Source of the DNA: Bacilli bacterium
GTDB taxonomy: Bacteria > Bacillota_I > Bacilli_A > ML615J-28 > CAG-313
Direction of reading: 5' to 3'
Assembly: GCA_051872775.1 (NCBI GenBank)
Contig: JBJEEE010000088.1
Coordinates: 2,762-66,761, forward strand
DNA length: 64,000 nt
Shown: one piece after another, positions 1-64,000 of the stretch
How the letters are laid out: each line of letters opens with the position of its first letter
Numbering within the stretch: position 1 is the stretch's first letter
The notes under the pieces: generated by a model
Seen by the model: only the letters and a program-made list of their open reading frames with translations
Databases searched by the model: none
Told to the model about the DNA's origin: nothing
Program-made: the position numbers and the translations under genes

Positions 1-3000
1 TGGCCAGTAAATTATTTATTAATTCTTGGTTTGAAGTTGAGTAATCTTCAAATATAATTTCTTGTTTTAATAAATAATACTTATTATTAGCATATGCTTT
101 AACTACTTCGTAATCAATTGCTTTCTTCGTTTGATCAACAAGGTTATTTATCTTATTTAAATTTGTTTCTTTGTTGATTTGTGAAATTGCACTTGTAACA
201 AGTTCAGTAATAGTATTACGTAAAACTTCATCTTCAATTGTATCTGTAATGCTTGATAGATATGTTTCTAATTCATCAGTAGCATTATTTCGATATTCAT
301 TTACTTCTTCTTCAAAAGTAGGAACTTCATCAATTAAGGCTTTATATTTAAGCAATGTTTGGTTAACATCATCAATTGTTTCTACCTTGGCTAATTCATC
401 AAGTGCATTATATAAAATATCATCAATGACTGCTTGTGAACTTGATGTATAATCGTTAAGTTCACTGTATGAGGTAATTTCTGCTTGAGCATTTTGAATT
501 GCTACTTTAAGTTCATCCGCAAGCGTAGGGATTTGATTGACTTTACCTTGAGCAGATAAGAATATATTATCAATGGATATTTTTGTTAATTGATTAGTTG
601 TTACTAAATTCTCATATTCTTCATTGATACTATCAAAAACACTATTAATTAAGCCTTGATTAGTTGTACTATAATTAGCAAGAATAACACTATCTACAAA
701 TTTTTGATATTCACTTTGATAATATTCTTCTAATTCTTGATTAATAGTTTTAACAAGGGATATTTCTCCTTTTGCAACTAAAACAATTTGATTTATCTCA
801 GCTTCATCGATTGCATTATTAATATTGTTAGTAGCTTTTTTAATAATATTGTTAATAACAATTTGATTATCAGAAGAATAATCATTTAAGTTAATTCCTG
901 AAGAAAGACTAGCTATTGCTTCTTGTCGCAATGCTTCAAGAGTTTCTTTTAAACTTACTATTTCTTGTAGAGCATTTTCTAAAAGATTATAGTTTGTAAC
1001 ATACGTTTTTGCTTCAGCTGATAAATTATCATATAATTCTTTTATTTGATTTACTAATGACTCATCATTTAAAGAAAGTGGAGACGGAATTGTATTAATT
1101 AATGCGACAACAGATTCAGCTTCATCTTGAGGTGTTGTGACCATTTCATCATAGTTTGTAATGTAGGCACTTTGTCCTACAGTTACTGTTAAAGGATTAA
1201 ACGGATTATTAGTGATTAGACGATCTAAATATCTAATTATCACTAGTGTTTCTCCTTTTTGTAAAGTAACTGATGCGGTTGATGGAGAATCTGAACTAAC
1301 TACTTTTACTTGTTTATTACTTCCAATAATAAAGTAACCATAAGTAGGAGAAGCCGTTGAGAATGCTTGTCCTAGGGTCATCGTAACATTAGATGCTGAG
1401 TTATTGTAGTATACACCTGCACATGAAGTCCAATCACAAGCCGTTATTTCGCTTGAGTTTAGGATAAAGAAATTGTTAACCGCAATAAATAATACTTGAT
1501 TTCCAATCGTCAATGTCGCATTGCTCCATCCTATATAACTGGTTGTTCCTGTATATTGTCCCTCATGATCTGTTGACATACATGAAGGATCATTTCGATA
1601 AACTAGGCCTTCTTGACCTTTCTTTAGTAAACTTAAATTAATATTTACTTCTTGTTTATATGTTATTCCATCTTCAGTAATTTCTAAATATAGAGGCATT
1701 AAATACTCAGTTAAATAATTCTTAAGACGTTTACCCGTATCAATATTATATTTTTGAGCATCATCTAGATTTTTGTAGGACCATTTCATATTAGTTCCTA
1801 CTGGTAAGATTCGATCACTATTTACACAGTTATCAAAATCAACAAGAAAGGCATCAACTTTACCTTTTAATTCTTTTAGTTTTGCAATTTTGCTGATGGC
1901 ATTTGCGAGTACTTGATAGTTTGTAACATATGATTGTTCTGAAGTAGATAAAGCATCATATTGTGATTTGATAATATTTACCTTTTCTTCATCGTTAAGC
2001 GTTATTTCGGCTGGTAAACTATTAATATTTGCAATTACTACTTCATAGGAATTAGTAGGAGTATTACCATATTTGACAGGATTACTTACCACATTAGCTC
2101 GGTTAACACTTGATACATAATAATCGTATGTTAATGCGTCAATATTAGAAATTTGAGTGTTTTGGGTATATTCTAAAACATGATTAATATTCGATGTATC
2201 TAATGTTTCTCCCTTAGGTACTTGATATACCATATAACCAAATACATTATCAACTTTATTCCATGATAAAGTGTTACCACTTAAATTCAAATTAGATACT
2301 TCGATAGATGGAATGATGTTTGCATATCTTTGGATGACTGCTCCTGGAATACGTTTTTGCCAATAGTCATTAGTAATTAGATTAACACCATTTCTTATGA
2401 TCGTATTGGATGTGTTTAATAGAGTTGAGTATTTATAGAAGCAAGTTCCCTTAATTTCATCATACATCCCTGCATTTAATAATTGATTTTTCACTTCATC
2501 ATTATTTCTTTGCCAGTATGACGCACTAGAGCCTGAACTTTCAGCCATATATATACCTATACCCATATATAGATTTACTTTCTTATATTTAACGCACCAA
2601 CTCCACCATCTTGTTAACTCATAGAAATTAGCTCCTGTGTGTTCCATTCCCCAGTATGCTTGTGGTGTAATATAATCTATCCACTCATTATCAATCCACT
2701 TTTTAGTATCTGAATATAAATAATTGCCATAATGAGCAAATCCACTTGTATTTGAGGCAATTGGTGATATTAGATTACCATTACTATCATAAGAAGGTGA
2801 AGAGGCATAATTACCATTTTGATATATTCCAGATGGTGAAATACCAAGTTGAACGGCACGACCTTCTTCAAGATTCATTTGATGAATTGAATTTGATAAT
2901 TTTTCAATAAATGCATCTACATTTGCTCTTTTTTGATTTGCGCTTAATTCAGTTTTTACTCCTGAAATGTAGAAATAGTCATCAAAATGAATGGCATCAG

Positions 3001-3657
3001 CATCATATCGATCTAGAAATTCCATACAAGTTGAAACAATGAAATCTTGAACTATGGTTGAACCTGGGTCAAGAATTTTCGAACCCTCGCTGTTTGTTAG
3101 TATTAAGCTAGGATCATTACATGGATGTCCTGCAGGATAAGCTTCACCTACATATGATGAACTGCTAACTCGATATGGATTCATCCATGCATGAAATTCA
3201 ATTCCACGATTATGGCATTCGGTAATCAACCATTCAAGTGGATCAAATTCCTCAAAATTAACATTTTGCCACCATGTTGCAATTGGATTTAAATCAGAGT
3301 TATATAAAGCATTATTATGAGTACGAACATGGAATACTATAGCGTTCATTCCCATATTTACCATATTATCTAATATAGTATTAGCATCACTTTTAAATTT
3401 TGCTTCGGTTGTATATGAGGGAATATCACCAACGAAGGTACTTACCCATACGGCTCTATATTCAGCAGTAGGATAATCATATTGGTCTAGTCCATATACT
3501 TTTTCGGAACTATTTCGATACTTTAATTCTGAACCAGTAGAACTAGTCATAACTTTTAAATTGTTTGAAGCCAATACTTTAGTACTTTTGATTAAAGGCA
3601 GAATCATTAGCCCCATTAATATTATCATTAATATTTTTGATTGTATTTTATTCTTCA
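1..3657 (-). CDS. Partial, with the C-terminus beyond the window start. Secreted glycoside-hydrolase-like GHL10 (YngK/DUF4015-type) protein with a long repetitive C-terminal extension.
   Basis: I translated the minus strand by hand from the ATG at 3655-3657 and obtained MKNKIQSKILMIILMGLMILPLIKSTKVLA, which is a signal peptide. The RBS AAAGGA lies upstream. Downstream motifs include RGIEFHAWMNPYRV, DAIHFDDYFY and ITPQAYWGMEH, which are typical of the GHL10/YngK family. The frame appears open down to position 1. It was absent from the ORF track because it is unbounded. The C-terminal half is rich in N, L, I and E and carries recurring NLNDYSSDNQ and ELNDYTSSSQ motifs. Confidence 0.6.
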
Positions 3658-3804
3658 TCTTTTAATATCCTTTCTACGTTTCTTTTCTAATTATATCACA
3701 TTTGCAAAATTTTACAAAATATTATGCAAAAATAGAATATGTAATATTTGGATGTATTTTTTTTATATTTTAATAAATAATAAATTGTGAAGGAAGGTAT
3801 TTTT

Positions 3805-3984
3805 ATGACAGACAAAGAATTACTTTATATTGAAGATGCTTTAGCACACGCTAAACATTTTGATGCATTATGTTGTGATGCATGTGATAATATGCAAGAT
3901 GCTACTTTAAGAAATTTTGTTAAAGATGTTCAAAAAGAAGTACAACTTGTTTATAATAATTTATTTACAACATTAAAATGGTAG
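3805..3984 (+). CDS. Small Coat_F-like (YraE-like) spore-coat-domain protein
   Basis: The track ORF 3787..3984 starts on GTG. An ATG at 3805 is preceded by GAAGGAAGG (3789-3797) with 7-nt spacing. The 60-aa product MTDKELLYIEDALAHAKHFD...LFTTLKW resembles the small Coat_F domain proteins of Bacillus (YraE and YraG are 65 and 81 aa). Confidence 0.4.
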   Translation: MTDKELLYIEDALAHAKHFDALCCDACDNMQDATLRNFVKDVQKEVQLVYNNLFTTLKW

Positions 3985-3996
3985 GAGGAATAACTT

Positions 3997-4242
3997 ATGA
4001 ATGATCGTTTTTATATGGAAACATTATTAACGTGGACAAAAGCTTATTGCGATTTACTTCTTCATGGCACAATTGAATCTTCATCCGAGCATGTTAATTC
4101 AGCAATGAGTCAATCGTTATTTGAAGTTTTGAGTTTACAAAATGCAATTTATAAGCATATGGAACAAAAGGGATGGTATAAGACTAAACAAGTTCCTATT
4201 ACAAAAATAGAACAAGCCGCAACACAAATAGCAAATGCATAA
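3997..4242 (+). CDS. Small Coat_F-like (YraG-like) spore-coat-domain protein
   Basis: The 81-aa ORF has an AGGAGG RBS. Its C-terminal motif NAIYKHMEQKGWY matches the Coat_F signature. It forms a tandem pair with the preceding small gene. Confidence 0.45.
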   Translation: MNDRFYMETLLTWTKAYCDLLLHGTIESSSEHVNSAMSQSLFEVLSLQNAIYKHMEQKGWYKTKQVPITKIEQAATQIANA

Positions 4243-4320
4243 AGTTCGTTATCTTAACGAACTTTTTTTGTAATAATTAATTATGTTTTACATATAATAT
4301 CATGAAAGGATTATTACAAT

Positions 4321-4788
4321 ATGAAAAAAAAGTGGCTTAAAGTTTTATTTTTTTTATTTATACTATTTTTATATTTTCTTCCCTCTTTCATTTTTAAGGC
4401 GGATATAGATTACTATAATACACTAAAAGGACCACACCTTTTTCCTTGGCTTTTTGTTGTAATATGGTCAATTATATACATAACAATGAGTGTTTATGTG
4501 ACTTCCATAGTTTTCAGTAATCATAGCATCAACACAGCAGAATATAAACGAATTTATGTTTTTTTAGGAATAAACTATTTATTACAAGCAACATTTTTAC
4601 CAGTTTTCTTTTACTTACATAACTTATTTATTGCCTTTGCACTTTGCATTTTTACATTTGTCACTATCCTGATTATATGTTTAGAGACTTTACTTGTAAA
4701 CAAAAAACTAACCTTGCTTACGCTTCCTTATGTTTTATGGTCTGCCTTTGCTAGTGTATTTTCTATTTTATTTTATCTCCAAAATTAA
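4321..4788 (+). CDS. TspO/MBR family (tryptophan-rich sensory protein) 5-TM membrane protein
   Basis: The protein is 155 aa and polytopic. The motif KGPHLFPWLFVVIWSIIYITMSV fits the TspO core PxW/FxPxxWxxLY. Confidence 0.55.
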   Translation: MKKKWLKVLFFLFILFLYFLPSFIFKADIDYYNTLKGPHLFPWLFVVIWSIIYITMSVYVTSIVFSNHSINTAEYKRIYVFLGINYLLQATFLPVFFYLHNLFIAFALCIFTFVTILIICLETLLVNKKLTLLTLPYVLWSAFASVFSILFYLQN

Positions 4789-4794
4789 AAAAAC

Positions 4795-4830
4795 GAACAA
4801 CAAAGTTTTACTTTGTTGTTCTTTATTTAT
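4795..4830. terminator. Bidirectional rho-independent terminator between convergent genes
   Basis: GAACAACAAAG-TTTTA-CTTTGTTGTTC is an 11-bp perfect stem, followed by TTTATTTAT. Confidence 0.7.
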
Positions 4831-4846
4831 AGGAAATTTTTACTTA

Positions 4847-6121
4847 TCATTTTAATGTAATTTTTTGAGGATTTGTAGCATTTAAATGTCTATTGTAGAA
4901 GTGAGTTAAGACTTTTTGCATCATCAAAAAGTCATGTGTTCCAGCCGTCTCATAAGCTGAGTGCATAGCTAGTTGGGCAAGTCCAATATCAACACTAATT
5001 ACACTTACGCTACGTAATAAAAGGCAGCCTAAGGTTCCCCCACCCCTTATATCAGAACGATTAGTATATTCTTGATAAGGAATATTTACATCATTACAAA
5101 GTTGTTTAAATATACTTCCGGATAATGCATCAGTTGTGTAGCTTAAATTAGAATTATATTTAATAACAATTCCTTTATTCATAAATACTGCATTTTCAGG
5201 GTCGCTTTTTTCAGGATGATTTGGATGAACGGCATGAGCGTTATCAGCAGAGATAAGCATTGTATTTTGATATAGCAAAGGTTTAATACTTTCTAAATTT
5301 AAAGATGAAATAATTAAATCAATGATATCTTTTAAGAATGATGAAGCTGCACCATTATTTGAAGAACTTCCAACTTCTTCATGGTTAAACCCAACCCATA
5401 TATTGATATTATTTTCATTTTCTCCTTCAATAAAAGCTTTTAAAGATGCATAAAAACATTCTAAGTTATCAAGTCTTGGTGACAATATTAATTCATTTTC
5501 GCTACCTGCAAGCATTGGTTCTTCCTTATTATATAAGAATAAATCATAATCAACTATATTAGTTAGGCCTAGTTCCTTTTCTAGTATTGACTTTATTGTT
5601 GTATTACTCAATCCTAGAATTGCTTGCATATCAATTTGTGGATTGTAGCTAAAGCCATTATTAATTTCACGATTCATATGTATAGCAAGATTAGGGATAA
5701 TTTGGGTTTGGTTTAGGGTTACTACTTTACTAGACAAAGCACCATCATTACTTACAATTACCCTCCCCGCAATCCCGAGGGGACGATCTACAAAAGTCGA
5801 TAGAATTAAACCACCATATACTTCAGAATTAATCTTAGTATAGCCGTTTGATGTAATAATACCTTTAGGTTTAATTTTTAACATTGGTGAGTCATTATGA
5901 CTTGCGACAATTTGAATACTTGGAGTATCTAATTTTGTACCAACTTTAAATGCTAAAATGGCACCATCATTTTTGATAATATAATATTTATTTCCTTTTT
6001 CAATCTTAGGATTAGATAAATCTAATTCTTTAAAACCTTGATCAGCTAATTTAGTTCTTGCAATTTCTACAGTTTGATATGTTGTATGTGCTTCTTTTAA
6101 AAAGTTAATAAATTCTTTCAT
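4847..6121 (-). CDS. M18 family aminopeptidase
   Basis: The protein is 424 aa. Its overall architecture and the motifs FINFLKEA...GTKLDTPS and HAVHPN are typical of M18 (aspartyl/ApeA-type) aminopeptidases. Its start overlaps the upstream stop in a TAATG arrangement. Confidence 0.65.
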   Translation of the reverse strand: MKEFINFLKEAHTTYQTVEIARTKLADQGFKELDLSNPKIEKGNKYYIIKNDGAILAFKVGTKLDTPSIQIVASHNDSPMLKIKPKGIITSNGYTKINSEVYGGLILSTFVDRPLGIAGRVIVSNDGALSSKVVTLNQTQIIPNLAIHMNREINNGFSYNPQIDMQAILGLSNTTIKSILEKELGLTNIVDYDLFLYNKEEPMLAGSENELILSPRLDNLECFYASLKAFIEGENENNINIWVGFNHEEVGSSSNNGAASSFLKDIIDLIISSLNLESIKPLLYQNTMLISADNAHAVHPNHPEKSDPENAVFMNKGIVIKYNSNLSYTTDALSGSIFKQLCNDVNIPYQEYTNRSDIRGGGTLGCLLLRSVSVISVDIGLAQLAMHSAYETAGTHDFLMMQKVLTHFYNRHLNATNPQKITLK

Positions 6122-7353
6122 TAGATAACAAAATTACCCTTTCTAAAAATTTGGACTTTCTCTTTATTGTGGGTTGTGCCTACTATCTCCATATCACTAC
6201 TTCCGAACATAAAGTCAACATGAATACTAGATACGTTATATCCAAGTTTAACTAGTTCTTCTTCTGTCATTTTAGTCCCATTTTTAACATTCATTGCATA
6301 GGCGTTTCCTAAAGCTAAATGGCATGATGCATTTTCATCAAATAAAGTATTATAGAACAAAACACCTAAATTAGAGATTGGTGAATCATTGCTTATCAAA
6401 GCTACTTCGCCTAAACTACTACTTCCTTCATCTGTTTCAAGAAGTGTTTTTAATAATTCCTCATTTTCTTTCGCATGATATTCCACTACTTTACCGTCTT
6501 TAAATGTCAAAGTAAATTCTGGAATTATATTTCCTCTTACATTAAGAGGTTTGGTACTTACAACAGTGCCATTAATTTTTTTATTATGTGGCATTGTAAA
6601 AGTTTCTTCTGTAGGGATGTTAGGCGCAAAGAATATACCTTTTTCTGACATTTCACCACCACCAGCCCAAATGTGATTGTCTACTAGTCCTATTTCTAAA
6701 TCAGTGCCAAGGCTGTTTTTGAAATGAAGTGATTCAAAATTAAAGTTATTTAACACTTTATTATGTTCATCAAGTTTCTTCATATGTTCATTCCACCCTT
6801 GGACCGCATCTTCACCAACATTAACACGTGATGTATAAAGAATAGATTCAAGCAGCTTATCCATTGCTTCATCTACAGGTAAATTAGGGAATACTTTTTG
6901 AGCCCATTCTTCATTAGGATAGGCAACTATAGCCCACTGTGTTCTACTTGCCATTATGTATTCATTAACAAACTTTAGTTTTGGTGCACGTGCTTTTGAG
7001 GCTTTATCAATTCGAGTAGGATCAATTCCCTTAAATATAGTTGGATTTGGTGATGTTATTGATAATGTGGCAGCTCCAGATGATATAAAATATTCTTTTT
7101 CTTTAATCACATACTCAGGAACTTCGATTAAAGCTTCTTCCGATGCTCTTTCATAAAAGAGACGACTAGTTTCATCATCACTCCAATCAACTAAAACGGC
7201 GGATGCACCTGCATTGTATGCCTCTTCAACAATTAATCGTGTAAATGTACTTGCGATTATTGGAGAGTTGATAAATAAAACTTGATTTGGTTGAATATTA
7301 ACGCCTACTTTAACCGCAAGGCGAGCAAATTCTCTTAATAATTCTTTATTCAT
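6121..7353 (-). CDS. M29 family aminopeptidase (AmpS/PepS, aminopeptidase T-like)
   Basis: The protein is 410 aa. Its N-terminus ELLREFARLAVKVGVNIQPNQ and its overall similarity point to thermophilic aminopeptidase T/PepS. Confidence 0.7.
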   Translation of the reverse strand: MNKELLREFARLAVKVGVNIQPNQVLFINSPIIASTFTRLIVEEAYNAGASAVLVDWSDDETSRLFYERASEEALIEVPEYVIKEKEYFISSGAATLSITSPNPTIFKGIDPTRIDKASKARAPKLKFVNEYIMASRTQWAIVAYPNEEWAQKVFPNLPVDEAMDKLLESILYTSRVNVGEDAVQGWNEHMKKLDEHNKVLNNFNFESLHFKNSLGTDLEIGLVDNHIWAGGGEMSEKGIFFAPNIPTEETFTMPHNKKINGTVVSTKPLNVRGNIIPEFTLTFKDGKVVEYHAKENEELLKTLLETDEGSSSLGEVALISNDSPISNLGVLFYNTLFDENASCHLALGNAYAMNVKNGTKMTEEELVKLGYNVSSIHVDFMFGSSDMEIVGTTHNKEKVQIFRKGNFVI

Positions 7354-9139
7354 TATATTTTTCCTTTCTATACTTTATTATTTTTTGATTAATATCTTCT
7401 AAATATTCCCATCGTTTAATCTTTTCTTCGAGTTCATTTTGTTTAGCCTCAAGTTGTTCATTTAAGGACATTAACAATTCATAGTCAGTACCACTATGAT
7501 CTATGTCATACTTTATCTCTTTAATTTGATTTTCAATTATTTCAATTTCTTCTTCGATATGATCATACTCTTTCTTTTCTCTAGAAGTAAAACGTGGTAT
7601 TTCGATTGATGATGATTGATTTTCTTTTGATTGTTTGACATTAACATTCATAAGGATATCCTCATGCTTAGTAAGAAAATCAGAAATAGAAAACATATAT
7701 TCAGTTATTGATTTATTATTAAACACCATTAAATGATTACATACTTTATCTAAAAAATATCGATCATGTGAGATGACAATAACCGCTCCTTTAAATGATT
7801 CTAAATAATCTTCTAATACTTGTATTGTATATATATCAAAATCATTAGTTGGTTCATCTAGTAATAATACATTTGGATTAGTTATTAATACTTTTAACAA
7901 ACCAAGTCTTCGCTTTTCTCCTCCTGACAAACGTGATATTGGAAGTTGTTGCATTGTTGGAGTAAAGAAATAGCTCTCTAATAATTCTGATGCGCTTATT
8001 TTCCCATTTAAAGTATCAATATATTCTCCATATTGTCTTAGATAATCAATTACCTTCATTGATTCATCTTCTATATGATTTATTTGTTTAAAGTATCCAA
8101 TATTAATGGTCTCTCCGATTGTAATCTTTCCATTTTGGGGCTCTATTTGCCCTACAATTGAATTTAAGAAGGAAGTCTTGCCACAACCGTTTTTACCTAT
8201 TATCCCTAATCGATCAAATCGATTAACAATATAACTGAAATTAGTAAATAGAATTTGATTATTGACTTCTAATGATAGATCTTCAATGATAATTGTTTTA
8301 CGACCTATTCTGGTTGTTTTAGATCCCAGTTCCATTTCTCTTTGCGTATTTGATATGTATGTTTGTACCTCTTTGAGGGTTGATTCAGATTCATAGAAAC
8401 GTTCAATTCTTTCCCTACTTTTAGTGCTACGTGCTTGTGGATTCATCTTCATCCATTTTGCTTCTTTTTTTAGAATTGAAGATAGTTTTCTTTCGTTTGC
8501 TTTCAAGTATTCTAAACGTTCAGCTTTTAATTCAATGAAATGAGAATAGTTAGCAAGATAATAATATACTTTTCCATTTTCAATTTCCATTATTTCTTTT
8601 GTCACTCGTTCAAGGAAAAAACGATCATGTGTAACTAAAACAAGCCCTTTATTGTACTTGATGAGAAACTTTTCTAGCCAGCATATCATAGCAATATCAA
8701 GATGATTAGTGGGTTCATCTAGTATTAACATATCCGTATTACTAACTAATACACTCGCTAAATGCAGTCTTTTCTTTTCCCCACCTGACATGTTATCTAC
8801 TAACATATTATGGTTAGTTAAGCCTAATCTATTCAGCATTGATAATAGTTCATAATCATTTTCGGATTTACTCAATCTTTTGATTTCTTCAAAAATTGTT
8901 TTACCTTTTATATACTCGATATCTTGTGATAAATATCCTATTCTAAGATTGCTCTTGCGATAAATAATTCCACTAGATGGTTCTAGTGTACCAACCATTA
9001 GTTTCAAAATGGTTGATTTTCCAGATCCATTCAATCCGATAATCCCAACTTTAGAATTATCGTTTATAGTGAAATTAACTTTATTTAAAACTAGTTTATC
9101 AGTATATTGTAAAGAAACATCGTTAAATGTTATTAACAT
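7346..9139 (-). CDS. ABC-F family ATPase with tandem ABC domains plus a C-terminal coiled coil; a Uup/EttA-like translation factor
   Basis: Two P-loops are present (GLNGSGKST and GKNGCGKTS), along with two LSGGE signatures and a KE-rich coiled-coil tail. There is no transmembrane domain. The track start at 9172 is GTG. The likely start is the ATG at 9139 (MLITFNDVSLQY...), preceded by GGTGAG. Confidence 0.8.
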   Translation of the reverse strand: MLITFNDVSLQYTDKLVLNKVNFTINDNSKVGIIGLNGSGKSTILKLMVGTLEPSSGIIYRKSNLRIGYLSQDIEYIKGKTIFEEIKRLSKSENDYELLSMLNRLGLTNHNMLVDNMSGGEKKRLHLASVLVSNTDMLILDEPTNHLDIAMICWLEKFLIKYNKGLVLVTHDRFFLERVTKEIMEIENGKVYYYLANYSHFIELKAERLEYLKANERKLSSILKKEAKWMKMNPQARSTKSRERIERFYESESTLKEVQTYISNTQREMELGSKTTRIGRKTIIIEDLSLEVNNQILFTNFSYIVNRFDRLGIIGKNGCGKTSFLNSIVGQIEPQNGKITIGETINIGYFKQINHIEDESMKVIDYLRQYGEYIDTLNGKISASELLESYFFTPTMQQLPISRLSGGEKRRLGLLKVLITNPNVLLLDEPTNDFDIYTIQVLEDYLESFKGAVIVISHDRYFLDKVCNHLMVFNNKSITEYMFSISDFLTKHEDILMNVNVKQSKENQSSSIEIPRFTSREKKEYDHIEEEIEIIENQIKEIKYDIDHSGTDYELLMSLNEQLEAKQNELEEKIKRWEYLEDINQKIIKYRKEKYNE

Positions 9140-9206
9140 ACTACTCACCCACTTATATTTTAATTTTATCACATTTTCCCTTTTTTTTCATAAATATAAC
9201 TTATAA

Positions 9207-9242
9207 ATATATAAAAATAAAAACTGCCAACAATGTTGACAG
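9207..9242 (-). terminator. rpmE terminator
   Basis: CTGCCAACA-A-TGTTGACAG forms a hairpin with one mismatch. On the minus strand it is followed by TTTTTATTTTTAT. Confidence 0.5.
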
Positions 9243-9258
9243 CCATATTTAGTGTTTA

Positions 9259-9480
9259 TTAGTTGTTTTCTTTTTTTACTGCTTGACTAGCTCTCTTATT
9301 GAAACGTTCAATTCTACCTGCAGCTTGAACAAATTTTTGTTCTCCTGTATAGAATGGATGACATTTAGAACATGTATCAACACGTACTTCTTTTAATGTA
9401 GAACCAGTTTCAAATTCATTACCGCATGAAACACAAACAACTTTAACTTTGTGATATTGTGGATGAATGCCTTTTTTCAT
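9259..9480 (-). CDS. rpmE: 50S ribosomal protein L31 (zinc-binding type A)
   Basis: [23 protein letters not shown]...[10 protein letters not shown] carries the CxxC...CxxC zinc ribbon. The RBS is GGAAGGAG. Confidence 0.9.
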
Positions 9481-9538
9481 AGTTTTACTCCTTCCGCCAT
9501 GATTTTCTTAAACCATAGTAAGTTTATTTTACTTTAGT

Positions 9539-9567
9539 ATTATACACTATTTTACCCTTTTTTGCAA
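9539..9567 (-). promoter_or_regulatory. Sigma-A-type promoter of rpmE
   Basis: Minus-strand sequence TTGCAA - 17 nt - TATAAT (-35 at 9562-9567, -10 at 9539-9544). Confidence 0.5.
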
Positions 9568-9585
9568 GTAAAGTGTTATATTATT

Positions 9586-9627
9586 TGTTTTTAGAAAAAA
9601 AACGAGATTTCATAAGAAATCTCGTTT
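9586..9627 (-). terminator. Terminator of the giant gene
   Basis: AAACGAGATTTC-ATAA-GAAATCTCGTTT is a 12-bp perfect stem directly after the stop. On the minus strand it is followed by a T6 run. Confidence 0.75.
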
Positions 9628-9638
9628 AATTTTGGATA

Positions 9639-12600
9639 TTAAATTTCGCCTTTAAATCCTTTAATAGTATTGATATAACTACTAATAATTGTATTGTAAT
9701 CTTCTTTTGATGCAAGTGGGTTAGATGCATTATATTGATTTGCAAGATCAGGAAGATATGTTTCAATATAAGTAGCAGCTTGAACTTCATTTAAGCCACC
9801 ATGATTAACCATAGTTTCTTTAGTTGCTTCATAAACGATTACCGCAAGCATTGGTCTTAGAATTACAGATTCATTCATATGTCTTAATAGTTTTTCAGTT
9901 TTTGCTGTTTCGAATGAATATAATGAACTTGCAATATCTGTACCATCGATTAATCCTAAATCACGTAAATCAGCAAGAGCATTAGTTAATGCTATTGTTT
10001 CATTAAATTCATCTTCTGAACTTAATGTGCCTAGTGGACGATTGAACTTACTAGATAGGATTGGATTTGTGCCACTTTCTAGTTTTGTAGCAATGACGCC
10101 ATCTTCACCACCAAAGCAACTAATATCAAATACATTACTTACAACAAATAATTGTAACATTTGACGTAATCCAACTTGATTTGCACCAGCAACTTGTGAT
10201 GGGAATAATCCAGAACCAGTTGATACTACATTTTCATATACTGTAATATCTGGGTATGTTGTGCCTAAATCCATTGTATAGATATCAGTAGCACCTTCTG
10301 AATCAAGTTCAAGGGCATTTGCGCAAGCAACAATTATTGCCATCTTAGTTAATTCTTCTTCAGTCCAGAACATTTCATCATAACCAGTATAATCAACTCT
10401 TGAAGTTGCATATTGTCTCTTGAATGCATCAGAGATCATTTCTGCAAGAACAAATGTCGATTTACCTGATTCATCAGAATTATTATTAACTGCATCAGAA
10501 ACAACACCTAAGATTACTTCACGCATAGATAATGCTTTAGATACGGCAATTAGAGTATCTGCAAGTTTAACATAGTCTTTGCTAGTTTCAATTACTACGT
10601 AATCAAAGTCACAAATCTTGTCAGTTGCAGGATCTAGATAAGATGCCATATTAACGATTACTTCTCTAACAGCGACAACTTCGTTATATGCAAGAGCATT
10701 ATCATCAGGGATTAATTCAGTTTTAATGCGAACATTTGAGTTTGGAACTGTAAAGTTAGATTGATCAATTAGTTTTGTTAACCAATATTTGTAATCAGCT
10801 TTTACAGCTTCAATACCATCTTTTCCATTTAATCCAAACATAACATCATATGCACTAAGTACATCATTAAATGTCATATTTGAAATTCCTTGAGAAATAA
10901 CAACATAGATTTCGAATAATTCTTCGAATTCTTCTGCCCATTTATCACGAGGAAGAGTATCAATGTCAATAATTCCTTGAGCATCAGCAGGTAAGTTATT
11001 ATCTACTTTAGTCTTGAATAATTCTTTAAACATTTCGCTTCCAACATAAGATTCAGATGCTTTATCAACAAAGGCAACGAACTTAGTTTGGATTGCACTA
11101 TTTTCAAACATTGAAGTTGTCATATTTTCAATATCGAAGTTAGGATCAGCACATAATGTAGCAAGAGCAGCACACATTTCAGTGAATGATGCAAATTCTT
11201 GATCCCAATCACTAACTACTGATAAATCGATTGATGAAGTATCAACGAATGATAATTTAGAAAGAATCATACTCATTACTGCTTCTTCATTTCCATCTAC
11301 AGCATGAAGAGCGAATAAGTTATCAAGTAATACATCAATATGACCATCTAATGCAGCAAAGTCTAAATCAGCTCCAAAGAAGTTAATATAAGCAGCTTCT
11401 TTCATAACTTTTAGAATTAATAGATAATCATCCATAGCTTGTTCATTAGTATATGAAGGATCATTTAGAGCTGTTAACATGAAGTCAAGAGCATCAGTTG
11501 TAGATGATACTTTGTTAATAACTTTTCTCATAACACGTTTCATATATAATTGAGCAAGTTTAGAATTTTCTAATACTGCACCATTATTAGCAACAGCAAG
11601 TAAGAATTCTTGTGTCATCATTGTTGATGGATCACTAATTGAAATATTTTGAAGTTCAGATTCAATGCCTCTTAAGAATGTTGTGATAATGCTTACTTCG
11701 TTAACGTAATCAACGTTAGCAGCTGCAAGTTCATCACGATCAAGATTAATCTTCATAGCAAACTTAAATGCGGCAGGAATTAAGTCATTTAATAAATCTT
11801 TAGTTACAGGACTAGTAACAACTAAATCAGCAAGAGCAACAATTGTGTCAACATCTTTATAATTAATTGTTCTTCTGAATAAGCCTAATGTTTCAACATA
11901 AGATACAATTTGGAATAAGTCAGGAAGAGCGACATTAACAAATTGAGAATTTGTCATTCCAGTAAACATTGCAAACTTACCATAATTTTCCGTTGCAACT
12001 TTTGTAGTTCCAACAATAACTGGCATAAATACTTGAGCAAGTAAGTCAGATTCAAGTGCTTTATTAACCAATGAAGTTACATCAGCTTGGAATACTGGGT
12101 CACTAACAATACTTAAGTCTTTATTCTTAATGTATGTTACATATGTTTTAACAAATGTAATTAATTGTTTAATTAATCCTTTAGCTACGCTAATTTCATT
12201 AGATGTGCTAGCAGCTTCATAATTTAAGCTTATAACACCGTATTCAGCAATATTTCTAACGAACTTATCGAAATACTTCTTATAAGAACGTAGATTTACA
12301 TTGTTGTAAATTACTGCAAATACTTTATCAGTTAATTCAGAATTTGTGAAATCAACACCATTATTGGAGAATGCACCCATTTCACTTAATGCTCTTAATG
12401 CAACAATAATATCATCACATAAACTATATACTTGTTCGTCTGTCTTTTCAGAGAAAGTAACATTAATCATACTAGATAATTTATTTGTAGCTTTTCTTAC
12501 AATAACAGGCATGAATTCTTTAGATGTTGTAGATTCAAAGAATAATTCAAGTACATCAATAGCAGCATTCATAAATTCAGTATTACCGAATAGATGAACA

Positions 12601-15600
12601 GAGAATCGTAAGTTACTGTCACGAATTACTGTACATAGCATTGGTAATGCTTCTGCAAGAAGGTTGAAATCAAATTCAACATCAATTGTGTTAACATCAA
12701 TATCACTTAAATCTACTTTTACAAGTTTTTCAAGGATATCAACAGCAGCTTGTTTCTTAAGTTCTAGAATTTGTAATTGACCAAATAATCTTACTGAAGT
12801 TTGAGCTGCAGCCATTTGACTATCTGATAATTGAGCTTTTGCTGTATATACTTGATGTAATTTAGATTCGAACAATGCACGTACGGCTTGTGCGAAGATT
12901 TCAACATCACTATCTAGAGCTGCTTTTGTATAGCCTTCAAGTGATAAGTATTCTTCATATGTTCCAAATAAAGATCCATATTTGCTTAATACTTTATTAT
13001 ATACAGGGATGAATGTTTCTACAAATAATTGAGATTCAGCAATTGTTTCAATTATTCTTACGAAACGTTCTTTTTGAACATTGCTTAATAAGTCAACAAC
13101 TTTTCTTGCGAATGATCTACGACTTACTTTTACAGTGTTAATTAAATCTTTAATTTCTGCTTTAACAGCCGATAATGTAGTTAATTCACATTCAGCTAAA
13201 ATGTCAAATGTTTCACTAACAACTGCTTTAATAATTTGTTTTTCTGTTTCACAATCGAATGCAGCAAAATCAATATTAGCAGTATCAATATTAAATTCAA
13301 CGAAGACTGCTTTTACAAGTTCATTGAACTTAGTACTAATGATATTCATACTTAATGCAGTATCAACTATTTCTACAGCTACTTCGCTTGTAGGGAATGT
13401 CAAATCTTTATCAAGTACAAAACGATAGATACGAGATTCATAAACATCTTTTACTAATGTGATTGAAAGTAATACATCATTTGTTAATTGTTCTAATGTT
13501 AATCCATCAGTAGTAAGAACATTTACAATTGATTGTAATCTTCCGCCTACAAATTCTTTTGCTTTGTTGACTACAGTTGGAACAACGTATGGAGCAACTG
13601 AAGTTTGAGCTAAAATTTCATATGCATCAACTAGATATTCACCATATCCTTGTGCATCAATAATTGTTTGTTTAGTTAATAACTTACCAAAGTCATTGAT
13701 AGTCTTAACTGGGAATTCAGAACTACTTAAATATGGAACAAGTACACGATATGCTTGAGCAACTTTATTAGCATCACCAGCTACATCGATTGTTTCATAT
13801 GAAGCACCATATGTTCTTAAGCCTTCAAATTTGTTGCTTAATCTATTAATAATCTTTGCAAAATGTAACTCAATGTAGTTAGTTGAAGCTAAGATATTTA
13901 ATAATTGTTCAACATGATCAGCCATTAAGCCGTCAGCACCTACATAATCAATTGTTTCACCATCAATAATACCAAATACATTCATAGCTACTGCAAGTCT
14001 GATAACTTCAGGTACTTTAACTAAATCAGCATATAATTCTTCGTTAGTTGCACTACGGTAATCAACATACTTAACGTTATCACCTAAGCTTGGAACAGCG
14101 AAAGTATTATATAAAGCAAGTGCATTTTGTTCAATTATTGTTAATTGAGCAACATATTCAACGATTTCAGCAACCTTATTCATTGCAGCATCATTGTTAA
14201 GGAATGCTTTTGAATCAAATGATACGAAGTAGTCACTAACTTCTCTCATTGTGTTATTACCTTCAGATGCCATTAATTCAATAAAGGCACGGAAGATATC
14301 TTTTGCGACGATTAAATCATGTTCAAAGTCTACATTTTCAATATTAAATGCATCTTGTTCAATTGTTACATTACCAAATGTCTTGCCATAAACAAAGTCA
14401 CGAAGTAATAGAGCAACTAAATCATTATAATGACCATCTAATAATTGTAATTCAACTAAGTTATCAATAATTGCGTCTACGTCTGATTCTAATGCAGAAT
14501 ATGCAAGTGAACCATCACCAATTGCGTTATAATCAAGATTTACTAATGTTTCAATGATTGCCATAATATATGGAGTATCATGGTTGATCATTTCAGCACT
14601 ATAATTATCTAAATCAAGCGCAGTCCAATAATCATTTAATACATTCTTTAATAATGGAAGGATAACAATAAGAATTGCAGCACCAGTTTCACCATAAAGA
14701 GTTGTATTCATATAATTCTTAATTGCAGCAAGTTCAAGATCTAGATTTTCTTGTCTTAAGAAGAAGTTAATTGATACAGAAATCTTATTATCAATATCTT
14801 CCTTATTCTTAATTGGGAAGTCTGGATTTGTCAATACTGCAGAAATGTTTTTAACCATTTCAACAATGTCATCAGCATCATCTGCAAGAGAGATGTTGTT
14901 TCCATTAACTGAACTTAAATCAACTGATGTGATTAAGTTATCTAAGCCATTAACGAAGGCATCCATTCTACCAGGATTGTTAAAGTAATTTAATGTAAAT
15001 AAGTTATTAATAATATTAGTGAAGTTAAATGTTCTATCGAATGGATAATCAGCATTACCAATTAAGCAATCATAGATATTTAGACTTTGAATATTAGATA
15101 ATACTACATATACATTATGTAAATCACTATTTAATTCAGATACATTACTATAAATATTATGTAAATCTGCAAGTCCTGCAAGTTTTTCACTAGATAGATA
15201 CTTTTCAGAAATAGGCATAATTACAAATGCGAATAAATCATCTTTGTATAATACATCAATGATATCAGCAAGAGCTTGAATATTTTCATTGAATGATTTA
15301 TCAATTCTCAAACCTTTACCAGCAATAATACTTACTACTTTAGCTATTTCTTCATAAGTTGTTATCTTGTAATTTTCAAAAATTGTGAATACACTATCAA
15401 GAATTGTAACGATTGAATCATATTCTTCTCTGAATACAACTGTTCCAACAGCTCTTGATGCATCAATTCCTAATTTATCGAAAATAGAAAGAACAACGTT
15501 ATTACCATTATTAACTAAAACATTAAGGTTAAGTACTTTTTCAATTGCTTCATATAATGTTGCTTTTGCATTGTAATTGATTTCTGCTTTTGTGAACATT

Positions 15601-18600
15601 TGTTCAACAACACCAAATTCAATTAGTTTTCTTAAAGCTACAACTATTGATTTAACATCTTCTGTTACTTCATTATTGTCAACTTTATCAGTAAGATATG
15701 TTAAACTTAATCCGCTTGTTTCAAGTTTAGCAAGACCAAAATCAACAAGATCTTTTGATAAAACATTGAATGTAGCAAGGTTAGAGATTGCTGCAACTAC
15801 ATCAACTAAATTATTAGCATTTTCTGAAGTTGCATATTGTTCTTGAAGTTTGAATCCTCTAGCTTGTAAATCTTTAATATTGTCAATAGAAACTAAGTCT
15901 GTTTCAACTAAGAATTTATCTACAGCACTAACTAGTTCTTGGAATAAATCATTTTCTGCATCCCAGTCAACACCAACAAAGTCGCTTTCAGAAACTCTAA
16001 TGTCAGATTTTAGTGCATGTGCAAGACAATTTGCAAGTGATGCAGCCCATGCATTTCTATTTAAATTATAGATTCCAAGTGATGGAATTAAATCAATTAC
16101 AGGATTTAAGTATTCAACATTCAAGAATTGAAGTTGTTTTGTATTAATAATTTCGAATAAACCAAACTTACATAAAGGCTTAAACATTTGAACTAATACA
16201 TCAACATCATTCTTAACTACTTCCATTTGAAGTGATGAAGCTAAGAATAATAAATCTAAGTTAAAGTCATATGCCTTATTTATAGCAAGACAAACAACTT
16301 GAGGGAATAAGCATTCAACGCTATTGAAACTTAATACAAGTTTAATAGCATCAGCTATTAATGCTACGTTAGTATCAGTATAAGTTTCTTCTAAAGTGTG
16401 TTTCTTTTCATCTTTGAAGAATGATACAACTTCGCTATATTTGTTGAGGTTATTATTATCAAGGATTTCACCTAATTTCAATACTAATGATTGAAGAGTA
16501 ACATTATCTGATTTCCATTGTTCATCAGTTAATGAAATTACAGAGTAATCAATTTCTTGATCTATCTTCAATGCAGTAACGGCTTTATCAATTAGAATAT
16601 TTACCCAAGAATTTCTATATTTAGTGAATACTAATGCATTTTCTATTTCAGCAACAGCATTTGCAATATATTCTACTTCAATTGATGAAATATCTTTTGT
16701 ATCAATGTATTCTTTTACGCCAAACGCAAGAAGATTTTGAACGATATTTAGGATTGGAGAAACATCGTTTGCTAAATCAGATGATGCATATGAACCTTCT
16801 AAGAATGAAATATCATATCCAGCATCAGCGGCTTTAACTACAGCATAATGTAATACTTTAGGGAATACTACATTTACAGTATGAGTGCCGATTAAATTAG
16901 ATAGAACAACTTTAAGAGTTTCTAGATTATTATTGAAGATTTCTTCTAGATTGTCTTTATAAGTGCCTTGAGACATATAAACTTGAACTGCTGTTAAATA
17001 TGTTAAGCCTTGTTCTTCTAATAGATCACATAATGCCACTAAAGCATTTTGTAATTTTTGATTATCTTCTGCCCATTGTTCAGCTGTGATTGCATTAAAT
17101 TCAGATGCTTCAACACTAATTTCAAGTGATGCAAGTACTTTATTTAATCCAAGAGCTAACCAATTGCCACGAAGTTTACTATAAACATTAACTTCAGCTA
17201 ATTTTGCAACTATTTCAGATAGTGCAACTCTATCATATGATAAAACAGCAATATCAAATAAGAAGTCACGTACACCTAATTGAAGAGCTTTTCTTGCGAT
17301 TTCAACTACGCTTTGAACGTCTTCAACTAATTCAGATGAAGTAAATGTATCATTGTGCATTGCTTCTTTTAAGAAGTCAAGATCACTACCTGTAATCTTA
17401 TCAACACCCCATCTTGAGATGATAGGAAGTAATACTTTAAGGGTTTGTGCAGATATTAATGTATCTACTACATTAAGTGCTAATTCTACATTTTCATTCG
17501 TTACAAATTCTTGTTTTGTATAGTTCTTGCTTTCTACAAATTCTTTAACTTGAGTTGAAGATTCAAGACCTAATGTGTCTAATAGAGTTTGTACTTCAAG
17601 TAATGTATTATTAACTACAGTCATTTCATTTGATAGATCTAATCCTGCAAATGAATCTACTGTTACTCTTTCTTCGATCTTTAATGCTTCAAGTAATTTG
17701 TTAGATAATACTACTAACCAATTAGCATTAAAGTTAGAATATAATACTGTATTTTCTAATTCAAGAAGAGCTTGTCCAACATATTGTAATTCAATTGTTG
17801 AAAGTTGTTTTTCTTTGATGATTTCTTCAATGCCAAAGTCAACTAAGTTTTCAGCTGCATTTAGGACAGGAAGAACATCATTAGCTAAATCAACTGCATG
17901 ATAATTTCCTTCTAAGAATGAAATATCTACGCCAGCATTTTCAGCTTTTACTACAACGTAGTGTAATACTTTATCGAAGATTACATCTGTTGTATTTGTA
18001 TTTAATAGGTTAGAAATAATTTCGCTTAATAATTCTTTGTAACCTAATAATTCTTTATAATCAGGAGCACTTACGTAATTTACAATTGCACTCTTATATG
18101 TTAAGCCTAATCTTTCCATTAATTCAGCAACGCTAACTAAAGCATTTTGAAGTAATTGATTATCTTCTAACCATTGTGCATTTGTTAATACATCAAGTTC
18201 TTCTGGTGTAACATTAATTTCAAGAGCGCTTAAGGCTTTATTTAATCCTAGAGCAACCCAATCAGAATGAAGTTTATTGAAAATATGAATGTTTTCAATT
18301 TGACTTACGATTGTAGCTACAAGTCCGCCATCAATTGTTTCCATATCGATGTCAAAGATTGCATCAAATACGCCTAAAGCAACACAATTTCTAGCAATAC
18401 TAATAACTGTCTTAACATCTTCTACTAATTCTTCAGCAGTAAATGTATCATTGTGCATTGCTTCTTTTAAGAAGTCAAGATCACTACTTGCAATCTTATC
18501 AACACCCCATCTTGCGATTACAGGAAGCAATACTTTAAGGGTTTGCATTTGTTGAATATCTTCAACCGCATTTAAGACGATATCTAAAGTTTCATCAGTA

Positions 18601-21600
18601 ACATATTGTCCATTGATGTAACCTTTATCTTGAATGAATTGTTTTAAATCGTTTGTTGAAACGATATTAAGAGCTCTTAATAAAGCATCAACTTCGCCAA
18701 GGGCATCAACTAAATGCATAATTTCATTATCTGGATTTAATCCAGCGAATGAATCTACTGTTACTCTTTCTTCAACATTTAATGCGGCAAGTAATTGGTT
18801 AACAGTAAGAACTAACCAAGATTCTTTGTCAACTGCATAAATGTTTAATTCATTAAGCATTGTTAATACATTTTGTAATTTAACAATTTGGATTTGATCA
18901 AGTTCTTGATAGAAGAAATAATCAATTGTTCCAAATTCTACAATTTCTTTTAACATTGCTGCAACAGTTCTAATATCAGCTGATAACTTTTCACCTGTTA
19001 AATCAGATTCGAAATGTGATTCTAAGAAGGATACATCAAACTTATCAGTGGAAACTTTAGAAACACCGAATTTAGCAAGAACTGGAAGAGCAGGTTCAAT
19101 TACTCTGATTGTTCCAACTAAATCAACAATTTCTACTAATGCAAGAGCATTTTCGTTATTTGCATATTGTGCAAGAGTATAAAGTTTATCTTTAAAGAAT
19201 GATTGAACATCTTCGATTGTATTAAGGTCATTAGCCTTTAATAATGCTTCTAATCTATCAACGATTTCAATTATTGTATTTACATCATTTGACCATGTAG
19301 TAGCATTCATCATTGCAAAGTCTTCAGCTGAAACAGTGTTTTCAATCTTTAATGCTTTAAATAATTGGTTGAATCCAAGTGCAGCCCAATTGTCAATTGC
19401 AACAACAATAGTATTTAATCCAGTAGCTGTAACTAAGATATTCTTAATTAAATCATAATTAAGTTCTGGAAGTTTATTAAAGTATACATAATCAATTACA
19501 CCAATTTCTACGGCATCTTTGATTATTGATGCAAGTGATTGAATATCACTTGATAACATTTCACCAGTTAATTCTCTATTTTCAAGAGCATCAACAAGGA
19601 AGCTTAAATCAACATTTGCAATGTTAACTTTTTCAGATAATGCATAGCGAACTAGATCATCAAGGGCAGGAGACAACGCTTTAATACCGCCTAATGTTTC
19701 GATGATTTCAGCAATAACTAATACATTTTCATCAGTTACATATTGTGCAAGTGTATAATACTTGTTATTAATAAATTCAGTTAGTTCGCTAGATGAAGTA
19801 ATACTGCTTTCATCAAGTAATTCACCAATTAAACCAACAATATGAGATAGACTTTCAAAGTCTTGATCCCATTCAGCTCTATTCATAGTGATGTATTCAT
19901 TTGCACTTACATGATATTTATTTTCATCTAATTTTAGAGCTTTAAATACTTGTGTAAAGATATTTTCAAACCATTTAGCTTCTGATAAATGGAATAAATG
20001 TAATTCATTAATATTAGCTATAATATTTTGAATTGGTTCAACATTTATTACTGATAATTGTTGAGTGAAATAAATTTCTATAGCACCAAAGTCTAGAACA
20101 TTACGAACCATTTCAATAACTGTACGTAAATCATCTTTGATGTCACTACTGATATATTCATGATTATCAATAGCAGTGCTTACAAACTTCATATCAGGAA
20201 GAGCTTCATTACCAATGATTACATAATCAATTAGAGATGACAAGCCTTTTACAAGATATGGATCTATAAAGTTAATACCAATAATTGTATCAACAACAGA
20301 TAAAATATCGCTTACGTTTTCATCTGTAACATATTGTGCAGATGTATAACCTTTTTCTTTAATGAATAAATTGATATCATCATAGAATGTTAAGTTGTTA
20401 TTCTTAGCGATTTCGCCAATACTATTAACGATTGAAGCAAGAGTTGCGAAATCTTCATGCCATGCATCATTTGTCATATATGCGAAGTCTTCAGGTTGAA
20501 CTCTAACAACAGATTTAGCAAGTTCAAAGCCAATATTTGATGCAAAGGAAATCCAACTATTGTAATCTATTTCAAGAACATGTAATGTGTCAATCTTTTC
20601 AATAATAGATGAAATATATTCAAATTTAACTTCAAATGGTTGTTCTTCGTATACTTTATAAACTAAGTCTAAAGCACCGAAGTTTACACCATCAACAACG
20701 ATAGCCATTATTGTGCGAATGTCTTCAGCAAGAACACTACCACTTAATGTACCATCTTCAAGATATGGTTCAACAAATGATAAGTCATACTTTTCAGGTA
20801 CTTTACTTAATCCATATTGAGCAAGTTTAGGAAGCATTGATTGTAAAGGAACAATTGTTGTAATTGTATCTACAATTTCAGTGATACTAATTACAGCTTC
20901 ATCAGTAATATAAGTAGCTGAAGTATATCCTTTTCCACTTACAAATGAAGTTATTTCTTCTAATGATTCTAATTGCCAATAAGCTAGTAATTCTGCAAGT
21001 TGACTAACAACAGATTTAACTGTTTGAAGTGATTCAGTTGCGATTTCATCTGTAATTGTTGCAAAGTCTTCAGCTGTATATCTTACATCAAGTTTAGCAG
21101 CAGTCATTACAGTGTTTGCAATGAATTCCATCCAAGTTTCACGATTTACTTGGAATAGTTCCATTTGATCAATTTGATCAAAGATTGGATTTAATTTATC
21201 TAATTCAACCTTTTGAAGTGTCTTTGTTTCAAGATATTCAAATAGACCAAATTCAATCATTGTTTTAGCAATTTCACCAAGATTAATTACATCATGGCTT
21301 AATACTTCACGTGTTGCAATTTCTTTTATAAATTGAACATCAATATCTTTAAATAATGCAACATTTGCAAGTTTATCAACACCAAATGAAACAAAATCAT
21401 TAACAATTGGATCAATTAAATTAATAGCAAGAACGTTACTTAATGCATCTACAACACAATCAATTAATGTGTTAGTGAAGATATCATAGTTGCTATATTC
21501 TTTATTTGAAATAAATTGTTTAATACTTTCGATAGAGTATCCAGCAGGGAATAATTCATCTAAAGCACTAACTACAGCAAATAAAGCATTACCAAGTTTT

Positions 21601-24600
21601 TCAGTATCATTTGTCCATTGTTCATCTGATAATCCAGCAAAGTTTTCAGCATTATAACGTACATTGAAATCTTTAATATTTAATTTATCAAGGGCAAAGT
21701 TAACTACAAATGCAGTCCATTCACCAGCAAATTTAGCAAGAATATTTACATTTGCTAGTTGATTTGCAATATCTTTAACAACGGCTTCATTAAGATTGCC
21801 AATTGTTTCGTTCTTGTAAAGTTTTACGGCACCAAGGTCAATTAAATCAATTACAATATTTGCGAAAGTTACGATGTCGTTTGCAATTTCATCATTAGTT
21901 AACTTAGCTTCATCAACAAATCTGATATCATAACCTGCTTCATATGCTTTATCAATTCCAAAACTTAAAACTTGAGGAAGAAGAGCTTTAACTGTACCCA
22001 TATTTGCTAATTCTTTTACAGCACTAACAATATGGCGACCATTAACTTCTGTAACAATTACTTTTACATCTGCTTTTACTTCATCAAGATATTTTGTAAC
22101 ATCTCTATAAACAACTAGATGGTTGTCTGCAGCAAAGTTTTGAACAATTGTAAGTATTTGTTGAATACTTGTGAATTCATCATTCCAATCAACATTTTCA
22201 AGATCACTTGCGGAAAGTGTAAAGTCAGTTAATTTTGCAAGTGCAAATGCTTTATTGATTAGAGTGCTCATTAATTCATTTTCATGTTTTGTTACTAGAT
22301 TTAATTCGTTAATCTTACCAACTACAGCTTTAGCGGTTTCTAATAATCCGTAAACATTTTTAGATTCAACTTCAACAGTCTTATTAACTATGAAGCATGC
22401 GATACGTTCTTCAACAAGAACATTAATAATTTCTACAAGTTTATGAACGTCAGCTTGTAATTCTTCAGCTGTTAAATCATTAATAAATTGTAAATCAATT
22501 ACTTGTTTTGCTAATTGTTCTAATCCATATGAAACAACATCTGGAAGAATATTTGCAACTAATTGTGAATTTACAACTTCATCAAGAAGTCCAGCAACAA
22601 GGCTTATATTATTATCAGTGATGTAAGCTTTTAAGCCTTCAACAACGTTACTACTATTCTTAACATTGTTAATAAAATCAGTGATTTGTGCAACATTTTC
22701 AAATTCATTTACTGCTAGAATATTAAGAACAATTGAAACAACTCCTTTAATTGTTGCTACTTCATTGTCCCAATTAGTAATTGATTGTACATTGAAACTT
22801 TCAACACTAATAACATCATTCTTTGGTAGATATTTTTCTAGTGCAAATTGAACTAATTCATTTTCATATCCTTTAACAAGATTTAAGCTGAATAATTTAT
22901 CAATTATTTCATTAACAGCTGTATCTTCAGGAAGAACGATAGCTTCACCTTGGAAACTTGCTCTCCACATTTCAACAAAGTCAATATCATTGACTAAGAT
23001 TTCAGCAATTTCAGTTACAGAATATAAGTCTTCAACTAATTCTTCTCCTGTTAGACTACCTTCCCAGAAATCTTTAGAAATAACATTATTAGATACTAAT
23101 TGATTAACTACTACTTGGAATGCGATTGGAGCGATTGCTTCGATTGTATTTAATTCAAGAGCAGTATTTAATATTTCTAAAACGCGGTTTGCATTTTCTG
23201 TAGTAACAAATGAAGTTGTTAAGTAACCTTTTTCATTAATGAAGTCAATTAGTTCAGCAGTAGATTCAAGGTTATTTACTTCTAAGAATTCAATTATTTG
23301 AGTGATTAAAGCTTTTGCAGTTTCTGCTTCAACTGCCCAATCAACTCCTGCAAAATCCTCTGCAGTAACTTCTTCAATGTTATATTGTGCAAGGAATTTA
23401 CCACTAACATAATTGATAATCCATGCAAATACTTCATTTCCACATGGTTTCAACATTTCCATACCAAGCAATGCATCAAGAATATTATAAACATTCTCAA
23501 GTTTATCGGTATAAACAATTGAACCATTTACAAATATAGTTTGTAGATCCATTTCAACTAATTGACGAGCAATGTATGTTAAGCGTCTTACATCACTTGC
23601 AAGTAGTGCAGAATCTAGATTTTCTAAGTCAACAATTTCAACTAAACCTTTAAATTCTTCAGGAATAGATTTAATTACATAAGTTGACATAATATTTGGT
23701 AATAATGCTTCTACTAATTTAGAACCACTTGTTTCAACAAAATTACCATTTTCGTCTTTTTCAAGTGTACCTAAGACAATTTCAACACCACTCATTAGTT
23801 GTGAGAAAATCTCAGGTTGAGTTATGTATTCAAGATCAAGAGTAACATTACCAGCTTCATCGAATAAAACGAAGTTAGGATCTTGTAGTACATTTTCAAT
23901 TGCATGAATAAAGTTTACAAGCATTTCTTGTTCGCCATCAAAGTTGATATTGTCTAATAAACCTTTTTCAATATCTAAAATCTTTGTTGCTTTAAAGATA
24001 ATACGAATAACTCTACCTTCAACACCATCAAGAATCTTAGAATCAAAGATTGTGTTGATAATATTGATTAATGCATCTGTTTCACTATATTTTAGTGAAC
24101 CTAGTCCATTCTTAGCTACATCAAATAAACCAAGAGTTTGCGCATCTTTGATTGCTTTAACTATTTTGATAATTTCTTCTGCCATTTCTTTGTTAGAAAT
24201 ATTGTTGAAGATATCTTTAACAAGATTATCATCATCAAATTCATTTGTAATTGGAAGAAGATATTTGTTAACAGCAGGATCAATCAATGAAAGTGTTAAA
24301 TCAGAATCAACTAATTCTTCAAGAATACTTACTAGAATATCAACACCGTCTTCGTTATCAAGTAATGCAATGAAGTCAATATTCAAGTCTTTCATATTAA
24401 CTTCATCTAGAAGTACAAATTGTTTGTATATTTCTAATATGTTTTTGATTGTATCAATTTCACCAATGTTATCACCATCTGTAGTCCAGTTAACATTTTC
24501 AAAAATAGATACTTTTGATGTGCCATCAGCAGATGTTACATATAAATCATCAACGTCTAATAAATTGAATTTAATTATTGCAGCAAGAACTAAATCATTC

Positions 24601-26531
24601 TTAGTCTTATCATCACCTAATAGATTTAGTGTTAATACACTTTGAACAATTTCTTTCATTGCATCGATTGCTTCTTTGCTTTCGATATCCATTTGTTTTA
24701 AATCAAGAGATAAAACATTAATCTTATCGACTGCTAGTTTTGCAACTTCAATAATTGCATTGATGTCTTCTTTCCATTGTTCAATTGTTAAGTCTTTTAG
24801 ATTGATGATGTTTGCAAATTCAGTAAATCCGTTTTGTTCATTTGCTAAGTAGCTATCTACAGCAGATTGAGCAACAGGAATAAGAATATTGTTAAATACG
24901 GTCATTTCTGTTAAACGTTCTAATAGTTTAACTGTTACATCTGTTTTGTTAACAATTAATGATTCAACCAAGTCATTAACATTAGCATCTGTAATTTGTG
25001 CTAGATCAGTATATCCATATTCTTTAAAAATTGTGTAAACATCAACAAGACCATTTAGTTCTTCTTTCCAAGAAATATCACTTAAGTTTAAATTCTTAGG
25101 ATCATAATTTCCTGTAAGATTTTGTACTGCTTCAAGTTTAACACCTGTTTTAACTAAGATTGGAAGAAGAGTGTTAATGAATTCACCCTCGCAAAGAGCA
25201 TTGATAACTTGGTTTAAAACTTGTTCATTCATTGTTAAAACGTTGAAATCTTCAAGTGGGAATAAATCAAGTTTATATACTTCTTTAACTGTATCAAGGA
25301 TAGTTTCAACTTCTTTGTCCCAATCAAGGTCTCTTAATGCTAGGAATGCAGTTGTTTGCATTGCCTTATCAAGAGCAGCTTTTAAGAACTCAATTTCACT
25401 TGCATATTCAATCGCTACTGGCATTGCTTCTGGAAGCAACTTAGAATCTTTCAAAACGTCTAATGCTGCTGCAAGTTGTTCATCAGTCCATGTACCTACT
25501 TCGATATTTCCTTCAAGTGCATTAACTGCTTCAAGATAAACGATTAATTCTTGACGTAGTTTAATGTTTTGAGTTGAAGTATTGATACTAGCCATTGAAT
25601 CAAATAATAGCGTACTTAATGATTGTCCAAAGAAATATGAAGAGCTTTCTACAAATTTCCCAACAGCACTGTCTTTGTATTCATCAACAAAGTCAAATGC
25701 CATATCTACTGGACCATTTTGTTCTGCTACATTTTGTTGTGTTTGGTTACCTGTAACAAGATCAGAGATTAATTCTCTTGTTTCAGGAGTTGCAGTTTTC
25801 ATAATTGAATAAATGCCTGAAATAGGTGCAAATAGTAAGATAATTAAGAAAACACCTTTTAGAACACCTGCAACGGCACCCCATACGCGTTTCTTACTCT
25901 TCTTAGGCTCAGGTAGTTCTTCTTCAGATACAGTTACTACTGCATCATCAGCACCTTCCACACCTTTTAAGACAAGTATTGCATCGTCTGCTTCTTCGTT
26001 ATTAGCATTTTCTTCTGCTGATTCTTCCGAAGCATTTCCATCTGCAGCTTGTTTTTTAGCTTTGTGTTTCTTAACACCATGAATAATTAGTATCACAATG
26101 TGACTAATCAATCTGATGATAGGAGTAATAATTACTACTACAAGCGTGCTAACAACCAATAAAACGATTGTTGCGATGCAAGAGCAAAGATTATATACAA
26201 AGCTATATGTCTCTTTTCCTTCTACTAGTAATGCACTTAGGTTTAGTCCCTCTATTGATTTTAAGTAATCAAGAATAGTCTCCCAAACCGTTGCATCCTT
26301 TTGTGGCAAATTCAAAGTACTTCTAATTGTATCAACTAAACCACCACTGTAATTTAGTAATACACCAGAATTACCAAAAACAAGCCAAGCCAATACTAGT
26401 AAAATGATGAAGACAGCGATGCACGATAGTTCTCTTTTTAGACCTCCTAAAAAGCCCCAAAGTGCGAATAAGATTACTATTCCGAGCAATCCCAACCCGA
26501 GAATTAGTAATATCAGATTAAAATCCATCAT
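9639..26531 (-). CDS. Giant (5,630 aa) membrane-anchored acidic repeat protein. An N-terminal CvpA-like polytopic module is followed by a low-complexity acidic linker and a very long predicted alpha-helical region with tandem ~185-aa and ~366-aa repeats.
   Basis: A single uninterrupted ORF of 16,893 nt. The RBS AGAGGTG lies 5 nt before ATGATG. The N-terminus has 3-4 TM helices (LFALWGFLGGLKRELSCIAVFIILLVLAW ... KKSKKRVWGAVAGVLKGVFLIILLFAPISGIY). The body is rich in D, E, L, V, I and N and carries recurring motifs (KxYTxAQYVTDENV and ExWxxxxxNxLxxALKIEERVTVDSFAGL). Its own promoter and terminator flank the gene. Confidence 0.85.
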   Translation of the reverse strand: MMDFNLILLILGLGLLGIVILFALWGFLGGLKRELSCIAVFIILLVLAWLVFGNSGVLLNYSGGLVDTIRSTLNLPQKDATVWETILDYLKSIEGLNLSALLVEGKETYSFVYNLCSCIATIVLLVVSTLVVVIITPIIRLISHIVILIIHGVKKHKAKKQAADGNASEESAEENANNEEADDAILVLKGVEGADDAVVTVSEEELPEPKKSKKRVWGAVAGVLKGVFLIILLFAPISGIYSIMKTATPETRELISDLVTGNQTQQNVAEQNGPVDMAFDFVDEYKDSAVGKFVESSSYFFGQSLSTLLFDSMASINTSTQNIKLRQELIVYLEAVNALEGNIEVGTWTDEQLAAALDVLKDSKLLPEAMPVAIEYASEIEFLKAALDKAMQTTAFLALRDLDWDKEVETILDTVKEVYKLDLFPLEDFNVLTMNEQVLNQVINALCEGEFINTLLPILVKTGVKLEAVQNLTGNYDPKNLNLSDISWKEELNGLVDVYTIFKEYGYTDLAQITDANVNDLVESLIVNKTDVTVKLLERLTEMTVFNNILIPVAQSAVDSYLANEQNGFTEFANIINLKDLTIEQWKEDINAIIEVAKLAVDKINVLSLDLKQMDIESKEAIDAMKEIVQSVLTLNLLGDDKTKNDLVLAAIIKFNLLDVDDLYVTSADGTSKVSIFENVNWTTDGDNIGEIDTIKNILEIYKQFVLLDEVNMKDLNIDFIALLDNEDGVDILVSILEELVDSDLTLSLIDPAVNKYLLPITNEFDDDNLVKDIFNNISNKEMAEEIIKIVKAIKDAQTLGLFDVAKNGLGSLKYSETDALINIINTIFDSKILDGVEGRVIRIIFKATKILDIEKGLLDNINFDGEQEMLVNFIHAIENVLQDPNFVLFDEAGNVTLDLEYITQPEIFSQLMSGVEIVLGTLEKDENGNFVETSGSKLVEALLPNIMSTYVIKSIPEEFKGLVEIVDLENLDSALLASDVRRLTYIARQLVEMDLQTIFVNGSIVYTDKLENVYNILDALLGMEMLKPCGNEVFAWIINYVSGKFLAQYNIEEVTAEDFAGVDWAVEAETAKALITQIIEFLEVNNLESTAELIDFINEKGYLTTSFVTTENANRVLEILNTALELNTIEAIAPIAFQVVVNQLVSNNVISKDFWEGSLTGEELVEDLYSVTEIAEILVNDIDFVEMWRASFQGEAIVLPEDTAVNEIIDKLFSLNLVKGYENELVQFALEKYLPKNDVISVESFNVQSITNWDNEVATIKGVVSIVLNILAVNEFENVAQITDFINNVKNSSNVVEGLKAYITDNNISLVAGLLDEVVNSQLVANILPDVVSYGLEQLAKQVIDLQFINDLTAEELQADVHKLVEIINVLVEERIACFIVNKTVEVESKNVYGLLETAKAVVGKINELNLVTKHENELMSTLINKAFALAKLTDFTLSASDLENVDWNDEFTSIQQILTIVQNFAADNHLVVYRDVTKYLDEVKADVKVIVTEVNGRHIVSAVKELANMGTVKALLPQVLSFGIDKAYEAGYDIRFVDEAKLTNDEIANDIVTFANIVIDLIDLGAVKLYKNETIGNLNEAVVKDIANQLANVNILAKFAGEWTAFVVNFALDKLNIKDFNVRYNAENFAGLSDEQWTNDTEKLGNALFAVVSALDELFPAGYSIESIKQFISNKEYSNYDIFTNTLIDCVVDALSNVLAINLIDPIVNDFVSFGVDKLANVALFKDIDVQFIKEIATREVLSHDVINLGEIAKTMIEFGLFEYLETKTLQKVELDKLNPIFDQIDQMELFQVNRETWMEFIANTVMTAAKLDVRYTAEDFATITDEIATESLQTVKSVVSQLAELLAYWQLESLEEITSFVSGKGYTSATYITDEAVISITEIVDTITTIVPLQSMLPKLAQYGLSKVPEKYDLSFVEPYLEDGTLSGSVLAEDIRTIMAIVVDGVNFGALDLVYKVYEEQPFEVKFEYISSIIEKIDTLHVLEIDYNSWISFASNIGFELAKSVVRVQPEDFAYMTNDAWHEDFATLASIVNSIGEIAKNNNLTFYDDINLFIKEKGYTSAQYVTDENVSDILSVVDTIIGINFIDPYLVKGLSSLIDYVIIGNEALPDMKFVSTAIDNHEYISSDIKDDLRTVIEMVRNVLDFGAIEIYFTQQLSVINVEPIQNIIANINELHLFHLSEAKWFENIFTQVFKALKLDENKYHVSANEYITMNRAEWDQDFESLSHIVGLIGELLDESSITSSSELTEFINNKYYTLAQYVTDENVLVIAEIIETLGGIKALSPALDDLVRYALSEKVNIANVDLSFLVDALENRELTGEMLSSDIQSLASIIKDAVEIGVIDYVYFNKLPELNYDLIKNILVTATGLNTIVVAIDNWAALGFNQLFKALKIENTVSAEDFAMMNATTWSNDVNTIIEIVDRLEALLKANDLNTIEDVQSFFKDKLYTLAQYANNENALALVEIVDLVGTIRVIEPALPVLAKFGVSKVSTDKFDVSFLESHFESDLTGEKLSADIRTVAAMLKEIVEFGTIDYFFYQELDQIQIVKLQNVLTMLNELNIYAVDKESWLVLTVNQLLAALNVEERVTVDSFAGLNPDNEIMHLVDALGEVDALLRALNIVSTNDLKQFIQDKGYINGQYVTDETLDIVLNAVEDIQQMQTLKVLLPVIARWGVDKIASSDLDFLKEAMHNDTFTAEELVEDVKTVISIARNCVALGVFDAIFDIDMETIDGGLVATIVSQIENIHIFNKLHSDWVALGLNKALSALEINVTPEELDVLTNAQWLEDNQLLQNALVSVAELMERLGLTYKSAIVNYVSAPDYKELLGYKELLSEIISNLLNTNTTDVIFDKVLHYVVVKAENAGVDISFLEGNYHAVDLANDVLPVLNAAENLVDFGIEEIIKEKQLSTIELQYVGQALLELENTVLYSNFNANWLVVLSNKLLEALKIEERVTVDSFAGLDLSNEMTVVNNTLLEVQTLLDTLGLESSTQVKEFVESKNYTKQEFVTNENVELALNVVDTLISAQTLKVLLPIISRWGVDKITGSDLDFLKEAMHNDTFTSSELVEDVQSVVEIARKALQLGVRDFLFDIAVLSYDRVALSEIVAKLAEVNVYSKLRGNWLALGLNKVLASLEISVEASEFNAITAEQWAEDNQKLQNALVALCDLLEEQGLTYLTAVQVYMSQGTYKDNLEEIFNNNLETLKVVLSNLIGTHTVNVVFPKVLHYAVVKAADAGYDISFLEGSYASSDLANDVSPILNIVQNLLAFGVKEYIDTKDISSIEVEYIANAVAEIENALVFTKYRNSWVNILIDKAVTALKIDQEIDYSVISLTDEQWKSDNVTLQSLVLKLGEILDNNNLNKYSEVVSFFKDEKKHTLEETYTDTNVALIADAIKLVLSFNSVECLFPQVVCLAINKAYDFNLDLLFLASSLQMEVVKNDVDVLVQMFKPLCKFGLFEIINTKQLQFLNVEYLNPVIDLIPSLGIYNLNRNAWAASLANCLAHALKSDIRVSESDFVGVDWDAENDLFQELVSAVDKFLVETDLVSIDNIKDLQARGFKLQEQYATSENANNLVDVVAAISNLATFNVLSKDLVDFGLAKLETSGLSLTYLTDKVDNNEVTEDVKSIVVALRKLIEFGVVEQMFTKAEINYNAKATLYEAIEKVLNLNVLVNNGNNVVLSIFDKLGIDASRAVGTVVFREEYDSIVTILDSVFTIFENYKITTYEEIAKVVSIIAGKGLRIDKSFNENIQALADIIDVLYKDDLFAFVIMPISEKYLSSEKLAGLADLHNIYSNVSELNSDLHNVYVVLSNIQSLNIYDCLIGNADYPFDRTFNFTNIINNLFTLNYFNNPGRMDAFVNGLDNLITSVDLSSVNGNNISLADDADDIVEMVKNISAVLTNPDFPIKNKEDIDNKISVSINFFLRQENLDLELAAIKNYMNTTLYGETGAAILIVILPLLKNVLNDYWTALDLDNYSAEMINHDTPYIMAIIETLVNLDYNAIGDGSLAYSALESDVDAIIDNLVELQLLDGHYNDLVALLLRDFVYGKTFGNVTIEQDAFNIENVDFEHDLIVAKDIFRAFIELMASEGNNTMREVSDYFVSFDSKAFLNNDAAMNKVAEIVEYVAQLTIIEQNALALYNTFAVPSLGDNVKYVDYRSATNEELYADLVKVPEVIRLAVAMNVFGIIDGETIDYVGADGLMADHVEQLLNILASTNYIELHFAKIINRLSNKFEGLRTYGASYETIDVAGDANKVAQAYRVLVPYLSSSEFPVKTINDFGKLLTKQTIIDAQGYGEYLVDAYEILAQTSVAPYVVPTVVNKAKEFVGGRLQSIVNVLTTDGLTLEQLTNDVLLSITLVKDVYESRIYRFVLDKDLTFPTSEVAVEIVDTALSMNIISTKFNELVKAVFVEFNIDTANIDFAAFDCETEKQIIKAVVSETFDILAECELTTLSAVKAEIKDLINTVKVSRRSFARKVVDLLSNVQKERFVRIIETIAESQLFVETFIPVYNKVLSKYGSLFGTYEEYLSLEGYTKAALDSDVEIFAQAVRALFESKLHQVYTAKAQLSDSQMAAAQTSVRLFGQLQILELKKQAAVDILEKLVKVDLSDIDVNTIDVEFDFNLLAEALPMLCTVIRDSNLRFSVHLFGNTEFMNAAIDVLELFFESTTSKEFMPVIVRKATNKLSSMINVTFSEKTDEQVYSLCDDIIVALRALSEMGAFSNNGVDFTNSELTDKVFAVIYNNVNLRSYKKYFDKFVRNIAEYGVISLNYEAASTSNEISVAKGLIKQLITFVKTYVTYIKNKDLSIVSDPVFQADVTSLVNKALESDLLAQVFMPVIVGTTKVATENYGKFAMFTGMTNSQFVNVALPDLFQIVSYVETLGLFRRTINYKDVDTIVALADLVVTSPVTKDLLNDLIPAAFKFAMKINLDRDELAAANVDYVNEVSIITTFLRGIESELQNISISDPSTMMTQEFLLAVANNGAVLENSKLAQLYMKRVMRKVINKVSSTTDALDFMLTALNDPSYTNEQAMDDYLLILKVMKEAAYINFFGADLDFAALDGHIDVLLDNLFALHAVDGNEEAVMSMILSKLSFVDTSSIDLSVVSDWDQEFASFTEMCAALATLCADPNFDIENMTTSMFENSAIQTKFVAFVDKASESYVGSEMFKELFKTKVDNNLPADAQGIIDIDTLPRDKWAEEFEELFEIYVVISQGISNMTFNDVLSAYDVMFGLNGKDGIEAVKADYKYWLTKLIDQSNFTVPNSNVRIKTELIPDDNALAYNEVVAVREVIVNMASYLDPATDKICDFDYVVIETSKDYVKLADTLIAVSKALSMREVILGVVSDAVNNNSDESGKSTFVLAEMISDAFKRQYATSRVDYTGYDEMFWTEEELTKMAIIVACANALELDSEGATDIYTMDLGTTYPDITVYENVVSTGSGLFPSQVAGANQVGLRQMLQLFVVSNVFDISCFGGEDGVIATKLESGTNPILSSKFNRPLGTLSSEDEFNETIALTNALADLRDLGLIDGTDIASSLYSFETAKTEKLLRHMNESVILRPMLAVIVYEATKETMVNHGGLNEVQAATYIETYLPDLANQYNASNPLASKEDYNTIISSYINTIKGFKGEI
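15400..21000 (-). repeat. In-frame tandem coding repeats inside the giant gene (period ~550-590 nt, arranged as ~1098-nt double units)
   Basis: The motif G/K-Y-T-x-A-Q-Y-V-T-D-E-N recurs at about 20900, 20320, 19730, 19150, 18590 and 17500, and in degenerate form further on. Near-identical nucleotide blocks lie at 17341-17455 vs 18439-18553 and at 17650-17675 vs 18748-18773, an offset of 1098 nt. The boundaries are approximate. Confidence 0.6.
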
Positions 26532-26566
26532 AATTCACCTCTTTTATGTATGACTTTACTTACTTA

Positions 26567-26594
26567 TTGTACCAAATTTTTTTTATTTTTGCAA
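26567..26594 (-). promoter_or_regulatory. Candidate sigma-A promoter of the giant gene, with a homopolymeric A/T tract in the spacer
   Basis: Minus-strand sequence TTGCAA - AAATAAAAAAATTTGG - TACAAT, with a 16-17 nt spacer containing an A7 run. It lies about 35 nt upstream of the RBS. Confidence 0.45.
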
Positions 26595-26756
26595 GTGATT
26601 ATTCTTGTAATGAGAATTATTTACTAAATTTTTAATAATTACTAGTAAAAATTTTTTAGTATTTTTGTTTTTTTCCTTTTAAAAATAGGAAATATTCTAC
26701 AAGCAATTTTTGAATTATAATTATTACATTTTATTGTTTAAATTACGTATATATGC

Positions 26757-26790
26757 AAAAAAAGAAGATAGTTCATATCTTCTTTTTCTC
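26757..26790 (-). terminator. Terminator of the 992-aa paralogue gene
   Basis: AGAAGATA-GTTCA-TATCTTCT hairpin. On the minus strand it is followed by TTTTTTTGC. Confidence 0.6.
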
Positions 26791-26793
26791 ATA

Positions 26794-29772
26794 TTAAATT
26801 ATACCAAGAAGCTCTAAAACGGACTGAGCTACTTCGGAATTATTTAATTCATCTGCTAGTTCTGGATGAGCGTTAATATCGAAGTTTTCTGGATCTTGAC
26901 TGTATTCTGCGTATACATTTTCTATGGTTGTTGCTTCTTGAGTAAAGTCTATTGCGTCAATATCAGCTGCATCTATTTCAAGATATTCAACAATCATATC
27001 TTTAGCGAGTTCGTTTTCTTGGACTTGACTTAACACATCACTTACTGAACTAATAATCGAGTCATCCGCATTATTTATATCAAAATTAGATATATTACGA
27101 TTCAAATCTATTAGTGAAGCAATACTATTTGCCACTTCTTTTAAAGTTGCTGGTTGTGTAAAATCATATTTATTAGTACCATCACTGTTTTTTGGCATAA
27201 TGTTTAGATTGTCTGGTCCAAGCATTTCTTCAAGAATACCACCAATGATTTTAGAGGCAATAACGGAGTCGCTTGCAAGAATCATTATTTGTGCAACCTT
27301 ATCTCCTGTAATTGTTTGATAACTTTCACTACCAGTAAACGATTCTTGACATTCATCAATTATGCTAAATATTACATTTATTTCATTAGCCCAACCATTT
27401 TCTTTTATTTTGGCTTTATCATCATCAGTTATTACAATTTCATATCCTGTTGAAGCGATTCCCTTCTCAATAATCGGATAAATCGCATTACCAAAAATAG
27501 ATGATTCGCCTAATGCAGTTACTAAATTTACTAGTTTTGTTTCATTTTCTTCATTTCTTTCATCTAGTAGACTACTAAAATCAAGATTTTCAATATCACC
27601 AAAATCTAGTACCGCCGTAAATACATTTGCAAGTTTTTGAGGTTCTGTATTCCAATCTATTTCATCATAATTTAATACAATACCCATCTCATCAAGTGCT
27701 TGTTTTAGACCAGTAAAATCAACGATATAATCTAAAATTTTATTTTCTTTACCAGATATTATTCTAAGACTGAAAATATTATTTAATAGTGAAGAAATGT
27801 TTTCGGAAGTAATGTTAAGTGGTTCTGTAGAATCTACTACATTCATTTCTACAAATAAATCAAATATAGAGAAAAACTTTTCTACTTCTTGTGAAAACTC
27901 ATCTTTAGATAGTGTTTTTAGAAAAGCAAAATCAAATAATTCTTTTATTTCAAGTGGCATAGAATCACCTAATAACTCATCAACATTAGCATCAAAGAAA
28001 TTAACAAGAACACCAACAAACAAAGTAGAATTTGCTATTTCATTTAATAATGGTTTAAATACATATTGATTATTGTCATCTTTTTGTAATAAGGACTCAA
28101 ACATTGGAGTTCCATTATCCATAGCTGATTTTAAATGATGATTATATAGATATAAGCCTTGTTCTAATATTTTTACAATGTTTTCTTTTTCATTAGGCCA
28201 ATCCGGAACGATTCCATTCATCAATACATCATAATCAAAGGAAGGACTATTAAGGGTTTTAAGTCCCCATTCCATTAATGATGATTCATTGCCTTCGATA
28301 ATTTTTAATTCTAATACTACTGTTAATGCACGAGATAGTGATTCAACACTTTGATCACTTGTTAAATCTAGTTTTGCATTGTTACTAATCACATCTTGTA
28401 TATTTGTATTTTTGACTAAATCTTGATATGCTATTAATATATTCTTAACATCATATCTTAATGTATCAATCATTTTTTCCGTTGTTAGTGCTTCTTTTAA
28501 TCCTGACATTTCTTCAGGTAAGCTTTCTTTCAATTGATCGGTTAATTTAGGGATGAAAATTTCACTAATTAATTGTGATTCTAATAATTTGTCAATAACG
28601 TTATTTATTGCATTTGGTAGGTTTTCGTATTCAAGTGCTGTTTCCATATGATCTAAATCTAGCACTAAACTTGAACAATCGTTAATCGCAATTTGTGCTA
28701 CTTCTAATATAGTTTTAATTTCTTTATCAATATCAAGATCTTTAATAATCGTGATGACTTCATTACTAATTGTTGGGTTTCCATTCTCATCTTTTGCATT
28801 TTCAAAAGACATGATAATTGCATCTTTAATCAATGGTGAGAATTGATATATTAGTGATGTATTTGATAAAAAAGAATTAATTAAGTCTAAGTCATTTTGA
28901 GATAATTTAGAAAAATCTACCTTATTATTGCTTTGCACATCTTTCATAATGTTATTTGCAATTGGTACAAGTGGAAGCACTAGTATAACTTCTTTAACTA
29001 AATTAGTTGTTGTTTTATCAGTTTTTATCGACATTATTTGGCCAAGATATTTGGCAGGTAAGGTTATTCCTGTTTTTTTATCTGCACCAATTTTAGTTAT
29101 TTGATATGTTTTGCTGCTACTCAATGCTCGTTGAATATCTTCATATGATATTTCAGTTTCACCAGATACTGTTTCTACTGCACCAGTATTATTTTCTAAA
29201 TACTTTACTTCATTAATCGTTACATCAGCTAGGTTTATAAAACCAAAAATTGGGAAATAAGCAACAACAAATACAATTAGAAAATTAACAAACGCAATCC
29301 CCATACCGATAAAGCGAGCTGATGTTTTTACTTTAGATTTTTTGTCATTAGGCACTTCTAAATCTTTGCTTATAAAACTCTTTAAGATTGAACTTAAAAT
29401 AAGTTTATTAATTAATGTAAAAATTGCACATACAAACAAACCAGTATAATATACTACTTGTTTCAAACCAGCAGATATTAAAGCTGTTAGTAACTCTACT
29501 GATTCTTCACTAAATGTAAATTGTTCATTTGTAAAAGAACTAATAATATAATCAACTATAGATATTCCATCAATTCTTATATTTGTCATTGCTTTTGATA
29601 TTGGGTTTAATAGTAAAAGTAAAATGATGAAAGGAATTAAGAATGAAATTAAATTTACTAGTTTTTTTCTCCATCCCGCAATAAAGCCGGATAAAAGATG
29701 GCATATTAAAGCAAATAAAACGATTATATCAAGCACAACCAAGGCTGTTTTAATTATACTTATCAGATTCAT
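26794..29772 (-). CDS. Large (~992 aa) membrane-anchored acidic protein, a paralogue of the giant protein (shared N-terminal membrane module)
   Basis: The track ORF starts at 29829. An in-frame ATG at 29770-29772 (MNLISIIK...) is preceded by a perfect GGAGG at 6-nt spacing. The N-terminus VLFALICHLLSGFIAGWRKKLVNLISFLIPFIILLLLL ... KKSKVKTSARFIGMGIAFVNFLIVFVVAYFPIFGF parallels that of the giant protein. The remainder is rich in D, E, N, I and L. Confidence 0.75.
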   Translation of the reverse strand: MNLISIIKTALVVLDIIVLFALICHLLSGFIAGWRKKLVNLISFLIPFIILLLLLNPISKAMTNIRIDGISIVDYIISSFTNEQFTFSEESVELLTALISAGLKQVVYYTGLFVCAIFTLINKLILSSILKSFISKDLEVPNDKKSKVKTSARFIGMGIAFVNFLIVFVVAYFPIFGFINLADVTINEVKYLENNTGAVETVSGETEISYEDIQRALSSSKTYQITKIGADKKTGITLPAKYLGQIMSIKTDKTTTNLVKEVILVLPLVPIANNIMKDVQSNNKVDFSKLSQNDLDLINSFLSNTSLIYQFSPLIKDAIIMSFENAKDENGNPTISNEVITIIKDLDIDKEIKTILEVAQIAINDCSSLVLDLDHMETALEYENLPNAINNVIDKLLESQLISEIFIPKLTDQLKESLPEEMSGLKEALTTEKMIDTLRYDVKNILIAYQDLVKNTNIQDVISNNAKLDLTSDQSVESLSRALTVVLELKIIEGNESSLMEWGLKTLNSPSFDYDVLMNGIVPDWPNEKENIVKILEQGLYLYNHHLKSAMDNGTPMFESLLQKDDNNQYVFKPLLNEIANSTLFVGVLVNFFDANVDELLGDSMPLEIKELFDFAFLKTLSKDEFSQEVEKFFSIFDLFVEMNVVDSTEPLNITSENISSLLNNIFSLRIISGKENKILDYIVDFTGLKQALDEMGIVLNYDEIDWNTEPQKLANVFTAVLDFGDIENLDFSSLLDERNEENETKLVNLVTALGESSIFGNAIYPIIEKGIASTGYEIVITDDDKAKIKENGWANEINVIFSIIDECQESFTGSESYQTITGDKVAQIMILASDSVIASKIIGGILEEMLGPDNLNIMPKNSDGTNKYDFTQPATLKEVANSIASLIDLNRNISNFDINNADDSIISSVSDVLSQVQENELAKDMIVEYLEIDAADIDAIDFTQEATTIENVYAEYSQDPENFDINAHPELADELNNSEVAQSVLELLGII

Positions 29773-29839
29773 ATTTTCCTCCATAATGTGTATTACTATT
29801 ATTATAACTTGATTAGTGTTTTTTTTCAAGTATTTCTAC

Positions 29840-31084
29840 TTATTCTTTCTTACATTTAATTCCTATTTTACATAATTTCCCCATTATATCATCATATCCT
29901 CTAAATATGTATTCTGCTTGATTAATAATAATCTGTTTCCCTGATATTACTCCCGCAACAATCATAGCAAATCCGCATCTTAAATCGTTTGCTTGTACCA
30001 TTCCACTGATTAATGGTGATGGATTAATGGTAATTAAACCTTGATTCATTTCGATACTTGCTTTCATTTTACTTAGTTCTTTTATATGAGAGTTACGAGA
30101 TGGATATATGGTTTCATTTATCTTTGATGTATCATTTCCATTTAACAAAACTGTTGATAATATTGGTTGTAAATCAGTAGGGAAATAAGGATATGGGCCT
30201 GTTGATATATTGATGTTTTTTATATTTTCTGGAGACTTAATCTCTATAGAATCCTTTAAAATGGTAGTTTCTCCACCTAGTTTATTAATCACTTCTATAA
30301 CGTTTTCTAAATGACTAACATTAACTTTATTAATTTTAATCTGAGAATTAGGTTTTGCCATTGCAAGAAACATATAGCTTCCTGCTTCTATACGATCAGG
30401 CATAATCGAGTATGTTGTTTTATGCAGTTCTTTTACTCCTTCAATCACGATAGAACGCTTATCAATAAACTGTATTTTAGCACCCATCGATTGCAAGAAA
30501 TGAATTACGTCTATTACCTCTGGTTCAATTGCAATATTAGATAGAGTTGTTTTCCCTTTTATCAAGACCGTTGATAGTATAGCATTGATGGTACCTCCTA
30601 CTGTTACTGTACTGAATGTATAGTTTATTGGGCGAAGTTTTCTTTTTTTAAAATATATTTTTTCTTTTTCTGTTATATCTAATCCCATTTGTTTATATAA
30701 TTTTAAGTGAAAATCAATTGGTCTTTTTCCGAAATTACATCCTCCAGGATAAAGAGTTGCAAAGTTATTTTTACGATGTATTAAGGGGGAGATGAGATAA
30801 TATGATGCTCTTAGTTTTGATACAAAGCAACTATCTAAATCCTTTTTAATTCTGTTAGCTCTAATTACTAGTTTACTTTCCACATAGTTATAGTTTACAC
30901 TTACTCCCAAATCATCTAAAATTCTGATCATACTTATAACATCAGTAATGAGAGGAACATTATATAGAGTTATCTCTTCTTTTGATAGAAGTGAAGCGGC
31001 TATTATTGGTAAACAAGCGTTTTTAGAACCACTTATTTCTATTTCACCTTTTATGATACTTGGGCATTTAATTTTTATTTTCAA
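29840..31084 (-). CDS. murA: UDP-N-acetylglucosamine 1-carboxyvinyltransferase
   Basis: The protein is 414 aa. The N-terminus KIKCPSIIKGEIEISGSKNACLPIIAASLL matches the MurA N-terminus (GAKNAVLPI). It has a TTG start with an AAAGGA RBS. Confidence 0.8.
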   Translation of the reverse strand: MKIKIKCPSIIKGEIEISGSKNACLPIIAASLLSKEEITLYNVPLITDVISMIRILDDLGVSVNYNYVESKLVIRANRIKKDLDSCFVSKLRASYYLISPLIHRKNNFATLYPGGCNFGKRPIDFHLKLYKQMGLDITEKEKIYFKKRKLRPINYTFSTVTVGGTINAILSTVLIKGKTTLSNIAIEPEVIDVIHFLQSMGAKIQFIDKRSIVIEGVKELHKTTYSIMPDRIEAGSYMFLAMAKPNSQIKINKVNVSHLENVIEVINKLGGETTILKDSIEIKSPENIKNINISTGPYPYFPTDLQPILSTVLLNGNDTSKINETIYPSRNSHIKELSKMKASIEMNQGLITINPSPLISGMVQANDLRCGFAMIVAGVISGKQIIINQAEYIFRGYDDIMGKLCKIGIKCKKE

Positions 31085-31233
31085 TTTTACACATCCTTTT
31101 TAGTTAGCCATACATTATAATTTATGTTTTTTTTCTACTTTATAGCACATTTTCTTGTTTTTTATTTAAAAATATGATATTATATACATAATGTATAATT
31201 ATATATAAATCAATATATAGAAAGGAGTACACT

Positions 31234-32658
31234 ATGAGATACCGTATCGAAAAGGATTCCTTAGGAGAATTAAAAGTCCCTGCAGAAGTATATTATGGAA
31301 TTCAGACCCTTCGTGGTAAAGATAACTTTGAAATTACCAAACGTGGCATATGTCGACAAATGATTAAATCATTAGTTATCGTTAAAAAGGCTGCCGCGAA
31401 AGCTAATCTTGATGCAGGATTACTCAATGAAAAAGTTGCAAAAGCTATTATGGCTGCTTGTGATGAAATATTAAATGGTCGTCTTCATGGACAATTTGTT
31501 ACTGATTTAATTCAAGGCGGAGCGGGTACTAGTATGAATATGAATGCTAATGAAGTAATCGCTAATCGTGCCGAAGAAATGTTAGGAGGTAATCGTGGTG
31601 AATATTTACTTGTTCATCCCCTTGACCATGTAAACTGCAGTCAATCAACAAATGATGTAATTCCAACTGCTGGTAAAATAGCTATTATCAAACAACTCAA
31701 AAAAACTATCGTAGAATTAAAAAAATTATATAACGCTCTTTTAGATAAAGGTAAAGAATTTGAAAATGTTATTAAGATTGGTAGAACCCATCTTCAAGAA
31801 GCCGTACCTATTACTTTAGGAAGAGAATTTACTGCATATGCGGGAGTATTAAGTCGTGATATTAAAAAACTTGAATTAAGTATTGACTATTTATCAGAAG
31901 TAAATATGGGCGCAACCGCTATTGGTACAAGTTTAAACGCTAATTCCAAATACTTAAAGAAAGTAGTATTTTATTTGACTAAGTTTTCAGGTGAGGAATT
32001 GCGTGGTGCTAAAGACTTAGTTGATGCTACACGTCATCTTGATAGTTTTAATTTTGCAAGTTCAATGTTAAAAATTACTGCTGTTGACCTATCTAAAATG
32101 GCCAGTGATTTACGACTTATGTCTTCTTTAGGTGAAATTAAACTTCCTTCGATTCAACCTGGTTCATCAATTATGCCAGGAAAGTTTAATCCTGTAGTAC
32201 CTGAAGTAGTAAATCAAGTAGCATTTTATATTATGGGACTTGATGTTACGGTAACTAATGCTGTTGAAGCTGGTCAACTTGAACTTAACGTCTTTATGCC
32301 TGTTATCTTGATGTCATTATTTGAAGAAATAACTACCCTTAGACGAGCAGTTCGTACCTTTAGATCAGCCGCAATCGAAGGACTTAGTGTTAATCCTGAT
32401 ATTGACCAAAAGATTGACGAACATAATGTCTCTTTAGCAACTGTACTTGCACCTCATATTGGCTATGACACTGCTTGTGAAATAATCCTAGAAGCCAATC
32501 AATCTCATTCATCAGTTAAAGAACTAGTAGTTCAAAAAAAGCTTCTTACTAAGGAGGAAGCTGACACCATTTTCAATCTTGAAGTTATGACTAAACCTGG
32601 AATTGTGGGAGAAGAACTAATGAAACAAAAGAAAGAAAAAGGTGATGAAAATGAATAA
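31234..32658 (+). CDS. aspA: Aspartate ammonia-lyase (class II fumarase/aspartase family; aspartase favoured)
   Basis: The GSSIMPGKFNP signature and QGGAGTSMNMNANEV (an aspartase-like B-loop) are present. The RBS is GAAAGGAG. FumC is not excluded. Confidence 0.65.
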   Translation: MRYRIEKDSLGELKVPAEVYYGIQTLRGKDNFEITKRGICRQMIKSLVIVKKAAAKANLDAGLLNEKVAKAIMAACDEILNGRLHGQFVTDLIQGGAGTSMNMNANEVIANRAEEMLGGNRGEYLLVHPLDHVNCSQSTNDVIPTAGKIAIIKQLKKTIVELKKLYNALLDKGKEFENVIKIGRTHLQEAVPITLGREFTAYAGVLSRDIKKLELSIDYLSEVNMGATAIGTSLNANSKYLKKVVFYLTKFSGEELRGAKDLVDATRHLDSFNFASSMLKITAVDLSKMASDLRLMSSLGEIKLPSIQPGSSIMPGKFNPVVPEVVNQVAFYIMGLDVTVTNAVEAGQLELNVFMPVILMSLFEEITTLRRAVRTFRSAAIEGLSVNPDIDQKIDEHNVSLATVLAPHIGYDTACEIILEANQSHSSVKELVVQKKLLTKEEADTIFNLEVMTKPGIVGEELMKQKKEKGDENE

Positions 32659-33484
32659 ACAAAAAAGTTTAAAAGACTTAAAGATATTTATTAGTGTAGA
32701 TATTGAAGGGACTTGTGGCATATCAAATTGGAAGGAAACTGAACTTGGTGAAGCTGAATATAATTATTTTCGTGATGAAATGATGAACGAAACAATTGCT
32801 TGTTGTGAAGAACTACTCAATATGGGTATTACAAATATAACCGTACGTGATGCTCATGATTCTGCTCGTAATATTATTCCATCACGTCTTCCCAAAGAAG
32901 TAACTTTGATTAGAGAGTGGACTAACGGACCTTGTGATATGATGGCAGGCCTTGATGAAACCTATGATGGCGTTATTTTCATTGGTTATCATTCTCCCGC
33001 AAGAAACATTGGCAACCCACTTTCTCATACCCTTACTACTTCTTTAGTTCATATCAAGATTAATGATAGTATTGTAAGTGAATATTTATTAAACACTTAT
33101 TATGCGCAAACACAGTTTAATGTTCCTGTTATTCTTGTTTGTGGTGATGATGCCTTAACTAAAATTGTTAAATCAGATAATCCTAATATCAAAATTGTTT
33201 CAACCAATGTTGGGCTTCATGGTGCAGTCATTACTAAACATCCAAGTCTTGTTTATGAAGATATTAAAAATCAAACTCGTAAAGCCATTGAAGGATTATT
33301 AAATGGTACTGATTATTTGGTTAAAGTTCCTAATGAATTTAGAACGCAAATTCAATTTAGAACACATGCTAAAGCTTATAAGGCTTCTTTTTTCCCTAAT
33401 GCTAAGTTTTTAAATAATGATCAAGCTGAGCATTACACGACCAATTTTTTGGAATCTTTAATCTTTATTATGTTTAATGAATAA
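32651..33484 (+). CDS. M55 family D-aminopeptidase (DppA-like)
   Basis: FISVDIEGTCGISNW ... VRDAHDSARN resembles the B. subtilis DppA N-terminus (SVDMEGISG...NDSH). The likely start is the ATG at 32651 after AAAGGTGAT. It overlaps the aspA 3' end. Confidence 0.6.
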   Translation: MNKQKSLKDLKIFISVDIEGTCGISNWKETELGEAEYNYFRDEMMNETIACCEELLNMGITNITVRDAHDSARNIIPSRLPKEVTLIREWTNGPCDMMAGLDETYDGVIFIGYHSPARNIGNPLSHTLTTSLVHIKINDSIVSEYLLNTYYAQTQFNVPVILVCGDDALTKIVKSDNPNIKIVSTNVGLHGAVITKHPSLVYEDIKNQTRKAIEGLLNGTDYLVKVPNEFRTQIQFRTHAKAYKASFFPNAKFLNNDQAEHYTTNFLESLIFIMFNE

Positions 33485-33487
33485 TAA

Positions 33488-33540
33488 AAGACTGAATAGT
33501 GAAATTGATTAGATTTCATTATCCAGTCTTTTTTTATAAA
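33488..33540. terminator. Hairpin with a T-run between the convergent M55 gene and galU
   Basis: AAAGACTG ... CAGTCTTTTTTT with a nested TGAAAT/ATTTCA stem. Confidence 0.45.
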
Positions 33541-33564
33541 CTTTAACATTTAGTATCGTTTTTA

Positions 33565-34434
33565 TTATTTATTAATCATTTTTCTTATGAACTTTTCGAT
33601 ATCATCTTTTATTTTTTCTTCTTTTAGAGCAAAGGCAATACTTGCTTTCACATATCCTGCGTGATCTCCTACATCAAAACGTGTTCCGTTGAAATCAATT
33701 GCATAGACATGCTCTTCTTGAAGAGCATCAATGAATGCATCTGTTAATTGTACTTCATGAACACCATCATATGGTTTACGTTTTAAATAGTCAAAAACGT
33801 TACTTCTTAAAATATATCGTCCCACTCCCGCAAAATTTGATGGAGGGTTTTCTTTTGGTTTTTCAATCATTCCGTTAACTAACATAATTTTAGATACATC
33901 ATTTATACTAACGATTCCGTACTTATGTGTTTCTTCCCAAGGGACTTGCTTTACACCAATATAATATGCCGGATTATGATTATAGGAATCTATTAAATCT
34001 TTAATTCCATAGTTTTCTTCTTGTTCTTTCATTACTAAATCATCGCCTAGTAGTAAAGCAAAATCTTCATCTTTAAGGAGATTTTCACAACATAGTAAAG
34101 CATCGCCTAATCCTTTAGGACTAGGTTGAACAACAAATGTTATCGTAATATCTCTTAGCAGTTGATCAAGTTCATCAATCTCTTTGTTTCTTGATTTCAA
34201 ATCATCATAATACTTACTATTTAAATCAAAATAATCTTTAATACTTGATTGTGATTCGCTTATTACAATAATTATATCTTTAATTCCTGCATTAACTACT
34301 TCTTCAATTAAATATTGAATTGTTGGTTTGTTGATAATAGGAAACATTGTTTTTAATACACCTTTTGTTACTGGTAAGAATCTTGTTCCCTTTCCAGCAA
34401 CCGGTATAACTGCTTTAGTTATCTTTTTATTCAT
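33565..34434 (-). CDS. galU: UTP--glucose-1-phosphate uridylyltransferase
   Basis: The N-terminus KAVIPVAGKGTRFLPVTKGVLKTMFPIINKPTIQYLIEE is the canonical GalU N-terminus. The RBS is AGAGGT. Confidence 0.85.
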   Translation of the reverse strand: MNKKITKAVIPVAGKGTRFLPVTKGVLKTMFPIINKPTIQYLIEEVVNAGIKDIIIVISESQSSIKDYFDLNSKYYDDLKSRNKEIDELDQLLRDITITFVVQPSPKGLGDALLCCENLLKDEDFALLLGDDLVMKEQEENYGIKDLIDSYNHNPAYYIGVKQVPWEETHKYGIVSINDVSKIMLVNGMIEKPKENPPSNFAGVGRYILRSNVFDYLKRKPYDGVHEVQLTDAFIDALQEEHVYAIDFNGTRFDVGDHAGYVKASIAFALKEEKIKDDIEKFIRKMINK

Positions 34435-34593
34435 TTTATACCTCTATTTCTTATCATATAATATTTATCAATTGATAAAATTTGTAAAGTACTATTATTT
34501 TACATTATTAAAATATTTTGTCAAGTAAAGAACTATGAAACACATTATTTAATATAATTATTAAATATAGTTATTTGCTTGATAATATAAAAA

Positions 34594-34642
34594 CCCTATT
34601 TGGTAGTTTGTAATAACGATTATTGACAAACTAATAAATAGG
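34594..34642. terminator. Long imperfect hairpin downstream of the LRR gene
   Basis: CCCTATTTGGTAGTTTGT ... ACAAACTAATAAATAGGG forms an 18-bp stem with 2 mismatches, flanked by T-rich sequence. Confidence 0.45.
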
Positions 34643-34655
34643 GTATATTTTATTT

Positions 34656-37600
34656 TTATTCTTGATAGCCCCAAACTACAGTGATATCAGTTGAATTCCA
34701 ACCATCAACCCAACCATCTGGTTTAGATGCGGCGGCACATTTAATTGTTTTTAATTCCGTACAACCAACAAAGATAGCTCTTGCAATTGTAGTTACACTT
34801 GATGGAATTACGATATCAACTAAATTTGTACATCCGTTAAAAGCATTTAGATTAATAGTTGTAATTGTATTAGGCATATTAATCTTAGTAACTGTTGTAG
34901 CATTAACAAAGGCATTAGAAGCAATACTTACTACAGTGTATTCGACTTCATTAACGTTAACAGTTTGAGGTATAGTTACTTCGTTTGCGCTACCATTATA
35001 GTTAACAACTTCTGCTTGGTTTGTATCAGCAGCTCCATCTACACCTTTAATTGTTTCAACAGTGATATACATATCATCAATGACTACGAATTCACCACTT
35101 ACTTTACGACTACCTACTAATTGATCAAAGTTTTGTGCCCATGTAGCTGGTAATGTATATGATACTGTTCCATCTGAACCAGCAGTAGCAGTAATTGCGT
35201 TAGTTAATAATACCGCTAATGATAAGTTAGCAAAAGCGTTAGAACCAACATTTACAACTGTTTCAGGAATATAAACAAAGTTAAGACGTGCACATCCTTC
35301 AAAGGCTTTTGAACCAATGGTTTCTACTAATTCAGGAATAATTAATTTAGTAAATGAAGATGACTGACAATTGTAGAATGCGGAAGCACCAATTACTTCA
35401 AGAGTTGAAGGAAGAATAAAATTAGCAATACTTCTACATCCTTCAAAGGCACTTTCACCAATCTCAACTAAGTTAGCTGGGAAGTTTACATCAACTAAGG
35501 AAGTACATGATTTAAAGATACCTTTTGGAAGAACTGTAATTAAACTTGGGATAGTTACTGCTGTAACACTTGCACATCCTTCAAAAGCACTTTCCCCAAT
35601 GTATGTGATTTTTTCACTTAATGGAAGTTCCGTAACACAAGCACAACCATTGAAGGCACTCTCTTCAATTACTTCTATATTATCTACATTATTTACAGAT
35701 ACTAACGAACTGCATTTTTCAAACATTCTAGTTGGAATTGTCTTTGTTGATGAAGGAAGAGTAACTGTTTGAAGACGAGAGCAATTATAGAATAATCCTT
35801 CAGGAAGTTCTGTAATACTATTAGAAATTACAACTTCTTTTAGATTATTTGCACCACTAAAGGCATATGGATTAATAGTTTCGACAGAACTTGCAATTGT
35901 GTAACTTTCTTTTGAATCACCGGCAACATATAGCATTAATACCTTACCATCTTTAGATAAAAGAGCACCGTTTTCCAATTTGTATTTTGGATGATCATCA
36001 GAAATTGATAATGTTTGAAGTGATGACCAATTACGGAATGCACCTACGCCGATAGTTTCTACTGCTTGAGGAATACTAATACTTTTTACTTTGTTACAAT
36101 CTGCAAATGCATAGTCACCAATATATTTGATTGATGATGGAAGAGACAACTCTTGAATACCTGTGCAACCTGAGAATGCTCGTTTACCAATAGATTCTAA
36201 TTTATTTGATTCAGTATCAAATACAACAGTAGTTAATGATTGACAATTGATAAAGGCATTATCACCAATTGATTCTAATTCAGCGTTGAAAGTAATACTT
36301 GTTAAATATACAACATTGATAAAGGCAGCATCATGAATCTTAGTTCCTTTTAACACTGTTACTTCAAGCGTCTCTGGATTTTCTCCACCTAAAATACAAT
36401 CAAATGATGGATTATCAGCTTCTTCTTTATTTCCTACATAAGGAATAGTAAGTGATTGTAAATTAGTACAACTTACAATTGCTTGTTCTGAAATTTCAAG
36501 AACAGTTGCAGGAATAACTAAATTAGTTAATGAACGACAATCCGTAAATGCACCAGCATGAATATATTTAACTTCAGCAGGAATTACAAAACTTGATACA
36601 GTACTTGCGGATAAATATTGAACAAGTTCTGACATATCCTTCGTATATAATACTAAAGATGAGTATTTTTTTGAACCTTCAGTGATTTCGTTTACTACAA
36701 ATTTATAACTTGGATTATCTTCACTTATGATTACTTTCTTTAAAGCACGGCAATTATCAAATACTTTATCACCAATCGAAGTAACATTGGAGAAATCTGC
36801 TGATGTTAATGCTGTACATCCCGCAAAAGTACGATCTTCAATTGTAGTTACACCTGTTGGAATAACAACTGAAGTAAGTTTAGCACAATTCATAAATGCA
36901 GCTTCGCCAAGCGATTCAAGATTTGTAGGTAATACAAAACCAGCAAGTTTTGAACATCCCTTGAAAGCATATGATCCTATTCTTTTAACATTGTTAGAGA
37001 TGTTAACAGTAATTATTGAAGAACAATCAACAAAAGCAAAATTAGGAATATCATAATCGCCTGCAATTGTTATTTGCGTTAAGCTTCTTGGTACATTGTT
37101 ACTATTATTGCTTGAATTTGTAGAACCAAAGATATATCCAAATAAAGTAGTTTTATTAAATACATATTCACCTTGTTGGTCTTTTACTAGTTCGCCTGTT
37201 CCTTTATCAACTGTAAAACCAGTACCGATAAATGGTAAACTTATACTCTTAAGTCCACTGCATCCTTCAAAGGCACCAGCACCGATACTCTTTACAGTAG
37301 TTGGAACAACTATATTGGCAAGGCTTGTGCATCTTGCAAAAGCTGAGCCTTCAATAATTTCAACAGATGGTGATAATAATTGAGAAACTATGCTATCTGT
37401 TAATGAACTACATCCTGCAAAAGCATTTTGTGAAATCTTAGTTAAATTAGTAGGAATATTATTAATCGTAGCAAGTTTTGCACAACCTGAGAAAGCATCA
37501 TTTCCAATATTATTTATTGATGAAGGAAGTGTAATTGTAGTTACAAACTCTAAATCTTTAAAAGCTTTTTCAACTATCTTTTCTCCACCAGTTATTTCTA

Positions 37601-38528
37601 TTCTTGTTAGTGTTTCAGGAATAGTTCCAAATACACTCATAAACACTGTATTACTATTCATTGAAGTACCTACAAACGGAACGGAAATTGATTTTAAACT
37701 AGTACATCCAATAAAAGCATTTAAGCCAATTTCTTTTACAGTATTTGGAATTACAAGGTTTTCTATACTATCTGCAGCAAAGAAAGCACTACTATGAATT
37801 TTGCTAACACTTGAATCTACAGTGAAATCTGAAATATAAGTTTTTAATACAACGATGATTTCTTTTGTTCCATCTTCATTATTTAAGTAAAGAACACCAT
37901 TGTCGCAACTAAATAATGTCGAATTAGTTGCTATTTCTAATTCATCTAATTGATCACAACCAGTAAATACACCTTCACCAAATGATTGGATACTTGATGG
38001 GAAATAAAGTGTGCTTATAGCTGTATCCGCAAAAGCTTTATTGCCGATTGTTTCAATACCTTCTTTTAAATCGATTTCTTCAAGTGAAGAACAACCCGAA
38101 AAAGCATTATCTTCAATGGTCTTTACTGATGAAGGAATCACTACTTTTTCTAATCTCATGCAATCTTCAAAAGCACCATAACTTATTTTTTCTAATGTAT
38201 TAGGAAGTTTAACTTCCTTTAGATTAACACAAGATTTAAATGAATAACGGGCAATATTTTTAATTTTACTACCACTCTCAAATGATACTTTAGTAATAGT
38301 TGAATTGTTTTCAAAGGCACCATTACCAATTAAGGTTATTTCTTTTGGTATTACAACTTCTTTATCAGTACCATTATAAACTAATAAAGTTTTTCCCGTT
38401 GCATCTGTTTGAAATGTAGGTATAACTGTTTTTTTATTAACAACTGTAACTAACAAAATTACTGCTACCGCAATTATTAATATGATAACTCCCCATGCAA
38501 TCAAACTTTTTACTGTTTTTTTATTCAT
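34656..38528 (-). CDS. BspA-type leucine-rich-repeat (LRR_5) surface protein with an N-terminal signal anchor
   Basis: The protein is 1,290 aa. An N-terminal TM segment (LIAWGVIILIIAVAVILLV) is followed by dozens of repeats of the form IPxSVxxIGxxAFxGCxSLxxI. There is no LPxTG motif. The RBS is AAGGAG. Confidence 0.8.
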   Translation of the reverse strand: MNKKTVKSLIAWGVIILIIAVAVILLVTVVNKKTVIPTFQTDATGKTLLVYNGTDKEVVIPKEITLIGNGAFENNSTITKVSFESGSKIKNIARYSFKSCVNLKEVKLPNTLEKISYGAFEDCMRLEKVVIPSSVKTIEDNAFSGCSSLEEIDLKEGIETIGNKAFADTAISTLYFPSSIQSFGEGVFTGCDQLDELEIATNSTLFSCDNGVLYLNNEDGTKEIIVVLKTYISDFTVDSSVSKIHSSAFFAADSIENLVIPNTVKEIGLNAFIGCTSLKSISVPFVGTSMNSNTVFMSVFGTIPETLTRIEITGGEKIVEKAFKDLEFVTTITLPSSINNIGNDAFSGCAKLATINNIPTNLTKISQNAFAGCSSLTDSIVSQLLSPSVEIIEGSAFARCTSLANIVVPTTVKSIGAGAFEGCSGLKSISLPFIGTGFTVDKGTGELVKDQQGEYVFNKTTLFGYIFGSTNSSNNSNNVPRSLTQITIAGDYDIPNFAFVDCSSIITVNISNNVKRIGSYAFKGCSKLAGFVLPTNLESLGEAAFMNCAKLTSVVIPTGVTTIEDRTFAGCTALTSADFSNVTSIGDKVFDNCRALKKVIISEDNPSYKFVVNEITEGSKKYSSLVLYTKDMSELVQYLSASTVSSFVIPAEVKYIHAGAFTDCRSLTNLVIPATVLEISEQAIVSCTNLQSLTIPYVGNKEEADNPSFDCILGGENPETLEVTVLKGTKIHDAAFINVVYLTSITFNAELESIGDNAFINCQSLTTVVFDTESNKLESIGKRAFSGCTGIQELSLPSSIKYIGDYAFADCNKVKSISIPQAVETIGVGAFRNWSSLQTLSISDDHPKYKLENGALLSKDGKVLMLYVAGDSKESYTIASSVETINPYAFSGANNLKEVVISNSITELPEGLFYNCSRLQTVTLPSSTKTIPTRMFEKCSSLVSVNNVDNIEVIEESAFNGCACVTELPLSEKITYIGESAFEGCASVTAVTIPSLITVLPKGIFKSCTSLVDVNFPANLVEIGESAFEGCRSIANFILPSTLEVIGASAFYNCQSSSFTKLIIPELVETIGSKAFEGCARLNFVYIPETVVNVGSNAFANLSLAVLLTNAITATAGSDGTVSYTLPATWAQNFDQLVGSRKVSGEFVVIDDMYITVETIKGVDGAADTNQAEVVNYNGSANEVTIPQTVNVNEVEYTVVSIASNAFVNATTVTKINMPNTITTINLNAFNGCTNLVDIVIPSSVTTIARAIFVGCTELKTIKCAAASKPDGWVDGWNSTDITVVWGYQE

Positions 38529-38673
38529 ATTTTTTACTCCTTTACAATTGTATTAATTCTATTCAACTCTATTTTTTACCTATACTTATTATTACAAAAA
38601 TAATCAAAAAAATCAAGAGATTAGTTCAATAAAATTTATTAAATTCATTAACAATTTTTTACAATTATATAAA

Positions 38674-38892
38674 TTATTGTTTATTATGCATTATTTGTCT
38701 TATTTGCTTAATCAAATTATAAAATCCAAGTGGGAAAATAATTATACTAATATAGCCAATTACTACAATTAAGTGTTTGAAAAAAGGATACTTATTAACA
38801 TATACAACTAAAAAGTATAAACATACATATAATAAGAAGCCTAATATTGTGAGTAGAATCCATCCGATTAATTTCATTGTATTTTTCATCAT
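38674..38892 (-). CDS. Small two-TM membrane protein, translationally coupled to the upstream gene
   Basis: The protein is 72 aa with two hydrophobic helices. Its start overlaps the stop of the 659-aa gene in an ATGA arrangement. Confidence 0.4.
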   Translation of the reverse strand: MMKNTMKLIGWILLTILGFLLYVCLYFLVVYVNKYPFFKHLIVVIGYISIIIFPLGFYNLIKQIRQIMHNKQ

Positions 38893-40862
38893 TGACCACT
38901 TTCATATCTAACTTCGATAAATTCACTATAGATAATTTCTGACATTCCATCTTTCGTTAGATTAACAACTATATCTGAAGTATGATCATTGTAATATTCA
39001 ACATTGGTATGAACATTATATTCTGTACTCCTTAAGTTTAAGTTCAACACTTGGCCATAATAATTAGTCATCTCTACACCGGTATCATTAGCATTAATGG
39101 TGCTTTCCCTAATATTAATATCAACTATAGCCGTTGAAGCTTTATTGATTGTAAAATCTAACGTTTTCGCATCAATGCCATTTAATGATACATTACATGA
39201 ATTAGAATTAATTTTAAGATTAGTGTCATAAGTTCTTGTATTTACTAAATCATTATAATGTATTATATATTGTTGATATGTTTCATCAAATTTATTTATT
39301 TGATCATCACTATACACTTTATTTATATATTCACAAATGATTTGACCACTTTTTCCAATCAAAGAGATTTGAGGACTTGACATATATGAGATAGTCTGAT
39401 GTGACGACCCCGAAGACTCGATTTCTACCGAATCATTAAATATACTTCTGGTAATCTTAAATGACGCTGTATTTTGGACTTTAAAAACACCTTTATCAAA
39501 CGTCAAATCATAAACTTCATTTAGTGATGTTGAAGTTTGATAATTAAGTGTATTACCCGTAATTCTTTCTAGATATATCGTACCTGAATTATTGGCGAAT
39601 GTATAATCTGCAATTTTTTCATCTACAAGCTTAACGTTACTTGAACCATTTTGATGGACGAACTTATTTATATTATCTTCCGACATAACAAGAATGCCAG
39701 ATTGGTGATTTAATTCTAAACTATTTATCTGATTTCCTTTTGATATAATTGAACTTGAATCGCTATTAATACTTACATCGCCATATAGTTTATTTTCATT
39801 TAAACTAATGGAAGCGTTAATTGTTTTAATTTCCGTATGTCCATTAGATGAAAACTTGTCTAAGACGATTTTTCCATAATTAACATCAATTAATGTATCA
39901 CTTATTTCAAAAGTAGACGGTAGCATTACACGAATCACCGCACGTGGAGATTTTAATAAACCTATAAAATCATATGTTTTATCTTTTTCAATATTGATTG
40001 TTAGTTTATTATCTAAAACGTTATAATCTAGGTTTAAAAACTCGTATTCAAATTCAATTTGTGGTGTAGTTAAACTATCATTAGTCATTAAAATAACGTA
40101 AGCATTATTTCCGTTTATAGTAATATTATTGAATGATTGGTCTACAATATAAACATCTTTATTGCTATTGATATCATTGACGGAACGATAAACTCTACCT
40201 TTAGTAGCATAACTTGTAATACCAAAAATCAAGAAAACACAGAGCATACCCACAAGAACTTTAAATAAAATATTTTTCCTTTTAGATATTTTATTTAAAC
40301 ATCCATTAATGGTGAAATGCAAAAACTTATGGTCTTTTCCTCTTGTCTTTTCTATAGAATTTAAGATTTTAGCTATTAATGAATTAATTACTATCAAGAA
40401 TAAATCGATAATGTATATATATAGACTTAGAACAATCAAAATATAATATAAGACAAAAATAAAACTAATAACTACATCTAAAGTATTTGAAAACTTAAAG
40501 ACACCACCAAGCAAAGTAAACATATTTACGATGATAGTAATAATAAAAGCACTACCAACAACAAATATTAATGTGCTTGCAAGGATTGCGAAAGAAAAAA
40601 TAATAATATTAAAAATATTTTTTAATTTAGATATCTGCTTACGCTTAGCTAGATAATCTATACCATGCATTTCATATATACCCTTAGCTATTTCCTTAGG
40701 AGATTTCATCTCGGAAATTACTTTTTCTTCATCAGCGCCGTAGTCAACTTCAACATTAACTTTATCACGATAATGTTTGAGAATTTCATTAACTTGCTTA
40801 GCTGGTAAGAAACGGAGTTCTTCTGAAAGTTCATATAGAAACTCTTTTAAAGTTGACAACAC
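38889..40862 (-). CDS. DUF1700 (HAAS)-TM-DUF4097 (putative adhesin/Toastrack beta-helix) envelope protein
   Basis: The N-terminus LKEFLYELSEELRFLPAKQVNEILKHYRD...GADEEKVISEMKSPKEIAKGIYE matches the DUF1700 pattern (LP..ER...Y.EHF...G.SEEEI...LGSPKEIA). It is followed by 3-4 TM helices and then about 430 aa of N/S/T-rich beta repeats typical of DUF4097. The start is ambiguous: GTG/TTG at 40859-40868, preceded by AAAGGAAG. Confidence 0.6.
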   Translation of the reverse strand: MLSTLKEFLYELSEELRFLPAKQVNEILKHYRDKVNVEVDYGADEEKVISEMKSPKEIAKGIYEMHGIDYLAKRKQISKLKNIFNIIIFSFAILASTLIFVVGSAFIITIIVNMFTLLGGVFKFSNTLDVVISFIFVLYYILIVLSLYIYIIDLFLIVINSLIAKILNSIEKTRGKDHKFLHFTINGCLNKISKRKNILFKVLVGMLCVFLIFGITSYATKGRVYRSVNDINSNKDVYIVDQSFNNITINGNNAYVILMTNDSLTTPQIEFEYEFLNLDYNVLDNKLTINIEKDKTYDFIGLLKSPRAVIRVMLPSTFEISDTLIDVNYGKIVLDKFSSNGHTEIKTINASISLNENKLYGDVSINSDSSSIISKGNQINSLELNHQSGILVMSEDNINKFVHQNGSSNVKLVDEKIADYTFANNSGTIYLERITGNTLNYQTSTSLNEVYDLTFDKGVFKVQNTASFKITRSIFNDSVEIESSGSSHQTISYMSSPQISLIGKSGQIICEYINKVYSDDQINKFDETYQQYIIHYNDLVNTRTYDTNLKINSNSCNVSLNGIDAKTLDFTINKASTAIVDINIRESTINANDTGVEMTNYYGQVLNLNLRSTEYNVHTNVEYYNDHTSDIVVNLTKDGMSEIIYSEFIEVRYESGQ

Positions 40863-40972
40863 AATCACTTCCTTTATTTCTTATTATACCATATTTTAAT
40901 AAATATATAAAATGTAATACATTAAAAAAATAAACAATTGCTATATGCATCCACTTGTTTATTATATATCAA

Positions 40973-41466
40973 TTATATTACAATAATTTTTAAAAGATAA
41001 AGCGCATATCTTGTGATATACGCTTTTCTATTATGGGCGACCTGGTCGAGATCCTCCAGGTCCGGTATTTGTAGAAGTACCAACTGGCCGATTAAAGTTT
41101 CGTCTACTATCATTGTTATCTGATCTTCGATATCAAGGGTAAACTCTTTATGTGTTGTTTTAGCTATCATTTAAATGCGTGTGATACTTCCTTAATACTT
41201 TCTGATAATGAGAGCTCATCTTTTTGACACGTTAGATTGTCTTCTTCCATCTTTGATAAAAAACAATACACTCCGTAAGTTGTGATAAACGCAATACTTG
41301 CTTTTCGATTATTTCAGCCCATTCATTTTGTCCAGATTCCATCTCTATTACTTCACAGGTAGACTTGATAACTGATAGTGGAGTTTTAATTTCATGACTT
41401 GCGTCTGTAATAAAATATTTTTGTTTTTGATAAACTTAATTCATCTTCCACAAGTAATATTCGCAT
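40973..41466 (-). pseudogene. Degraded two-component system: a response-regulator N-terminus fused and frameshifted into histidine-kinase HisKA/HATPase fragments
   Basis: On the minus strand, GAGGTGATACA-ATG opens MRILLVEDELSLSKTKIFYYRRKS*, a receiver-domain start cut short after 24 aa. The overlapping frame reads HEIKTPLSVIKSTCEVIEMESGQNEWAEIIEKQVLRLSQLTECIVFYQRWKKTI*, which contains an H-box (HEIKTPLSV). Multiple stops and frame changes follow, and the 65-aa ORF 40973..41170 looks like an HATPase remnant. Confidence 0.6.
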
Positions 41467-41597
41467 TGTATCACCTCAATTGTTATTATATATTTTAAAC
41501 TTAATTAAAATTAAAAAATATATAATTTAGATAAATTATATATTTTTATTATACTTATTTTTATTTAAATTGTAAATTAGAAAGATTTATACTTATC

Positions 41598-42389
41598 TTA
41601 AATTAATTCTTTTTTGTTATATCTAAGCATTATCACGAAAAACAATAAAACAGTAATAACAAGACTGATTATAATCATTATAGGATTAATTGATACATTC
41701 ATGATTACATTTCTTGTATCCGCAAGCGTGAATACAGAAAAATATTTGATAAACTCAACATTATCAGATAGACTAGATAGAGTATTTAAGACATAACTAC
41801 CCAACACCACCGCAAGACTTACTCCTTGCATCTTTCTTAATTTATGAGTTAGTGTTGACAGAAGCATACATAAAAAGAATATTACAATAGATGGAAATAG
41901 CGGAGTTAAACTCAATAATAGATATTGTATAATATCAAACTCACAACTTACTAATAAACCAATCAAATTGAATACACCGATAACTAAAGTCAATCCAACA
42001 ATATAAATCAATCCAACAATACATTTACTAATGACTATTTTATTTCTTGTAATTGGGAGTGTACTTAAATATTCAATCGTTTTATCATTTTCTTCTTTTA
42101 ATAAAATGCTACCACCTAGCAATCCACTATAACAACCAACTATCAACAAAACAAAGACAAATCCTTCAGATTTTAACCAACCATAAGCACTATCTATTGA
42201 TGAAATATCCATATTAAAGGCCTTTAAAATTTCTTCAGGAAATAATTTCATTAGTTCATTAATTTTGTCTGCTTCAGTTCCACTCATAATAGAAGGATAA
42301 ATCAAGAAAACTACTAAAAATAAAATGATAGAAACGGCTGCCCATACACAAAAACCTTTAAAGTTTACTTTTAATTCTCTCTTAATCAT
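41598..42389 (-). CDS. ABC-2 type transporter permease (6 TM)
   Basis: The protein is 263 aa and polytopic. The RBS AGGAGAA is present. It lies immediately downstream of the ATPase gene. Confidence 0.7.
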   Translation of the reverse strand: MIKRELKVNFKGFCVWAAVSIILFLVVFLIYPSIMSGTEADKINELMKLFPEEILKAFNMDISSIDSAYGWLKSEGFVFVLLIVGCYSGLLGGSILLKEENDKTIEYLSTLPITRNKIVISKCIVGLIYIVGLTLVIGVFNLIGLLVSCEFDIIQYLLLSLTPLFPSIVIFFLCMLLSTLTHKLRKMQGVSLAVVLGSYVLNTLSSLSDNVEFIKYFSVFTLADTRNVIMNVSINPIMIIISLVITVLLFFVIMLRYNKKELI

Positions 42390-42398
42390 GGGTTTCTC

Positions 42399-43271
42399 CT
42401 ATTCATAATAATGTAAGAAAATATCTTCTAAGGTGGCTGGTTCAATATATATCTTCTCAATATTATATTTTGTTAATGTTTTAAGTAATTCATTGGCATT
42501 TATGGTGTTTTTGAATGTGACGGTATCAGCGGTTTTAGTGATAACATCTATATGTAATTCATCAATTATTGCTTTTACTTCTTTTGAAGTTATGGTAACA
42601 AACGATAAACTTTTTTCAATGATCTCACTTACTGGTTCAACCTTTAACAAATGACCGTTTTTGATGATTCCTACCCTATCACATATTTTCGATACTTCAC
42701 TTAAGATATGGGAAGAATATAAAATTGTTGTTCCTTTTTGTTTTTCTTCTTCTAATATTTGATAAAATTCTTGTTGAATGATGGGATCTAGTCCACTTGT
42801 TGGTTCATCTAGTATTATTAATTCAGGTTCGTGCATGAAAGCAAGCACAATTCCTAATTTTTTAAGATTACCAAGAGATAAGTCTTCTATTCTTTTGGAC
42901 TCATCTAATTTTAAACGGTGAACTAACTTCTGGCGTCTTTCTTTTAAATTCTTATTAAACATTTTTTCATGGAAGTCAAGCATTTCTTTAACTGTAAAAT
43001 CATCATATAAATTAATTTCACTCGGTAAATAACCGATTAATTTCTTCATTTCAATATCATCTTTTACAAGTTCATTTCCATTAAATAGCACTTTACCTTC
43101 CGTTTTATTGATAATACCTAAAATAGAACGTATCGTTGTTGATTTGCCGGCACCATTAGGACCAATGAAACCGAAAACTTCCCCTTTTGTAAGATTAAGA
43201 TTTAAATCTTGAACACCTAATACTTTTCCATAATACTTTGTAAGGTTAGTAATTTCAAGAATATTTTCCAT
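42399..43271 (-). CDS. ABC transporter ATP-binding protein (ABC-2/BcrA/NatA-like)
   Basis: The Walker A motif GPNGAGKST, the LSLGNLKKLGIVLA signature and the Walker B motif ILDEPTSGLD are present. The RBS is AAGGAGA. Confidence 0.85.
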   Translation of the reverse strand: MENILEITNLTKYYGKVLGVQDLNLNLTKGEVFGFIGPNGAGKSTTIRSILGIINKTEGKVLFNGNELVKDDIEMKKLIGYLPSEINLYDDFTVKEMLDFHEKMFNKNLKERRQKLVHRLKLDESKRIEDLSLGNLKKLGIVLAFMHEPELIILDEPTSGLDPIIQQEFYQILEEEKQKGTTILYSSHILSEVSKICDRVGIIKNGHLLKVEPVSEIIEKSLSFVTITSKEVKAIIDELHIDVITKTADTVTFKNTINANELLKTLTKYNIEKIYIEPATLEDIFLHYYE

Positions 43272-43449
43272 ATCTATTCTCCTTTTTTGTTCGGTAAGTT
43301 ATCTATATTCTATCATATTTTTTATTATTTTGCAAAAATCTTTATATAGTATTAATTGATTATTTAAATTTTAATGTAAAAAAAAGAGCTATTTCCACTA
43401 AATATCATAGAATCCTATGATGATTTTGAAAATAACTAATTACTTTAGA

Positions 43450-43524
43450 TGGTAGGGCTAGATAGATTCGAACTATCGAAATGACGGAGTCAAAGTCCGT
43501 TGCCTTACCGCTTGGCTATAGCCC
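43450..43524 (-). tRNA. tRNA-Gln (anticodon UUG)
   Basis: The minus strand reads GGGCTATAGCCAAGCGGTAAGGCAACGGACTTTGACTCCGTCATTTCGATAGTTCGAATCTATCTAGCCCTACCA. The anticodon stem is ACGGA/TCCGT and the loop is CTTTGAC. A T-loop GTTCGAATC and an encoded CCA are present. Confidence 0.85.
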
Positions 43525-43532
43525 TATAAAAA

Positions 43533-43616
43533 TGGTGGGGAGGGACGGATTCGAACCATCGAACTCGGAGAGAGTGGATTTACAGTCCACCGCGTTTAGC
43601 CACTTCGCTACCTCCC
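43533..43616 (-). tRNA. tRNA-Tyr (anticodon GUA), class II with a long variable arm
   Basis: The minus strand reads GGGGAGGTAGCGAAGTGGCTAAACGCGGTGGACTGTAAATCCACTCTCTCCGAGTTCGATGGTTCGAATCCGTCCCTCCCCACCA. The anticodon loop is CTGTAAA. Confidence 0.85.
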
Positions 43617-43720
43617 CAACTGCCATAATATTATACTATATTTTTATTACTTTGTAAAATAGTTTGCTTATTGAAATAAAAAAAGATTTATTAACTATAA
43701 TTTAGTTTATAAATCTTTAT

Positions 43721-44176
43721 TTATTTTGATATTATAGAACAACTTTTTTGGATTAAGTTTGCTTCTTTATTTATTTTAATAATTGTATTTTTGATAACTT
43801 TTATAAGTTGTAAATTATATATAAGATTTAATAATCCTACCTTAATTATTCTTTTATGTTTTTTTATCTTACTGCTAAGATATTCTAAAAGTTTGTACAT
43901 ACTTTTTTTTAAAAACATTATATATATGCATATACCTACAATTACAAGTAAAATAAAATATATAGGTATATAACCATATGCCAAATTATAGCTAAATATA
44001 TATGCTATCAATATTTGTATTATACAAAATATAATTTCAATAATGATTCTTATGCTTTTTTTGTTAATGAAATGATTAGAAAAGTAAAGAACACAATCAT
44101 ATGTTGATATTATAAAAATACCATAGAATACTAAATATACTAAAACATTTATTTCTTCTCTTAATGTATGAATCAT
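43721..44176 (-). CDS. yabQ: Sporulation membrane protein YabQ homologue
   Basis: The protein is 151 aa and hydrophobic. The motif YGYIPIYFILLVIVGICIYIMFLKKSMYKLLEYL resembles YabQ (FRFYIFLAVLCGYATYQSLLKRIYLKLL). It overlaps the yabP stop in an ATGA arrangement. Confidence 0.5.
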   Translation of the reverse strand: MIHTLREEINVLVYLVFYGIFIISTYDCVLYFSNHFINKKSIRIIIEIIFCIIQILIAYIFSYNLAYGYIPIYFILLVIVGICIYIMFLKKSMYKLLEYLSSKIKKHKRIIKVGLLNLIYNLQLIKVIKNTIIKINKEANLIQKSCSIISK

Positions 44177-44472
44177 TTGAATAGTTTAGTTAAGAATCCT
44201 TGTTTTTTCTCTTTTTTTGTAGTGCTATCTTTATAAATTAATGAATCGATATGACCGACTATCCAAAGGTTTCCTTTTTCAATGTCTAGATGTTTCATTT
44301 CTAATTCATCTCCTTTTACAATTAATATACCTAAATTTGTATCAATTACAAATTCATATTCATTTAAACTTTCAATTTTATTGATACCTTTAATCTCTAG
44401 TTCCTTCCGATTTTTAATTATTATTTCTTGATTAGTTGTACCTATCTTGATTTCTTGATTCATATTTATCAC
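44173..44472 (-). CDS. yabP: Sporulation protein YabP homologue
   Basis: The protein is 99 aa. The motifs LEIKGINKIESLNEYEFVIDTNLGILIVKGDELEMKHLDIEKGNLWIVGHIDSLIY fit the YabP pattern. The RBS is AGGAGTG. Confidence 0.65.
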   Translation of the reverse strand: MINMNQEIKIGTTNQEIIIKNRKELEIKGINKIESLNEYEFVIDTNLGILIVKGDELEMKHLDIEKGNLWIVGHIDSLIYKDSTTKKEKKQGFLTKLFK

Positions 44473-44555
44473 TCCTTGATTAATTATATGTGAAAATATT
44501 TTGCATATGACTATGTTTTTATGTAAATTTATGTTAAAATAAACAAGTGATATAA

Positions 44556-46064
<1,509 letters not shown>

Positions 46065-46132
46065 TTATTGTAAAAGTTAATCTTTACAAAAAATGTTAAT
46101 AACCTATTTTATGTGAAAAAATTATAAATAAT

Positions 46133-46170
46133 AAGAGATTGAATTATGACTAATTCAATCTCTTTTTTTA
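46133..46170. terminator. Bidirectional terminator between lysS and htpG
   Basis: AAGAGATTGAATTA-TGAC-TAATTCAATCTCTT is a 14-bp perfect stem, followed by TTTTTTATT. Confidence 0.8.
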
Positions 46171-48114
46171 TTACTTACTACTCTTTATCATTAATTTACA
46201 CATTAAGTTAGAGAACTCAACACTATTGGTTGGTTTAAATCCCTCAATTAATAATGCTTGATTATAAAGTAAGAAAGCATAGTCTTTTATATCTTCTGGA
46301 TTGTTCTTATAGATTTCTTCTAAAGAATTAAATAATTCATGATTAGGATTAATCTCTAAGATACGATCAGCTCGTACTTTATCTTGGGTTGGCATTGCTT
46401 CGATTACTTTTTCCATTTCAAATGATATACCATCTCCTGAAACTAAGCATACTGGAGAATCAATTAAACGTGTTGATATTACAACATCTTTAACTTCATC
46501 TTTTAAAGCTTCTTTTAAAGCATCTAGTAAGCCTTGGCTATTTTTCTTTACTTCTTCTTGTTTTGCTTTTTCCTCTTCGGTTGCGATTTCATCTAAACTT
46601 GCTTGATTAATAGATTTAAATTCATGTTCACCATATTTATTAAACATTTTTAACAAGAATTCATCTACATCATCTGTTAATATTAAAACATCATAGCCAT
46701 GCTTTTTAAGTTGATCCATTTGTGGCATTGCAAGAACTTCATCTTTTGATTTAGCACTAGTATAATAGATATCTTTTTGACCTTCTTTCATATTTTCAAC
46801 ATATTCTTTGAAAGTTATCATCTTTTCACTATTAACAGATTGATAAATCAATAAGTCTTGTAATAGTTCTTTTTTAGAGCCATAGTTTTCATAAGCACCA
46901 AACTTTAGATTAATACCATAGTTTTTAAAGAATTCAACATACTTATCAAAATCATCTTTTTGAAGACTTGAAAGTTTATTGATTATTTTCTTTTCAATAT
47001 TAATCTGCATAAGTTTTAATACTTTATTTTGTTGTAACATTTCACGACTAATATTAAGCGATAAGTCTGATGAATCGACAATACCTTTTACAAAACGTAA
47101 ATAATCAGGTATTAGTTCTTTACATTTATCCATAATGAACACGCCTTTAGAATAGAGTTGTAATCCTTTTTCATAATCAACAGAGTGAAGATTACGAGGA
47201 GGAACATTAGGAATAAATAGTAGTGAAGTATAGTTAATATTTCCTTCTACATTAAACATAAGATGAAGCATAGGTTTTTCGTAATCATAGAACTTTTGCA
47301 TGTAAAAATCATTAAGTTCATCGTCTGTTACTTCATTTTTGTTCTTACGCCAAAGAGGAATCATTGAATTTAGAGTTTCAAGTGAAGTAACTTCCTCATA
47401 TTCATCTTCAATTACATTTCCTTCTTCGTCATGTTTAGGTTCTTCTTTGGTCATATACATTGTAATTGGGTAGCGAATATAGTCTGAATACTTTTTGACA
47501 AGATACTTAATTGTATATTCATCAAGATATCGGTCATAATCGTTTTCGACTTTTCCATCTTCTGTCTTTGTGTTTTCCTTCAAATATAGTGTAATAGATG
47601 TTCCGTCAGTTTGTTTATCACATTCATCTATCTCATAAGTATCTTTACCGGTTGAAGAGAAAAGATATCCTTTTTCACTATATGGGGATTTAGTTAAGAC
47701 GACAACTTTTTTGGCAACCATAAATGATGAATAGAATCCAACACCAAATTGACCAATGGTTTCTGGTGATTCCGTTCCTTCATTTTTTGCTTCTTCAAGT
47801 TTTTTGGCGAATGCTAATGTTCCAGATTTAGCTATTGTTCCAAGATTATCATTTACTTCTTCATATGTCATACCAATTCCGTTATCAGTAATGGTTAAGG
47901 CTCTTTTTTCTTTATCAATGTCTATATGAATTTCATAATCATTTCTGATTGGAAGTGATTCATCTGATAACGACAAATAATGATATTTATCGATGGCATC
48001 TGATGCATTTGATAATAATTCTCGTAAGAAGATTTCTTGGTTTGTATAAATAGAATTTATCATTAAATCAAGTAATCTCTTTGATTCTGTTTTAAATTGT
48101 TTTGTTTTTCCCAT
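46171..48114 (-). CDS. htpG: Molecular chaperone HtpG (Hsp90)
   Basis: The N-terminus FKTESKRLLDLMINSIYTNQEIFLRELLSNASDAIDK is canonical for HtpG. The protein is 647 aa. Confidence 0.95.
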   Translation of the reverse strand: MGKTKQFKTESKRLLDLMINSIYTNQEIFLRELLSNASDAIDKYHYLSLSDESLPIRNDYEIHIDIDKEKRALTITDNGIGMTYEEVNDNLGTIAKSGTLAFAKKLEEAKNEGTESPETIGQFGVGFYSSFMVAKKVVVLTKSPYSEKGYLFSSTGKDTYEIDECDKQTDGTSITLYLKENTKTEDGKVENDYDRYLDEYTIKYLVKKYSDYIRYPITMYMTKEEPKHDEEGNVIEDEYEEVTSLETLNSMIPLWRKNKNEVTDDELNDFYMQKFYDYEKPMLHLMFNVEGNINYTSLLFIPNVPPRNLHSVDYEKGLQLYSKGVFIMDKCKELIPDYLRFVKGIVDSSDLSLNISREMLQQNKVLKLMQINIEKKIINKLSSLQKDDFDKYVEFFKNYGINLKFGAYENYGSKKELLQDLLIYQSVNSEKMITFKEYVENMKEGQKDIYYTSAKSKDEVLAMPQMDQLKKHGYDVLILTDDVDEFLLKMFNKYGEHEFKSINQASLDEIATEEEKAKQEEVKKNSQGLLDALKEALKDEVKDVVISTRLIDSPVCLVSGDGISFEMEKVIEAMPTQDKVRADRILEINPNHELFNSLEEIYKNNPEDIKDYAFLLYNQALLIEGFKPTNSVEFSNLMCKLMIKSSK

Positions 48115-48130
48115 AATATCATATCTCCTT

Positions 48131-48157
48131 TTAGCACTCTATTACTCTGAGTGCTAA
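48131..48157. promoter_or_regulatory. CIRCE element (HrcA operator) in the htpG leader
   Basis: TTAGCACTC-TATTACTCT-GAGTGCTAA is a perfect 9-N9-9 inverted repeat. It lies between the htpG RBS and the promoter. Confidence 0.8.
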
Positions 48158-48160
48158 TTC

Positions 48161-48189
48161 ATTATATCACTTTTATCAAGGGATGTCAC
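48161..48189 (-). promoter_or_regulatory. htpG promoter
   Basis: Minus-strand sequence GTGACA - 17 nt - TATAAT, with an extended TG (TGATATAAT). It lies immediately 5' of the CIRCE element. Confidence 0.55.
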
Positions 48190-48198
48190 AAAATATGC

Positions 48199-48753
48199 TT
48201 ATAAATCAATGTCATTTGTAAGTGATAATTCTTCAACCATTAATGCAAAAACAGTATAGACAGGATTAAATGTAGTATTTCTTGGAGTGTTTTCATCGAT
48301 AAGTATTTCTACTTCTTCAAGAATATCAGTTTGACTACTCTTCTTATTTGCAATTAAACGATCAACTCTTTCCATTAAGGTTTCAATTTTATCTTTTGTC
48401 TCATCAGTTAAATAATCGTTAACATCTAAAAAAGATTTGAAATCATCTAACATAATCATATTAATAATTAAAGAACTACACTTATTAAGTTCGTCTATAT
48501 TTTTATCAAAGCAATCTTCATAATAGGTCTTAATATCTGAGATTACATTTGATAGATATCCAAACCCTAGACTAAACACTTCTTCTAAGTCTTCATCGAT
48601 TTTGCTATTAGTTGAATATAGTTTATATACATAATCGGTTACTTTAAGTACATCATTAATAACTACTAAAATAGGGGATTTACTAATTCTTAAGGCATCA
48701 AGGATTTCCATGCTCTCATCTAAATAACTTATATAGTCATCATAAATATTCAT
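48199..48753 (-). CDS. Hypothetical acidic protein (184 aa)
   Basis: The RBS AAAGGAAG is present. I recognise no motif. It is rich in D and E and is divergent from hslO. Confidence 0.4.
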   Translation of the reverse strand: MNIYDDYISYLDESMEILDALRISKSPILVVINDVLKVTDYVYKLYSTNSKIDEDLEEVFSLGFGYLSNVISDIKTYYEDCFDKNIDELNKCSSLIINMIMLDDFKSFLDVNDYLTDETKDKIETLMERVDRLIANKKSSQTDILEEVEILIDENTPRNTTFNPVYTVFALMVEELSLTNDIDL

Positions 48754-48855
48754 AATTCAATCTTCCTTTCATTTGTTTAATTTTATCATTTTATTTTGCT
48801 TTTTACAAGTGTTTCAATTACAAATGTGATATACTAAATTTATAGGAGAGATATT

Positions 48856-49770
48856 ATGAAAGATTATTTAGTAAAAGCTCTTGCATATGATGAGCATGTA
48901 AGAATATATTGTGTAAGTTGTGCTAATGCCCTTAATGAAATCGGTGATCGATTTGAGTATTACCCTAGTCCATTAGATGCGGTTGGCCGTGTCCTTTCTA
49001 TGGGTGCAATGATGGGGTCGATGTTGAAGTTAGAAGAAACACTTACTTTACGGGTCGAAGGTAATGGACCAATAGGAAAGATTATTGTGGATGCGGATGC
49101 ACATGGAAATATCCGTGGTTATTGTGATAATCCTCATTGTCATTTTGAATATAATGATGGTAGACTTAATTGTAAGGCTACTATTGGTGATCGTGGTTTC
49201 ATAAGTGTCATTAAAGATTTAAAATTAAAAGAACCATTTGTTGGATCAACTCCTATCATAAGTGGTGAGATTGGCGAAGACTTTGCTTATTATTTTATGG
49301 TTAGTGAGCAAATCCCATCGGCTGTTGGCGTTGGTGTTTTAGTTAACACGGAAAGTGTAGCCACAAGTTGTGGGGGATTCATTATTCAATTAATGCCTAA
49401 TACTCCTGAGGAAGTTATAACTAAACTTGAAAATAAACTTAAAGTTTTGCCTACTATGACAGAAATGCTTAATTCTGGTTTAACTCCTGAGGAAATTGTA
49501 AAAAATATTGAAGAAGATGCAGAAATAATTGAGACTGTACCTATTTCATTCAAATGCAATTGTAGTAAAGAAAGATTTGAAAAAGGAATTATTTCTCTTG
49601 GCTATGAGGAAATCGAAGCTATGATTAAAGAAGATGGCTGTGCAGATACTGTATGTCATTTTTGTGGTAATCATTACTATTTTACCAAAGATGATTTAGA
49701 AAAACTTGCTTTAATTGCAAAAGAAAAATTCAAAAGAAAGGAATTAGAAAAGCATGAAGACATATCTTAA
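48856..49770 (+). CDS. hslO: Redox-regulated chaperone Hsp33
   Basis: The C-terminal zinc centre CNCSKERF ... CHFCGNHYYF is present and the N-terminal domain is conserved. The promoter is TTTACA-17-TGATATACT and the RBS is AGGAGAG. Confidence 0.85.
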   Translation: MKDYLVKALAYDEHVRIYCVSCANALNEIGDRFEYYPSPLDAVGRVLSMGAMMGSMLKLEETLTLRVEGNGPIGKIIVDADAHGNIRGYCDNPHCHFEYNDGRLNCKATIGDRGFISVIKDLKLKEPFVGSTPIISGEIGEDFAYYFMVSEQIPSAVGVGVLVNTESVATSCGGFIIQLMPNTPEEVITKLENKLKVLPTMTEMLNSGLTPEEIVKNIEEDAEIIETVPISFKCNCSKERFEKGIISLGYEEIEAMIKEDGCADTVCHFCGNHYYFTKDDLEKLALIAKEKFKRKELEKHEDIS

Positions 49771-50770
49771 TTTAGATTTGATGAGAAAAATAATGACTAT
49801 ACCGAGTCCAACCGGATATACCAAAAATAAAATTATGTTCCTTGATGAGTATTGTAAAAACTTAGGTTATGATACATCACTTAATAAGAAAGGAAATTTA
49901 ATTGTCCATGTTAAAGGTAGTTGTGATTATACTGTTGGTTTAAGTGCTCATGTCGATACGTTGGGATTGATGGTTCGTTCCATCAGAAGTGACGGTCATT
50001 TGTGCTTTACTCCACTTGGAGGTCCAATATTACCCACTTATGATGGTGAGTATGTAAAAATACATACACGTGATAACTTAGTATATTCAGGTACAGTCCT
50101 ATCAACTAGTCCAAGTAGTCATGTATATAGTGATGCAACAAGCAAGGTACGTTCAGCAGATACAATGTACATTAGACTTGATGAAGTTGTTTATTCTAAA
50201 AATGATACAATCAAGTTGGGCATTACTAATGGTGATTTTATCAGTGTTGATCCTAAATTTGAAATAACTGAATCTGGTTATATTAAAACAAGATTTCTTG
50301 ATGATTTAGCAAGTGTTTTTATTCTTCTTGAAGTTCTAAGATATTTAAAAGAAAATAATTTAACGCCAAGATGCAATCTAGAGATTATCTTTTCTACTTA
50401 TGAAGAAGTCGGTCATGGTGCAAGTTCAATTCCTAATGTTGATGAGTTACTTGCTATTGATATGGGTTGTATTGGTAGTGATTTAAGTTGTACTGAAGAG
50501 ATGGTCTCAATTTGTGCTAAAGATTCAAGTGGTCCTTATGATTATGAAATGGTTAATAATTTAATTAAACTTGCGAAAGAAAACGACTTAAATTATGCTG
50601 TTGATATATATCCTTTTTATGGATCTGATGCTTCTAGCGCACTTAGAGGTGGCAATGATATTAAAGCTGCTTTGATAGGGGCTGGTATTGCGGCATCACA
50701 CGGAATGGAAAGAACTCACCTTAAAGGTTTAGAAAATACTTTTAAACTTATTCTTGCTTATATTAAATAA
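49754..50770 (+). CDS. M42 family aminopeptidase (YsdC/FrvX-like)
   Basis: The protein is 338 aa with the M42 architecture (LMRKIMTIPSPTGYTKN...). It overlaps the hslO 3' end by 17 nt. Confidence 0.65.
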   Translation: MKTYLNLDLMRKIMTIPSPTGYTKNKIMFLDEYCKNLGYDTSLNKKGNLIVHVKGSCDYTVGLSAHVDTLGLMVRSIRSDGHLCFTPLGGPILPTYDGEYVKIHTRDNLVYSGTVLSTSPSSHVYSDATSKVRSADTMYIRLDEVVYSKNDTIKLGITNGDFISVDPKFEITESGYIKTRFLDDLASVFILLEVLRYLKENNLTPRCNLEIIFSTYEEVGHGASSIPNVDELLAIDMGCIGSDLSCTEEMVSICAKDSSGPYDYEMVNNLIKLAKENDLNYAVDIYPFYGSDASSALRGGNDIKAALIGAGIAASHGMERTHLKGLENTFKLILAYIK

Positions 50771-50776
50771 AAAAAA

Positions 50777-50826
50777 ACACATTAGTAATTAGTTACATAA
50801 ACTTATTACTAATGTGTCTTTTTATT
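50777..50826. terminator. Bidirectional terminator between the M42 gene and maf
   Basis: ACACATTAGTAAT ... ATTACTAATGTGT forms a 13-bp stem. It is flanked by A9 upstream and TTTTTATTTATT downstream. Confidence 0.75.
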
Positions 50827-51382
50827 TATTCATAATTTCTTTTAGCATATGATAAAGTTTACAAACAGGTAAACCCATAATATTATAATAGTCACCTTTA
50901 ATACTTTCAATATACTTTGAGCACATGCCTTGAATAGCATAACTTCCAGCTTTATCATAAACATTTTCATTATGAATATAGTCAGTAATTTCTTCTTCAG
51001 TCATCTTGCAAAAAGTAACTTCAGATTTTTCCACAAATTGCTTGATAGTATCTTTATAAATAACTGTAACACCTGTTAAAACATAGTGAGTATTACCTGA
51101 TAACTTGTATAACATTGTTCTTGCTTCCATTTCATTATGTGGTTTTCCTAAAATTTCATTGTTGATTACAACTATAGTATCTGCTCCAATAATTAAATCA
51201 TTAGGAAATCGTTGAGCTACTTCTCTTGCTTTTTGTAGGGAAATATCTACTACTATATCTTCAGGATTACTTGATTCTTTATGTATTTCTTTGCTGTTTG
51301 AAGGTACTACTTTATGAGGTATTTTCACTAATTCAAGTAATTCGTGTCGTCTAGGTGATTGCGAGGCTAATATTATTTGCAT
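50822..51382 (-). CDS. maf: Maf-like nucleoside triphosphate pyrophosphatase
   Basis: MQIILASQSPRRHELL is the canonical Maf N-terminus. The RBS is AAGGAG. Confidence 0.9.
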   Translation of the reverse strand: MQIILASQSPRRHELLELVKIPHKVVPSNSKEIHKESSNPEDIVVDISLQKAREVAQRFPNDLIIGADTIVVINNEILGKPHNEMEARTMLYKLSGNTHYVLTGVTVIYKDTIKQFVEKSEVTFCKMTEEEITDYIHNENVYDKAGSYAIQGMCSKYIESIKGDYYNIMGLPVCKLYHMLKEIMNK

Positions 51383-51432
51383 AAATAACTCCTTGTATAA
51401 TTAAAAGTTAGATTCGAATGAACCTAACTCTT

Positions 51433-51690
51433 TTAGTTTGCGATAGTTTCAGATATTAGTTCATACATTAAAGCTGCATCTGTTTTTTTAGTTGATTCAA
51501 TAAGTGATGTAACTTTAACTTCTATTATTTTTCTTCCATATCTGATTTTGATAATATCACCAATTTTTACTTCTTTAGATGGTTTAGCAGGAGTATCATT
51601 AACATATACTCTTTCTGCTTCACTTGCTTCTTTTGCAAGGGTTCGACGTTTAATTAGACGTGATACTTTTAAATATTTATCTAAACGCAT
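51433..51690 (-). CDS. rqcP: S4-domain RNA-binding protein (YabO/RqcP/Hsp15-like)
   Basis: The protein is 85 aa. MRLDKYLKVSRLIKRRTLAKE is an S4 fold. It matches the size of B. subtilis YabO. Confidence 0.7.
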   Translation of the reverse strand: MRLDKYLKVSRLIKRRTLAKEASEAERVYVNDTPAKPSKEVKIGDIIKIRYGRKIIEVKVTSLIESTKKTDAALMYELISETIAN

Positions 51691-51713
51691 TATCTATTTT
51701 CACTTTCTAAATC

Positions 51714-53789
51714 CTAATTAGTACTATTATTATTATCTTCTTGATCTGAGGTACTAGTTGGTTTAGATTCTTCAGTTGGTTTAGATTCTTCAGTTGGTTG
51801 TGGATTTTCTGAGGCAGCTGCGGCTTCAGCCATCTTTTGTTTCTTCTTTTCCCACCAATTTAATCTTCCCGTATTTACTAGTTCATCAATATCCTCTTTA
51901 GTTAAAGTTTCTACTTCAACTAAATGTTTAGCAAGTAAATCTAATAAATTACGATTTTCTCTAAGAATTTCTTCGCCTTGTTTGTAACATTCATCAATAA
52001 TTTTTCTTACTTCATTATCGATTTCTAAGGCAACTTGATCAGAGAAATTCTTATCAGACATATAGTCACGACCTAGGAATACTTGTCCAGAGTTTCTTTC
52101 ATATTGTACTGGGCCAAGACTACTCATACCATACTCTGTAACCATGGCACGTGCGATTGCGGTAGCTTTTCTAAAGTCATCATAAGCACCTGTTGTCATT
52201 TGATTAAATACCATTTGTTCAGCAATACGACCAGCTAATAAACTTGTTATTTGCGCTGTTAGAGATTGCTTTGTTTGTAAGAAAGTTTCTTCTTCTGGAG
52301 TCATTAGGTTATAACCACCTGCATCTCCACGTGGAACAATTGTAATCTTTTGAACTACAGAAGCATGCTTTAATCTAATACCTATAACCGCATGACCTGA
52401 TTCATGATATGCAACCAATGCTTTTTCAGTATCTGTATACTTCTTCGATTTCTTAGCAGGACCCATCATTACTCTGTCGATTGCTTCATCAACATGATAA
52501 ATCTTAATCTCACGACAATTTTCTCTTGCGGCAAGAAGTGCAGCTTCATTCATTAAGTTTTCAAGATCAGCGCCACTAAATCCAGGAGTACGTCTTGCAA
52601 TATCAGCTAAGTTTACTCTTGGTGATAATCTCTTGTTACGAGAATGTACTTTTAATATTGCTTCTCTTGCTCTTACATCTGGTAATGAAATATGAATTTG
52701 ACGGTCAAATCTTCCAGGACGTAGTAGTGCAGGGTCAAGAATATCTGCACGGTTTGTTGCGGCCATAACAATAATTCCAGTATTAGTTCCAAAACCATCC
52801 ATTTCAACTAATAATTGGTTTAATGTTTGTTCTCTTTCATCATGGCCACCACCAAGACCAGTACCACGTTGACGTCCTACTGCATCAATTTCATCAATAA
52901 AGATGATACATGGTGAATTTTGTTTTGCTGTTTTAAACATATCACGAACACGGCTTGCACCTACACCAACAAACATTTCAACAAAATCAGAACCTGAAAT
53001 TGTAAAGAAAGGTACGTTAGCTTCTCCTGCAACCGCTCTTGCAAGTAATGTTTTACCAGTACCTGGATTACCTACAAGTAAAATACCTTTAGGGATACGT
53101 GCCCCCATATCAAAGTACTTCTTTGGATTCTTTAAGAAGTCTACTACTTCAACTAGTTCTTCTTTTTCTTCTTCTAAGCCGGCAACATCCTTAAATGTTG
53201 TTCCTGATTTTCGGCTTAAGCGTGCTCTGCTTTTACCAAAATCAAAGGCTTGATTGTTTGAATTTTTAGAACTTTTAATTACAATTACAAATAATCCAAC
53301 ACATAATAAGATTGGAACAATAATTCCTAATAAACTTACGAAATCAAATGATGAATTAACGGTAGCTTGCTCAATCGCAAAATATCTTGCATCATTATCT
53401 TCAAGAGCACTTGCTAACTTGCTACATTCAAGTAATTCTTCATATTGAGTACGATATAGTCTCGTATGAAACTTTCTATATCCGTTTTGTGCCTCTTTAA
53501 ATGTACCACTTACTTCATAATATCCGGCATTATCTCCGCCAGTTGAACTGGAATTAATTGTTTTAAATGGAATATTTGGTTTTAAATAATAATCCTCAAC
53601 TACACCCGTAGTAGTAGGATCATCACCTACAACACGAATTTGATTTAAAAAATCATCAGCACTTAGTTCGAGTGGTGCATTAATTCGATTTGTTACCGCA
53701 AATATAGCAGCGACAATTACACCAACGACAACTAGTAATAAAAATAAACTCCCCCATCCAAACTTTTTTGGATTTTTTACATTTGCCAT
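51714..53789 (-). CDS. ftsH: ATP-dependent zinc metalloprotease FtsH
   Basis: An N-terminal TM segment is followed by the AAA motif [17 protein letters not shown], the SRH and the HESGHA zinc motif. The RBS is AAGGAGGG. It overlaps tilS by 13 nt. Confidence 0.95.
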
Positions 53790-55045
53790 TTTTTCCCTCC
53801 TTTATGTCCTAATACGGCTATTACATTGTTTTTACAATCACATAGTAGTAAAATATCTTTTTTAATCATATATGGTAATTTAAGTTTTGTTAGATAATCA
53901 CTGACTAATGTGTTTTTAATTTTATCTTTTACAACTCTTGTACGAATTATAATTGGAAGATCTTGTATATTATAACATAAAACATCATTAGTTGTAAAAA
54001 AATTACAATTATTTTTACTAATTTCAATTTTTCTACCATTAGGTAAATCATATATACCTTCACCGTTTATCGTAATGTTAAAATTTAATGGTTTGATCGA
54101 TGCCTCAGTAAAAATAATTCTTTTATGTTCTTTTATTAGTGCAAGTTTTGGTGTTATTTCACTTACAATACTACTTTTCTGCGATTTAATTTTTTTTATA
54201 ATTTCCTCAATACATTTATGCGATAAATTATATTTTCGAAGTAGTCTAAATAGAATTTGCTTTTGCATAAAGTCATCTAGGGATAATAAATCATCTATAT
54301 TAATGGTATGACTTATCTCACCATTAATATTATTTGTGACTATTTTATTTTCTATAAAGGAAATTTCATTGTTTTCAATTATATTGTTTGCTGAAAGAAG
54401 TGTTTTACTATAGTATGATACTGCTTCATATAAATTGGGGTTTTCTTCCAATAAAATAGGTACAATTAAATGTCTAATTCGATTTCTAGTATAATCTAAA
54501 GTTTGATTAGAATCATCTTCATAATACTTAATATTAGTATTATTTGCATATTCTTGAATTCTTAACTTGGGAATATCTAGAAATGGACGATAAATATAAT
54601 AATTGTGATAATATGTTTTTTTCTCAATTCCTGCATAACCTTTAAGTGATGATGATTTTAATAAACGCATTAATATCGTTTCTATATTGTCATCCGCATG
54701 ATGTGCAAGTAACAAGTATTTGGCATTTTCTGATTTTACAACTTCATCAAAAAACTCATATCTTTTTTCGCGGGCAAGTGATTGAAAATTACCAGTATCT
54801 ATATGATCTAAATGCTTAATATAATACTTTAAATTATTTTCTTCACAAAATGTTTTAATATATATTTCTTCTTGATCTGATTGTAGTCGTTTTTTATGAT
54901 TTACGTGGGCAACAACAATATTATCATGTTTACACACTTGCATAACAAGCGTTAATAATGTCATAGAGTCAACTCCGGTTGAACACGCGACTACTACTTT
55001 ATAATTCTTTAATTCTTCTTTAACTTCTTTCAAAATGTTTTTCAT
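53777..55045 (-). CDS. tilS: tRNA(Ile)-lysidine synthetase
   Basis: The PP-loop VVACSTGVDSMTLL and the overall architecture are present. It lies upstream of ftsH, as in Bacillus. Confidence 0.8.
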   Translation of the reverse strand: MKNILKEVKEELKNYKVVVACSTGVDSMTLLTLVMQVCKHDNIVVAHVNHKKRLQSDQEEIYIKTFCEENNLKYYIKHLDHIDTGNFQSLAREKRYEFFDEVVKSENAKYLLLAHHADDNIETILMRLLKSSSLKGYAGIEKKTYYHNYYIYRPFLDIPKLRIQEYANNTNIKYYEDDSNQTLDYTRNRIRHLIVPILLEENPNLYEAVSYYSKTLLSANNIIENNEISFIENKIVTNNINGEISHTINIDDLLSLDDFMQKQILFRLLRKYNLSHKCIEEIIKKIKSQKSSIVSEITPKLALIKEHKRIIFTEASIKPLNFNITINGEGIYDLPNGRKIEISKNNCNFFTTNDVLCYNIQDLPIIIRTRVVKDKIKNTLVSDYLTKLKLPYMIKKDILLLCDCKNNVIAVLGHKGGKKWQM

Positions 55046-55127
55046 AGTACTTAAATCCTTTATTAGATATTATACTATAAAGTTAAACTTTTGTAAAGAA
55101 ACTAATTAATTTAAATAAATATAAATT

Positions 55128-55155
55128 AAAATAGGAAACATGTGTTTCCTATTTT
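55128..55155 (-). terminator. ddl terminator overlapping the stop codon
   Basis: AAATAGGAAACA-TG-TGTTTCCTATTT is a 12-bp perfect stem. On the minus strand it is followed by TTTTAATTTAT. Confidence 0.7.
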
Positions 55156-56288
55156 GTAAGTTTAGTTCCCTTTTGTGATAATACACTTGATTTAAAGGAT
55201 TTAATATATCTCATTTGTTGATTTTTTGTCACAATCGCGTTTTTAATTAAGATATCAATTAGTTGAGTAAAACTTATATCTAGTTTATCAAATAAATAAA
55301 ATGCTAGTGAACCAGGAATTGTATTAATTTCATTTAAATATAGTAAGTTTGTTTGCTCATCATATAAGAAATCAATTCTCACAACTCCGCTTAATCTGAA
55401 TAATTGATATGCCTTAATACCAACTGTTTTAATCAATTTTTCTAATTCAGGAGGTAGAATTGCGGGGATAATGCGATTTGATACATCACTCATTTTATCC
55501 ATATTTTCATATTTATCTTTAAACGATAAAATATCATTTGTTGGTTTTACTTCTTCAACTAAAGAAGGTATGATGCGATTAATGTCTTTAAGAATAGCAA
55601 GATTATATTCTTTATATTTAGTCAATTTCTTTTCAACAATAATCTGTTCATCATATTTAAAAGCTTCTTCAATTCCTTTTCGTAGTTCATCTTTGTTATC
55701 AGCACACATAATACCTATACTTGAACCCAAACATGAAGGCTTAACAATAACAGGATAATCTAATCTAGTTTCAATTTCATTACATTTAAGGGTAAAATCA
55801 TCATCTATACTCATTTTAACAAATGGTAATATTTTTATATCCGTTAATGATAACAGTTCTTTTGTATATATTTTATCTTGAAGAATTGCAGAGGCGGATA
55901 CTGATGCATTTGTATGTACTCCTCCTAGCGTTTCAAGGAATCCACTTATTGTTCCATCCTCTACCCCTTCACCATGGACAACTGGAATAAAAACATCTAT
56001 TGGTGTAGCTTTAGGTCGCGAAAATACTCCTTTGTAATATACATTGTTGTTTTCACCAAATAGGGTTACTGTATTACATTTAGAAAAATTACCTGATATA
56101 TATGTATTGATATCATTTAGCTCATTTCCTACTAGCCATTCTTGATCATGATTAATATAAAAAATCGTTACATTATATTTATCCTTATCAATAGCATGAT
56201 ATACTTGTAATCCTGATAATATTGAAATGTCATGTTCGACACTTCTACCTCCAATTATTATACCTACATTTAATTTTGTACTTTTCAT
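55149..56288 (-). CDS. ddl: D-alanine--D-alanine ligase
   Basis: MKSTKLNVGIIIGGRSVEHDISILSG is the canonical Ddl N-terminus. The C-terminal part has the ATP-grasp fold. Confidence 0.85.
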   Translation of the reverse strand: MKSTKLNVGIIIGGRSVEHDISILSGLQVYHAIDKDKYNVTIFYINHDQEWLVGNELNDINTYISGNFSKCNTVTLFGENNNVYYKGVFSRPKATPIDVFIPVVHGEGVEDGTISGFLETLGGVHTNASVSASAILQDKIYTKELLSLTDIKILPFVKMSIDDDFTLKCNEIETRLDYPVIVKPSCLGSSIGIMCADNKDELRKGIEEAFKYDEQIIVEKKLTKYKEYNLAILKDINRIIPSLVEEVKPTNDILSFKDKYENMDKMSDVSNRIIPAILPPELEKLIKTVGIKAYQLFRLSGVVRIDFLYDEQTNLLYLNEINTIPGSLAFYLFDKLDISFTQLIDILIKNAIVTKNQQMRYIKSFKSSVLSQKGTKLTK

Positions 56289-56292
56289 TTCT

Positions 56293-57831
56293 CTACCTTT
56301 CTAAGAAGTTGTCTGGTAAATCATTTTCAATTAAAAGACTAACTTCTTCATTATAATTATTTTTAAATGTTTGAAATGCATCATTAAAACTATTAAAAAT
56401 CTTATATTTTTGATGGTGTTCATTAAATACCTTAACATAATAAACAATGACTTTGTTTCTAATAAGATATATATCATCAAACTGACTAATTAGTTTTAGG
56501 GCGATTTCTTCATTAATTTCTTTTTCTTTTGTCCCTCCATCTACTATACCAGGAGTTATAATTACTTTTTTCGTTCTTATTTCTTTAAATAAATTAATTG
56601 CTGAAGAAAATCCTGCAAGATTAGAGTTGTAACTATCATCATATATATGTATATTATTTATTTCTTGATATTCAAGACGATGAGGAACTTGTGGTACTGA
56701 TTTTATTCTATTAATAAATTCTTGATCAGTTATATCAATATTATATTTTTTTAGAGCTTGAATAATTCCATAACAAATCAGTATATTTATTGCATTATGT
56801 TCTCCTAGTAGCGGGGTTTCAATTAATAGTTCTTGATTATTGTTTACAATGATAAAACTGGTTTTACCACAACTTGTATGTACGTCTTTTATGTAGTAGT
56901 TATCACTTGGTTCATACCCTACACCAATAATATCATTAATACTTAATATATTTAAATTCTTTAAGTACTTATTACTAGTATTTACTACTAGTGAACTTTC
57001 ATATGGCTGGTTAGATATTATCTCAAGTTTTGCATTTAACACCCCTTCAATTGATTTAAATGTTGATAAATGTTGTGGACCAATCTCTGTAATAACCGAT
57101 ATATTAGGTGGAAATTCTTTAACCATTTGCCTTATTTCCCCCTTTTTAAAAGCACCCATTTCCATAATAAAAACTTCCGTTGTTGTTTTTAGACTTTCGT
57201 TTATTGTTTTTGTTATTCCCATTAAAGTATTATATGATTTGGGGGTAGCTAGACATATATAGTGATTAGATAAAAGATGATAGAGAATGTTTTTAGTGGT
57301 TGTTTTACCATAACTTCCAGTAATCGCTATTTTAACCATATTTTGGTTTTCGTAATACTTCTTAGTTGCTTTTTTTAAATAGTGTTTTTTTATCATTATT
57401 TCTATTGGTTCATTAATTATACTACTTGAAAGTAGAATAAAAGGTAAAAAGAATATCTCAATTATAAATAGAATTAAGTGGACGTTTCGTATTAAAATAA
57501 AAGGAATAAGGACTAAAATGATTGTTGTTAATATTAGTCTGATGATACGAGGTGTATACTTTAATTTTATTATATATTTAGTCGGTTTTATCAGTATAAA
57601 TATAGTTAAAATCATTATGATTAGTGAGTGATATATATTATTAAAAAGAATTAAAATTAAACAAATATAAAGTATATCGGTATATACTTTTTTAAAATAG
57701 TATGTTGGTAGTATTTTAACAAACTTTTTATAATCATAATGCTCTTGTTGATAAATATTTAAAATATAGTATTCTAAATAGCAAAAAAATACTACTAGAC
57801 ATATTGCTTCAAATACACTAAATAAAATCAT
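56293..57831 (-). CDS. murF: MurF-like UDP-MurNAc-tripeptide--D-Ala-D-Ala ligase with an atypical polytopic membrane N-terminal extension
   Basis: Residues 1 to about 150 form 4-5 hydrophobic helices. After that come the Mur-ligase central and C-terminal domains: GSYGKTTTKN, VITEIGPQHLSTFKSIEGVLNAKLEI, TPLLGEHNAINILICYGIIQAL and IYDDSYNSNLAGFSSAINLF, all MurF-like. The canonical MurF N-domain is absent. Its start overlaps the hydrolase stop in an ATGA arrangement. Confidence 0.7.
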   Translation of the reverse strand: MILFSVFEAICLVVFFCYLEYYILNIYQQEHYDYKKFVKILPTYYFKKVYTDILYICLILILFNNIYHSLIIMILTIFILIKPTKYIIKLKYTPRIIRLILTTIILVLIPFILIRNVHLILFIIEIFFLPFILLSSSIINEPIEIMIKKHYLKKATKKYYENQNMVKIAITGSYGKTTTKNILYHLLSNHYICLATPKSYNTLMGITKTINESLKTTTEVFIMEMGAFKKGEIRQMVKEFPPNISVITEIGPQHLSTFKSIEGVLNAKLEIISNQPYESSLVVNTSNKYLKNLNILSINDIIGVGYEPSDNYYIKDVHTSCGKTSFIIVNNNQELLIETPLLGEHNAINILICYGIIQALKKYNIDITDQEFINRIKSVPQVPHRLEYQEINNIHIYDDSYNSNLAGFSSAINLFKEIRTKKVIITPGIVDGGTKEKEINEEIALKLISQFDDIYLIRNKVIVYYVKVFNEHHQKYKIFNSFNDAFQTFKNNYNEEVSLLIENDLPDNFLER

Positions 57832-58583
57832 TTAATCACACCAAGATATTTACCAATCACTATATGGAAGTACTTTTTCTTTTCTAAATATGGAAAGTGA
57901 CCACAATTTTCAAAAGTCACTAAACCACTATTCTTGATGGTTTTACTCATATATAAGGCATCTTTATATGGAGTTTCTTTATCATCTTTTCCCCATATGA
58001 TTAAGGTCTCAACGTTTATTTTTTTTAAATATTTTCGTAAATCCTCTTTTATTACTTTAGACATTGTCCCTTTCATAATGTTACTAGCATTGATAAAGTC
58101 ATTACTTCCATTTACTTTTAATAGTTGATTGTATTTGGTTGCATCTTTTTTAAACTTATAATATTTTTTTAAACATTTGTATCTTATTATACTAACCATT
58201 TGTTTTATCGTTTTTCGCTTCTTTATTCCCGCACTATCCACTAGTATTAATTTATTGACTAAATCATTATGATTAGAAACATACTTAATTGCAATTCTTC
58301 CACCAAAAGAATGTCCGATGATTATTGGTTTTTCAATTTGAAGTTCTGTTATAAATAGTTCCAAGAATTTTACGTATTGGGTTAAATTGTATGAGTTTTG
58401 GGGCTGATCACTTTGACCAAATCCAGGAAGATCAATTGCGAAAATTGTATAGTTATCACCTAAATAGTCAATTAAATAATCAAATGTATGATAGTTAAGC
58501 CCCCATCCATGTAATAATATTAAAGGTCTACCTCTTCCATATATTTGATAATTAATTTTCATATTATCATAGTTATATATCAT
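57828..58583 (-). CDS. Alpha/beta-fold hydrolase
   Basis: The oxyanion hole HGWGLN and the nucleophile elbow GHSFGG are present. The protein is 251 aa. Confidence 0.75.
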   Translation of the reverse strand: MIYNYDNMKINYQIYGRGRPLILLHGWGLNYHTFDYLIDYLGDNYTIFAIDLPGFGQSDQPQNSYNLTQYVKFLELFITELQIEKPIIIGHSFGGRIAIKYVSNHNDLVNKLILVDSAGIKKRKTIKQMVSIIRYKCLKKYYKFKKDATKYNQLLKVNGSNDFINASNIMKGTMSKVIKEDLRKYLKKINVETLIIWGKDDKETPYKDALYMSKTIKNSGLVTFENCGHFPYLEKKKYFHIVIGKYLGVIK

Positions 58584-58649
58584 TTTATCACTCTTTTCTA
58601 CTATTACATTTTATTCAATAATTTTGTTTTTAGTCTTTTTTTTCAAACA

Positions 58650-58693
58650 CAATAAAAAAACTACTAACTATTTCTACAAATAGTTAGTAGTTT
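58650..58693 (-). terminator. suf operon terminator
   Basis: AAAACTACTAACTATTT-CTAC-AAATAGTTAGTAGTTTT is a 17-bp perfect stem. On the minus strand it is followed by a U-rich tract. Confidence 0.7.
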
Positions 58694-58695
58694 TA

Positions 58696-60099
58696 TTATC
58701 CGTTAGAACCTTTCATTTCTAACTTAATTAATTGATTTAATTCTACAGCATATTCCATTGGCAACTCTTTTGCGAAAGGTTCAATAAATCCCATTACAAT
58801 CATCTCCGTTGCTTCTTGTTCGGTTAGACCACGGCTCATTAAATAGAATAATTGTTCTTCATTTACTTTTGAAACTGTTGCTTCATGTTCAATATATGAT
58901 GAGTCATTTTCTACAATGTTGGTTGGTATTGTATCACTCGTTGATTGTTCATCAAGAATGATTGTATCACATTCTACATGTGATTTAGAGTTTTCCGCAC
59001 TTTTTGCTATTTTAACCATACCACGATAGTTTACTTTACCGCCACCACGGCAGATTGATTTAGAGATTATTTGGCTAGTGGTTCCTTTTGCAAGATGAAT
59101 CATTTTTGCTCCAGTATCTTGTATTTGGCCTTCTCCCGCAAAAGCGATTGAAACGGTGGTGCCTTTTGCACCTTCTCCTTTTAAGACGCAGGCAGGATAT
59201 TTCATATTAATATTTGAACCAATATTACCATCAATCCATTCCATATGCCCTTTGCTTTCGACAAGAGCACGTTTTGTTACAAGATTGATAATGTTGTTTG
59301 ACCAGTTTTGAACTGTAGAATATCGACAATAGGCACTATTTTTTACATATATTTCTACTACTGCGGCATGAAGTGAATATGCAGAATATTGAGGGGCAGT
59401 GCACCCTTCTACATAATGAAGACTAGCTTCATCATCAACAATGATTAACGTTCTTTCAAATTGTCCCATTAATTCTGTATTGATTCTAAAATATGATTGA
59501 AGTGGTTTTTCTAACTTTACACCTTTAGGAACATAAATAAATGAACCACCACTCCATACTGCAGTATTTAGGGCAGCAAACATATTATCTGTATAAGGCA
59601 CTACCTTTGCAAAGTATTCCTTAACAAGTTCTGGATATTTTTTTACTGCTGTATCGGTATCACAAAATAATACTCCAAGACTTTCTAGTTCTTTTATAGT
59701 ATTATGATAAACTACTTCAGATTCAAATTGGGTAGATACTCCAGCTAAATATTTTTGTTCTGCTTCTTGAATTCCAATTTTATCAAATGTATCTTTAATT
59801 GCTTGTGGAACATTATCCCAACTATTCTCTACTCTTTGGCTTGATTTAATATAATATATATATTCATCGAAATTAATGCTTGATAAATCTGGTCCAAAAG
59901 TTGGCCATTTCATTTTCGCAAATTCATGATAAGCTTTAAGACGAATATTTAACATCCATTCTGGTTCGTTTTTCATTTGTGATATTTTTCTGACTACTTC
60001 TTCACTAATACCATGACCAGTATCGTATACATTTTCGACATCAGTTTTGAAGCCAAATTTATAATCACCAACAATATTATTTATATCATTATTATTCAT
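58696..60099 (-). CDS. sufB: Fe-S cluster assembly protein SufB
   Basis: Conserved SufB body. The track start at 60123 is GTG. The likely ATG is at 60099 ([17 protein letters not shown]). Confidence 0.9.
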
Positions 60100-60538
60100 G
60101 TTCTTCTTTTTCTCCTTCTTCACCTAAAAGTAGAGCTCCTGCTGCACGCCAAGAAAGAGTAGCACACTTTACGCGTGGGGGAAAATTGTGAATATTAAGA
60201 TAAACGATGGCTTCACCTAATCTTTCTTCATCTTTTGGCATATTACCTTTAATTAATTCGTAAAAATCATTGATAATGCTTTCTGCTTCTTCTACGGTCT
60301 TTCCTTTTAGCGTTTCGCTCATTACGGATGCAGAAGAACAACAAATAGCACAACCAGTTCCATCATGTCTAACGTCATCAACAATGCCGTTTTTTACGTT
60401 AATTTGAACAGTAACATCATCACCACAAGAGGGATTCTTTAATCTTAGTGTTTTATATCCTTCAATAAGTCCTTTGTTGCGTGGGAACTTACGATGTTCA
60501 CTAATTATTTGTCCATATAATTCTGATAAATTATTCAC
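60092..60538 (-). CDS. sufU: SUF system sulfur-transfer / scaffold protein SufU (IscU-like)
   Basis: PSCGDDVTV...[12 protein letters not shown] (three Cys) is present. It has a GTG start after a GGAGTG RBS. Confidence 0.85.
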
Positions 60539-60541
60539 TTA

Positions 60542-61741
60542 TTACCACTCCTTAAAATATTCTGAAGCAGATCGTACTGCTTCAACAAACTTTTTGGCGT
60601 CTTCTTCGTCATTGTATAAATAAAAACATGCCCTTAAAGTTCCTACACATTCTAACCATTTCGTTATTAATTGTGCACAGTGATGGCCTGCTCTCATTGC
60701 AATATGCAATTGGTCAAAATAAGTAGCTGCATCATGAGGATGAACGTTTCTTATATTAAACGCGATTGTGCCTGTTTCAACAGTTGGATTATACACAATT
60801 ACATTATCTATTTTTAACAATTCATTAACAACGTATCTAGTTAGTTTCTTTTCATTTTCTTGAATCTTATCATACCCAAAATTTTCTATATATTTTACTG
60901 CTTCTTTAAATGCAATTGCCTCCGCAATCGGTGGTGTACCTGTTTCAAATTTAAATGGTGCATCTTTATAATGTGATTCAAACAAATCTACATTATCATT
61001 CATATCTCCACCAAATTCAATGGGGTTCATTTTTTGAAGTAAATCATATTTCCCATATAATATTCCAAACCCGGTTGGACCTAACATTTTATGAGCAGAA
61101 AAAGCTAAAAAGTCAGCATCTAGTTCTTTTACATCTATCGCCATATGTGGTACAGCTTGAGCTGCATCAACAACTACAATTGCCTTTACTTCATGAGCTA
61201 GTTTTATTATTTCTTTGATTGGGGTTATATAACCCATAACATTTGAGACGTAAGTTAATGCAACAACCTTTGTTTTGGGTGATAGTACTTTTTTGAATGC
61301 TTCAACAGTTATCCTTCCTGTACTATCTAATTCAATAAATTTTAAAACAGCTTTTTTTCTTTTTGCAACGTTTTGCCATGGAATCACATTGCTATGATGT
61401 TCAAGTTCTGAAGTTATAATTTCGTCACCTTCACATATATTATCTAAACCATAACTTGATGCAACAAGGTTCAATCCATTGCTTGCACCTTTTGTAAATA
61501 CTATTTCTTCTGTTTTAGCGTTTAAAAATTTAGCAACAACTTCTCTTGTTTCTTCATATTCGCATGTCGCATGATAACTAAGATCGTATACACCTCTATT
61601 TACGTTTACTCCATATTTTTCGTAATACTCTGAAAGTTTATCGATTACAACTTGTGGTTTAAGAGATGTTGCGCATGAATCTAAATATACTAATTCAGGA
61701 TTATTTACTAAAACAGGGAAATCATTTTTGATATTATTCAT
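60542..61741 (-). CDS. sufS: Cysteine desulfurase SufS
   Basis: LVYLDSCATS and the PLP-lysine motif SAHKMLGPTG are present, and the C-terminal RAGHHCA contains the catalytic Cys. The likely start is the ATG at 61741 (MNNIKNDFPVL), after AAGGAGAA. Confidence 0.9.
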   Translation of the reverse strand: MNNIKNDFPVLVNNPELVYLDSCATSLKPQVVIDKLSEYYEKYGVNVNRGVYDLSYHATCEYEETREVVAKFLNAKTEEIVFTKGASNGLNLVASSYGLDNICEGDEIITSELEHHSNVIPWQNVAKRKKAVLKFIELDSTGRITVEAFKKVLSPKTKVVALTYVSNVMGYITPIKEIIKLAHEVKAIVVVDAAQAVPHMAIDVKELDADFLAFSAHKMLGPTGFGILYGKYDLLQKMNPIEFGGDMNDNVDLFESHYKDAPFKFETGTPPIAEAIAFKEAVKYIENFGYDKIQENEKKLTRYVVNELLKIDNVIVYNPTVETGTIAFNIRNVHPHDAATYFDQLHIAMRAGHHCAQLITKWLECVGTLRACFYLYNDEEDAKKFVEAVRSASEYFKEW

Positions 61742-61742
61742 T

Positions 61743-62516
61743 TTATTCTCCTTCATCTTTTAGACTTGTTTTTTCCATAAAATTGTCTAAAATCATTTTT
61801 TTTGTTTTGGGATCATTTATTGATTCAACAAGTGGAGTAATAAATCCTGATATTATTATTTTAGAAGCTTCTTCTTTAGTAAGTCCTCTACTCATTAAAT
61901 AAAATAAATCATCTGGATTAAGTGATCCAATGGATGCCGCATGATTGGCTATTACATCATATTCATCAATAAATAGATTTGGTAGGGCCTTAATCACTGC
62001 GTTTTTATTTAATGTTAAACCTTTAGCTTTTTGATGAGCAACCGATTTTGCACATCCTTTTTTGATAGATGCATTATTGTCAATTTTAATTTTACTAAAG
62101 TCTTTGGCTATGGCATAAATTTCAGTGTTACTAGATGTTTGATAAGCTAAATGATCAACATTTATCAAACTATTACAATTGGCTTTACCTCTTGATAAAA
62201 TAACTGACATATTATTAAAACTTGCATTTAGACCTTCTAATTTACAATTTATATCAATGTTAACGTTTTGATTAGAAGTAACTATATTATACATAGTAAA
62301 ACTTGCATTTTCTTCCACTGTAACTTTTAGATTAAATGAAGATTCAACATCATCATGAAGATAAGATACCATTGTACAATTAACATTTGGTTTTAGAGTA
62401 ATACTTAAATTATTTTCATTTGGTTTTATCGCGTAATTGATTACTGATACATCTTTATCAATAATCATATTATTAGTTATGACTTCCTTATCAAGATATG
62501 TAACTGTATTACTCAT
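61743..62516 (-). CDS. sufD: SufD (short form, 257 aa)
   Basis: The C-terminal region [34 protein letters not shown] is SufB/D-like. The RBS is AGGAGAA. Confidence 0.75.
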   Translation of the reverse strand: MSNTVTYLDKEVITNNMIIDKDVSVINYAIKPNENNLSITLKPNVNCTMVSYLHDDVESSFNLKVTVEENASFTMYNIVTSNQNVNIDINCKLEGLNASFNNMSVILSRGKANCNSLINVDHLAYQTSSNTEIYAIAKDFSKIKIDNNASIKKGCAKSVAHQKAKGLTLNKNAVIKALPNLFIDEYDVIANHAASIGSLNPDDLFYLMSRGLTKEEASKIIISGFITPLVESINDPKTKKMILDNFMEKTSLKDEGE

Positions 62517-63336
62517 TTTTTTCTCCTATAACATTTTTTACGGCACATGTACCTAAAATATTAGGATTTACTCTTGGTTCATCTTCGATTCCTAATTCTT
62601 CTTTTAGCCAATCATAACCTTGTTGGTCAATCTTTTCAATTAATTCAAGTCCGCCATCAGCAACAATCTTACCATTCATTAGAACATGGACTTTATCTAC
62701 TGATAAGTAATCAAGCAATCTCTCATAATGTGTGATAATAAGAGCTCCAAAATCATTTGACTTCATTTGATTAACATTTTCACCAACAATTTTTAAAGCG
62801 TCAACATCTAAACCTGAATCTATTTCATCAAGAATGGCAAATTTAGGTTTTAACATCTTCATTTGAAGTATTTCGTTGCGTTTCTTTTCACCACCTGAAA
62901 AGCCTTCATTCACATATCGATGTGGTAAATCTTCACGCATTTTAAGTTCTTTTACAGCAACATCTAAAGCTTTAATAAATTTAAAAATAGATATGCGATC
63001 ACCTTCATCAAGTCGAGCTTGAATAGCACTCTTAATAAAGTCGGCATTTGTTACACCAACAATTTCACTTGGATATTGCATTGCTAAAAACAAGCCTTTG
63101 CGACTTCTTTCATCCACACTCATTTTTAATACATCTTCCCCATCAAGTAAGATTTCGCCTTCGGTAACTTGATATTTATAATGTCCCATAATTGTTGAGG
63201 CAAGGGTTGATTTACCCGTACCGTTAGGACCCATGATTACATGGAATTCACCTGTTTCCATTGTTAAATCAACACCCTTAAGGATTTCTTTTCCCTCAAC
63301 ACTTACATGTAAGTTTTTAATTTCTAGTTTTGACAT
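62509..63336 (-). CDS. sufC: Fe-S cluster assembly ATPase SufC
   Basis: GPNGTGKSTL, FSGGEKKRNEILQ and ILDEIDSGLD are present. The track start at 63345 is GTG. The likely start is the ATG at 63336 after AGAGGTG. Confidence 0.9.
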   Translation of the reverse strand: MSKLEIKNLHVSVEGKEILKGVDLTMETGEFHVIMGPNGTGKSTLASTIMGHYKYQVTEGEILLDGEDVLKMSVDERSRKGLFLAMQYPSEIVGVTNADFIKSAIQARLDEGDRISIFKFIKALDVAVKELKMREDLPHRYVNEGFSGGEKKRNEILQMKMLKPKFAILDEIDSGLDVDALKIVGENVNQMKSNDFGALIITHYERLLDYLSVDKVHVLMNGKIVADGGLELIEKIDQQGYDWLKEELGIEDEPRVNPNILGTCAVKNVIGEKNE

Positions 63337-63347
63337 AAATTTCACCT

Positions 63348-64000
63348 CTATATGTTAATTATCTGATAGACTTTGTCGACGTTAGATTCTAATTTATAAT
63401 CTACATCTCCAATTATGTATATTTTTAAATCATTAGTGACAATGATAGCACTATAATTTGTATTATTTAAAATTTGGATTCCTTCTTCAATTCCTAAGAT
63501 GTATACTCCTGTTGATAATCCATCACAAATTAGCGATGATGGACCAATTATAGAAACAGATTTAATATTGCTTGTTGCAGGATAGCCTGTTTGAGGATCA
63601 AGTAAATGATGATACTTCTTATATGTTCCCGTAAATTCATCCCATACTTCGATGTATCGTTTATTTATCCCTGATGTTACAATTGACATATTTTCACATT
63701 GTACATTCATAATTGTATTTCTATCATAGATGTTAAAGTCTGGATTTTCAATTGATATCGGTACAATTGTTGCTTCTGGAGTATAGATATTTGCTAAAAA
63801 GGACTTTCCATATGTTTTAATATTTCCCCCAAGATTAACTGCTATATATGTAAAGCAATCTTTTACTAAATAATCCATAATAAAATCTGCCGCATCCCCT
63901 TTGACAATACCACCTAAATCAAGTTTCATATTTTCTTCTTTTAAAAAGACGGTTTGATTGATTTTATCAATTATTATATTATCAACATCAATTAAGGTTT
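63348..64000 (-). CDS. apbE: Partial, with the N-terminus beyond the window end. FAD:protein FMN transferase ApbE.
   Basis: The ORF stays open in-frame to the window edge (...TLIDVDNIIIDKINQTVFLKEENMKLDLGGIVKGDAAD). LDLGGIVKG is the ApbE signature. Confidence 0.7.
   Translation of the reverse strand, partial: TLIDVDNIIIDKINQTVFLKEENMKLDLGGIVKGDAADFIMDYLVKDCFTYIAVNLGGNIKTYGKSFLANIYTPEATIVPISIENPDFNIYDRNTIMNVQCENMSIVTSGINKRYIEVWDEFTGTYKKYHHLLDPQTGYPATSNIKSVSIIGPSSLICDGLSTGVYILGIEEGIQILNNTNYSAIIVTNDLKIYIIGDVDYKLESNVDKVYQIINI

What the first reader, a model, noticed from the sequence alone, without database searches (positions are those of the whole stretch)
9639..29772. Tandem pair of paralogous genes: a 5,630-aa giant and a ~992-aa protein, both with a CvpA-like N-terminal membrane module
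Both ORFs open with the same roughly 250-aa architecture. That architecture is two TM helices, a loop, a TM helix, a lysine-rich stretch (KKSKKR / KKSKVK) and a final TM helix carrying the motif (F/Y)(A/F)PI(S/F)G. The first helices (LFALWGFLGGLKRELSCIAVF in the giant, LFALICHLLSGFIAGWRKK in the paralogue) resemble the CvpA (colicin V production) family core. The remainder of each protein is extremely acidic (rich in D and E), has few aromatic residues and appears predominantly alpha-helical. In the giant, this region was expanded by tandem repeats into a single 16.9-kb ORF, about 26% of the window. I recognise no catalytic motif, no LPxTG motif and no known adhesin domain. I cannot name a described family combining a CvpA-type anchor with a multi-kilodalton acidic helical array. 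The pair sits among cell-envelope genes (murA immediately upstream, galU and an LRR surface protein downstream). This is the strongest candidate in the window for an undescribed system.
Basis: partly seen in the sequence, partly recalled or inferred. Interest (0 to 1): 0.8.

Follow-up and report, generated by a model that had tools for sequence, protein, structure and literature searches.

The report
Giant membrane-anchored helical-repeat protein pair
Two neighbouring genes in an uncultured gut bacterium encode a 627-kDa protein and a 111-kDa relative that share a CvpA-type four-helix membrane anchor followed by an acidic chain of helical-bundle repeats; the family is real, conserved in about 25 related species and matched no described family in the resources searched, and it most likely forms a long rod on the cell surface.

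Summary
Both ORFs are at the stated coordinates: the giant at 9639-26531(-), 5,630 aa, and the paralogue at 26794-29772(-), 992 aa.

- **Not an artefact.** An independent assembly is 99.2% identical over 13 kb with no gaps. dN/dS is 0.12-0.16. Twenty-four full-length orthologue clusters exist (3,857-6,731 aa).
- **N-termini are homologous.** Pairwise BLASTP shows nothing, but profile-profile comparison gives probability 99%, E 3.5e-18.
- **CvpA link is remote but supported.** 18 of 21 paralogue orthologues hit Pfam Colicin_V over profile positions 1-125 of 144. At least two reach the gathering score. The window's own proteins do not.
- **The repeat unit is about 185 aa, not 366.** About 25 copies cover residues 480-5050, and weak copies sit in the paralogue.
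- **Distribution.** Only 73 of 1.84 billion representative proteins carry the repeat. All named sources are uncultured Bacilli MAGs, mostly from animal and human guts, with record labels such as Mollicutes or Acholeplasmatales.
- **Synteny.** murA lies directly upstream in 23 loci.

Best reading: a membrane-anchored, outward-facing rod or coat protein pair, analogous but not homologous to staphylococcal Ebh/Embp. Function and topology are inferred, not shown.

The parts
9639..26531 (-). Giant gene: 5,630 aa, 627 kDa, pI 4.3
   Evidence: ORF list and translation. Composition. Intact orthologues of 3,857-6,731 aa. dN/dS 0.16 over the first 3,246 codons against L007.
25791..26531 (-). Giant residues 1-247: CvpA-like four-helix membrane module with a disordered, K-flanked acidic TM3-TM4 loop (residues 154-214)
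   Evidence: Hydropathy and charge analysis. AlphaFold helices 3-28, 30-51, 106-162 and 213-243, with 165-206 below pLDDT 50. hhalign to the paralogue family gives probability 99%. Direct Pfam Colicin_V score is only 10.5 bits, and 2 of 26 orthologues hit at E<=0.01.
25092..25790 (-). Giant residues 248-480: conserved helical domain next to the membrane (motifs YFFGxSFS and LKDSKLLPExMPVAIE). Residues 201-400 are the best conserved stretch of the protein.
   Evidence: Alignments A1, A3 and A8. Conservation scan against 24 orthologues. Helical in the AlphaFold model. Part of the region shared with the paralogue.
11373..25088 (-). Giant residues about 482-5053: array of about 25 copies of an all-helical repeat of about 185 aa
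   Evidence: Chunk-against-self BLASTP shows offsets in multiples of about 190 aa. An iterated HMM finds 25 hits, the central 13 nearly full-length at 1e-41 to 1e-60. Alignment A6.
16611..18821 (-). Residues 2571-3307: the youngest duplication, two 366-aa double units about 48-50% identical.
   Evidence: DNA copies spaced 1,098 nt apart at 76-84% identity over 54-216 nt. AlphaFold model of residues 2571-2936: pLDDT 89.8, pTM 0.81, 22 helices.
9642..11372 (-). Giant residues 5054-5630: variable C-terminal tail with no anchor motif
   Evidence: Poorly conserved among 24 orthologues. No LPxTG and no hydrophobic end. No Pfam hit.
26794..29772 (-). Paralogue gene: 992 aa, 111 kDa, pI 4.3
   Evidence: Orthologue directly upstream of the giant in most loci. 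dN/dS 0.12.
29215..29772 (-). Paralogue residues 1-186: CvpA-like four-helix membrane module
   Evidence: Pfam Colicin_V 20.6-20.9 bits, residues 14-184 on profile positions 1-126 of 144. 18 of 21 orthologues hit, and two scanned members reach the gathering score. Family invariants are D15, G33, G156, P174 and G177.
27283..28767 (-). Paralogue residues about 336-830: three or four weak copies of the same helical repeat
   Evidence: Iterated HMM hits at 350-465, 441-515, 566-666 and 704-829. hhalign A6 against A9: probability 90.8%, E 1.2e-6, at 336-493. BLASTP paralogue 541-743 against giant 902-1102, E 3e-7.
9600..9627 (-). Intrinsic terminator-like hairpin (12-bp stem plus T run), starting 12 nt after the giant's stop codon
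26751..26794 (-). AU-rich hairpin with A and U tracts, starting at the last base of the paralogue's stop codon. Possible partial terminator between the two genes.
   Evidence: Sequence. Fold gives -17.1 kcal/mol, z -6.2. Missed by the G+C-dependent scanner.
26566..26594 (-). Promoter-like site (TTGCAA, 17 nt, TACAAT, with TG extension) about 35 nt upstream of the giant's ATG, followed by the RBS AAAGAGGTG
   Evidence: Consensus match only.
29801..29829 (-). Promoter-like site (TTGAAA, 17 nt, TATAAT; 11 of 12 matches) between murA and the paralogue's ATG
   Evidence: Consensus match only.
29840..31084 (-). murA (UDP-N-acetylglucosamine 1-carboxyvinyltransferase), the conserved upstream neighbour
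   Evidence: TIGR01072, 400.8 bits against a cut-off of 392.7. Directly upstream of the pair or the giant in 23 loci.

Best explanation
**Proposal**
- The two genes encode a lineage-specific pair of cell-envelope proteins.
- Each is held in the cytoplasmic membrane by a divergent CvpA-type module of four transmembrane helices.
- The N-terminus and the TM2-TM3 loop face outside. The lysine-flanked TM3-TM4 loop faces inside. TM4 acts as an uncleaved signal-anchor that places everything after it outside the cell.
- Outside, a conserved helical domain next to the membrane is followed by tandem helical-bundle units of about 185 aa. The giant has about 25 units and the paralogue three or four.
- These units pack into a continuous acidic rod of the order of 100 nm for the giant.
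- I propose the giant forms a long surface fibril or coat layer, acting as a spacer, shield or contact surface. The short paralogue may associate with it through the shared membrane module.
- This would be an envelope-decoration solution in gut Bacilli. Related orders are reported to lack sortases.

**Shown**
- The genes are real and under selection.
- The shared four-helix module is remotely related to CvpA.
- The repeat architecture is present, and a repeat pair gives a confident all-helical model.
- The family is narrowly distributed, and murA is a conserved neighbour.

**Inferred**
- The orientation in the membrane.
- The rod shape and length.
- Association between the two proteins.
- Any role at the cell surface.
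For: **Real genes**
- Independent assemblies carry intact orthologues.
- L007 is 99.18% identical over 13,064 nt with no gaps.
- dN/dS is 0.12 and 0.16.
- There are no near-identical long DNA repeats that could mislead an assembler.

**Shared anchor**
- hhalign of A3 against A4: probability 99.0%, E 3.5e-18.
- Colicin_V hits in 18 of 21 paralogue orthologues, with two scanned members at or above the gathering score.
- Four transmembrane helices by hydropathy and by AlphaFold.

**Orientation**
- The flanks of the TM3-TM4 loop are K/R-rich in both proteins: 9 K/R against 5 D/E in the giant, 5 against 3 in the paralogue.
- The segment after TM4 is acidic: 2 K/R against 8 D/E in the giant, 1 against 5 in the paralogue.
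- CvpA is predicted to be four-pass with a periplasmic C-terminus of variable length (bioRxiv 10.1101/2020.09.25.314492).
- Colicin_V modules sit N-terminal to a trypsin-like protease domain in eight actinobacterial proteins (PMC2605481).

**Rod**
- About 25 repeats.
- The double-unit model has pLDDT 89.8 and pTM 0.81 and is all helix.

**Variable length with a conserved base**
- Orthologues range from 3,857 to 6,731 aa with 13-27 repeat matches.
- The first 1,000 residues are the best conserved. The last 400 are poorly conserved.

**Context**
- murA, then the paralogue, then the giant is conserved down to about 40% MurA identity.
- No G+C-rich terminator lies between murA and the end of the giant, and a strong one follows the giant.
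- RFN20 and ML615J-28 lack srtA/B sortases (PMC10868615).
- A giant membrane-anchored helical-bundle rod has precedent in Bacillota: Embp/Ebh (PMC7587433).
Against: - No experimental or dedicated-predictor topology exists. The orientation rests on charge bias and on analogy to a CvpA topology that is itself only predicted.
- Export of about 5,400 residues after an internal signal-anchor is demanding.
- The protein is very acidic and has 23 Cys. This would also suit a cytoplasmic protein.
- No expression, localisation or binding data exist.
- No adhesin, enzyme or wall-binding domain was found to support a surface role.
- The order-level taxonomy of the window organism was not determined, so the sortase argument is indirect.
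- A hairpin and a promoter-like site lie between the two genes. Co-transcription, and hence stoichiometric pairing, is therefore not established.
- Two loci (L021, L023) have the giant without an adjacent paralogue.
Confidence: 0.5

Rival explanations
1. Same architecture, but the main role is specific adhesion. The rod would present binding surfaces for host mucus or matrix, dietary particles or other microbes, as Embp repeats bind fibronectin. It would not mainly act as a structural coat.
For: - Embp and Ebh helical-bundle repeats are themselves the adhesive units (PMC7587433).
- Most source samples named in the record titles are animal or human gut.
- Repeat number and the distal C-terminus vary between species, as expected for a surface under diversifying pressure.
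- A BspA-type LRR_5 protein is a conserved near neighbour.
Against: - No known adhesin or lectin domain was found.
- dN/dS of 0.16 between strains shows purifying rather than diversifying selection over the first 3,246 codons.
- The conserved linkage to murA is not explained.
Confidence: 0.2
2. The CvpA-like module is the working part, as a channel, transporter or envelope-stress sensor. The repeat array is its extracytoplasmic sensor or ruler. It would report the state or thickness of the wall and be functionally coupled to peptidoglycan synthesis (murA).
For: - The N-terminal 400 residues are the best conserved.
- CvpA is linked genetically to the extracytoplasmic stress response. Its variable C-terminus was proposed to bind or sense periplasmic partners (bioRxiv 10.1101/2020.09.25.314492).
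- murA is adjacent in 23 loci.
- Every locus with upstream sequence has murA, in a group of lineages where wall loss is frequent.
Against: - CvpA's own molecular function is unknown.
- 600 kDa of repeats is far more than a sensor needs.
- Conserved gene order may be inherited rather than functional.
- No regulatory domain is present.
- The co-occurrence of the giant with peptidoglycan genes across whole genomes was not tested.
Confidence: 0.15
3. Opposite orientation. The repeat array is cytoplasmic and forms a membrane-tethered internal scaffold or cytoskeleton-like element.
For: - There is no cleavable signal peptide.
- pI is 4.3, and 23 Cys are scattered along the protein.
- All-helical bundles resemble cytoplasmic rods such as talin and spectrin.
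- Avoiding export of 5,400 residues is energetically simpler.
Against: - Charge bias around TM3 and TM4 in both paralogues points the other way.
- CvpA is predicted to have its C-terminus outside.
- With four helices and a K-rich TM3-TM4 loop, a cytoplasmic C-terminus would put that loop outside.
Confidence: 0.13
4. Not a functional gene: an assembly artefact, a decaying pseudogene or a chance open frame in AT-rich DNA.
For: - Two metagenomic assemblies (L001, L002) show the giant split by a frame change.
- 30% G+C DNA is stop-rich, so this is weak support at best.
Against: - A 16.9-kb open frame in 30% G+C DNA cannot arise by chance.
- 24 full-length orthologue clusters exist.
- Another sample is 99.2% identical with no indels.
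- dN/dS is 0.12-0.16.
- L015 shares its N-terminus and upstream gene layout with L001 and reads through the point where L001 breaks.
- No long near-identical DNA repeats are present.
Confidence: 0.02

Closest known systems
CvpA / Colicin V production protein family (Pfam PF02674), including fusion proteins with an N-terminal CvpA module such as the actinobacterial Colicin_V-trypsin proteases
   Same: - Four transmembrane helices.
- A near-full-length match to the Pfam profile (positions 1-125 of 144) in most paralogue orthologues.
- The family invariants are one Asp and three Gly, echoing the conserved Asp plus three Gly reported for CvpA.
- A variable C-terminal extension predicted to be outside the membrane.
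- Use of the module at the N-terminus of a larger extracytoplasmic protein.
   Different: - The window's own proteins score below the Pfam gathering threshold (20.9 and 10.5 bits against 29.3).
- The TM3-TM4 loop is expanded: about 60 disordered acidic residues in the giant.
- The C-terminal extension is 800 to 5,400 residues of helical repeats, not tens of residues or a protease domain.
- CvpA's own function is unknown, so the relationship gives an anchor and a topology, not a mechanism.
Ebh (Staphylococcus aureus) and Embp (S. epidermidis) giant surface proteins
   Same: - Bacillota origin and 0.6-1 MDa size.
- Tens of tandem repeats of 125-185 aa made of helical bundles.
- The repeats form a rigid elongated rod, measured for Embp and inferred here.
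- Membrane-anchored rather than sortase-anchored.
- Acidic (from my own knowledge for Ebh/Embp).
   Different: - Ebh and Embp have an N-terminal YSIRK export signal and a C-terminal single transmembrane segment. Here the anchor is an N-terminal four-helix CvpA-like module, and there is no YSIRK.
- The units here have about 11 helices, not two three-helix bundles.
- There is a conserved short paralogue upstream.
Talin rod and spectrin-type helical-bundle arrays
   Different: - These are eukaryotic cytoplasmic proteins.
- The resemblance is in shape only.
Giant surface 'leg' and 'crank' proteins of Mycoplasma mobile (Gli349, Gli521); from my own knowledge, not tested here
   Same: Very large membrane-anchored surface proteins encoded side by side in a Mollicutes-related lineage.
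   Different: - No homology was detected in any search.
- Those proteins are not built from this repeat.
- There is no evidence of motility genes here.

Membership tests
CvpA / Colicin_V (PF02674) | Score at or above the Pfam gathering threshold (29.3 bits) on the protein itself | tested here: not met
   Window paralogue scores 20.6-20.9 bits (E about 4e-4). Window giant scores 10.5 bits (E 0.62).
CvpA / Colicin_V (PF02674) | Family-level relationship: orthologues reach the threshold and the match spans the whole domain | tested here: met
   - 18 of 21 paralogue orthologues hit at E<=0.01, best 4.6e-9.
- L019 scores 29.6 bits and L032 scores 31.7 bits, covering profile positions 1-125 of 144.
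- Giant N-termini are linked to these by hhalign at probability 99.0%, E 3.5e-18.
- Only 2 of 26 giant N-termini hit Pfam directly.
CvpA / Colicin_V (PF02674) | Four transmembrane helices | tested here: met
   Four hydrophobic segments in both proteins. AlphaFold helices 3-28, 30-51, 106-162 and 213-243 in the giant.
CvpA / Colicin_V (PF02674) | C-terminus outside the cytoplasmic membrane | tested here: inconclusive
   Charge bias supports N-out and C-out in both proteins. No dedicated topology predictor or experiment was available. The CvpA topology is itself a prediction.
CvpA / Colicin_V (PF02674) | Conserved Asp and three Gly in the membrane module | tested here: inconclusive
   Paralogue-family invariants are D15, G33, G156, G177 and P174. 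The number and type agree with the report, but I did not align them residue by residue to bona fide CvpA sequences.
Ebh/Embp-type giant adhesins | FIVAR and GA repeat modules, and DUF1542 | tested here: not met
   No such Pfam hits in the giant, the paralogue or two distant orthologues.
Ebh/Embp-type giant adhesins | N-terminal YSIRK export signal and C-terminal transmembrane anchor | tested here: not met
   No YSIRK motif and no C-terminal hydrophobic segment. The anchor is N-terminal.
Ebh/Embp-type giant adhesins | Tandem helical-bundle repeats forming an elongated rod | tested here: inconclusive
   Helical-bundle repeats are predicted with high confidence. The elongated shape is inferred from pTM 0.81 for a unit pair and was not measured.
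Sortase-anchored (LPxTG) surface proteins | C-terminal LPxTG sorting signal | tested here: not met
   No LP.[TSA]G anywhere in either protein.
Bacterial lipoproteins | N-terminal lipobox with Cys | tested here: not met
   No lipobox in the first 300 residues of either protein.

The most novel reading that the evidence does not exclude
The pair would be a previously unrecognised envelope device. A CvpA-type membrane module, acting as sensor or channel, would be mechanically coupled to a rod of about 100 nm that spans or measures the wall. It would be genetically tied to murA and would tune peptidoglycan synthesis in lineages on the evolutionary path between walled Bacilli and wall-less Mollicutes. 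If so, it would also give the first handle on what CvpA-type modules do.
Probability: 0.1. Interest if true: 0.85.

Novelty: new variant of a known kind. Interest (0 to 1): 0.55.

Why it matters
- **Scale.** At 627 kDa this is probably among the largest proteins in these small genomes. It takes 26% of the window and is kept under purifying selection across about 25 species-level MAGs, mostly from animal and human guts. The cells clearly invest heavily in it.
- **No match found.** It has no Pfam or NCBIfam family, no solved relative and no name in any source searched.
- **Biological setting.** These organisms are uncultured Bacilli whose record labels (Mollicutes, Acholeplasmatales, Anaeroplasma) place them near orders that straddle the walled/wall-less transition. 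Related orders are reported to lack sortases, so how such cells build and decorate their surface is an open question.
- **A new anchoring combination.** A CvpA-type anchor carrying a giant helical rod is a way of attaching a surface structure that I did not find described. It extends the known uses of the poorly understood CvpA module.
- **A tractable target.** The repeat is a well-predicted fold unit of about 185 aa with no specific PDB match, suitable for structural and binding studies.
- **Limit.** All functional statements remain inference. The finding may turn out to be 'another giant surface protein'.

Tried and rejected
1. **Pairwise BLASTP of the two proteins.** The N-termini do not align. 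The only match is in the repeat region (E 3e-7). Profiles were needed.
2. **First self-BLAST attempts.** They returned only the identity hit. Chunked queries were needed.
3. **Alignment of overlapping triple units, A5.** It mis-registered on the identical overlaps and was discarded. Non-overlapping double units (A7) were used instead.
4. **Third homologous-protein search, with the C-terminal 630 aa.** It returned nothing, not even the orthologue from the 99%-identical strain (L007). I read this as a limit of the word index with giant proteins, not as absence. The search was wasted.
6. **afdb50 fold library.** It was unavailable, so no comparison with AlphaFold models of bona fide CvpA proteins could be made.
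8. **PDB sequence searches.** Nothing significant.
10. **Literature searches.** No description of this family. The survey of huge proteins (PMC11573180) has no occurrence of 'Mollicutes', 'Tenericutes', 'Bacillota' or 'Colicin' in its main text.
11. **Rejected readings.**
   - Sortase-anchored adhesin: no LPxTG.
   - Lipoprotein: no lipobox.
   - Ebh/Embp homologue: no FIVAR or GA.
   - Alternative genetic code splitting the gene: the frame is open under table 11.
   - Mobile or phage origin: the neighbours are housekeeping genes (murA, rpmE, aspA, lysS-type tRNA synthetase, ftsH-type protease), and G+C is uniform at about 30%.
Full report
**1. What is there**

The window carries, on the minus strand, a 5,630-aa ORF (9639..26531, ATG start). 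Immediately upstream of it in the direction of transcription is a second ORF, 26794..29829. For the second gene, the ATG at 29772 (992 aa) is the likely start for two reasons:
- Called orthologues are 992 aa long.
- An 11-of-12 match to a sigma-70 promoter lies at 29829-29801, inside the mechanical extension.

The giant is 627 kDa with pI 4.3, and the paralogue is 111 kDa with pI 4.3. D+E is 15.2% against K+R 7.2% in the giant. Neither protein has an LPxTG, YSIRK or lipobox motif.

**2. Is it real?**

Yes, on four grounds.
- **Independent assembly.** L007, from another sample, is 99.18% identical over 13,064 nt with 107 mismatches and no gaps. The gene called there is 5,629 aa.
- **Other intact giants.** An NCBI-deposited contig carries 5,264 aa and an ENA contig 4,443 aa. 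In all 25 species-level genomes found, the giant ORF runs open to the end of the fetched locus, more than 1,800 to 2,400 aa. A profile search of 1.84 billion representatives returned 24 full-length clusters of 3,857-6,731 aa.
- **Selection.** dN/dS against L007 is 0.12 for the paralogue and 0.16 for the first 3,246 codons of the giant.
- **No assembly trap.** The longest direct DNA repeat is 216 nt at 77% identity, and Tandem Repeats Finder finds nothing relevant.

Two assemblies (L001, L002) split the giant by a frame change. L015 shares its N-terminus and upstream gene layout with L001, yet reads through that point. Those breaks therefore look like assembly or sequencing errors.

**3. The N-terminal module**

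Both proteins start with four hydrophobic helices. AlphaFold, with a 20-row alignment, places them at 3-28, 30-51, 106-162 and 213-243 of the giant. The loop 165-206 is disordered, and residues 248-458 form a helical domain (pLDDT 74, pTM 0.67).

Homology between the two N-termini:
- Pairwise BLASTP does not align them.
- A profile of 26 giant N-termini against a profile of 21 paralogue N-termini gives hhalign probability 99.0%, E 3.5e-18, over 290 columns. The match covers the membrane module and the domain next to it.

Relationship to CvpA (Pfam PF02674, gathering score 29.3 bits):

| Protein set | Result |
|---|---|
| Window paralogue | 20.6-20.9 bits |
| Window giant | 10.5 bits |
| Paralogue orthologues | 18 of 21 hit at E<=0.01, best 4.6e-9 |
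| L019 and L032 (paralogue orthologues) | 29.6 and 31.7 bits, profile positions 1-125 of 144 |
| Giant orthologues | 2 of 26 hit at E<=0.01 |

The paralogue-family invariants are D15, G33, G156, P174 and G177. This echoes the 'one aspartate and three glycines' reported as nearly invariant in CvpA. The module is therefore a divergent CvpA-type domain. Membership is shown at family level, not for the window proteins individually.

**4. Topology (inferred)**

- In both proteins the TM3-TM4 loop is flanked by Lys and Arg: KKHKAKK...KKSKKR in the giant, KKSKVK in the paralogue.
- The TM2-TM3 loop and the first residues after TM4 are acidic.
- By the positive-inside rule this gives N-out and C-out.
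- This is the topology predicted for CvpA: four-pass, with a periplasmic C-terminus of variable length.
- Colicin_V modules are already known at the N-terminus of trypsin-like proteases in Actinobacteria.
- TM4, with its positive N-flank, looks like an uncleaved signal-anchor.
- I could not run a dedicated topology predictor.

**5. The repeat array**

- Chunked self-comparison shows offsets in multiples of about 190 aa from residue about 940 to 3,660. The strongest pair sits at an offset of 366 aa (48% identity), which is a duplicated double unit.
- An iterated HMM extends the array to 25 hits between residues 482 and 5053. The thirteen central copies are nearly full-length, at 1e-41 to 1e-60. 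It also finds three or four weak copies in the paralogue.
- Profile-profile comparison of the unit with the paralogue family gives probability 90.8%, E 1.2e-6, at paralogue residues 336-493. The short protein is therefore a miniature of the giant.
- AlphaFold of one double unit (residues 2571-2936, 7-row alignment) gives pLDDT 89.8 and pTM 0.81, with 22 helices and no strands.
- Sequence searches of the PDB, Pfam and NCBIfam find nothing for the repeat. Two distant orthologues also have no Pfam domain.

**6. Distribution and context**

- Only 73 of 1.84 billion representative proteins match the repeat at E<=1e-3. One of them, P0075, is an unrelated leucine-rich-repeat protein. The rest are giants or their fragments.
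- Every full-length member starts with the same membrane module.
- All 25 genome hits are uncultured Bacilli MAGs. Where the record titles name a source (Hadza, rabbit 'Lapin', goat caecum, water-deer rectum, chicken-derived bins) it is an animal or human gut. The taxonomic labels vary: Mollicutes, Acholeplasmatales, Acholeplasmataceae, Anaeroplasma, 'Staphylococcus sp. CAG:324', Staphylococcaceae, Erysipelotrichaceae and one 'Prevotella'.
- murA is directly upstream in 23 loci, at MurA identities down to 39%. It is confirmed here by TIGR01072 at 400.8 bits against a cut-off of 392.7.
- The paralogue lies between murA and the giant in most loci.
- Exceptions: L021 and L023 have no paralogue there. 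L001 and L015 have a Big_2 ORF inserted between paralogue and giant. L003 has an amino-acid ABC transporter inserted.
- Within the window no G+C-rich terminator separates murA, the paralogue and the giant, and a 12-bp-stem terminator follows the giant.
- An AU-rich hairpin (-17.1 kcal/mol, z -6.2) and an extended -10 promoter-like site lie between the paralogue and the giant. The transcript structure is therefore open.
- Downstream come an L31 leader and rpmE, then an ABC-F ATPase.
- The window also encodes Spore_YabQ, consistent with a walled, possibly sporulating organism.
- A published survey reports that RFN20 and ML615J-28 lack sortases. It also reports that these orders and the Anaeroplasmataceae mix walled and wall-less species (PMC10868615).

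**7. Conservation pattern**

Against 24 orthologues, the first about 1,000 residues are the best conserved, with a peak at residues 201-400 (TM4 plus the adjacent domain). The repeats are moderately conserved. The last about 400 residues are poorly conserved. Length varies nearly two-fold between species. This is the pattern of a conserved base carrying an expandable shaft.

**8. Interpretation**

- The best-supported reading is a pair of membrane-anchored, outward-facing helical rods. The giant would be of the order of 100 nm if each unit contributes several nanometres, as the 170-aa Embp F-repeat does at 7 nm. This length is my inference.
- The closest working analogue is Ebh/Embp of staphylococci. 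These are giant, membrane-anchored rods of helical bundles. There is no homology, and the anchor is at the opposite end and of a different type.
- What the rod does (coat or spacer, adhesin, or wall sensor coupled to murA) cannot be decided with these data. I rank the generic surface-rod or coat role first, then specific adhesion, then a wall-sensing device, then a cytoplasmic scaffold.
- The artefact or pseudogene reading is excluded.

**9. Verdict**

- This family matched no described family in the resources searched, and the domain combination was not found described either. It fits within the known kind 'giant repetitive envelope proteins', hence 'new variant of a known kind'.
- Interest is moderate (0.55). 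It is a large, conserved, unnamed investment by a poorly understood gut lineage, and a new use of the enigmatic CvpA module. There is no functional evidence yet.

Noticed in passing
window 9259-9518 (-): A 73-aa rpmE gene (ribosomal protein L31; NF000612 at 106.9 bits) is preceded by an L31-Firmicutes leader (RF03156, 34.4 bits against a gathering score of 33.3). A promoter-like site lies at 9567-9539. This, not the ABC-F gene, is the giant's true downstream neighbour.
   Followed up: partly
window 26532-26793 (-): The spacer between the paralogue and the giant holds an AU-rich hairpin (26751-26794, -17.1 kcal/mol, z -6.2) that the G+C-dependent terminator scan missed. It also holds an extended -10 promoter-like site (26594-26566). 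The two genes may therefore be transcribed partly independently.
   Followed up: partly
L021 4590-6004 and L023 4617-6004: In two rabbit-gut MAGs, murA is directly followed by the giant with no paralogue between them. I did not check whether the paralogue is lost or lies elsewhere in those genomes.
   Followed up: no
L001 3127-4392, L015 4445-5710, L003 1719-4250: Insertions between the paralogue and the giant in some species. L001 and L015 carry a 421-aa ORF with a weak Big_2 hit. L003 carries a three-gene amino-acid ABC transporter.
   Followed up: no
L001 about 6470-6709 and L002 about 3175-3181: Two metagenomic assemblies split the giant by a frame change. L015 shares its N-terminus and upstream layout with L001 and is open across the same point, so these are probably assembly or sequencing errors rather than pseudogenes.
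   Followed up: partly
window 34656-38528 (-); L004 1230-5036; L005 6199-7323: A 1,290-aa BspA-type leucine-rich-repeat protein (LRR_5, E 1e-206) is followed by a HAAS/DUF4097 protein (38889-40868). Both keep their position near murA and the pair in related genomes. This may be a second surface protein of the same neighbourhood.
   Followed up: no
window 43453-44176 (-): A Spore_YabQ gene (43721-44176) lies next to two tRNA genes (43453-43525 and 43536-43617). This suggests the organism retains sporulation genes, although relatives carry 'Mollicutes' labels.
   Followed up: no
L018 (JAMPDF010000003.1): This contig is labelled 'MAG: Prevotella sp.' but carries the same murA, paralogue and giant arrangement as the MAG labelled Anaeroplasma (L016). 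The bin label is probably wrong or the bin is contaminated.
   Followed up: no
giant residues 154-214 (window 25890-26072) and orthologues P0020 and P0030: The presumed cytoplasmic TM3-TM4 loop is acidic, disordered and variable in length. It is about 60 aa here and about 130 aa in some orthologues. Lys/Arg clusters are kept at both ends.
   Followed up: no
paralogue residues about 790-992 (window 26797-27402): The paralogue family has its own conserved C-terminal region: invariants E797, M830, L847 and Y957, and the motif KYDFT. The giant has no counterpart and Pfam gives no hit. It could be a paralogue-specific functional domain.
   Followed up: no

Follow-up and report, generated by a model that had tools for sequence, protein, structure and literature searches.

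Gene conversion and unequal crossover indicated in a duplicated block of a giant helical-repeat gene from uncultured gut Bacilli

In the current analysis we have identified a giant gene of 16.9 kb in the window (the whole 64-kb stretch of DNA analysed), with a repeat region at its centre in which one two-unit block is present twice in tandem, copy B then copy A, the two having diverged to about 45% protein identity. Non-reciprocal exchange between the copies has later overwritten two patches (about 115 nt and about 80 nt), leaving perfectly identical stretches of 50 and 26 nt, and homologous recombination between misaligned copies B and A also takes place, with the in-frame loss of 1113 nt. 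As a whole this explanation, comprising a giant helical repeat protein, one duplicated block, gene conversion, unequal crossover and breaks in assemblies, is the best available and is considered highly probable. The features on which it is based are collected in Table 1.

Table 1. Features of the giant gene and its surroundings (positions in the window)
Feature	Position	Strand	Details
Giant ORF	9639..26531	minus	5630 aa, ATG start, no internal stops (table 11)
Putative N-terminal membrane anchor, aa 1-245	25797..26531	minus	four hydrophobic segments
Repeat array, aa 343-5146	11094..25505	minus	~26 units of ~185 aa; unit HMM and AF2 models
C-terminal 484 aa	9639..11093	minus	unmatched by unit HMM
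Copy B, two-unit block, aa 2571-2936	17724..18821	minus	upstream in gene
Copy A, two-unit block, aa 2937-3307	16611..17723	minus	downstream in gene
Island 1	17340..17455 (copy A); 18438..18553 (copy B)	minus	50-nt perfect run and exact runs of 23 and 17 nt
Island 2	17623..17703 (copy A); 18721..18801 (copy B)	minus	84% identity
Candidate micro-conversion tract	18150..18155	minus	strain L008, copy B; donor 17052-17057 in copy A
Segment deleted in L001 and L002	16815..17927 (equivalently 16795-17907)	minus	1113 nt = 371 codons, in frame
Shared 20-mer, crossover site of the deletion allele	16795..16814 (copy A); 17908..17927 (copy B)	minus	gene strand GATATTTCATTCTTAGAAGG (DISFLEG); offset 1113 nt
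Upstream 992-aa paralogue	26794..29772	minus	ATG start, MNLISI...; CvpA-like N-terminus and 2-3 of the ~185-aa units

The strand of the gene corrects an earlier reading of this region, and the plus-strand open reading frames overlapping it (for example 17575-17901) have been set aside as chance frames. The encoded protein is very acidic, with a net charge of -454. The hydrophobic segments of its anchor span residues 1-32, 28-60, 109-153 and 215-245, and MDFNLILL...LFALWGFLGG, at the N-terminus, is a conserved sequence among the listed giant homologues. Lys/Arg-rich loops follow the first and third segments and, by the positive-inside rule, would place the repeat region outside the cytoplasmic membrane. 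Searches against Pfam and NCBIfam have given nothing significant on the giant protein or on the 992-residue paralogue; a DUF760 match of 17.9 bits, lower than the cut-off of 20.2, has been set aside. Pfam also revealed no signal peptide, LPXTG motif or wall-binding domain in the giant protein. The giant protein family is without a match in the PDB, and the C-terminal 484 residues have neither a Pfam nor a PDB sequence match.

A hidden Markov model seeded with three units recognises 15 significant units (aa 938-3731), and after iteration 26 units that are paralogous, tandem and in frame and account for the greater part of the protein. The iterated model also matches units in independent orthologues and finds none in a shuffled control. 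Unit 13 shares 51% identity with unit 15 and unit 14 shares 39% with unit 16, the remaining pairs ranging from 14 to 36%. The earlier note had confined the array to 15400-21000; repeats do occur there, but the array reaches far beyond both limits. A recurrent motif, said to occur at least nine times at intervals of 560-590 nt, has measured spacings of 561, 576 and 591 nt; its strict form Y-T-x-A-Q-Y-V-T-D-E-N is found only five times (aa 2062, 2259, 2451, 2638 and 3004), and degenerate forms head at least 12 units of the 26-unit alignment. The proposal that the array is built throughout of 366-residue double units has to be abandoned, as raised identity at the 1098-nt offset is found for one pair only (about 16930-17720 with 18028-18820). 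No repeat is reported in this region by Tandem Repeats Finder, on account of a period above 500 nt and the strong divergence of the copies.

Copy A has a 5-codon insertion relative to copy B, giving a block of 366-371 residues and an offset of 1098-1113 nt. The copies differ at about 35% of nucleotide positions and are identical at 209 of 468 aligned positions in protein (44.7%), in keeping with the 45-50% proposed for adjacent double units. Two islands of much higher identity are located within them. The first encodes QTLKVLLP..RWGVDKI..SDLDFLKEAMHNDTFT and agrees at 102 of 115 positions (88.7%) between 17341-17455 and 18439-18553, close to the 90% given before, with a perfect run (17340-17389 and 18438-18487) of 50 nt and not 49. 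The second contains the 26-nt block reported before (17650-17675 and 18748-18773), which is identical at all 26 positions and encodes EERVTVDSF; this peptide and that of the first island are both confirmed on the minus strand within the giant ORF. In 20 codon-shuffled versions of the gene the longest exact direct repeats reach only 14-19 nt, which puts the runs of 50, 26 and 23 nt far beyond chance. The only repeated 31-mers in the entire window are those of the identity runs between A and B.

The origin of the islands has been analysed with the orthologue of a sister species (locus L012, referred to as O), which has a single copy of the block and is the only outgroup lineage at the nucleotide level. 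The site patterns AB|O, BO|A and AO|B number 39, 10 and 8 in the islands and 74, 174 and 78 in the non-island head (Fisher p=1e-10), a p-value that, like the one given below, is somewhat inflated by the delimitation of the islands from the A-B comparison before the test. The paralogues thus group by genome inside the islands (A with B) and by position outside them (B with O). At synonymous sites A and B have diverged by 0.18 in the islands as against 1.02 outside, with saturation over most of the block. Between B and O, dS is 0.86 in the islands and 0.75 outside and dN is 0.28 in both, so that no special constraint acts on the islands between species. Where A, B and O all encode one amino acid, the codon differs between A and B at 1 of 32 sites in the islands and at 36 of 90 outside (p=3e-5). 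In a related strain, L008, a single MEGAHIT contig has four SNPs clustered in a 6-nt stretch of copy B, each of them a change to the state of copy A; the allele of strain L001 retains the state of the window at this site. The flip in site patterns, the drop in dS and the unchanged B-O divergence bear out the earlier note in viewing the islands as recombinational homogenisation, and the alignments indicate that short-tract gene conversion, and not constraint, probably made them.

The islands could instead be leftover identity of a young duplication that followed the split of the sister species, with very fast divergence in the inner halves (B tail and A head). Four other species of the family (P0008, P0010, P0009 and P0011) have unit 13 directly followed by unit 16; a single-copy ancestor is therefore most parsimonious and the duplication younger, and the outgroup-like copies are the outer ones, units 13 and 16. 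Under such a history, however, synonymous divergence should be uniform along the block, yet it ranges from 0.1 to saturated. Copy A is moreover equidistant from B, O and P0008 (46, 45 and 44% identity), which does not depend on its own rate and places its lineage at or before those splits. Outside the islands AB|O is no commoner than AO|B (74 and 78), five-outgroup quartets support (B,O)|(A,X) by 60:26:24, counts that could be biased by long-branch effects, and the four paralogue-directed changes of L008 speak for exchange still under way. A young duplication with leftover islands is hence regarded as improbable. A greater age, with a duplication older than the splits followed by repeated loss, would be favoured by equidistance and quartets and is opposed by parsimony. 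A profile scan of genome contigs with the A/B/O alignment has revealed only one distant locus (L013), the species of the window being apparently absent from the scanned representatives.

Purifying selection on the most constrained parts of the motif, rather than exchange of DNA, might also be thought to keep the copies alike. The islands do span motifs seen repeatedly across the 26-unit alignment and recognisable as those of the family (LP..., D..FL and the VT.D.F loop), and the codon bias is strong, with an expected codon identity of about 0.55 given an identical amino acid, which raises chance identity of nucleotides. Such selection would not account for the synonymous sites, which are identical too (31 of 32 codons for conserved amino acids are the same in the islands and 54 of 90 outside), nor for the single-copy orthologue, which by the dN and dS values given above is no more conserved in the islands, nor for the 39 nucleotide states that A and B share there against it. 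This explanation appears largely refuted already by these comparisons and is very unlikely. An embedded RNA or regulatory element has been rejected, the orthologue lacking conservation at those nucleotides and Rfam giving zero matches in the gene.

Besides gene conversion, the duplicated block undergoes unequal crossover. Two independent samples, L001 and L002, are 99.1% identical to the window and both carry a short allele with a product of 5258 residues, in comparison with 5629 residues for the full gene in the strain L008, about 99% identical; the strain-to-strain length polymorphism predicted by the earlier note is thus observed, all strain comparisons being drawn from metagenome contigs. 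The short allele is B-like up to the shared 20-mer, with 3 differences in about 575 nt, and A-like after it.

Chimeric assembly of the block or of the islands, together with collapse of the short allele, could in principle give the same pattern, particularly as every comparison sequence is a metagenome contig and short-read assemblies do break at this locus. Contig ends due to the 50-nt repeat are predicted at 17369 and 18458 in a k=31 graph, and among the Logan k=31 contigs L003 starts at 17369 and L009, a contig common to 8 samples, ends at 18458, an exact match; the end of L007 at 18528 has no explanation in the A/B repeat. Fragility in short-read assemblies had been foreseen as collapse, and what is seen is breakage at the predicted positions. 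The full arrangement is nevertheless reproduced in the independent MEGAHIT contig of L008, which has the full-length allele and is colinear without gaps at 99.18% identity over 13,064 nt, and on both sides a further sample has contigs that match the window at 100% identity. With a difference of about 35% between A and B, confusion of the copies is impossible outside the 50-nt run. The deletion junction lies in an identity of only 20 nt, which is shorter than k=31 and therefore could not have been created by a de Bruijn graph, and it is found in two unrelated runs with the frame kept. An assembly artefact is hardly credible as the source of the pattern, and gene conversion with unequal crossover continues to be the preferred reading.

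AlphaFold2 models of one unit (pLDDT 92.3) and of two units (pLDDT 90.2, pTM 0.83) agree with all-alpha units, and Foldseek finds no match for the unit models in the PDB (best E >= 1.2, TM <= 0.29). The repeat region may form a stiff rod or fibre, roughly like other giant helical-repeat surface proteins, and a change in the number of units would then change the length of the rod or the exposed surface.

The giant staphylococcal protein Ebh is membrane-anchored and acidic, with tens of tandem FIVAR-GA helical-bundle modules forming a rod, features that the present protein resembles. It differs in having a unit of about 126 residues and a single C-terminal helix as anchor, whereas the present protein has units of about 185 residues and an N-terminal multi-pass anchor; none of FIVAR, GA-module and DUF1542 is found by Pfam over the whole giant protein at E<=0.1. 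The arrays of Gram-positive surface proteins such as alpha C/Rib, protein A and Aap/SasG are known to consist of near-identical units whose number varies at high frequency. In-frame tandem units, recombinational polymorphism of unit number and concerted evolution are common to both, but the units described here are anciently diverged, at 17-36% identity, and only one pair of blocks (45%) retains identity for conversion and crossover.

Giant1-3 of Apilactobacillus kunkeei, extracellular proteins of very large size from fructophilic lactic acid bacteria, diversify within a population mostly by short intragenic recombination, with hotspots in helical-repeat regions (PMC12863079). Like the present protein they belong to low-GC Firmicutes, and they have 3,000-8,000 residues and mostly alpha-helical repeats predicted as stiff rods (PMC12863079). 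Their N-terminal beta-solenoid and C-terminal DUF5776 beta domains (PMC12863079) are not found by Pfam in the present protein, which has instead the four-segment N-terminal anchor and exchange between paralogous units inside one gene. The likeness is one of architecture and dynamics, and no sequence relationship is claimed.

Four N-terminal hydrophobic segments are also shared with CvpA / Colicin_V (PF02674). This profile matches the 992-residue paralogue at 21.0 bits (E=3.5e-4, profile positions 1-126 of 144) and the giant N-terminus at 10.5 bits (E=0.62), both below the gathering threshold of 29.3 bits, and the resemblance of the anchor may be taken as a lead only. The unit profile also matches residues 193-249 of the vinculin head among PDB sequences (E=6e-4, only 57 residues at 23 bits). 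Vinculin likewise has tandem helical bundles; it has no Pfam match in the giant protein and no Foldseek match, and the similarity is probably one of composition or helix pattern.

The giant gene is part of a conserved cassette of murA, a gene for about 1000 residues and the giant gene. An exhaustive representative search has identified 172 clusters of the family among 1.84 billion representatives, and the giant homologues have 3857-6731 residues with 14-32 detectable units. Orthology maps reveal independent expansion of the central zone of the array, some members having units 72-96% identical; in other species of the family this zone has grown or shrunk on independent occasions. The protein family is one not described before; the recombining-repeat phenomenon itself is already known and constitutes ordinary repeat dynamics.

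Short-tract gene conversion, unequal crossover with deletion, and breakage of assemblies all meet at this single locus, which makes it a clean worked example for the evolution of long diverged repeats. The 50-nt identity splits k=31 assemblies at coordinates that can be predicted. This breakage, together with a length difference of 371 codons between strains about 99% identical, means that neither orthologue tables nor pangenome counts for the gene can be relied on unless long reads are used.

The gene takes about 17 kb in each genome examined, and its synteny extends over all the related contigs that were examined. Between species with 91% identity in LysS, the giant protein shows 62%. This synteny combined with fast evolution points to an important role at the envelope or the host interface of an uncultured gut lineage. 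We tentatively propose, as a possibility somewhat short of an even chance, that the giant gene and its upstream partner of about 1000 residues represent an undescribed envelope family of uncultured Acholeplasmatales-like gut Bacilli, with a CvpA-like multi-pass anchor and 14-32 all-alpha modules of about 185 residues without a solved fold relative. The centre of the array may serve as a growth zone in which duplication, conversion and deletion of multi-unit blocks would adjust the length of a rod of about 100 nm and let its surface diversify at a pace far above that of the remaining genome.

The window has a GC content of about 30% throughout, and its giant repeat gene is surrounded by ordinary chromosomal genes including murA, fumarase, a BspA-type LRR protein, lysS, htpG, ftsH, tilS, ddl, murF and sufBS, of which murA, ddl and murF are involved in cell-wall synthesis. 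The nearest named relatives of LysS (lysS, 44577-46064) are labelled Bacilli bacterium (93%), Mollicutes bacterium (87%) and Acholeplasmatales bacterium (78%). On these grounds the host belongs to a low-GC Bacilli lineage that is uncultured and known through metagenomes; related contigs encode the sporulation genes Coat_F and YabQ. The order of murA, a gene of about 1000 aa and the giant gene is kept in at least three other lineages (metagenome loci L011, from an 88%-identical lineage and with a contig that breaks off at 19543, L012 and L014-L017), and the conservation of the LRR protein in syntenic loci suggests an envelope or surface gene cluster. Just past the stop codon of the giant gene come the L31 leader and then a small rpmE gene (about 9260-9480), which is called in related contigs as a 73-aa Ribosomal_L31 protein. 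A perfect 18-nt tandem repeat, AGTTGGTTTAGATTCTTC, has been identified at 51756-51799 (2.4 copies, 100% match), close to the 3' end of ftsH (51714-53789, minus strand).

Coordinates of the giant gene and of features in its neighbourhood
Feature	Position	Strand	Description
Giant ORF	9639..26531	minus	5630 aa, ATG start; flagged repeat stretch lies entirely within
L31-Firmicutes ribosomal-protein leader	9488-9518	minus	Rfam RF03156, 34.4 bits, just over threshold
Upstream paralogue, 992 aa	26794-29772	minus	Directly upstream of the giant gene; hydrophobic N-terminus like that of the giant, and 2-3 units of ~185 aa
BspA-type leucine-rich-repeat protein, 1290 aa	34656-38528	minus	LRR_5, 10 stretches; a few genes upstream of the giant gene

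An HMM seeded with three units from the centre of the array has recognised 15 units in the giant protein and, after iteration, 26 units (u1-u26) spanning aa 343-5146. It also picks up arrays in independent orthologues and the units of the 992-aa paralogue, and has no hits in a shuffled version of the giant. Four hydrophobic segments occur in the N-terminal 245 aa, the first and third followed by Lys/Arg-rich loops; under the positive-inside rule the repeat region would lie on the outer side of the membrane. A hydrophobic segment is absent from the C-terminus, and the protein as a whole is strongly acidic (net charge -454). The N-terminus of the paralogue shows a sub-threshold likeness to CvpA/Colicin_V. 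From the 26-unit alignment AlphaFold2 models the unit with confidence as all-alpha (pLDDT 92.3, pTM 0.85), and the scores of a two-unit model (pLDDT 90.2, pTM 0.83) suggest that adjacent units pack rigidly. No convincing match has been found in Pfam, NCBIfam, a PDB sequence search or Foldseek against PDB, with one marginal exception, the vinculin head, of which residues 193-249 align with unit profile positions 22-78 (57 residues, E=6e-4, 23 bits) with no support from Pfam or Foldseek.

A two-unit block is duplicated within the array as copy B (17724-18821, u13/u14) and copy A (16611-17723, u15/u16), which share islands of raised identity at 17340-17455/18438-18553 and 17623-17703/18721-18801. 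The earlier note had reported two near-identical blocks here, and their identities (102/115 and 26/26 nt) and encoded peptides, in minus-strand reading, are as it claimed; the perfect run in the first block is present and is 50 nt long, not 49. Its estimate of about 45-50% amino acid identity between double units agrees with the measured 44.7%. Double units of 366 aa as the general plan of the array are not borne out: in a sliding self-comparison at an offset of 1098 nt, only about 16930-17720 vs 18028-18820 exceeds background, and among the unit pairs of the identity matrix u13/u15 (51%) and u14/u16 (39%) alone lie above the background of 14-36%. The longest exact direct repeat in 20 codon-shuffled versions of the giant gene does not exceed 19 nt, and no 31-mer recurs anywhere in the window apart from the 20 belonging to the 50-nt run.

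The two copies, B and A, were aligned codon by codon with the sole copy of the block (O) in L012, a sister-species orthologue. Outside the islands the nucleotide site patterns group B with O (BO|A 174, AO|B 78, AB|O 74), whereas within them A groups with B (AB|O 39, BO|A 10, AO|B 8). This difference (Fisher p=1e-10) is accompanied by one at codons with the same amino acid in A, B and O, where A and B differ at 1/32 in the islands and 36/90 elsewhere (p=3e-5), both p-values being somewhat optimistic as the islands were delimited from the A-B comparison itself. The effect is large, and the B-O control does not depend on how the islands were chosen: the B-O distance is alike within and outside them (dN 0.28 vs 0.28, dS 0.86 vs 0.75), whereas the A-B distance falls to dN 0.04 and dS 0.18 within, against 0.61 and 1.02 outside. 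Exchange of short tracts between A and B, after the lineages of B and O had parted, explains all of the pattern. Nucleotide-level constraint would have conserved O as well, which is not the case, and protein-level constraint cannot yield the observed A/B/O pattern.

The locus has been retrieved from other samples by exact-protein look-ups of neighbouring genes. L008, a single MEGAHIT contig of 99.18% identity to the window that is colinear through both copies (gene called at 5629 aa), carries four SNPs in 6 nt of copy B (18150-18155), where the window and L001 have the common, non-L008 state. In this one contig they would make a new 33-nt A-B identity and, since all four match the state of copy A (17052-17057), they hint that the exchange is still going on.

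Two further loci, L001 and L002, each found in a separate run, match the window at 99.1% identity and encode a gene product of 5258 aa. In a three-way alignment L001 tracks copy B, from which it departs at 3 of about 575 nt, as far as the 20-mer GATATTTCATTCTTAGAAGG, which encodes DISFLEG and is common to both copies, and tracks copy A past it. The two 20-mers are 1113 nt apart; the L001/L002 allele therefore lacks 371 codons, in frame, and this loss with one single-codon difference elsewhere makes up the difference between 5258 and 5630 aa. Both loci are k=31 Logan contigs of unrelated runs, and the B-to-A junction must be present in the reads, as a 20-nt identity cannot merge paths in a k=31 graph. 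The observation of the earlier note is confirmed, and its interpretation by gene conversion or unequal crossing-over is supported.

Unitig ends in a k=31 de Bruijn graph have been predicted from the 50-nt repeat at 17369 (copy A entered from below) and 18458 (copy B entered from above). The contig behind L003 begins at the former, and L009, a contig common to eight samples, ends at the latter. Of the trouble foreseen for short-read assembly, fragmentation is seen at these contig ends and collapse is not. L003 and L007, both of sample SRR30616827, match the window at 100% identity. L007, a Logan contig sharing its sample and strain with the window, stops at 18528 within the copy B island; this end is not at a 31-mer common to copy A. 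The 50-nt repeat does not account for it, and it may be due to a co-occurring strain variant.

Four family proteins (P0008, P0009, P0010 and P0011) join a u13-like unit directly to a u16-like unit, which by parsimony suggests a single-copy ancestor. Outside the islands B, O and P0008 all lie at the same distance from copy A (46, 45 and 44% identity), and copy A is nearer to them than more distant species are. Quartets drawn with five outgroups support (B,O)|(A,X) by 60:26:24; the equidistance and the quartets argue against such an ancestor. O resembles a head of B fused to a tail of A, the switch lying some 25 aa further downstream than the L001 junction. Either the duplication is older than these splits and was lost repeatedly, a kind of loss of which L001 is an example, or its origin lies close to the split and its inner halves diverged faster. 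Under either age, A and B must have exchanged sequence later to account for the islands.

The giant protein evolves much more rapidly than housekeeping genes. Its identity is 62% to the orthologue in the syntenic L012 (5264 aa; locus 72% identical in nucleotides), vs 91% for LysS, and about 29-36% in the L013 lineage, vs 85% for LysS; in a more distant syntenic lineage the gene encodes 4443 aa. Its behaviour is familiar from bacterial surface proteins that carry repeats. Among described systems, the closest analogue found is Giant1-3 of Apilactobacillus kunkeei, rods of parallel alpha-helical repeats that diversify via short intragenic recombination (PMC12863079); homology is not established with these, nor with Ebh, vinculin or CvpA. 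The phenomenon is of a known kind, and the uncharacterised protein family is moderately interesting in itself.

An exhaustive profile search has identified 172 clusters of this family among 1.84 billion representatives. Of these, 23 are giants (3857-6731 aa) in which 14-32 units are detectable, all with an N-terminal sequence resembling that of the window. P0012 contains u13-u16 twice, and P0007 (6731 aa, 32 units) has about 11 extra u13/u15/u16-like units, neighbours being up to 96% identical. Unit pairs 53-79% identical and spaced two or three units apart are found in P0013, P0014, P0015 and P0018. Some internal duplications are much younger, as exemplified by units 21/22 of P0007 (96%) and 12/14 of P0013 (79%); the 100% identity of units 1/2 in P0013 is probably due to overlapping HMM envelopes. 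As independent multi-unit duplications in other members fall at the centre of the array, this region is a site of recurrent expansion and contraction in the family.

Follow-up and report, generated by a model that had tools for sequence, protein, structure and literature searches.

We analyzed a 64,000-nucleotide (nt) stretch of contig JBJEEE010000088.1 (hereafter, the window) from a metagenome-assembled genome (MAG) of an uncultured gut Bacilli bacterium. On its minus strand, genes for an ABC ATPase and an ABC-2 permease are followed by a 0.44-kb relic of a two-component system and then by a HAAS/DUF4097 gene, with the relic bracketed by a promoter-like site and an intrinsic terminator (Table 1).

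Table 1. Features of the relic locus and its neighbors (window positions)
Feature	Position	Strand	Remarks
ABC ATPase	42399-43271	-	PF00005; intact, upstream of relic
ABC-2 permease	41598-42389	-	PF12679; intact, upstream of relic
Promoter-like site TTTACA-17-TATAAT	41548-41576	-	11/12 consensus positions match; upstream of relic
RBS GAGGTGAT of former response-regulator gene	41470-41477	-	Read from sequence
24-codon ORF MRILLVEDELSLSKTKIFYYRRKS and stop	41392-41466	-	ATG 41466-41464, TGA 41394-41392
Deletion junction 1, regulator codon ~14 joined to pre-H-box kinase	41425-41436	-	Homology break-points
Kinase segment 1, HisKA dimerization/phospho-acceptor helix	41264-41432	-	His codon CAT 41396-41394
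T6 homopolymer, -1 frameshift of window haplotype	41258-41263	-	T6/T7 strain comparison
Kinase segment 2, FLSKMEEDNLTCQKDELSLSESIKEVSHAFK	41170-41262	-	Aligns to residues ~251-305 of intact kinases, second frame
Kinase segment 3, IAKTTHKEFTLDIEDQITMIVDETLIGQLV, HisKA-to-HATPase linker	41078-41167	-	Aligns to residues ~283-318, third frame
Deletion junction 2, specific to window haplotype	41077-41078	-	Window and L011 co-linear to ...CAGTTGGTA, then wholly divergent
GC-rich tail TSTNTGPGGSRPGRP, then TAA TAG	41028-41077	-	Double stop 1 nt before terminator
Intrinsic terminator, 12-bp stem AAAGCGTATATC/GATATGCGCTTT and T-tract	40990-41026	-	Only terminator-like site in region; 0.2 expected
Promoter of HAAS/DUF4097 gene, TTTATA-17-TGgTATAAT	40883-40911	-	Nearly identical in L013; outside relic

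A response-regulator start is joined out of frame to a kinase H-box

All sequence features named in the original prediction occur at the coordinates given there: an RBS precedes an ATG whose product has a receiver-like start (MRILLVEDELSLSK...) and terminates after 24 codons. Only codons 1 to ~14 of this ORF (41466 to ~41425) derive from a regulator, and over these 14 N-terminal residues the product agrees with the beginnings of partner response regulators (MRLLLAEDEKALSKAL and MRLLLAEDERSLSKAL). The acidic EDE motif is among them; the receiver aspartate and winged-helix domain of an OmpR-family protein (PF00072 plus PF00486) are missing, and besides the ~14 codons the window holds no further regulator-like sequence. 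An overlapping frame, which runs from position 41432 and reads YQKQKYFITDASHEIKTPLSVIKSTCEVIEMESGQNEWAEIIEKQVLRLSQLTECI, carries the H-box YQKQKYFITDASHEIKTPL with its phospho-acceptor histidine. The HisKA identity proposed for this frame is confirmed by a Pfam HMM search of the frame-stitched segment (48.0 bits, E = 1.3e-12; gathering score 26.9), and segment 1 is 55-64% identical to intact kinases (E = 6e-25). At the junction of the two, regulator homology ends at K14 (41427-41425) and kinase homology begins at Y (41432-41430) in another frame, with an overlap of ~8 nt between regulator-like and kinase-like homology (TATCAAAA, 41432-41425). Junction 1 is identical in the nine assemblies that reach it and in a more divergent variant, L011. 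The break-points and the shared junction support the predicted internal deletion that fused the regulator start to the H-box out of frame.

The surviving kinase sequence occupies three frames in the window and two in strains carrying T7 at the T6 homopolymer. Alignment to intact kinases identified the three frames as co-linear, successive pieces of one kinase, covering residues ~195-318 of a ~415-amino-acid (aa) protein (E down to 6e-25); residues 1 to ~195 are absent, and there is no continuous ORF with an N-terminal sensor/transmembrane region. Owing to a frameshift in the A-run 41172-41170, which is fixed in all variants, L011 included, segment 2 runs into the stops TGA TAG (41169-41164). 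The T6 run is found in the window, L004, and L005, and T7 in L001, L002, L003, L006, L007, and L011, in which FLSKMEEDN is kept in the HisKA frame. Frameshift decay after the deletion, as had been proposed, is therefore supported, but the T6 lesion is polymorphic among strains rather than fixed. Likewise, the 65-aa ORF at 40973-41170, formerly read as an HATPase remnant, does exist, but only its first ~31 codons are kinase-derived; these represent linker sequence ending just before the N-box, and the other codons are out-of-frame read-through of the 3' end of a different gene and of the terminator. As the kinase sequence in the window ends with ...IGQLV before the N-box, the N, G1, F, and G2 boxes of HATPase_c (PF02518) are lacking. 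The damage to the window haplotype thus comprises two large deletions and two frameshifts, and ~14 regulator codons and ~120 kinase codons, the latter across three frames, survive. Since receiver aspartate, DNA-binding domain, sensor, and ATP-binding domain are all missing, the relic cannot signal.

A second deletion probably reaches the end of the operon

A single internal deletion, as originally envisaged, gives an incomplete account, since a second large deletion exists at 41078/41077. Past the linker, the L011 kinase reads TIILDNAFKYSAEYGK... (N-box) and retains ...LDNAFKYS...SSIDHFF, yielding a partial match to HATPase_c (20.5 bits, below the cut-off), and the remnant then passes, mid-gene, into a fused Cthe_2159 reading frame (PF14262, 31.5 bits; cut-off 25.8). 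The kinase is hence physically linked to a Cthe_2159 gene in the same lineage. In the window haplotype, the deletion at junction 2 took the rest of the kinase and, most likely, genes for VTC and DUF4956 together with nearly all of a Cthe_2159-type gene. The tail that follows (...NTGPGGSRPGRP, TAA TAG) probably represents the final ~15 codons of a Cthe_2159-family gene that closed the operon. It ends rich in Gly, Pro, and Arg and in this resembles Cthe_2159 relatives, although 15 low-complexity residues do not suffice for a statistical test; in the nearest relative of L011's Cthe_2159 piece, the end reads ...PGGPGGPGGPGGRPPR*, and other family members also have Gly/Pro-rich ends. Alignment of intact Cthe_2159 proteins to this short, low-complexity segment gave no significant match. 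The L011 contig, at 917 bp, breaks off short of the corresponding 3' end, which precludes a direct match to the window tail. When longer L011-type contigs were sought, L011's Cthe_2159 piece gave only three short matches in a protein search, and an exact DNA pattern scan of metagenome contigs returned none.

The relic varies among strains and is replaced in a sister species

Independent metagenome assemblies of the same species (L001-L009) share the same junction at 97.9-100% identity, with L004 and L005 identical to the window. The promoter-like site, the strong RBS, the ATG, and the terminator are kept in every assembly of the species; at position 41476, within the RBS, most assemblies have A, but L002 and L011 have G, so that theirs reads GGGGTG. 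The phospho-acceptor histidine present in the window is replaced by tyrosine (TAT) in L001, L003, and L007. More broadly, the kinase frame shows 7 nonsynonymous versus 6 synonymous changes among strains, as compared with 6 versus 27 in the flanking ATPase, permease, and HAAS genes (Fisher p = 0.03 against the kinase frame) and 17 versus 47 when the LRR gene is added to the flanking genes (p = 0.10). The ATPase and permease are under purifying selection (0-3 nonsynonymous versus 3-12 synonymous), and the 24-codon ORF has four nonsynonymous differences (V6A, L10I, K16E, and S24L) and no synonymous one. Among strains, the relic differs by ~1.2-1.4% at the nucleotide level, which does not exceed the divergence of the flanking genes, and the power of the selection test is therefore low; its pointing to relaxed constraint is suggestive only.

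In a sister species (contig L013), the same neighbors are found, together with the promoter block (here TTGCAT-17-TATAAT) and the terminator, and the slot between them holds a decayed IS element (DDE transposase) in place of the relic, with the terminator directly after the IS remnant. Replacement of this slot by IS debris, between conserved promoter and terminator, was an independent event in the sister species.

Kinase relatives point to a VTC-DUF4956-Cthe_2159 operon

Alignment to related genomes had been suggested as a way of finding the intact ancestral locus, and it yielded none: we found neither an intact orthologous locus above 50% identity nor an intact operon at this position. Among GTDB representatives, an exact pattern across the junction had no match, and a permease profile scan recovered only relatives of ≤67% identity. 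Similarly, the stitched kinase had only three matches in a set of 5.8 billion proteins (best, 39% identity), none of them a close intact orthologue. We therefore rebuilt the ancestral content from L011 and distant relatives. The closest intact kinases are 40-48% identical over 167 residues (L011 extension included). We examined the context of the 80 closest kinase loci, which form 17 clusters at 80% identity. VTC (PF09359), DUF4956 (PF16316), and/or Cthe_2159 genes, all confirmed with Pfam, lie beside the response regulator-histidine kinase (RR-HK) pair in 8 of the 17, and the order RR-HK-VTC-DUF4956-Cthe_2159 occurs in L163, L173, and L012; the best-scoring cluster (L099-L104, L109, and L120; 46-48% identity) has no VTC or Cthe_2159 neighbors. 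As the closest kinases repeatedly lie in such clusters, the ancestor was most likely an RR-HK-VTC-DUF4956-Cthe_2159 operon, in which the presence of VTC and DUF4956 is deduced from these relatives. Such an operon would have spanned about 4.8-6.2 kb by our estimate, and the promoter-like site upstream of the relic probably belonged to it.

A full-text literature search found no description of a two-component link to VTC-DUF4956-Cthe_2159 clusters and no papers on DUF4956 together with VTC; among the Cthe_2159 papers listed, no title or abstract concerned linkage to this two-component system. The present comparison documents a recurrent link between this two-component family and these clusters in gut Firmicutes.

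Discussion

It is very likely that the minus-strand segment 41466-41028, along with its promoter and terminator, no longer functions and is left over from an operon with genes for a histidine kinase (HisKA/HATPase_c), an OmpR-type response regulator, and, most likely, proteins of the VTC, DUF4956, and Cthe_2159 types. The unit that is left would yield at most a short non-coding transcript carrying the 24-codon ORF.

The original prediction had linked the relic to the adjacent ABC-2 transporter, of which it would be the dedicated BceRS/NatKR-type regulator, with its loss leaving the transporter, and perhaps the HAAS/DUF4097 gene, unregulated. The relic does lie directly downstream of the ABC ATPase and permease genes in the same orientation; in L173, a distant kinase relative, an ABC ATPase and an ABC-2-like permease follow the RR-HK-VTC-DUF4956-Cthe_2159 cluster, and in L046 and L071 an OmpR-type regulator and a kinase occur ~1-2 kb upstream of the homologous ABC pair. 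Against this, an OmpR-type regulator occurs within 10 kb in only four of 80 loci that carry a permease homologue (52-67% identity), there is none within that distance in the other 76, and in none of the 80 does a two-component system lie directly downstream; unrelated genes, such as purB and purA, follow the permease homologues in L014-L016 (67% and 64% identity). Identity to the relic is only 24-30% for the L046 and L071 kinases, just 1 of the 17 kinase clusters is followed by an ABC-2 pair, and the L173 permease is only 24% identical to that of the window. We also considered L046 as a model of the ancestor, given that a regulator, a kinase, an ABC pair, and Cthe_2159 lie within 8 kb there, but we rejected it, as unrelated genes intervene and the kinase is ~30% identical. 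Moreover, the permease matches ABC2_membrane_2/4/5 (ABC-2 type, PF12679) and no FtsX/BceB type, and in L011 the kinase is physically followed by a Cthe_2159 gene; the relatives of the kinase have their tie to VTC-DUF4956-Cthe_2159 clusters rather than to ABC transporters. Nor is it supported that the neighbors were left unregulated: the relic and the HAAS/DUF4097 gene each have their own promoter, and both promoters are conserved in the sister species, which has no relic. A dedicated regulator of the transporter is thus a very improbable origin for the relic. On comparative gene order, we regard the ATPase and permease as not being its ancestral partners, and the neighboring ABC-2 transporter should not be described as two-component-controlled.

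The other explanations concern the state of the remnant rather than its partner. That the breaks are sequencing or assembly errors, with a real regulator and kinase intact, comes to mind because the window is from a MAG and one lesion lies in a homopolymer run, a typical error site; its probability is negligible, given that a permease-HAAS spacer of 0.73 kb with the same junctions recurs in nine independent assemblies, which differ in sample and assembler, and the relic is therefore no assembly error. In addition, the T6 state is exactly reproduced in L004 and L005, and about 4.5-5.5 kb of coding sequence is absent, beyond any frameshift correction. We likewise give little credence to a fragment that was truncated before its arrival, having come in on a mobile element, for instance, or through illegitimate recombination at a recombination-prone slot, even though the sister species carries IS debris at just this place and our searches turned up no relative with an intact operon here. 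Junction 1 and one frameshift are common to the window and L011, but the second deletion differs between them, which shows stepwise loss within the lineage; the bracketing promoter and terminator are conserved in both species, as expected of an ancestral unit that lost its interior twice; and no IS ends or repeats flank the relic. Finally, promoter, RBS, 24-codon ORF, and terminator could together have been co-opted as a micropeptide or small RNA gene, or as a transcriptional insulator separating the HAAS gene from the ABC operon. Retention of these signals throughout the species and the modest divergence of the relic among strains would fit such a use. Yet the mini-ORF has accumulated nonsynonymous differences only, the RBS is mutated in L002 and L011, indel polymorphism alters every downstream ORF, and L013 keeps promoter and terminator with the entire interior replaced by IS debris; an Rfam scan of 40600-41900 gave no RNA family, the sole match being a chance-level one on the terminator hairpin. 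Co-option is thus very unlikely, and it seems highly doubtful that the remnant has taken on a new role, be it that of a small transcript, a micropeptide unit, or an insulator/terminator for the ABC-2 operon.

We therefore return to decay in place of the RR-HK-VTC-DUF4956-Cthe_2159 operon, the order of which can be reconstructed, as the L011 intermediate, the sister-species state, and the conserved brackets are all available. In step 1, a ~1.25-kb deletion brought regulator codon ~14 next to the kinase sequence immediately before the H-box, out of frame; its product is seen directly as junction 1, and the event may have been mediated by the ~8-nt microhomology there. Step 2, a 1-nt slip in the A-run 41172-41170 that broke the kinase frame, can be read in all variants. 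Step 3 would be a deletion that fused the ATPase domain of the kinase into mid-gene Cthe_2159 sequence, a state that survives in L011, in which it is observed. In the window haplotype, step 4 would have removed the sequence from 41078, just before the N-box, to the last ~15 codons of the terminal gene, leaving of that gene only stop codons and terminator; the resulting junction is observed, and we infer the order of steps 3 and 4. Step 5 comprises loss of a T from the T7 run in some strains, including that of the window, and the exchange of the phospho-acceptor histidine for tyrosine in others, and both changes are present among the assemblies. The locus is of minor interest as a record of stepwise operon erasure, with a shared deletion and frameshift, alternative second deletions, and ongoing point decay that includes the catalytic histidine. 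For annotation, one pseudogene remnant should be entered here rather than three small hypothetical proteins.

Three known systems invite comparison. In BceRS-BceAB and NatKR-NatAB modules, a two-component system controls the adjacent ABC transporter, and here, too, an ABC ATPase and permease adjoin two-component remains in the same orientation. In contrast to those modules, the ABC genes precede the two-component system, the permease is of the ABC-2 rather than the FtsX/BceB type, and the homologous ABC pairs of 80 relatives have no partner system directly downstream. The likeness is closer to the RR-HK pairs of VTC-DUF4956-Cthe_2159 clusters in gut Firmicutes (L105, L163, L173, and L012), whose regulators begin with MRLLLAEDEKALSKAL (relic, MRILLVEDELSLSK), whose kinases carry the H-box YEKQKRFITDASHEIKTPL (relic, YQKQKYFITDASHEIKTPL), and whose gene order, kinase followed by Cthe_2159, is retained in L011; unlike them, the relic lacks the receiver aspartate, the winged-helix domain, the transmembrane sensor, and the ATP-binding boxes, and it is not a working member. 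With bacterial pseudogenes formed by reductive gene decay, it shares out-of-frame deletion junctions, slips in an A-run and a T-run, lesions that are polymorphic within the species, loss of the catalytic histidine in some strains, and a nonsynonymous-to-synonymous ratio of ~1. We found no essential difference from these, and the relic is an ordinary pseudogene, the product of ordinary gene decay; what is unusual is that the L011 intermediate, the IS debris of the sister species, and the conserved promoter and terminator brackets are all at hand.

The relic and its reading frames

The window (29.9% G+C) comes from a 67,415-bp contig of an NCBI metagenome-assembled genome labelled "Bacilli bacterium". 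Our minus-strand reading of the 729-bp spacer between the permease and HAAS genes recovered every sequence feature of the original prediction where it had been placed.

Features of the relic, its neighbours and the wider window (all on the minus strand unless the strand cell is empty)
Feature	Position	Strand	Remarks
Giant single ORF	9639-26531	minus	5,630 aa; presumably surface or adhesin-type
Leucine-rich repeat (LRR) gene	34656-38528	minus	1,290 aa, nearly all BspA-type repeats (PF13306, 675 bits)
72-aa ORF	38674-38892		no family match; overlaps 3' end of HAAS/DUF4097 gene
HAAS/DUF4097 "toastrack" membrane protein gene	38889-40868	minus	659 aa; downstream neighbour of relic
HAAS gene's own promoter	40911-40883	minus	TTTATA-17-TGgTATAAT, extended -10; conserved in sister species L013
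Intrinsic terminator	41026-40999	minus	with T-tract
GC-rich tail	from 41077	minus	50 nt
Further frame	from 41167	minus	IAKTTHKEFTLDIEDQITMIVDETLIGQLV; kinase remnant
Third frame	from 41262	minus	FLSKMEEDNLTCQKDELSLSESIKEVSHAFK, then TGA TAG; kinase remnant
Second frame	from 41432	minus	YQKQKYFITDASHEIKTPLSVIKSTCEVIEMESGQNEWAEIIEKQVLRLSQLTECI; kinase remnant
Mini-ORF	ATG at 41466, stop 41394-41392	minus	MRILLVEDELSLSKTKIFYYRRKS; 24 codons
RBS	41477-41470	minus	GAGGTGAT
Promoter-like site	41576-41548	minus	TTTACA-17-TATAAT; read from sequence
ABC-2 permease gene	41598-42389	minus	upstream neighbour of relic
ABC ATPase gene	42399-43271	minus	5' of permease gene
tRNA-Gln and tRNA-Tyr genes, then YabQ/YabP-like sporulation genes and lysS	43450-43617, 43721-44472	minus	upstream of ABC operon; YabQ/YabP assigned by eye, suggesting a spore-forming lineage

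The relic's kinase likeness exceeds chance: its frame-stitched peptide scored 48.0 bits against Pfam HisKA (E 1.3e-12; gathering score 26.9), and the second, third and further frames are co-linear with residues ~194-254, ~251-305 and ~283-318 of intact ~415-aa kinases (E values of 6e-25, ~6e-6 and ~6e-6, respectively). The first 14 residues encoded by the mini-ORF correspond to the N-termini of response regulators (RRs) partnered with the aligned kinases (MRLLLAEDEKALSKAL, MRLLLAEDERSLSKAL). As RR-type homology extends to K14 (41427-41425) and kinase-type homology starts in a different frame at Tyr 41432-41430, this junction (junction 1) is an out-of-frame fusion, which bears out the predicted joining of an RR start to a HisKA H-box. 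The two homologies share ~8 nt (TATCAAAA), a pattern expected from deletion between short direct repeats, and such a deletion may have formed the junction.

Strain variation and alternative explanations

An identical permease protein is present on 19 contigs. Nine independent assemblies of the species (L001-L009), taken from Logan and ENA and some of them from pig-gut metagenomes, share spacer sequence with the window at 97.9-100% identity. Junction 1 and an A-run frameshift (41172-41170) are common to all nine, and none restores intact RR or histidine kinase (HK) frames. The breaks are thus no assembly artefact, nor are the short ORFs conserved small genes under purifying selection; all four differences among assemblies in the 24-codon ORF are non-synonymous. 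A T-run at 41263-41258 also varies: it is T6 in L004 and L005, as in the window, and T7 in L001, L002, L003, L006, L007 and the more divergent variant L011, where the HisKA frame runs on into FLSKMEEDN. L001, L003 and L007 have TAT (Tyr) in place of the phospho-acceptor His codon (41396-41394), and the RBS of L002 and L011 is GGGGTG. The kinase frame carries 7 non-synonymous versus 6 synonymous changes, compared with 6 versus 27 in the flanking ATPase, permease and HAAS genes of the L001 copies (Fisher p = 0.03); with the LRR gene added (11 versus 20, more non-synonymous change than its neighbours) the flanking count is 17 versus 47 (p = 0.10), and the direction of this low-power test agrees with the structural evidence for decay.

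It is very improbable that the promoter, RBS, mini-ORF and terminator, all still present, have been co-opted, as Rfam has no match in the region and the mini-ORF is unconserved even within the species. The best explanation, which we regard as very probable, is progressive in-place pseudogenisation. Deletion 1 and then the A-run frameshift, both common to all variants, would have been followed by separate second deletions in L011 and in the window, and by point and indel decay that is still segregating. Since the receiver Asp, winged helix, sensor/transmembrane part and all ATP-binding boxes are absent, the relic cannot signal; the His is also gone in some strains.

A second deletion and the GC-rich tail

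L011, a 917-bp ENA contig found via P0002 (80 aa), one match of the kinase protein search, matches the window at 95% identity between the permease end and position 41078, with junction 1 and the A-run frameshift in common. Past ...IGQLV it runs on as TIILDNAFKYSAEYGKIELIQKGGGKSKRITVRNTISDFDPSSIDHFF, the N-box and beyond, and then changes frame into VEISGGEIAMKSTDDGINAASDDVSITEHIIISGGKIVVNAEGDGIDSNGSILISGGDVIVYGPT..., which scores 31.5 bits against Pfam Cthe_2159 (PF14262; cut-off 25.8). This joining indicates that a Cthe_2159-type gene once lay downstream of the kinase in this lineage. L011 lost the DNA from the kinase ATPase domain to the middle of that gene, and the window's deletion, from 41078|41077, is larger than L011's or nested with respect to it. 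A 15-nt tandem duplication (ATAATAAAAATAAGC) lies at L011 ~57-71, in the promoter region 5' of the relic.

The sole frame of the window tail to end cleanly reads TSTNTGPGGSRPGRP, TAA TAG, 1 nt and the terminator. Because of this double stop and terminator, and because Gly/Pro-rich C-terminal tails occur in L017, which is closest to the Cthe_2159 piece of L011 (72-73% identity; ...GGFGGNPDGWMPGGPGGPGGPGGRPPR*), and in several other family members, the tail probably represents the final ~15 codons of a Cthe_2159-type gene, which would account for its anomalous G+C. The segment is too short for significant alignment, and the L011 contig stops short of its own 3' end.

The probable ancestral operon

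A profile of the remnant plus the L011 extension was run on metagenome contigs, and the closest 80 kinase loci (40-48% identity over residues 2-168; 53 from one abundant human-gut species) were dereplicated at 80% identity into 17 clusters, with RR, VTC, DUF4956, Cthe_2159 and ABC genes marked by phmmer. VTC, DUF4956 and/or Cthe_2159 genes adjoin the RR-HK pair in 8 of the 17, in the order VTC-DUF4956-Cthe_2159-RR-HK or RR-HK-VTC-DUF4956-Cthe_2159 (the latter in L163 and L173); they are divergently oriented in one cluster, and the marginally top-scoring cluster (46-48% identity) lacks such neighbours. Pfam scores on L163 were 152 (VTC), 69.6 (DUF4956) and 180 bits (Cthe_2159). The NCBI locus of the best protein match (P0001), L012, reads RR-HK-VTC-...-Cthe_2159. 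Given these orders, and with the kinase fused directly to Cthe_2159 in L011, the ancestor was most likely RR-HK-VTC-DUF4956-Cthe_2159, which spans ~4.8 kb in L163 and 6.2 kb in L173; 439 nt (41466-41028) remain in the window.

The cluster of a VTC-domain protein, DUF4956 and a Cthe_2159-family beta-helix protein beside an OmpR-type RR and a HisKA kinase recurs in gut Firmicutes (L105-L160, L163, L169-L173, L178 and L012), and a full-text literature search found no published description of this linkage. Many adjacent genes in L012 (GCA_009741515.1, VOFJ01000814.1), namely, those for Mur ligase, Cthe_2159, IMS and Glyco_hydro_3, are broken into two or three short ORFs, which suggests that the contig is a long-read assembly with many errors and that these are not genuine pseudogenes.

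The sister species

Contig L013 (permease 84% identical; ~83% nucleotide identity overall) has the same ABC pair and HAAS gene. Conservation also extends to the promoter block, as far as window ~41517, and to the terminator and the HAAS promoter, from window ~41024. Between them lies 1.1 kb of decayed DDE-transposase debris (L013 1996-3121; PF01609 and PF13751 fragments; two pieces of 170 aa and 83 aa), and no two-component trace was found in this slot. Two lineages have thus each lost the interior of an ancestral transcription unit at this slot, in independent events, and the slot appears to be a rearrangement hot spot.

HAAS/DUF1700 proteins usually come after a PadR-type gene. Directly upstream of the HAAS (PF22564)/DUF4097 gene there is no small regulator gene, and no PadR-type gene was seen here.

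Relation to the ABC-2 transporter and to known systems

The original prediction had also cast the relic as a possible former controller of the adjacent transporter, a claim that synteny does not support. A permease profile run against GTDB species representatives gave 80 loci (52-67% identity; "Bacilli bacterium", Erysipelotrichaceae, Coprobacillaceae and Candidatus Coprovivens-type MAGs), with an OmpR-type regulator within 10 kb in only four and directly 3' of the permease in none. The kinases at two permease-homologue loci, L046 and L071, are 24-30% identical to the relic, and unrelated genes separate them from the ABC pair. An ABC-2 pair follows the cluster in 1 of the 17 kinase clusters (L173 only; permease 24% identical to the window's). 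The presumed regulatory tie should be dropped.

In practice the result is a corrected annotation, with the association of two-component genes with VTC-DUF4956-Cthe_2159 as a minor by-product. By Pfam, the window permease is of the ABC-2 rather than the FtsX/BceB type, and the relic does not resemble Bce- or Nat-type modules. It belongs to no working family; its closest known category is the ordinary bacterial pseudogene, here from an OmpR/HisKA-type two-component operon.

Follow-up and report, generated by a model that had tools for sequence, protein, structure and literature searches.

The ligases MurC to MurF are described in textbooks as soluble cytoplasmic enzymes, and to our knowledge every solved MurF structure is that of a soluble protein. 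Among the described systems closest to the locus analysed here, MurF of Helicobacter pylori is an inner-membrane protein with four N-terminal transmembrane (TM) domains, according to a passage in PMC9448923 that cites Blair et al. 2018. In Campylobacter jejuni, a cluster comprises ddl (Cj0798c), an alpha/beta hydrolase gene (Cj0796c, possibly essential) and murF (Cj0795c) (PMC5530802). Our literature search on TM or membrane-anchored MurF, and on murF together with the dcw cluster and a hydrolase, returned nothing relevant; the membrane type of MurF has been mentioned in passing for H. pylori and never studied as a family. The original prediction for our locus had called a membrane-tethered D-Ala-D-Ala-adding enzyme atypical, which holds in part, as an enzyme with N-terminal TM domains had already been reported, in the passage cited, for H. 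pylori.

The window, i.e. the whole stretch of 64,000 nucleotides that was analysed, encodes such an enzyme between an alpha/beta hydrolase and a D-alanine--D-alanine ligase (Table 1). That the three genes form an operon had been predicted and is supported by both junctions, as read from the sequence: the TGA of the hydrolase gene is overlapped by the ATG of murF (ATGA; ...ATTAAATGATT...), and a gap of 4 nt separates murF from ddl (...AGGTAG AGAA ATG...). In a consensus scan, the three genes are flanked on both sides by terminator-like hairpins. By its sequence, this layout is that of a co-transcribed unit, with murF predicted to be translationally coupled to the hydrolase gene. Since MurA is encoded in the window, the organism makes peptidoglycan precursors. 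A wall-less mollicute with orphan MurF and Ddl was considered as well and set aside in view of MurA and of the spore-cortex protein YabQ, which is also encoded in the window.

Table 1. Features of the hydrolase-murF-ddl locus and its context, with positions in the window
Feature	Position	Strand	Basis
murF open reading frame, 512 aa, ATG start	56293..57831	-	open reading frame reading
MurF N-terminal membrane domain, residues 1-150	57382..57831	-	hydropathy, AF2, cross-phylum conservation
Stalk/linker helix, residues 151-165	57337..57381	-	AF2 helix; TIGR01143 and PDB MurF alignments begin at 151-154
Mur ligase central (ATPase) domain, residues 166-360	56752..57336	-	Pfam, hhalign, Foldseek
ATP-binding P-loop, T171-GSYGKTTTK-180	57292..57321	-	invariant across alignments; aligned to E. 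coli MurF P-loop
Mur ligase C-terminal domain, residues 361-512, and stop	56293..56751	-	MurF structure alignments, conservation
Alpha/beta hydrolase, cytoplasmic, 251 aa, operon gene 1	57828..58583	-	Pfam Abhydrolase_1
D-alanine--D-alanine ligase (ddl), 379 aa, operon gene 3	55149..56288	-	TIGR01205, both Dala_Dala_lig Pfam domains
Terminator-like hairpin ending the upstream suf operon	58694-58657	-	consensus scan, consensus matches only
Promoter-like site ahead of the hydrolase gene	58646-58618	-	consensus scan, consensus matches only
Terminator-like hairpin at the ddl end, before tilS	55155-55128	-	consensus scan
MurA (UDP-GlcNAc 1-carboxyvinyltransferase), context gene	29840..31084	-	TIGR01072 equivalog, 400.8 bits (cutoff 392.7)

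The central and C-terminal domains are of the MurF type, as had been expected from the sequence. Using Pfam, we found Mur_ligase_M (PF08245) at residues 170-355 (E 2e-37) and a weak match to Mur_ligase_C (PF02875) at 384-494, which at 24.7 bits stays below the gathering score of 28.4; many homologues do have PF02875 on record. No Pfam match to PF01225 was found in the window protein. Among the NCBIfam models, murF ranks first with 192.8 bits, followed by murD with 81.4 bits and by murE and murC with at most 66 bits. The murF model TIGR01143 (COG0770) has a cutoff of 288.6 bits, which the window protein does not reach. The shortfall corresponds to the absent N-domain: residues 151-501 align to profile positions 60-403 of 418, and positions 1-59, in the stretch of the profile for that domain, are unmatched. 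The same holds for five relatives from other phyla, for which TIGR01143 is the best family at 200-249 bits, every one of them below the cutoff. The first seven PDB sequence matches are all MurF, led by 3zl8 (E 4e-25), and the first ten Foldseek matches of the full-length AF2 model (pLDDT 92.2, pTM 0.86) are MurF as well, including 4qf5, 3zl8, 4cvm and 1gg4 (E 7e-24 to 2e-19). A PgsB/CapB-like or cyanophycin-synthetase-like enzyme was also considered and rejected for want of a meaningful family match, PgsB/CapB models being absent from the PDB matches and from all 17 families that NCBIfam gave at E <= 0.1.

Alignment to E. coli MurF by hhalign (probability 100%, E 1.4e-40) covers residues 96-393 only of the E. 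coli protein; its residues 1-95 have no counterpart in the window protein and its last ~55 residues remain unaligned. The late P-loop that had been noticed in the original prediction (T171-GSYGKTTTK-N181) does lie about 60 residues beyond the canonical position, the E. coli TGSSGKTS coming after residue 96, and it is aligned to the P-loop of T. maritima MurF in the PDB alignments, too. E224, H254 and K268 are conserved positions that align with canonical MurF. In the C-terminal domain, the MurF-type motif DDSYNSN (398-404) is aligned to E. coli DDSYNAN, and TPGIVDGG to the E. coli VGDMAELG motif. A further C-terminal motif, ENDLPD (502-507), is specific to the membrane-type MurF family. Since the E. 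coli C-terminus is unaligned and the family has this motif of its own, the dipeptide pocket could differ from that of canonical MurF.

In place of domain 1, the window protein carries the polytopic membrane domain that had been proposed for it. Hydrophobic segments were found by Kyte-Doolittle analysis at residues 1-27, 49-90 and 92-141, and AF2 places five helices at 2-29, 49-63, 66-81, 94-113 and 118-161; the stalk helix, part of an AF2 helix at 129-161, continues the last membrane helix and leads into the ligase body. The N-domain is predicted with a pLDDT of 92-96 across the two models, the value being 95.9 when it is modelled alone. No Pfam match was found within residues 1-140, and a Foldseek search of the N-domain against the PDB returned no match. 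Conservation was examined in alignments of 97 close and 81 cross-phylum sequences, and the invariant N-domain residues hold in both. Those kept across phyla are Q28, Y32, T93, R95, R98, P142 and E144, which belong to the motifs FQQxxY (28-32), KLKxTxRxxR (88-98) and NxPxE (140-144) on the predicted cytoplasmic face. We found the N-domain in 1045 representative proteins (clusters), where it is N-terminal in all and part of Mur ligases of ~480-570 aa. Hydropathy and charge distribution across the family are consistent with a single topology. The conservation of the 512-aa architecture, including the N-domain, in hundreds of proteins is far beyond chance. By sequence and model, a conserved five-helix membrane domain replaces the soluble UDP-binding domain 1.

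The two partners of murF are well conserved. The hydrolase is an Abhydrolase_1 protein (Pfam, E 2.7e-32) with an HGWG oxyanion motif and a Ser92-Asp201-His229 triad, both conserved at at least 90% among 77 cassette homologues. Its relatives in the PDB are all generic alpha/beta hydrolases. Its best NCBIfam match is the EstV family lipase (NF058580), aligned from end to end (8-228 of 230 positions) with 136.8 bits, below the equivalog cutoff of 300 bits. For the cassette hydrolases from four other phyla EstV is the top or near-top match, the scores ranging from 112 to 143 bits overall. By sequence, the window hydrolase probably belongs to an EstV/Cj0796c-like family, as the best match below the equivalog cutoff, and its motifs are those of a catalytically intact enzyme. 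The Ddl reaches 248.2 bits with TIGR01205 (cutoff 245.65). Its K259-Y260 align to K215-Y216 of E. coli DdlB and its S189 to S150, and the K-Y omega-loop and Ser residues are conserved at at least 90% in 74 cassette Ddls. A Tyr at the position of DdlB Y216 goes with D-Ala-D-Ala rather than D-Ala-D-Lac specificity, and the linked Ddl is predicted to be of the D-Ala-D-Ala type.

It had been suggested that the arrangement could reflect a lineage-specific organisation. This suggestion has to be abandoned, since the identical three-gene cassette occurs in many phyla. Within 160 loci (80 genome and 80 metagenome loci), most contain hydrolase-murF-ddl, and the phyla include Bacillota, Bacteroidota, Alphaproteobacteria, Synergistota and Chloroflexota, among others. 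Solobacterium moorei is one of the species with the cassette. The hydrolase gene adjoins the membrane-type murF in ~73 of the 80 genome loci and in most metagenome loci, and the overlap of the murF ATG with the upstream stop is seen in many relatives, too. In Ca. Methylomirabilis oxyfera the gene order is mraZ-rsmH-ftsL-ftsI-murE-[hydrolase-murF-ddl]-mraY-murD-ftsW-murG-murC-murB-ftsQ-ftsA. Overall, the cassette fills the murE-mraY slot of the dcw cluster in a Poribacteria locus (L022), in the metagenome loci L113, L121, L131, L135 and L137, and in L165; this arrangement was found in Poribacteria and Methylomirabilota. In E. coli, the slot is held by canonical murF. No second MurF-like ORF was found within those dcw clusters. 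As the cassette lies exactly between murE and mraY, where canonical murF is absent, its ligase is most likely the housekeeping D-Ala-D-Ala-adding enzyme.

Elsewhere the surroundings vary. In some loci the cassette follows cdaA-cdaR-glmM or lies near an Asp/Glu racemase gene, and in 8-9 loci two-component systems (HK/RR pairs) are encoded upstream of it; these neighbours, as well as an RluD-like synthase, are only loosely associated. In Pseudalkalibacillus (Bacillaceae), where it may represent an additional copy, the cassette stands beside a class B PBP and apart from other mur genes. When the low-GC ddl-hydrolase-murF locus L060 was used as a query for Campylobacterota relatives, MAGs of Rickettsiales and Alphaproteobacteria were returned instead.

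Taken together, the sequence and structure predictions make it quite likely that the window gene encodes the functional MurF of the organism (UDP-MurNAc-tripeptide:D-Ala-D-Ala ligase) in a membrane-integrated form. In the topology that we infer, the N-terminus would be outside and the ligase inside, and the K/R-rich loops 25-50 and 82-98 as well as the stalk helix would lie on the cytoplasmic side. Gln28/Tyr32, Thr93/Arg95/Arg98 and Pro142/Glu144 would then be found at the membrane-cytoplasm interface over the ligase cleft, at the site where domain 1 holds the UDP moiety in soluble MurF; because of this placement, they would assume the binding of the nucleotide or diphosphate. UDP-MurNAc-pentapeptide would be made at the membrane surface, beside its consumer MraY, with the dipeptide provided by Ddl. 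The hydrolase would be an obligatory accessory enzyme, and our guess is that its step is an esterase/peptidase-type editing or a substrate preparation. A bolder and rather doubtful reading is that N-domain and hydrolase form a hitherto uncharacterised module at the membrane that serves the final 'cytoplasmic' step of peptidoglycan synthesis in thousands of species, which docks MurF to MraY or uses a lipid-linked tripeptide, and in which the hydrolase catalyses an unrecognised and probably essential reaction.

Other explanations have to be weighed against a membrane-integrated MurF. The original prediction had left room for a paralogue with a different substrate. Such a MurF-derived enzyme would ligate D-Ala-D-Ala or another Ddl product to some other acceptor with a carboxylate, for instance a component of the membrane or envelope that is not peptidoglycan, while a soluble MurF elsewhere would make the cell-wall precursor. 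Scores under the curated murF cutoffs, the diverged C-terminal motifs and the Pseudalkalibacillus cassette outside any mur cluster would fit such an enzyme, the two-component systems upstream recall regulated cell-wall remodelling cassettes, and the gene content of the window organism was viewed within 64 kb. However, in two phyla the cassette stands in for murF within dcw clusters that are complete, MurF is by far the nearest family whether sequence or fold is compared, and the K-Y omega-loop residues of Ddl are in place. The distribution is very wide, the contexts include housekeeping genes (glmM and glutamate racemase, for example), and the passage cited above takes the TM-bearing protein of H. 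pylori to be MurF, the synthase of the peptidoglycan precursor. We therefore regard a paralogue as improbable. The chance that the hydrophobic N-terminus is spurious and that the protein begins at the internal Met165, the alternative start raised in the original prediction and a few residues ahead of the P-loop strand, is negligible. The protein sequence encoded by the 150 codons upstream, invariant polar residues included, is conserved between Bacillota, Alphaproteobacteria and Methylomirabilota; the region folds confidently in AF2 and is common to all the representative proteins mentioned above. Moreover, a start at Met165 would delete the linker helix, whose alignment to canonical MurF sets in at residue ~151, and it is the annotated ATG that overlaps the stop codon of the preceding gene, an arrangement shared by many relatives.

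A shift of the reaction to a later stage appears very improbable. D-Ala-D-Ala would in this case be added to undecaprenyl-PP-MurNAc-tripeptide after MraY, with interfacial Arg/Lys residues binding the lipid pyrophosphate. MurT, a Mur-ligase-fold enzyme that acts on lipid II, is among the sequence and structural matches and offers a precedent; the soluble UDP-binding domain is lost, and the conserved K88, R95 and R98 are predicted to lie at the membrane interface, in a loop on the cytoplasmic side. The same residues are, however, equally suited to the diphosphate of UDP, and the gene still precedes mraY in the gene order, as canonical murF does. The substrate preference of MraY also speaks against this order of steps, as MraY prefers the pentapeptide substrate in characterised systems.

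On this evidence, the window enzyme represents an alternative, membrane-integrated class of MurF. Among the many phyla with this class are Bacillota and Bacteroidales of the gut, Alphaproteobacteria, Methylomirabilota and Poribacteria, and presumably also pathogens of the Campylobacterota. In some of them, its gene takes the place that canonical murF has within the dcw cluster. Should the membrane domain bind UDP or couple MurF to MraY, the picture of how the precursor is handed over from the cytoplasm to the membrane would have to be revised. MurF inhibitors built on domain-1 contacts would be inapplicable to organisms with this enzyme. The co-conserved hydrolase, possibly essential in C. jejuni, is a concrete lead for peptidoglycan synthesis; if the module reading were true, it would offer antibiotics a new point of attack in Campylobacterota, gut Clostridia and Bacteroidales. 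For annotation it matters that the family falls under the NCBI murF cutoff and is often labelled just 'Mur ligase family protein'.

Compared with canonical MurF (EC 6.3.2.10; E. coli b0086; 1GG4, 3ZL8, 4QF5, 4CVM, 2AM1), the window protein shares the ATPase and C-terminal domains with the P-loop, the Glu, His and Lys residues and DDxYNxN. Its gene also shares the ddl neighbour and, in some phyla, the place in the dcw cluster between murE and mraY. It differs in that domain 1 is swapped for a membrane domain of ~150 residues and five helices, in its ENDLPD tail and in its sub-cutoff TIGR01143 score. In addition, an alpha/beta hydrolase gene goes with the membrane-type murF in nearly all cases, which is not so for canonical murF. 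MurT, of the MurT/GatD lipid II amidotransferase (6GS2, 6H5E), has the Mur-ligase central domain and a membrane step of peptidoglycan synthesis in common with the window protein. The match to it is far weaker (E 8e-8 versus 4e-25 for MurF), and MurT itself has no TM domain, a DUF1727 C-terminal domain, GatD as its partner and an amidation chemistry instead of dipeptide addition. EstV (HP0739), a family V lipase/esterase, shares the Ser-Asp-His triad and HGWG with the window hydrolase, which matches this family best; its equivalog cutoff of 300 bits lies well above the scores of the cassette hydrolases. The label 'lipase' presumably stems from in vitro activity toward short-chain esters.

Like H. 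pylori MurF in the description cited above, the window protein has several N-terminal TM helices ahead of the ligase body, and H. pylori HP0740 (MurF), with 1485 bp, lies inside the size range of the membrane-type family. From synteny and size, and with the hydrolase matching the EstV family of H. pylori best, we infer that the TM region of the H. pylori enzyme is probably homologous to the N-domain described here. The order in C. jejuni is ddl-...-hydrolase-murF, whereas it is hydrolase-murF-ddl in the window, and compared with the Campylobacterota the window organism is a low-GC Bacilli-type MAG, in which the locus stands outside any Csd5/CcmA shape-complex context.

We found that the observation of a MurF with a membrane domain is correct and robust. 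Judged by sequence and predicted structure, the ligase body of the window protein is that of a MurF. TIGR01143 (murF) was clearly the top NCBIfam family (192.8 bits, compared with 81 for murD and at most 66 for murE), with a match that is confined to positions 60-403 of the 418 in the profile and lies below the 288.6-bit cutoff, while Pfam placed Mur_ligase_M at residues 170-355 and, weakly, Mur_ligase_C at 384-494. The top PDB sequence matches were the MurF proteins of T. maritima (E 4e-25), E. coli, S. pneumoniae, A. baumannii and P. aeruginosa, and all of the first ten Foldseek matches to the AlphaFold2 model were MurF structures, in agreement with the original prediction of MurF-type central and C-terminal domains. 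The late P-loop that it described was found at residues 171-180 (TGSYGKTTTK). Membrane-type MurF also keeps DDSYNSN, the conserved central-domain residues Glu, His and Lys, and a [DE]xG motif aligned with E. coli DMAELG. In the alignment with E. coli MurF, which had likewise been proposed, a profile of twelve cross-phylum members matched E. coli residues 96-393 only (probability 100%, E 1.4e-40); domain 1, the soluble domain that binds the UDP moiety, had no counterpart there and the last ~55 residues of the E. coli protein were unaligned. The family has an invariant C-terminal motif of its own, ENDLPD.

Residues 1-140 of the window MurF hold strongly hydrophobic stretches and gave no match in any Pfam or NCBIfam library searched; the hydropathy fits the earlier claim of a hydrophobic N-terminus in place of domain 1. 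Over 100 homologues of full length (~500-520 aa) matched the query from residue 1 onward. Among 97 of them there is no variation at Q28, Y32, T93, R95 or P142 and hardly any at Q29, H31, R98, P130 or E144, and in an alignment of the best 80 relatives with the window protein, Q28, Y32, L90, T93, R95, R98, P142 and E144 are at least 90% conserved. Pairs of sequences share on average 23% identity in the N-domain and 44% in the ligase body, hence the N-domain evolves faster, yet its polar residues and hydropathy pattern stay fixed. Out of 1.84 billion representative clusters, 1045 were matched by a profile of the N-domain only, built from the close subfamily alone. In every case the domain begins at residue ~1; complete carrier proteins measure ~480-545 aa, and no other architecture was seen among these clusters. 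AlphaFold2 modelled the whole protein with pLDDT 92.2 and pTM 0.86, and the N-domain alone with pLDDT 95.9, as helices 2-29, 34-47, 49-63, 66-81, 94-113 and 118-161, the last of which forms a stalk that runs from the membrane to the first ligase-domain strand. Foldseek found no PDB structure resembling the N-domain (best E-value 3.7). On these alignments and models the N-terminus is a genuine conserved domain. A mis-called start, with the true start at the internal Met M165, is ruled out because the domain is conserved across phyla, always N-terminal and confidently modelled.

The hydrolase, murF and ddl genes of the window look like one transcription unit, since terminator-like hairpins flank the three. 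Both predicted junctions were read in the sequence: the murF ATG and the hydrolase TGA share ATGA, and the murF TAG is followed by AGAA and the ddl ATG. The best NCBIfam family of the hydrolase is EstV lipase (136.8 bits against a 300-bit cutoff), and Ddl matches TIGR01205 (248.2 bits, cutoff 245.65).

Coordinates of features in the window and in loci with membrane-type murF from other genomes and metagenomes (L-numbers)
Feature	Position	Strand	Remark
Membrane-type murF	56293..57831	-	ORF, 512 aa
Alpha/beta hydrolase gene	57828..58583	-	ORF, 251 aa, upstream of murF
ddl	55149..56288	-	ORF, 379 aa, downstream of murF
Terminator-like hairpin	58694-58657		after sufB, just upstream of hydrolase gene; consensus matches only
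Terminator-like hairpin	55155-55128		at ddl end; consensus matches only
MurA	29840..31084	-	above equivalog cutoff
YabQ spore-cortex biosynthesis protein	43721..44176	-	TIGR02893, 48.9 bits (cutoff 32)
Giant ORF	9639..26531	-	5630 aa; no Pfam match in either half
ORF following the giant ORF	26794..29829	-	1011 aa; no Pfam or NCBIfam match
BspA-type leucine-rich-repeat protein	34656..38528	-	1290 aa; ten LRR_5 stretches
L112, murF without hydrolase or ddl	8841..11635
L162, murF without hydrolase or ddl	8881..11692
L054, murF without hydrolase or ddl	8749..11566
L081, LRR_5 proteins just downstream of cassette	13821..16976		Acholeplasmatales-labelled relative
L015, cdaA-cdaR(YbbR)-glmM-hydrolase-membrane murF-ddl	1582..7595		MAG labelled Haloplasma contractile
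L022, UPF0236 ORF between hydrolase gene and murF	8466..9785		Poribacteria; transposase-like, within dcw cluster
L165, ddl beside murF, missing between murB and ftsQ	11704..13014 and 19292..21071		Ca. M. oxyfera

A search of one genome per GTDB species returned at least 596 relatives, the best 80 of which were taken further; these include Clostridia, Erysipelotrichaceae, Bacilli, Bacteroidales, Synergistaceae, Chloroflexota, Poribacteria, Balneolales, Haloplasma and Thiomargarita. Membrane-type MurF is present too in Alphaproteobacterial and Rickettsiales MAGs. When all ORFs of the 80 genome loci were scanned by phmmer with the window hydrolase and Ddl, the order hydrolase-murF-ddl, mostly abutting, was recovered in ~73; it also occurs in most of 80 metagenome loci, a few of which run ddl-hydrolase-murF. 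The three-gene cassette is ancient and widespread, and the suggestion of a lineage-specific organisation fails, as it recurs in many phyla. HGWG and the Ser92/Asp201/His229 triad of the hydrolase are kept in at least 90% of 77 sequences and a signal peptide is absent, from which an active cytoplasmic enzyme is predicted. The cassette Ddl keeps K259-Y260 and S189, aligned to E. coli DdlB K215-Y216 and S150, positions associated with D-Ala-D-Ala rather than depsipeptide synthesis.

Some loci depart from this arrangement. In L112, L162 and L054, probably Bacteroidota/Balneolales-like, murF has neither hydrolase nor ddl beside it and forms a divergent pair with an NTP_transferase gene of ~334 aa. 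Hydrolase and ddl are likewise missing beside murF in L069 and L039, and ddl is not adjacent in the Erysipelotrichaceae/Solobacterium-type loci L009 and L010. In 8-9 loci, these two among them, the hydrolase gene is immediately preceded by genes for a histidine kinase and an OmpR-type response regulator.

The original prediction had left room for a paralogue with a different substrate, and in Pseudalkalibacillus the cassette adjoins a class B PBP. Such a role is unlikely, though possible in some lineages, as the cassette fills the murE-mraY slot of dcw clusters, exactly the place of canonical murF in E. coli. The Poribacteria locus L022 reads rsmH, PBP, murE, hydrolase, an inserted UPF0236 ORF, membrane-murF, ddl, mraY, murD, ftsW, murG, murC; the same insertion point was seen in the metagenome loci L113, L121 (Candidatus Methylomirabilis), L131, L135 and L137. 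The Ca. M. oxyfera contig runs mraZ-rsmH-ftsL-ftsI-murE-hydrolase-murF-ddl-mraY-murD-ftsW-murG-murC-murB-ftsQ-ftsA, with a 4-nt overlap at each of the two cassette junctions; its ddl has moved from the usual proteobacterial site. These clusters contain no match to another MurF and have no room for one. At other loci the cassette is often preceded by cdaA-cdaR-glmM or has an Asp/Glu racemase nearby. Taken with the MurA of the window, these contexts make a housekeeping D-Ala-D-Ala-adding enzyme the best reading of the window MurF, judged from the 64-kb window and the loci of relatives.

How such an enzyme may hold its substrate is suggested by its topology. Family-wide hydropathy gives hydrophobic blocks 4-17, 55-78 and 102-136, the latter two being helical hairpins. 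Mean Lys+Arg is 3.6 in loop 25-50, 6.5 in loop 82-98 and 5.9 in loop 139-170, with almost none in both short hairpin turns; by the positive-inside rule the N-terminus would lie outside, with the ligase and the two long loops in the cytoplasm. FQQxxY ends helix 1, KLKxTxRxxR precedes helix 4 and NxPxE stands where helix 5 exits the membrane, so that this topology would put all conserved polar residues of the N-domain at the cytoplasmic membrane face. The stalk helix would bring the P-loop to this face, where NxPxE and the other motifs cluster, topologically the site at which domain 1 covers the cleft in soluble MurF. From this position we infer that the conserved residues may take the place of domain 1 and bind the UDP-diphosphate end of UDP-MurNAc-tripeptide, with the product presumably released at the membrane beside MraY. 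Alternatively, membrane-type MurF may act on lipid-linked tripeptide. A genuine enzymatic part for the hydrolase in the MurF step is supported by its tight coupling, its intact triad and the possible essentiality reported from C. jejuni.

Close relatives of the window MAG, a 'Bacilli bacterium', carry the label Acholeplasmatales. Since the window encodes MurA and YabQ, its source organism makes peptidoglycan and is no wall-less mollicute, which suggests a walled, possibly spore-related lineage. The 5630-aa and 1011-aa products may be large surface proteins of unknown family. The order of Haloplasma contractile is counted among wall-less taxa in PMC12786226; the cassette in L015 raises a question about the label or about this assumption.

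Overall, our data show a class that spans many phyla and whose N-domain is conserved, bears a defined set of motifs and lacks a structural match; it travels with a Ddl and a hydrolase predicted to be catalytically intact, and substitutes for canonical murF in dcw clusters. The class has been little studied and offers an experimentally accessible variant of a step that is essential and an antibiotic target. RefSeq names its members inconsistently 'MurF' or 'Mur ligase family protein', a recent Erysipelotrichales study with MurF trees leaves the membrane domain unmentioned, and no dedicated study of a membrane-anchored MurF was found in the literature searched.

In C. jejuni, according to PMC5530802, murF (Cj0795c) is grouped with ddl (Cj0798c) and with the gene for the alpha/beta-fold hydrolase Cj0796c, and Cj0796c, suspected of a peptidoglycan role, could not be deleted by the authors; an essential-gene list includes Cj0795c and Cj0798c. 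H. pylori MurF is described in PMC9448923, which cites Blair et al. 2018, as bearing four N-terminal transmembrane domains, and is named there among inner-membrane proteins interacting with Csd5, CcmA and Csd7 (see also PMC7012605). Synteny, gene size and the match of the hydrolase to the EstV family indicate that this Campylobacterota transmembrane region is probably the same as the window N-domain. The most plausible account of the window gene is a membrane-integrated MurF belonging to a class of which H. pylori had already given a glimpse; HP0740 (1485 bp) of that species has the size of the membrane-type family, unlike canonical MurF (427-475 aa in PDB chains).
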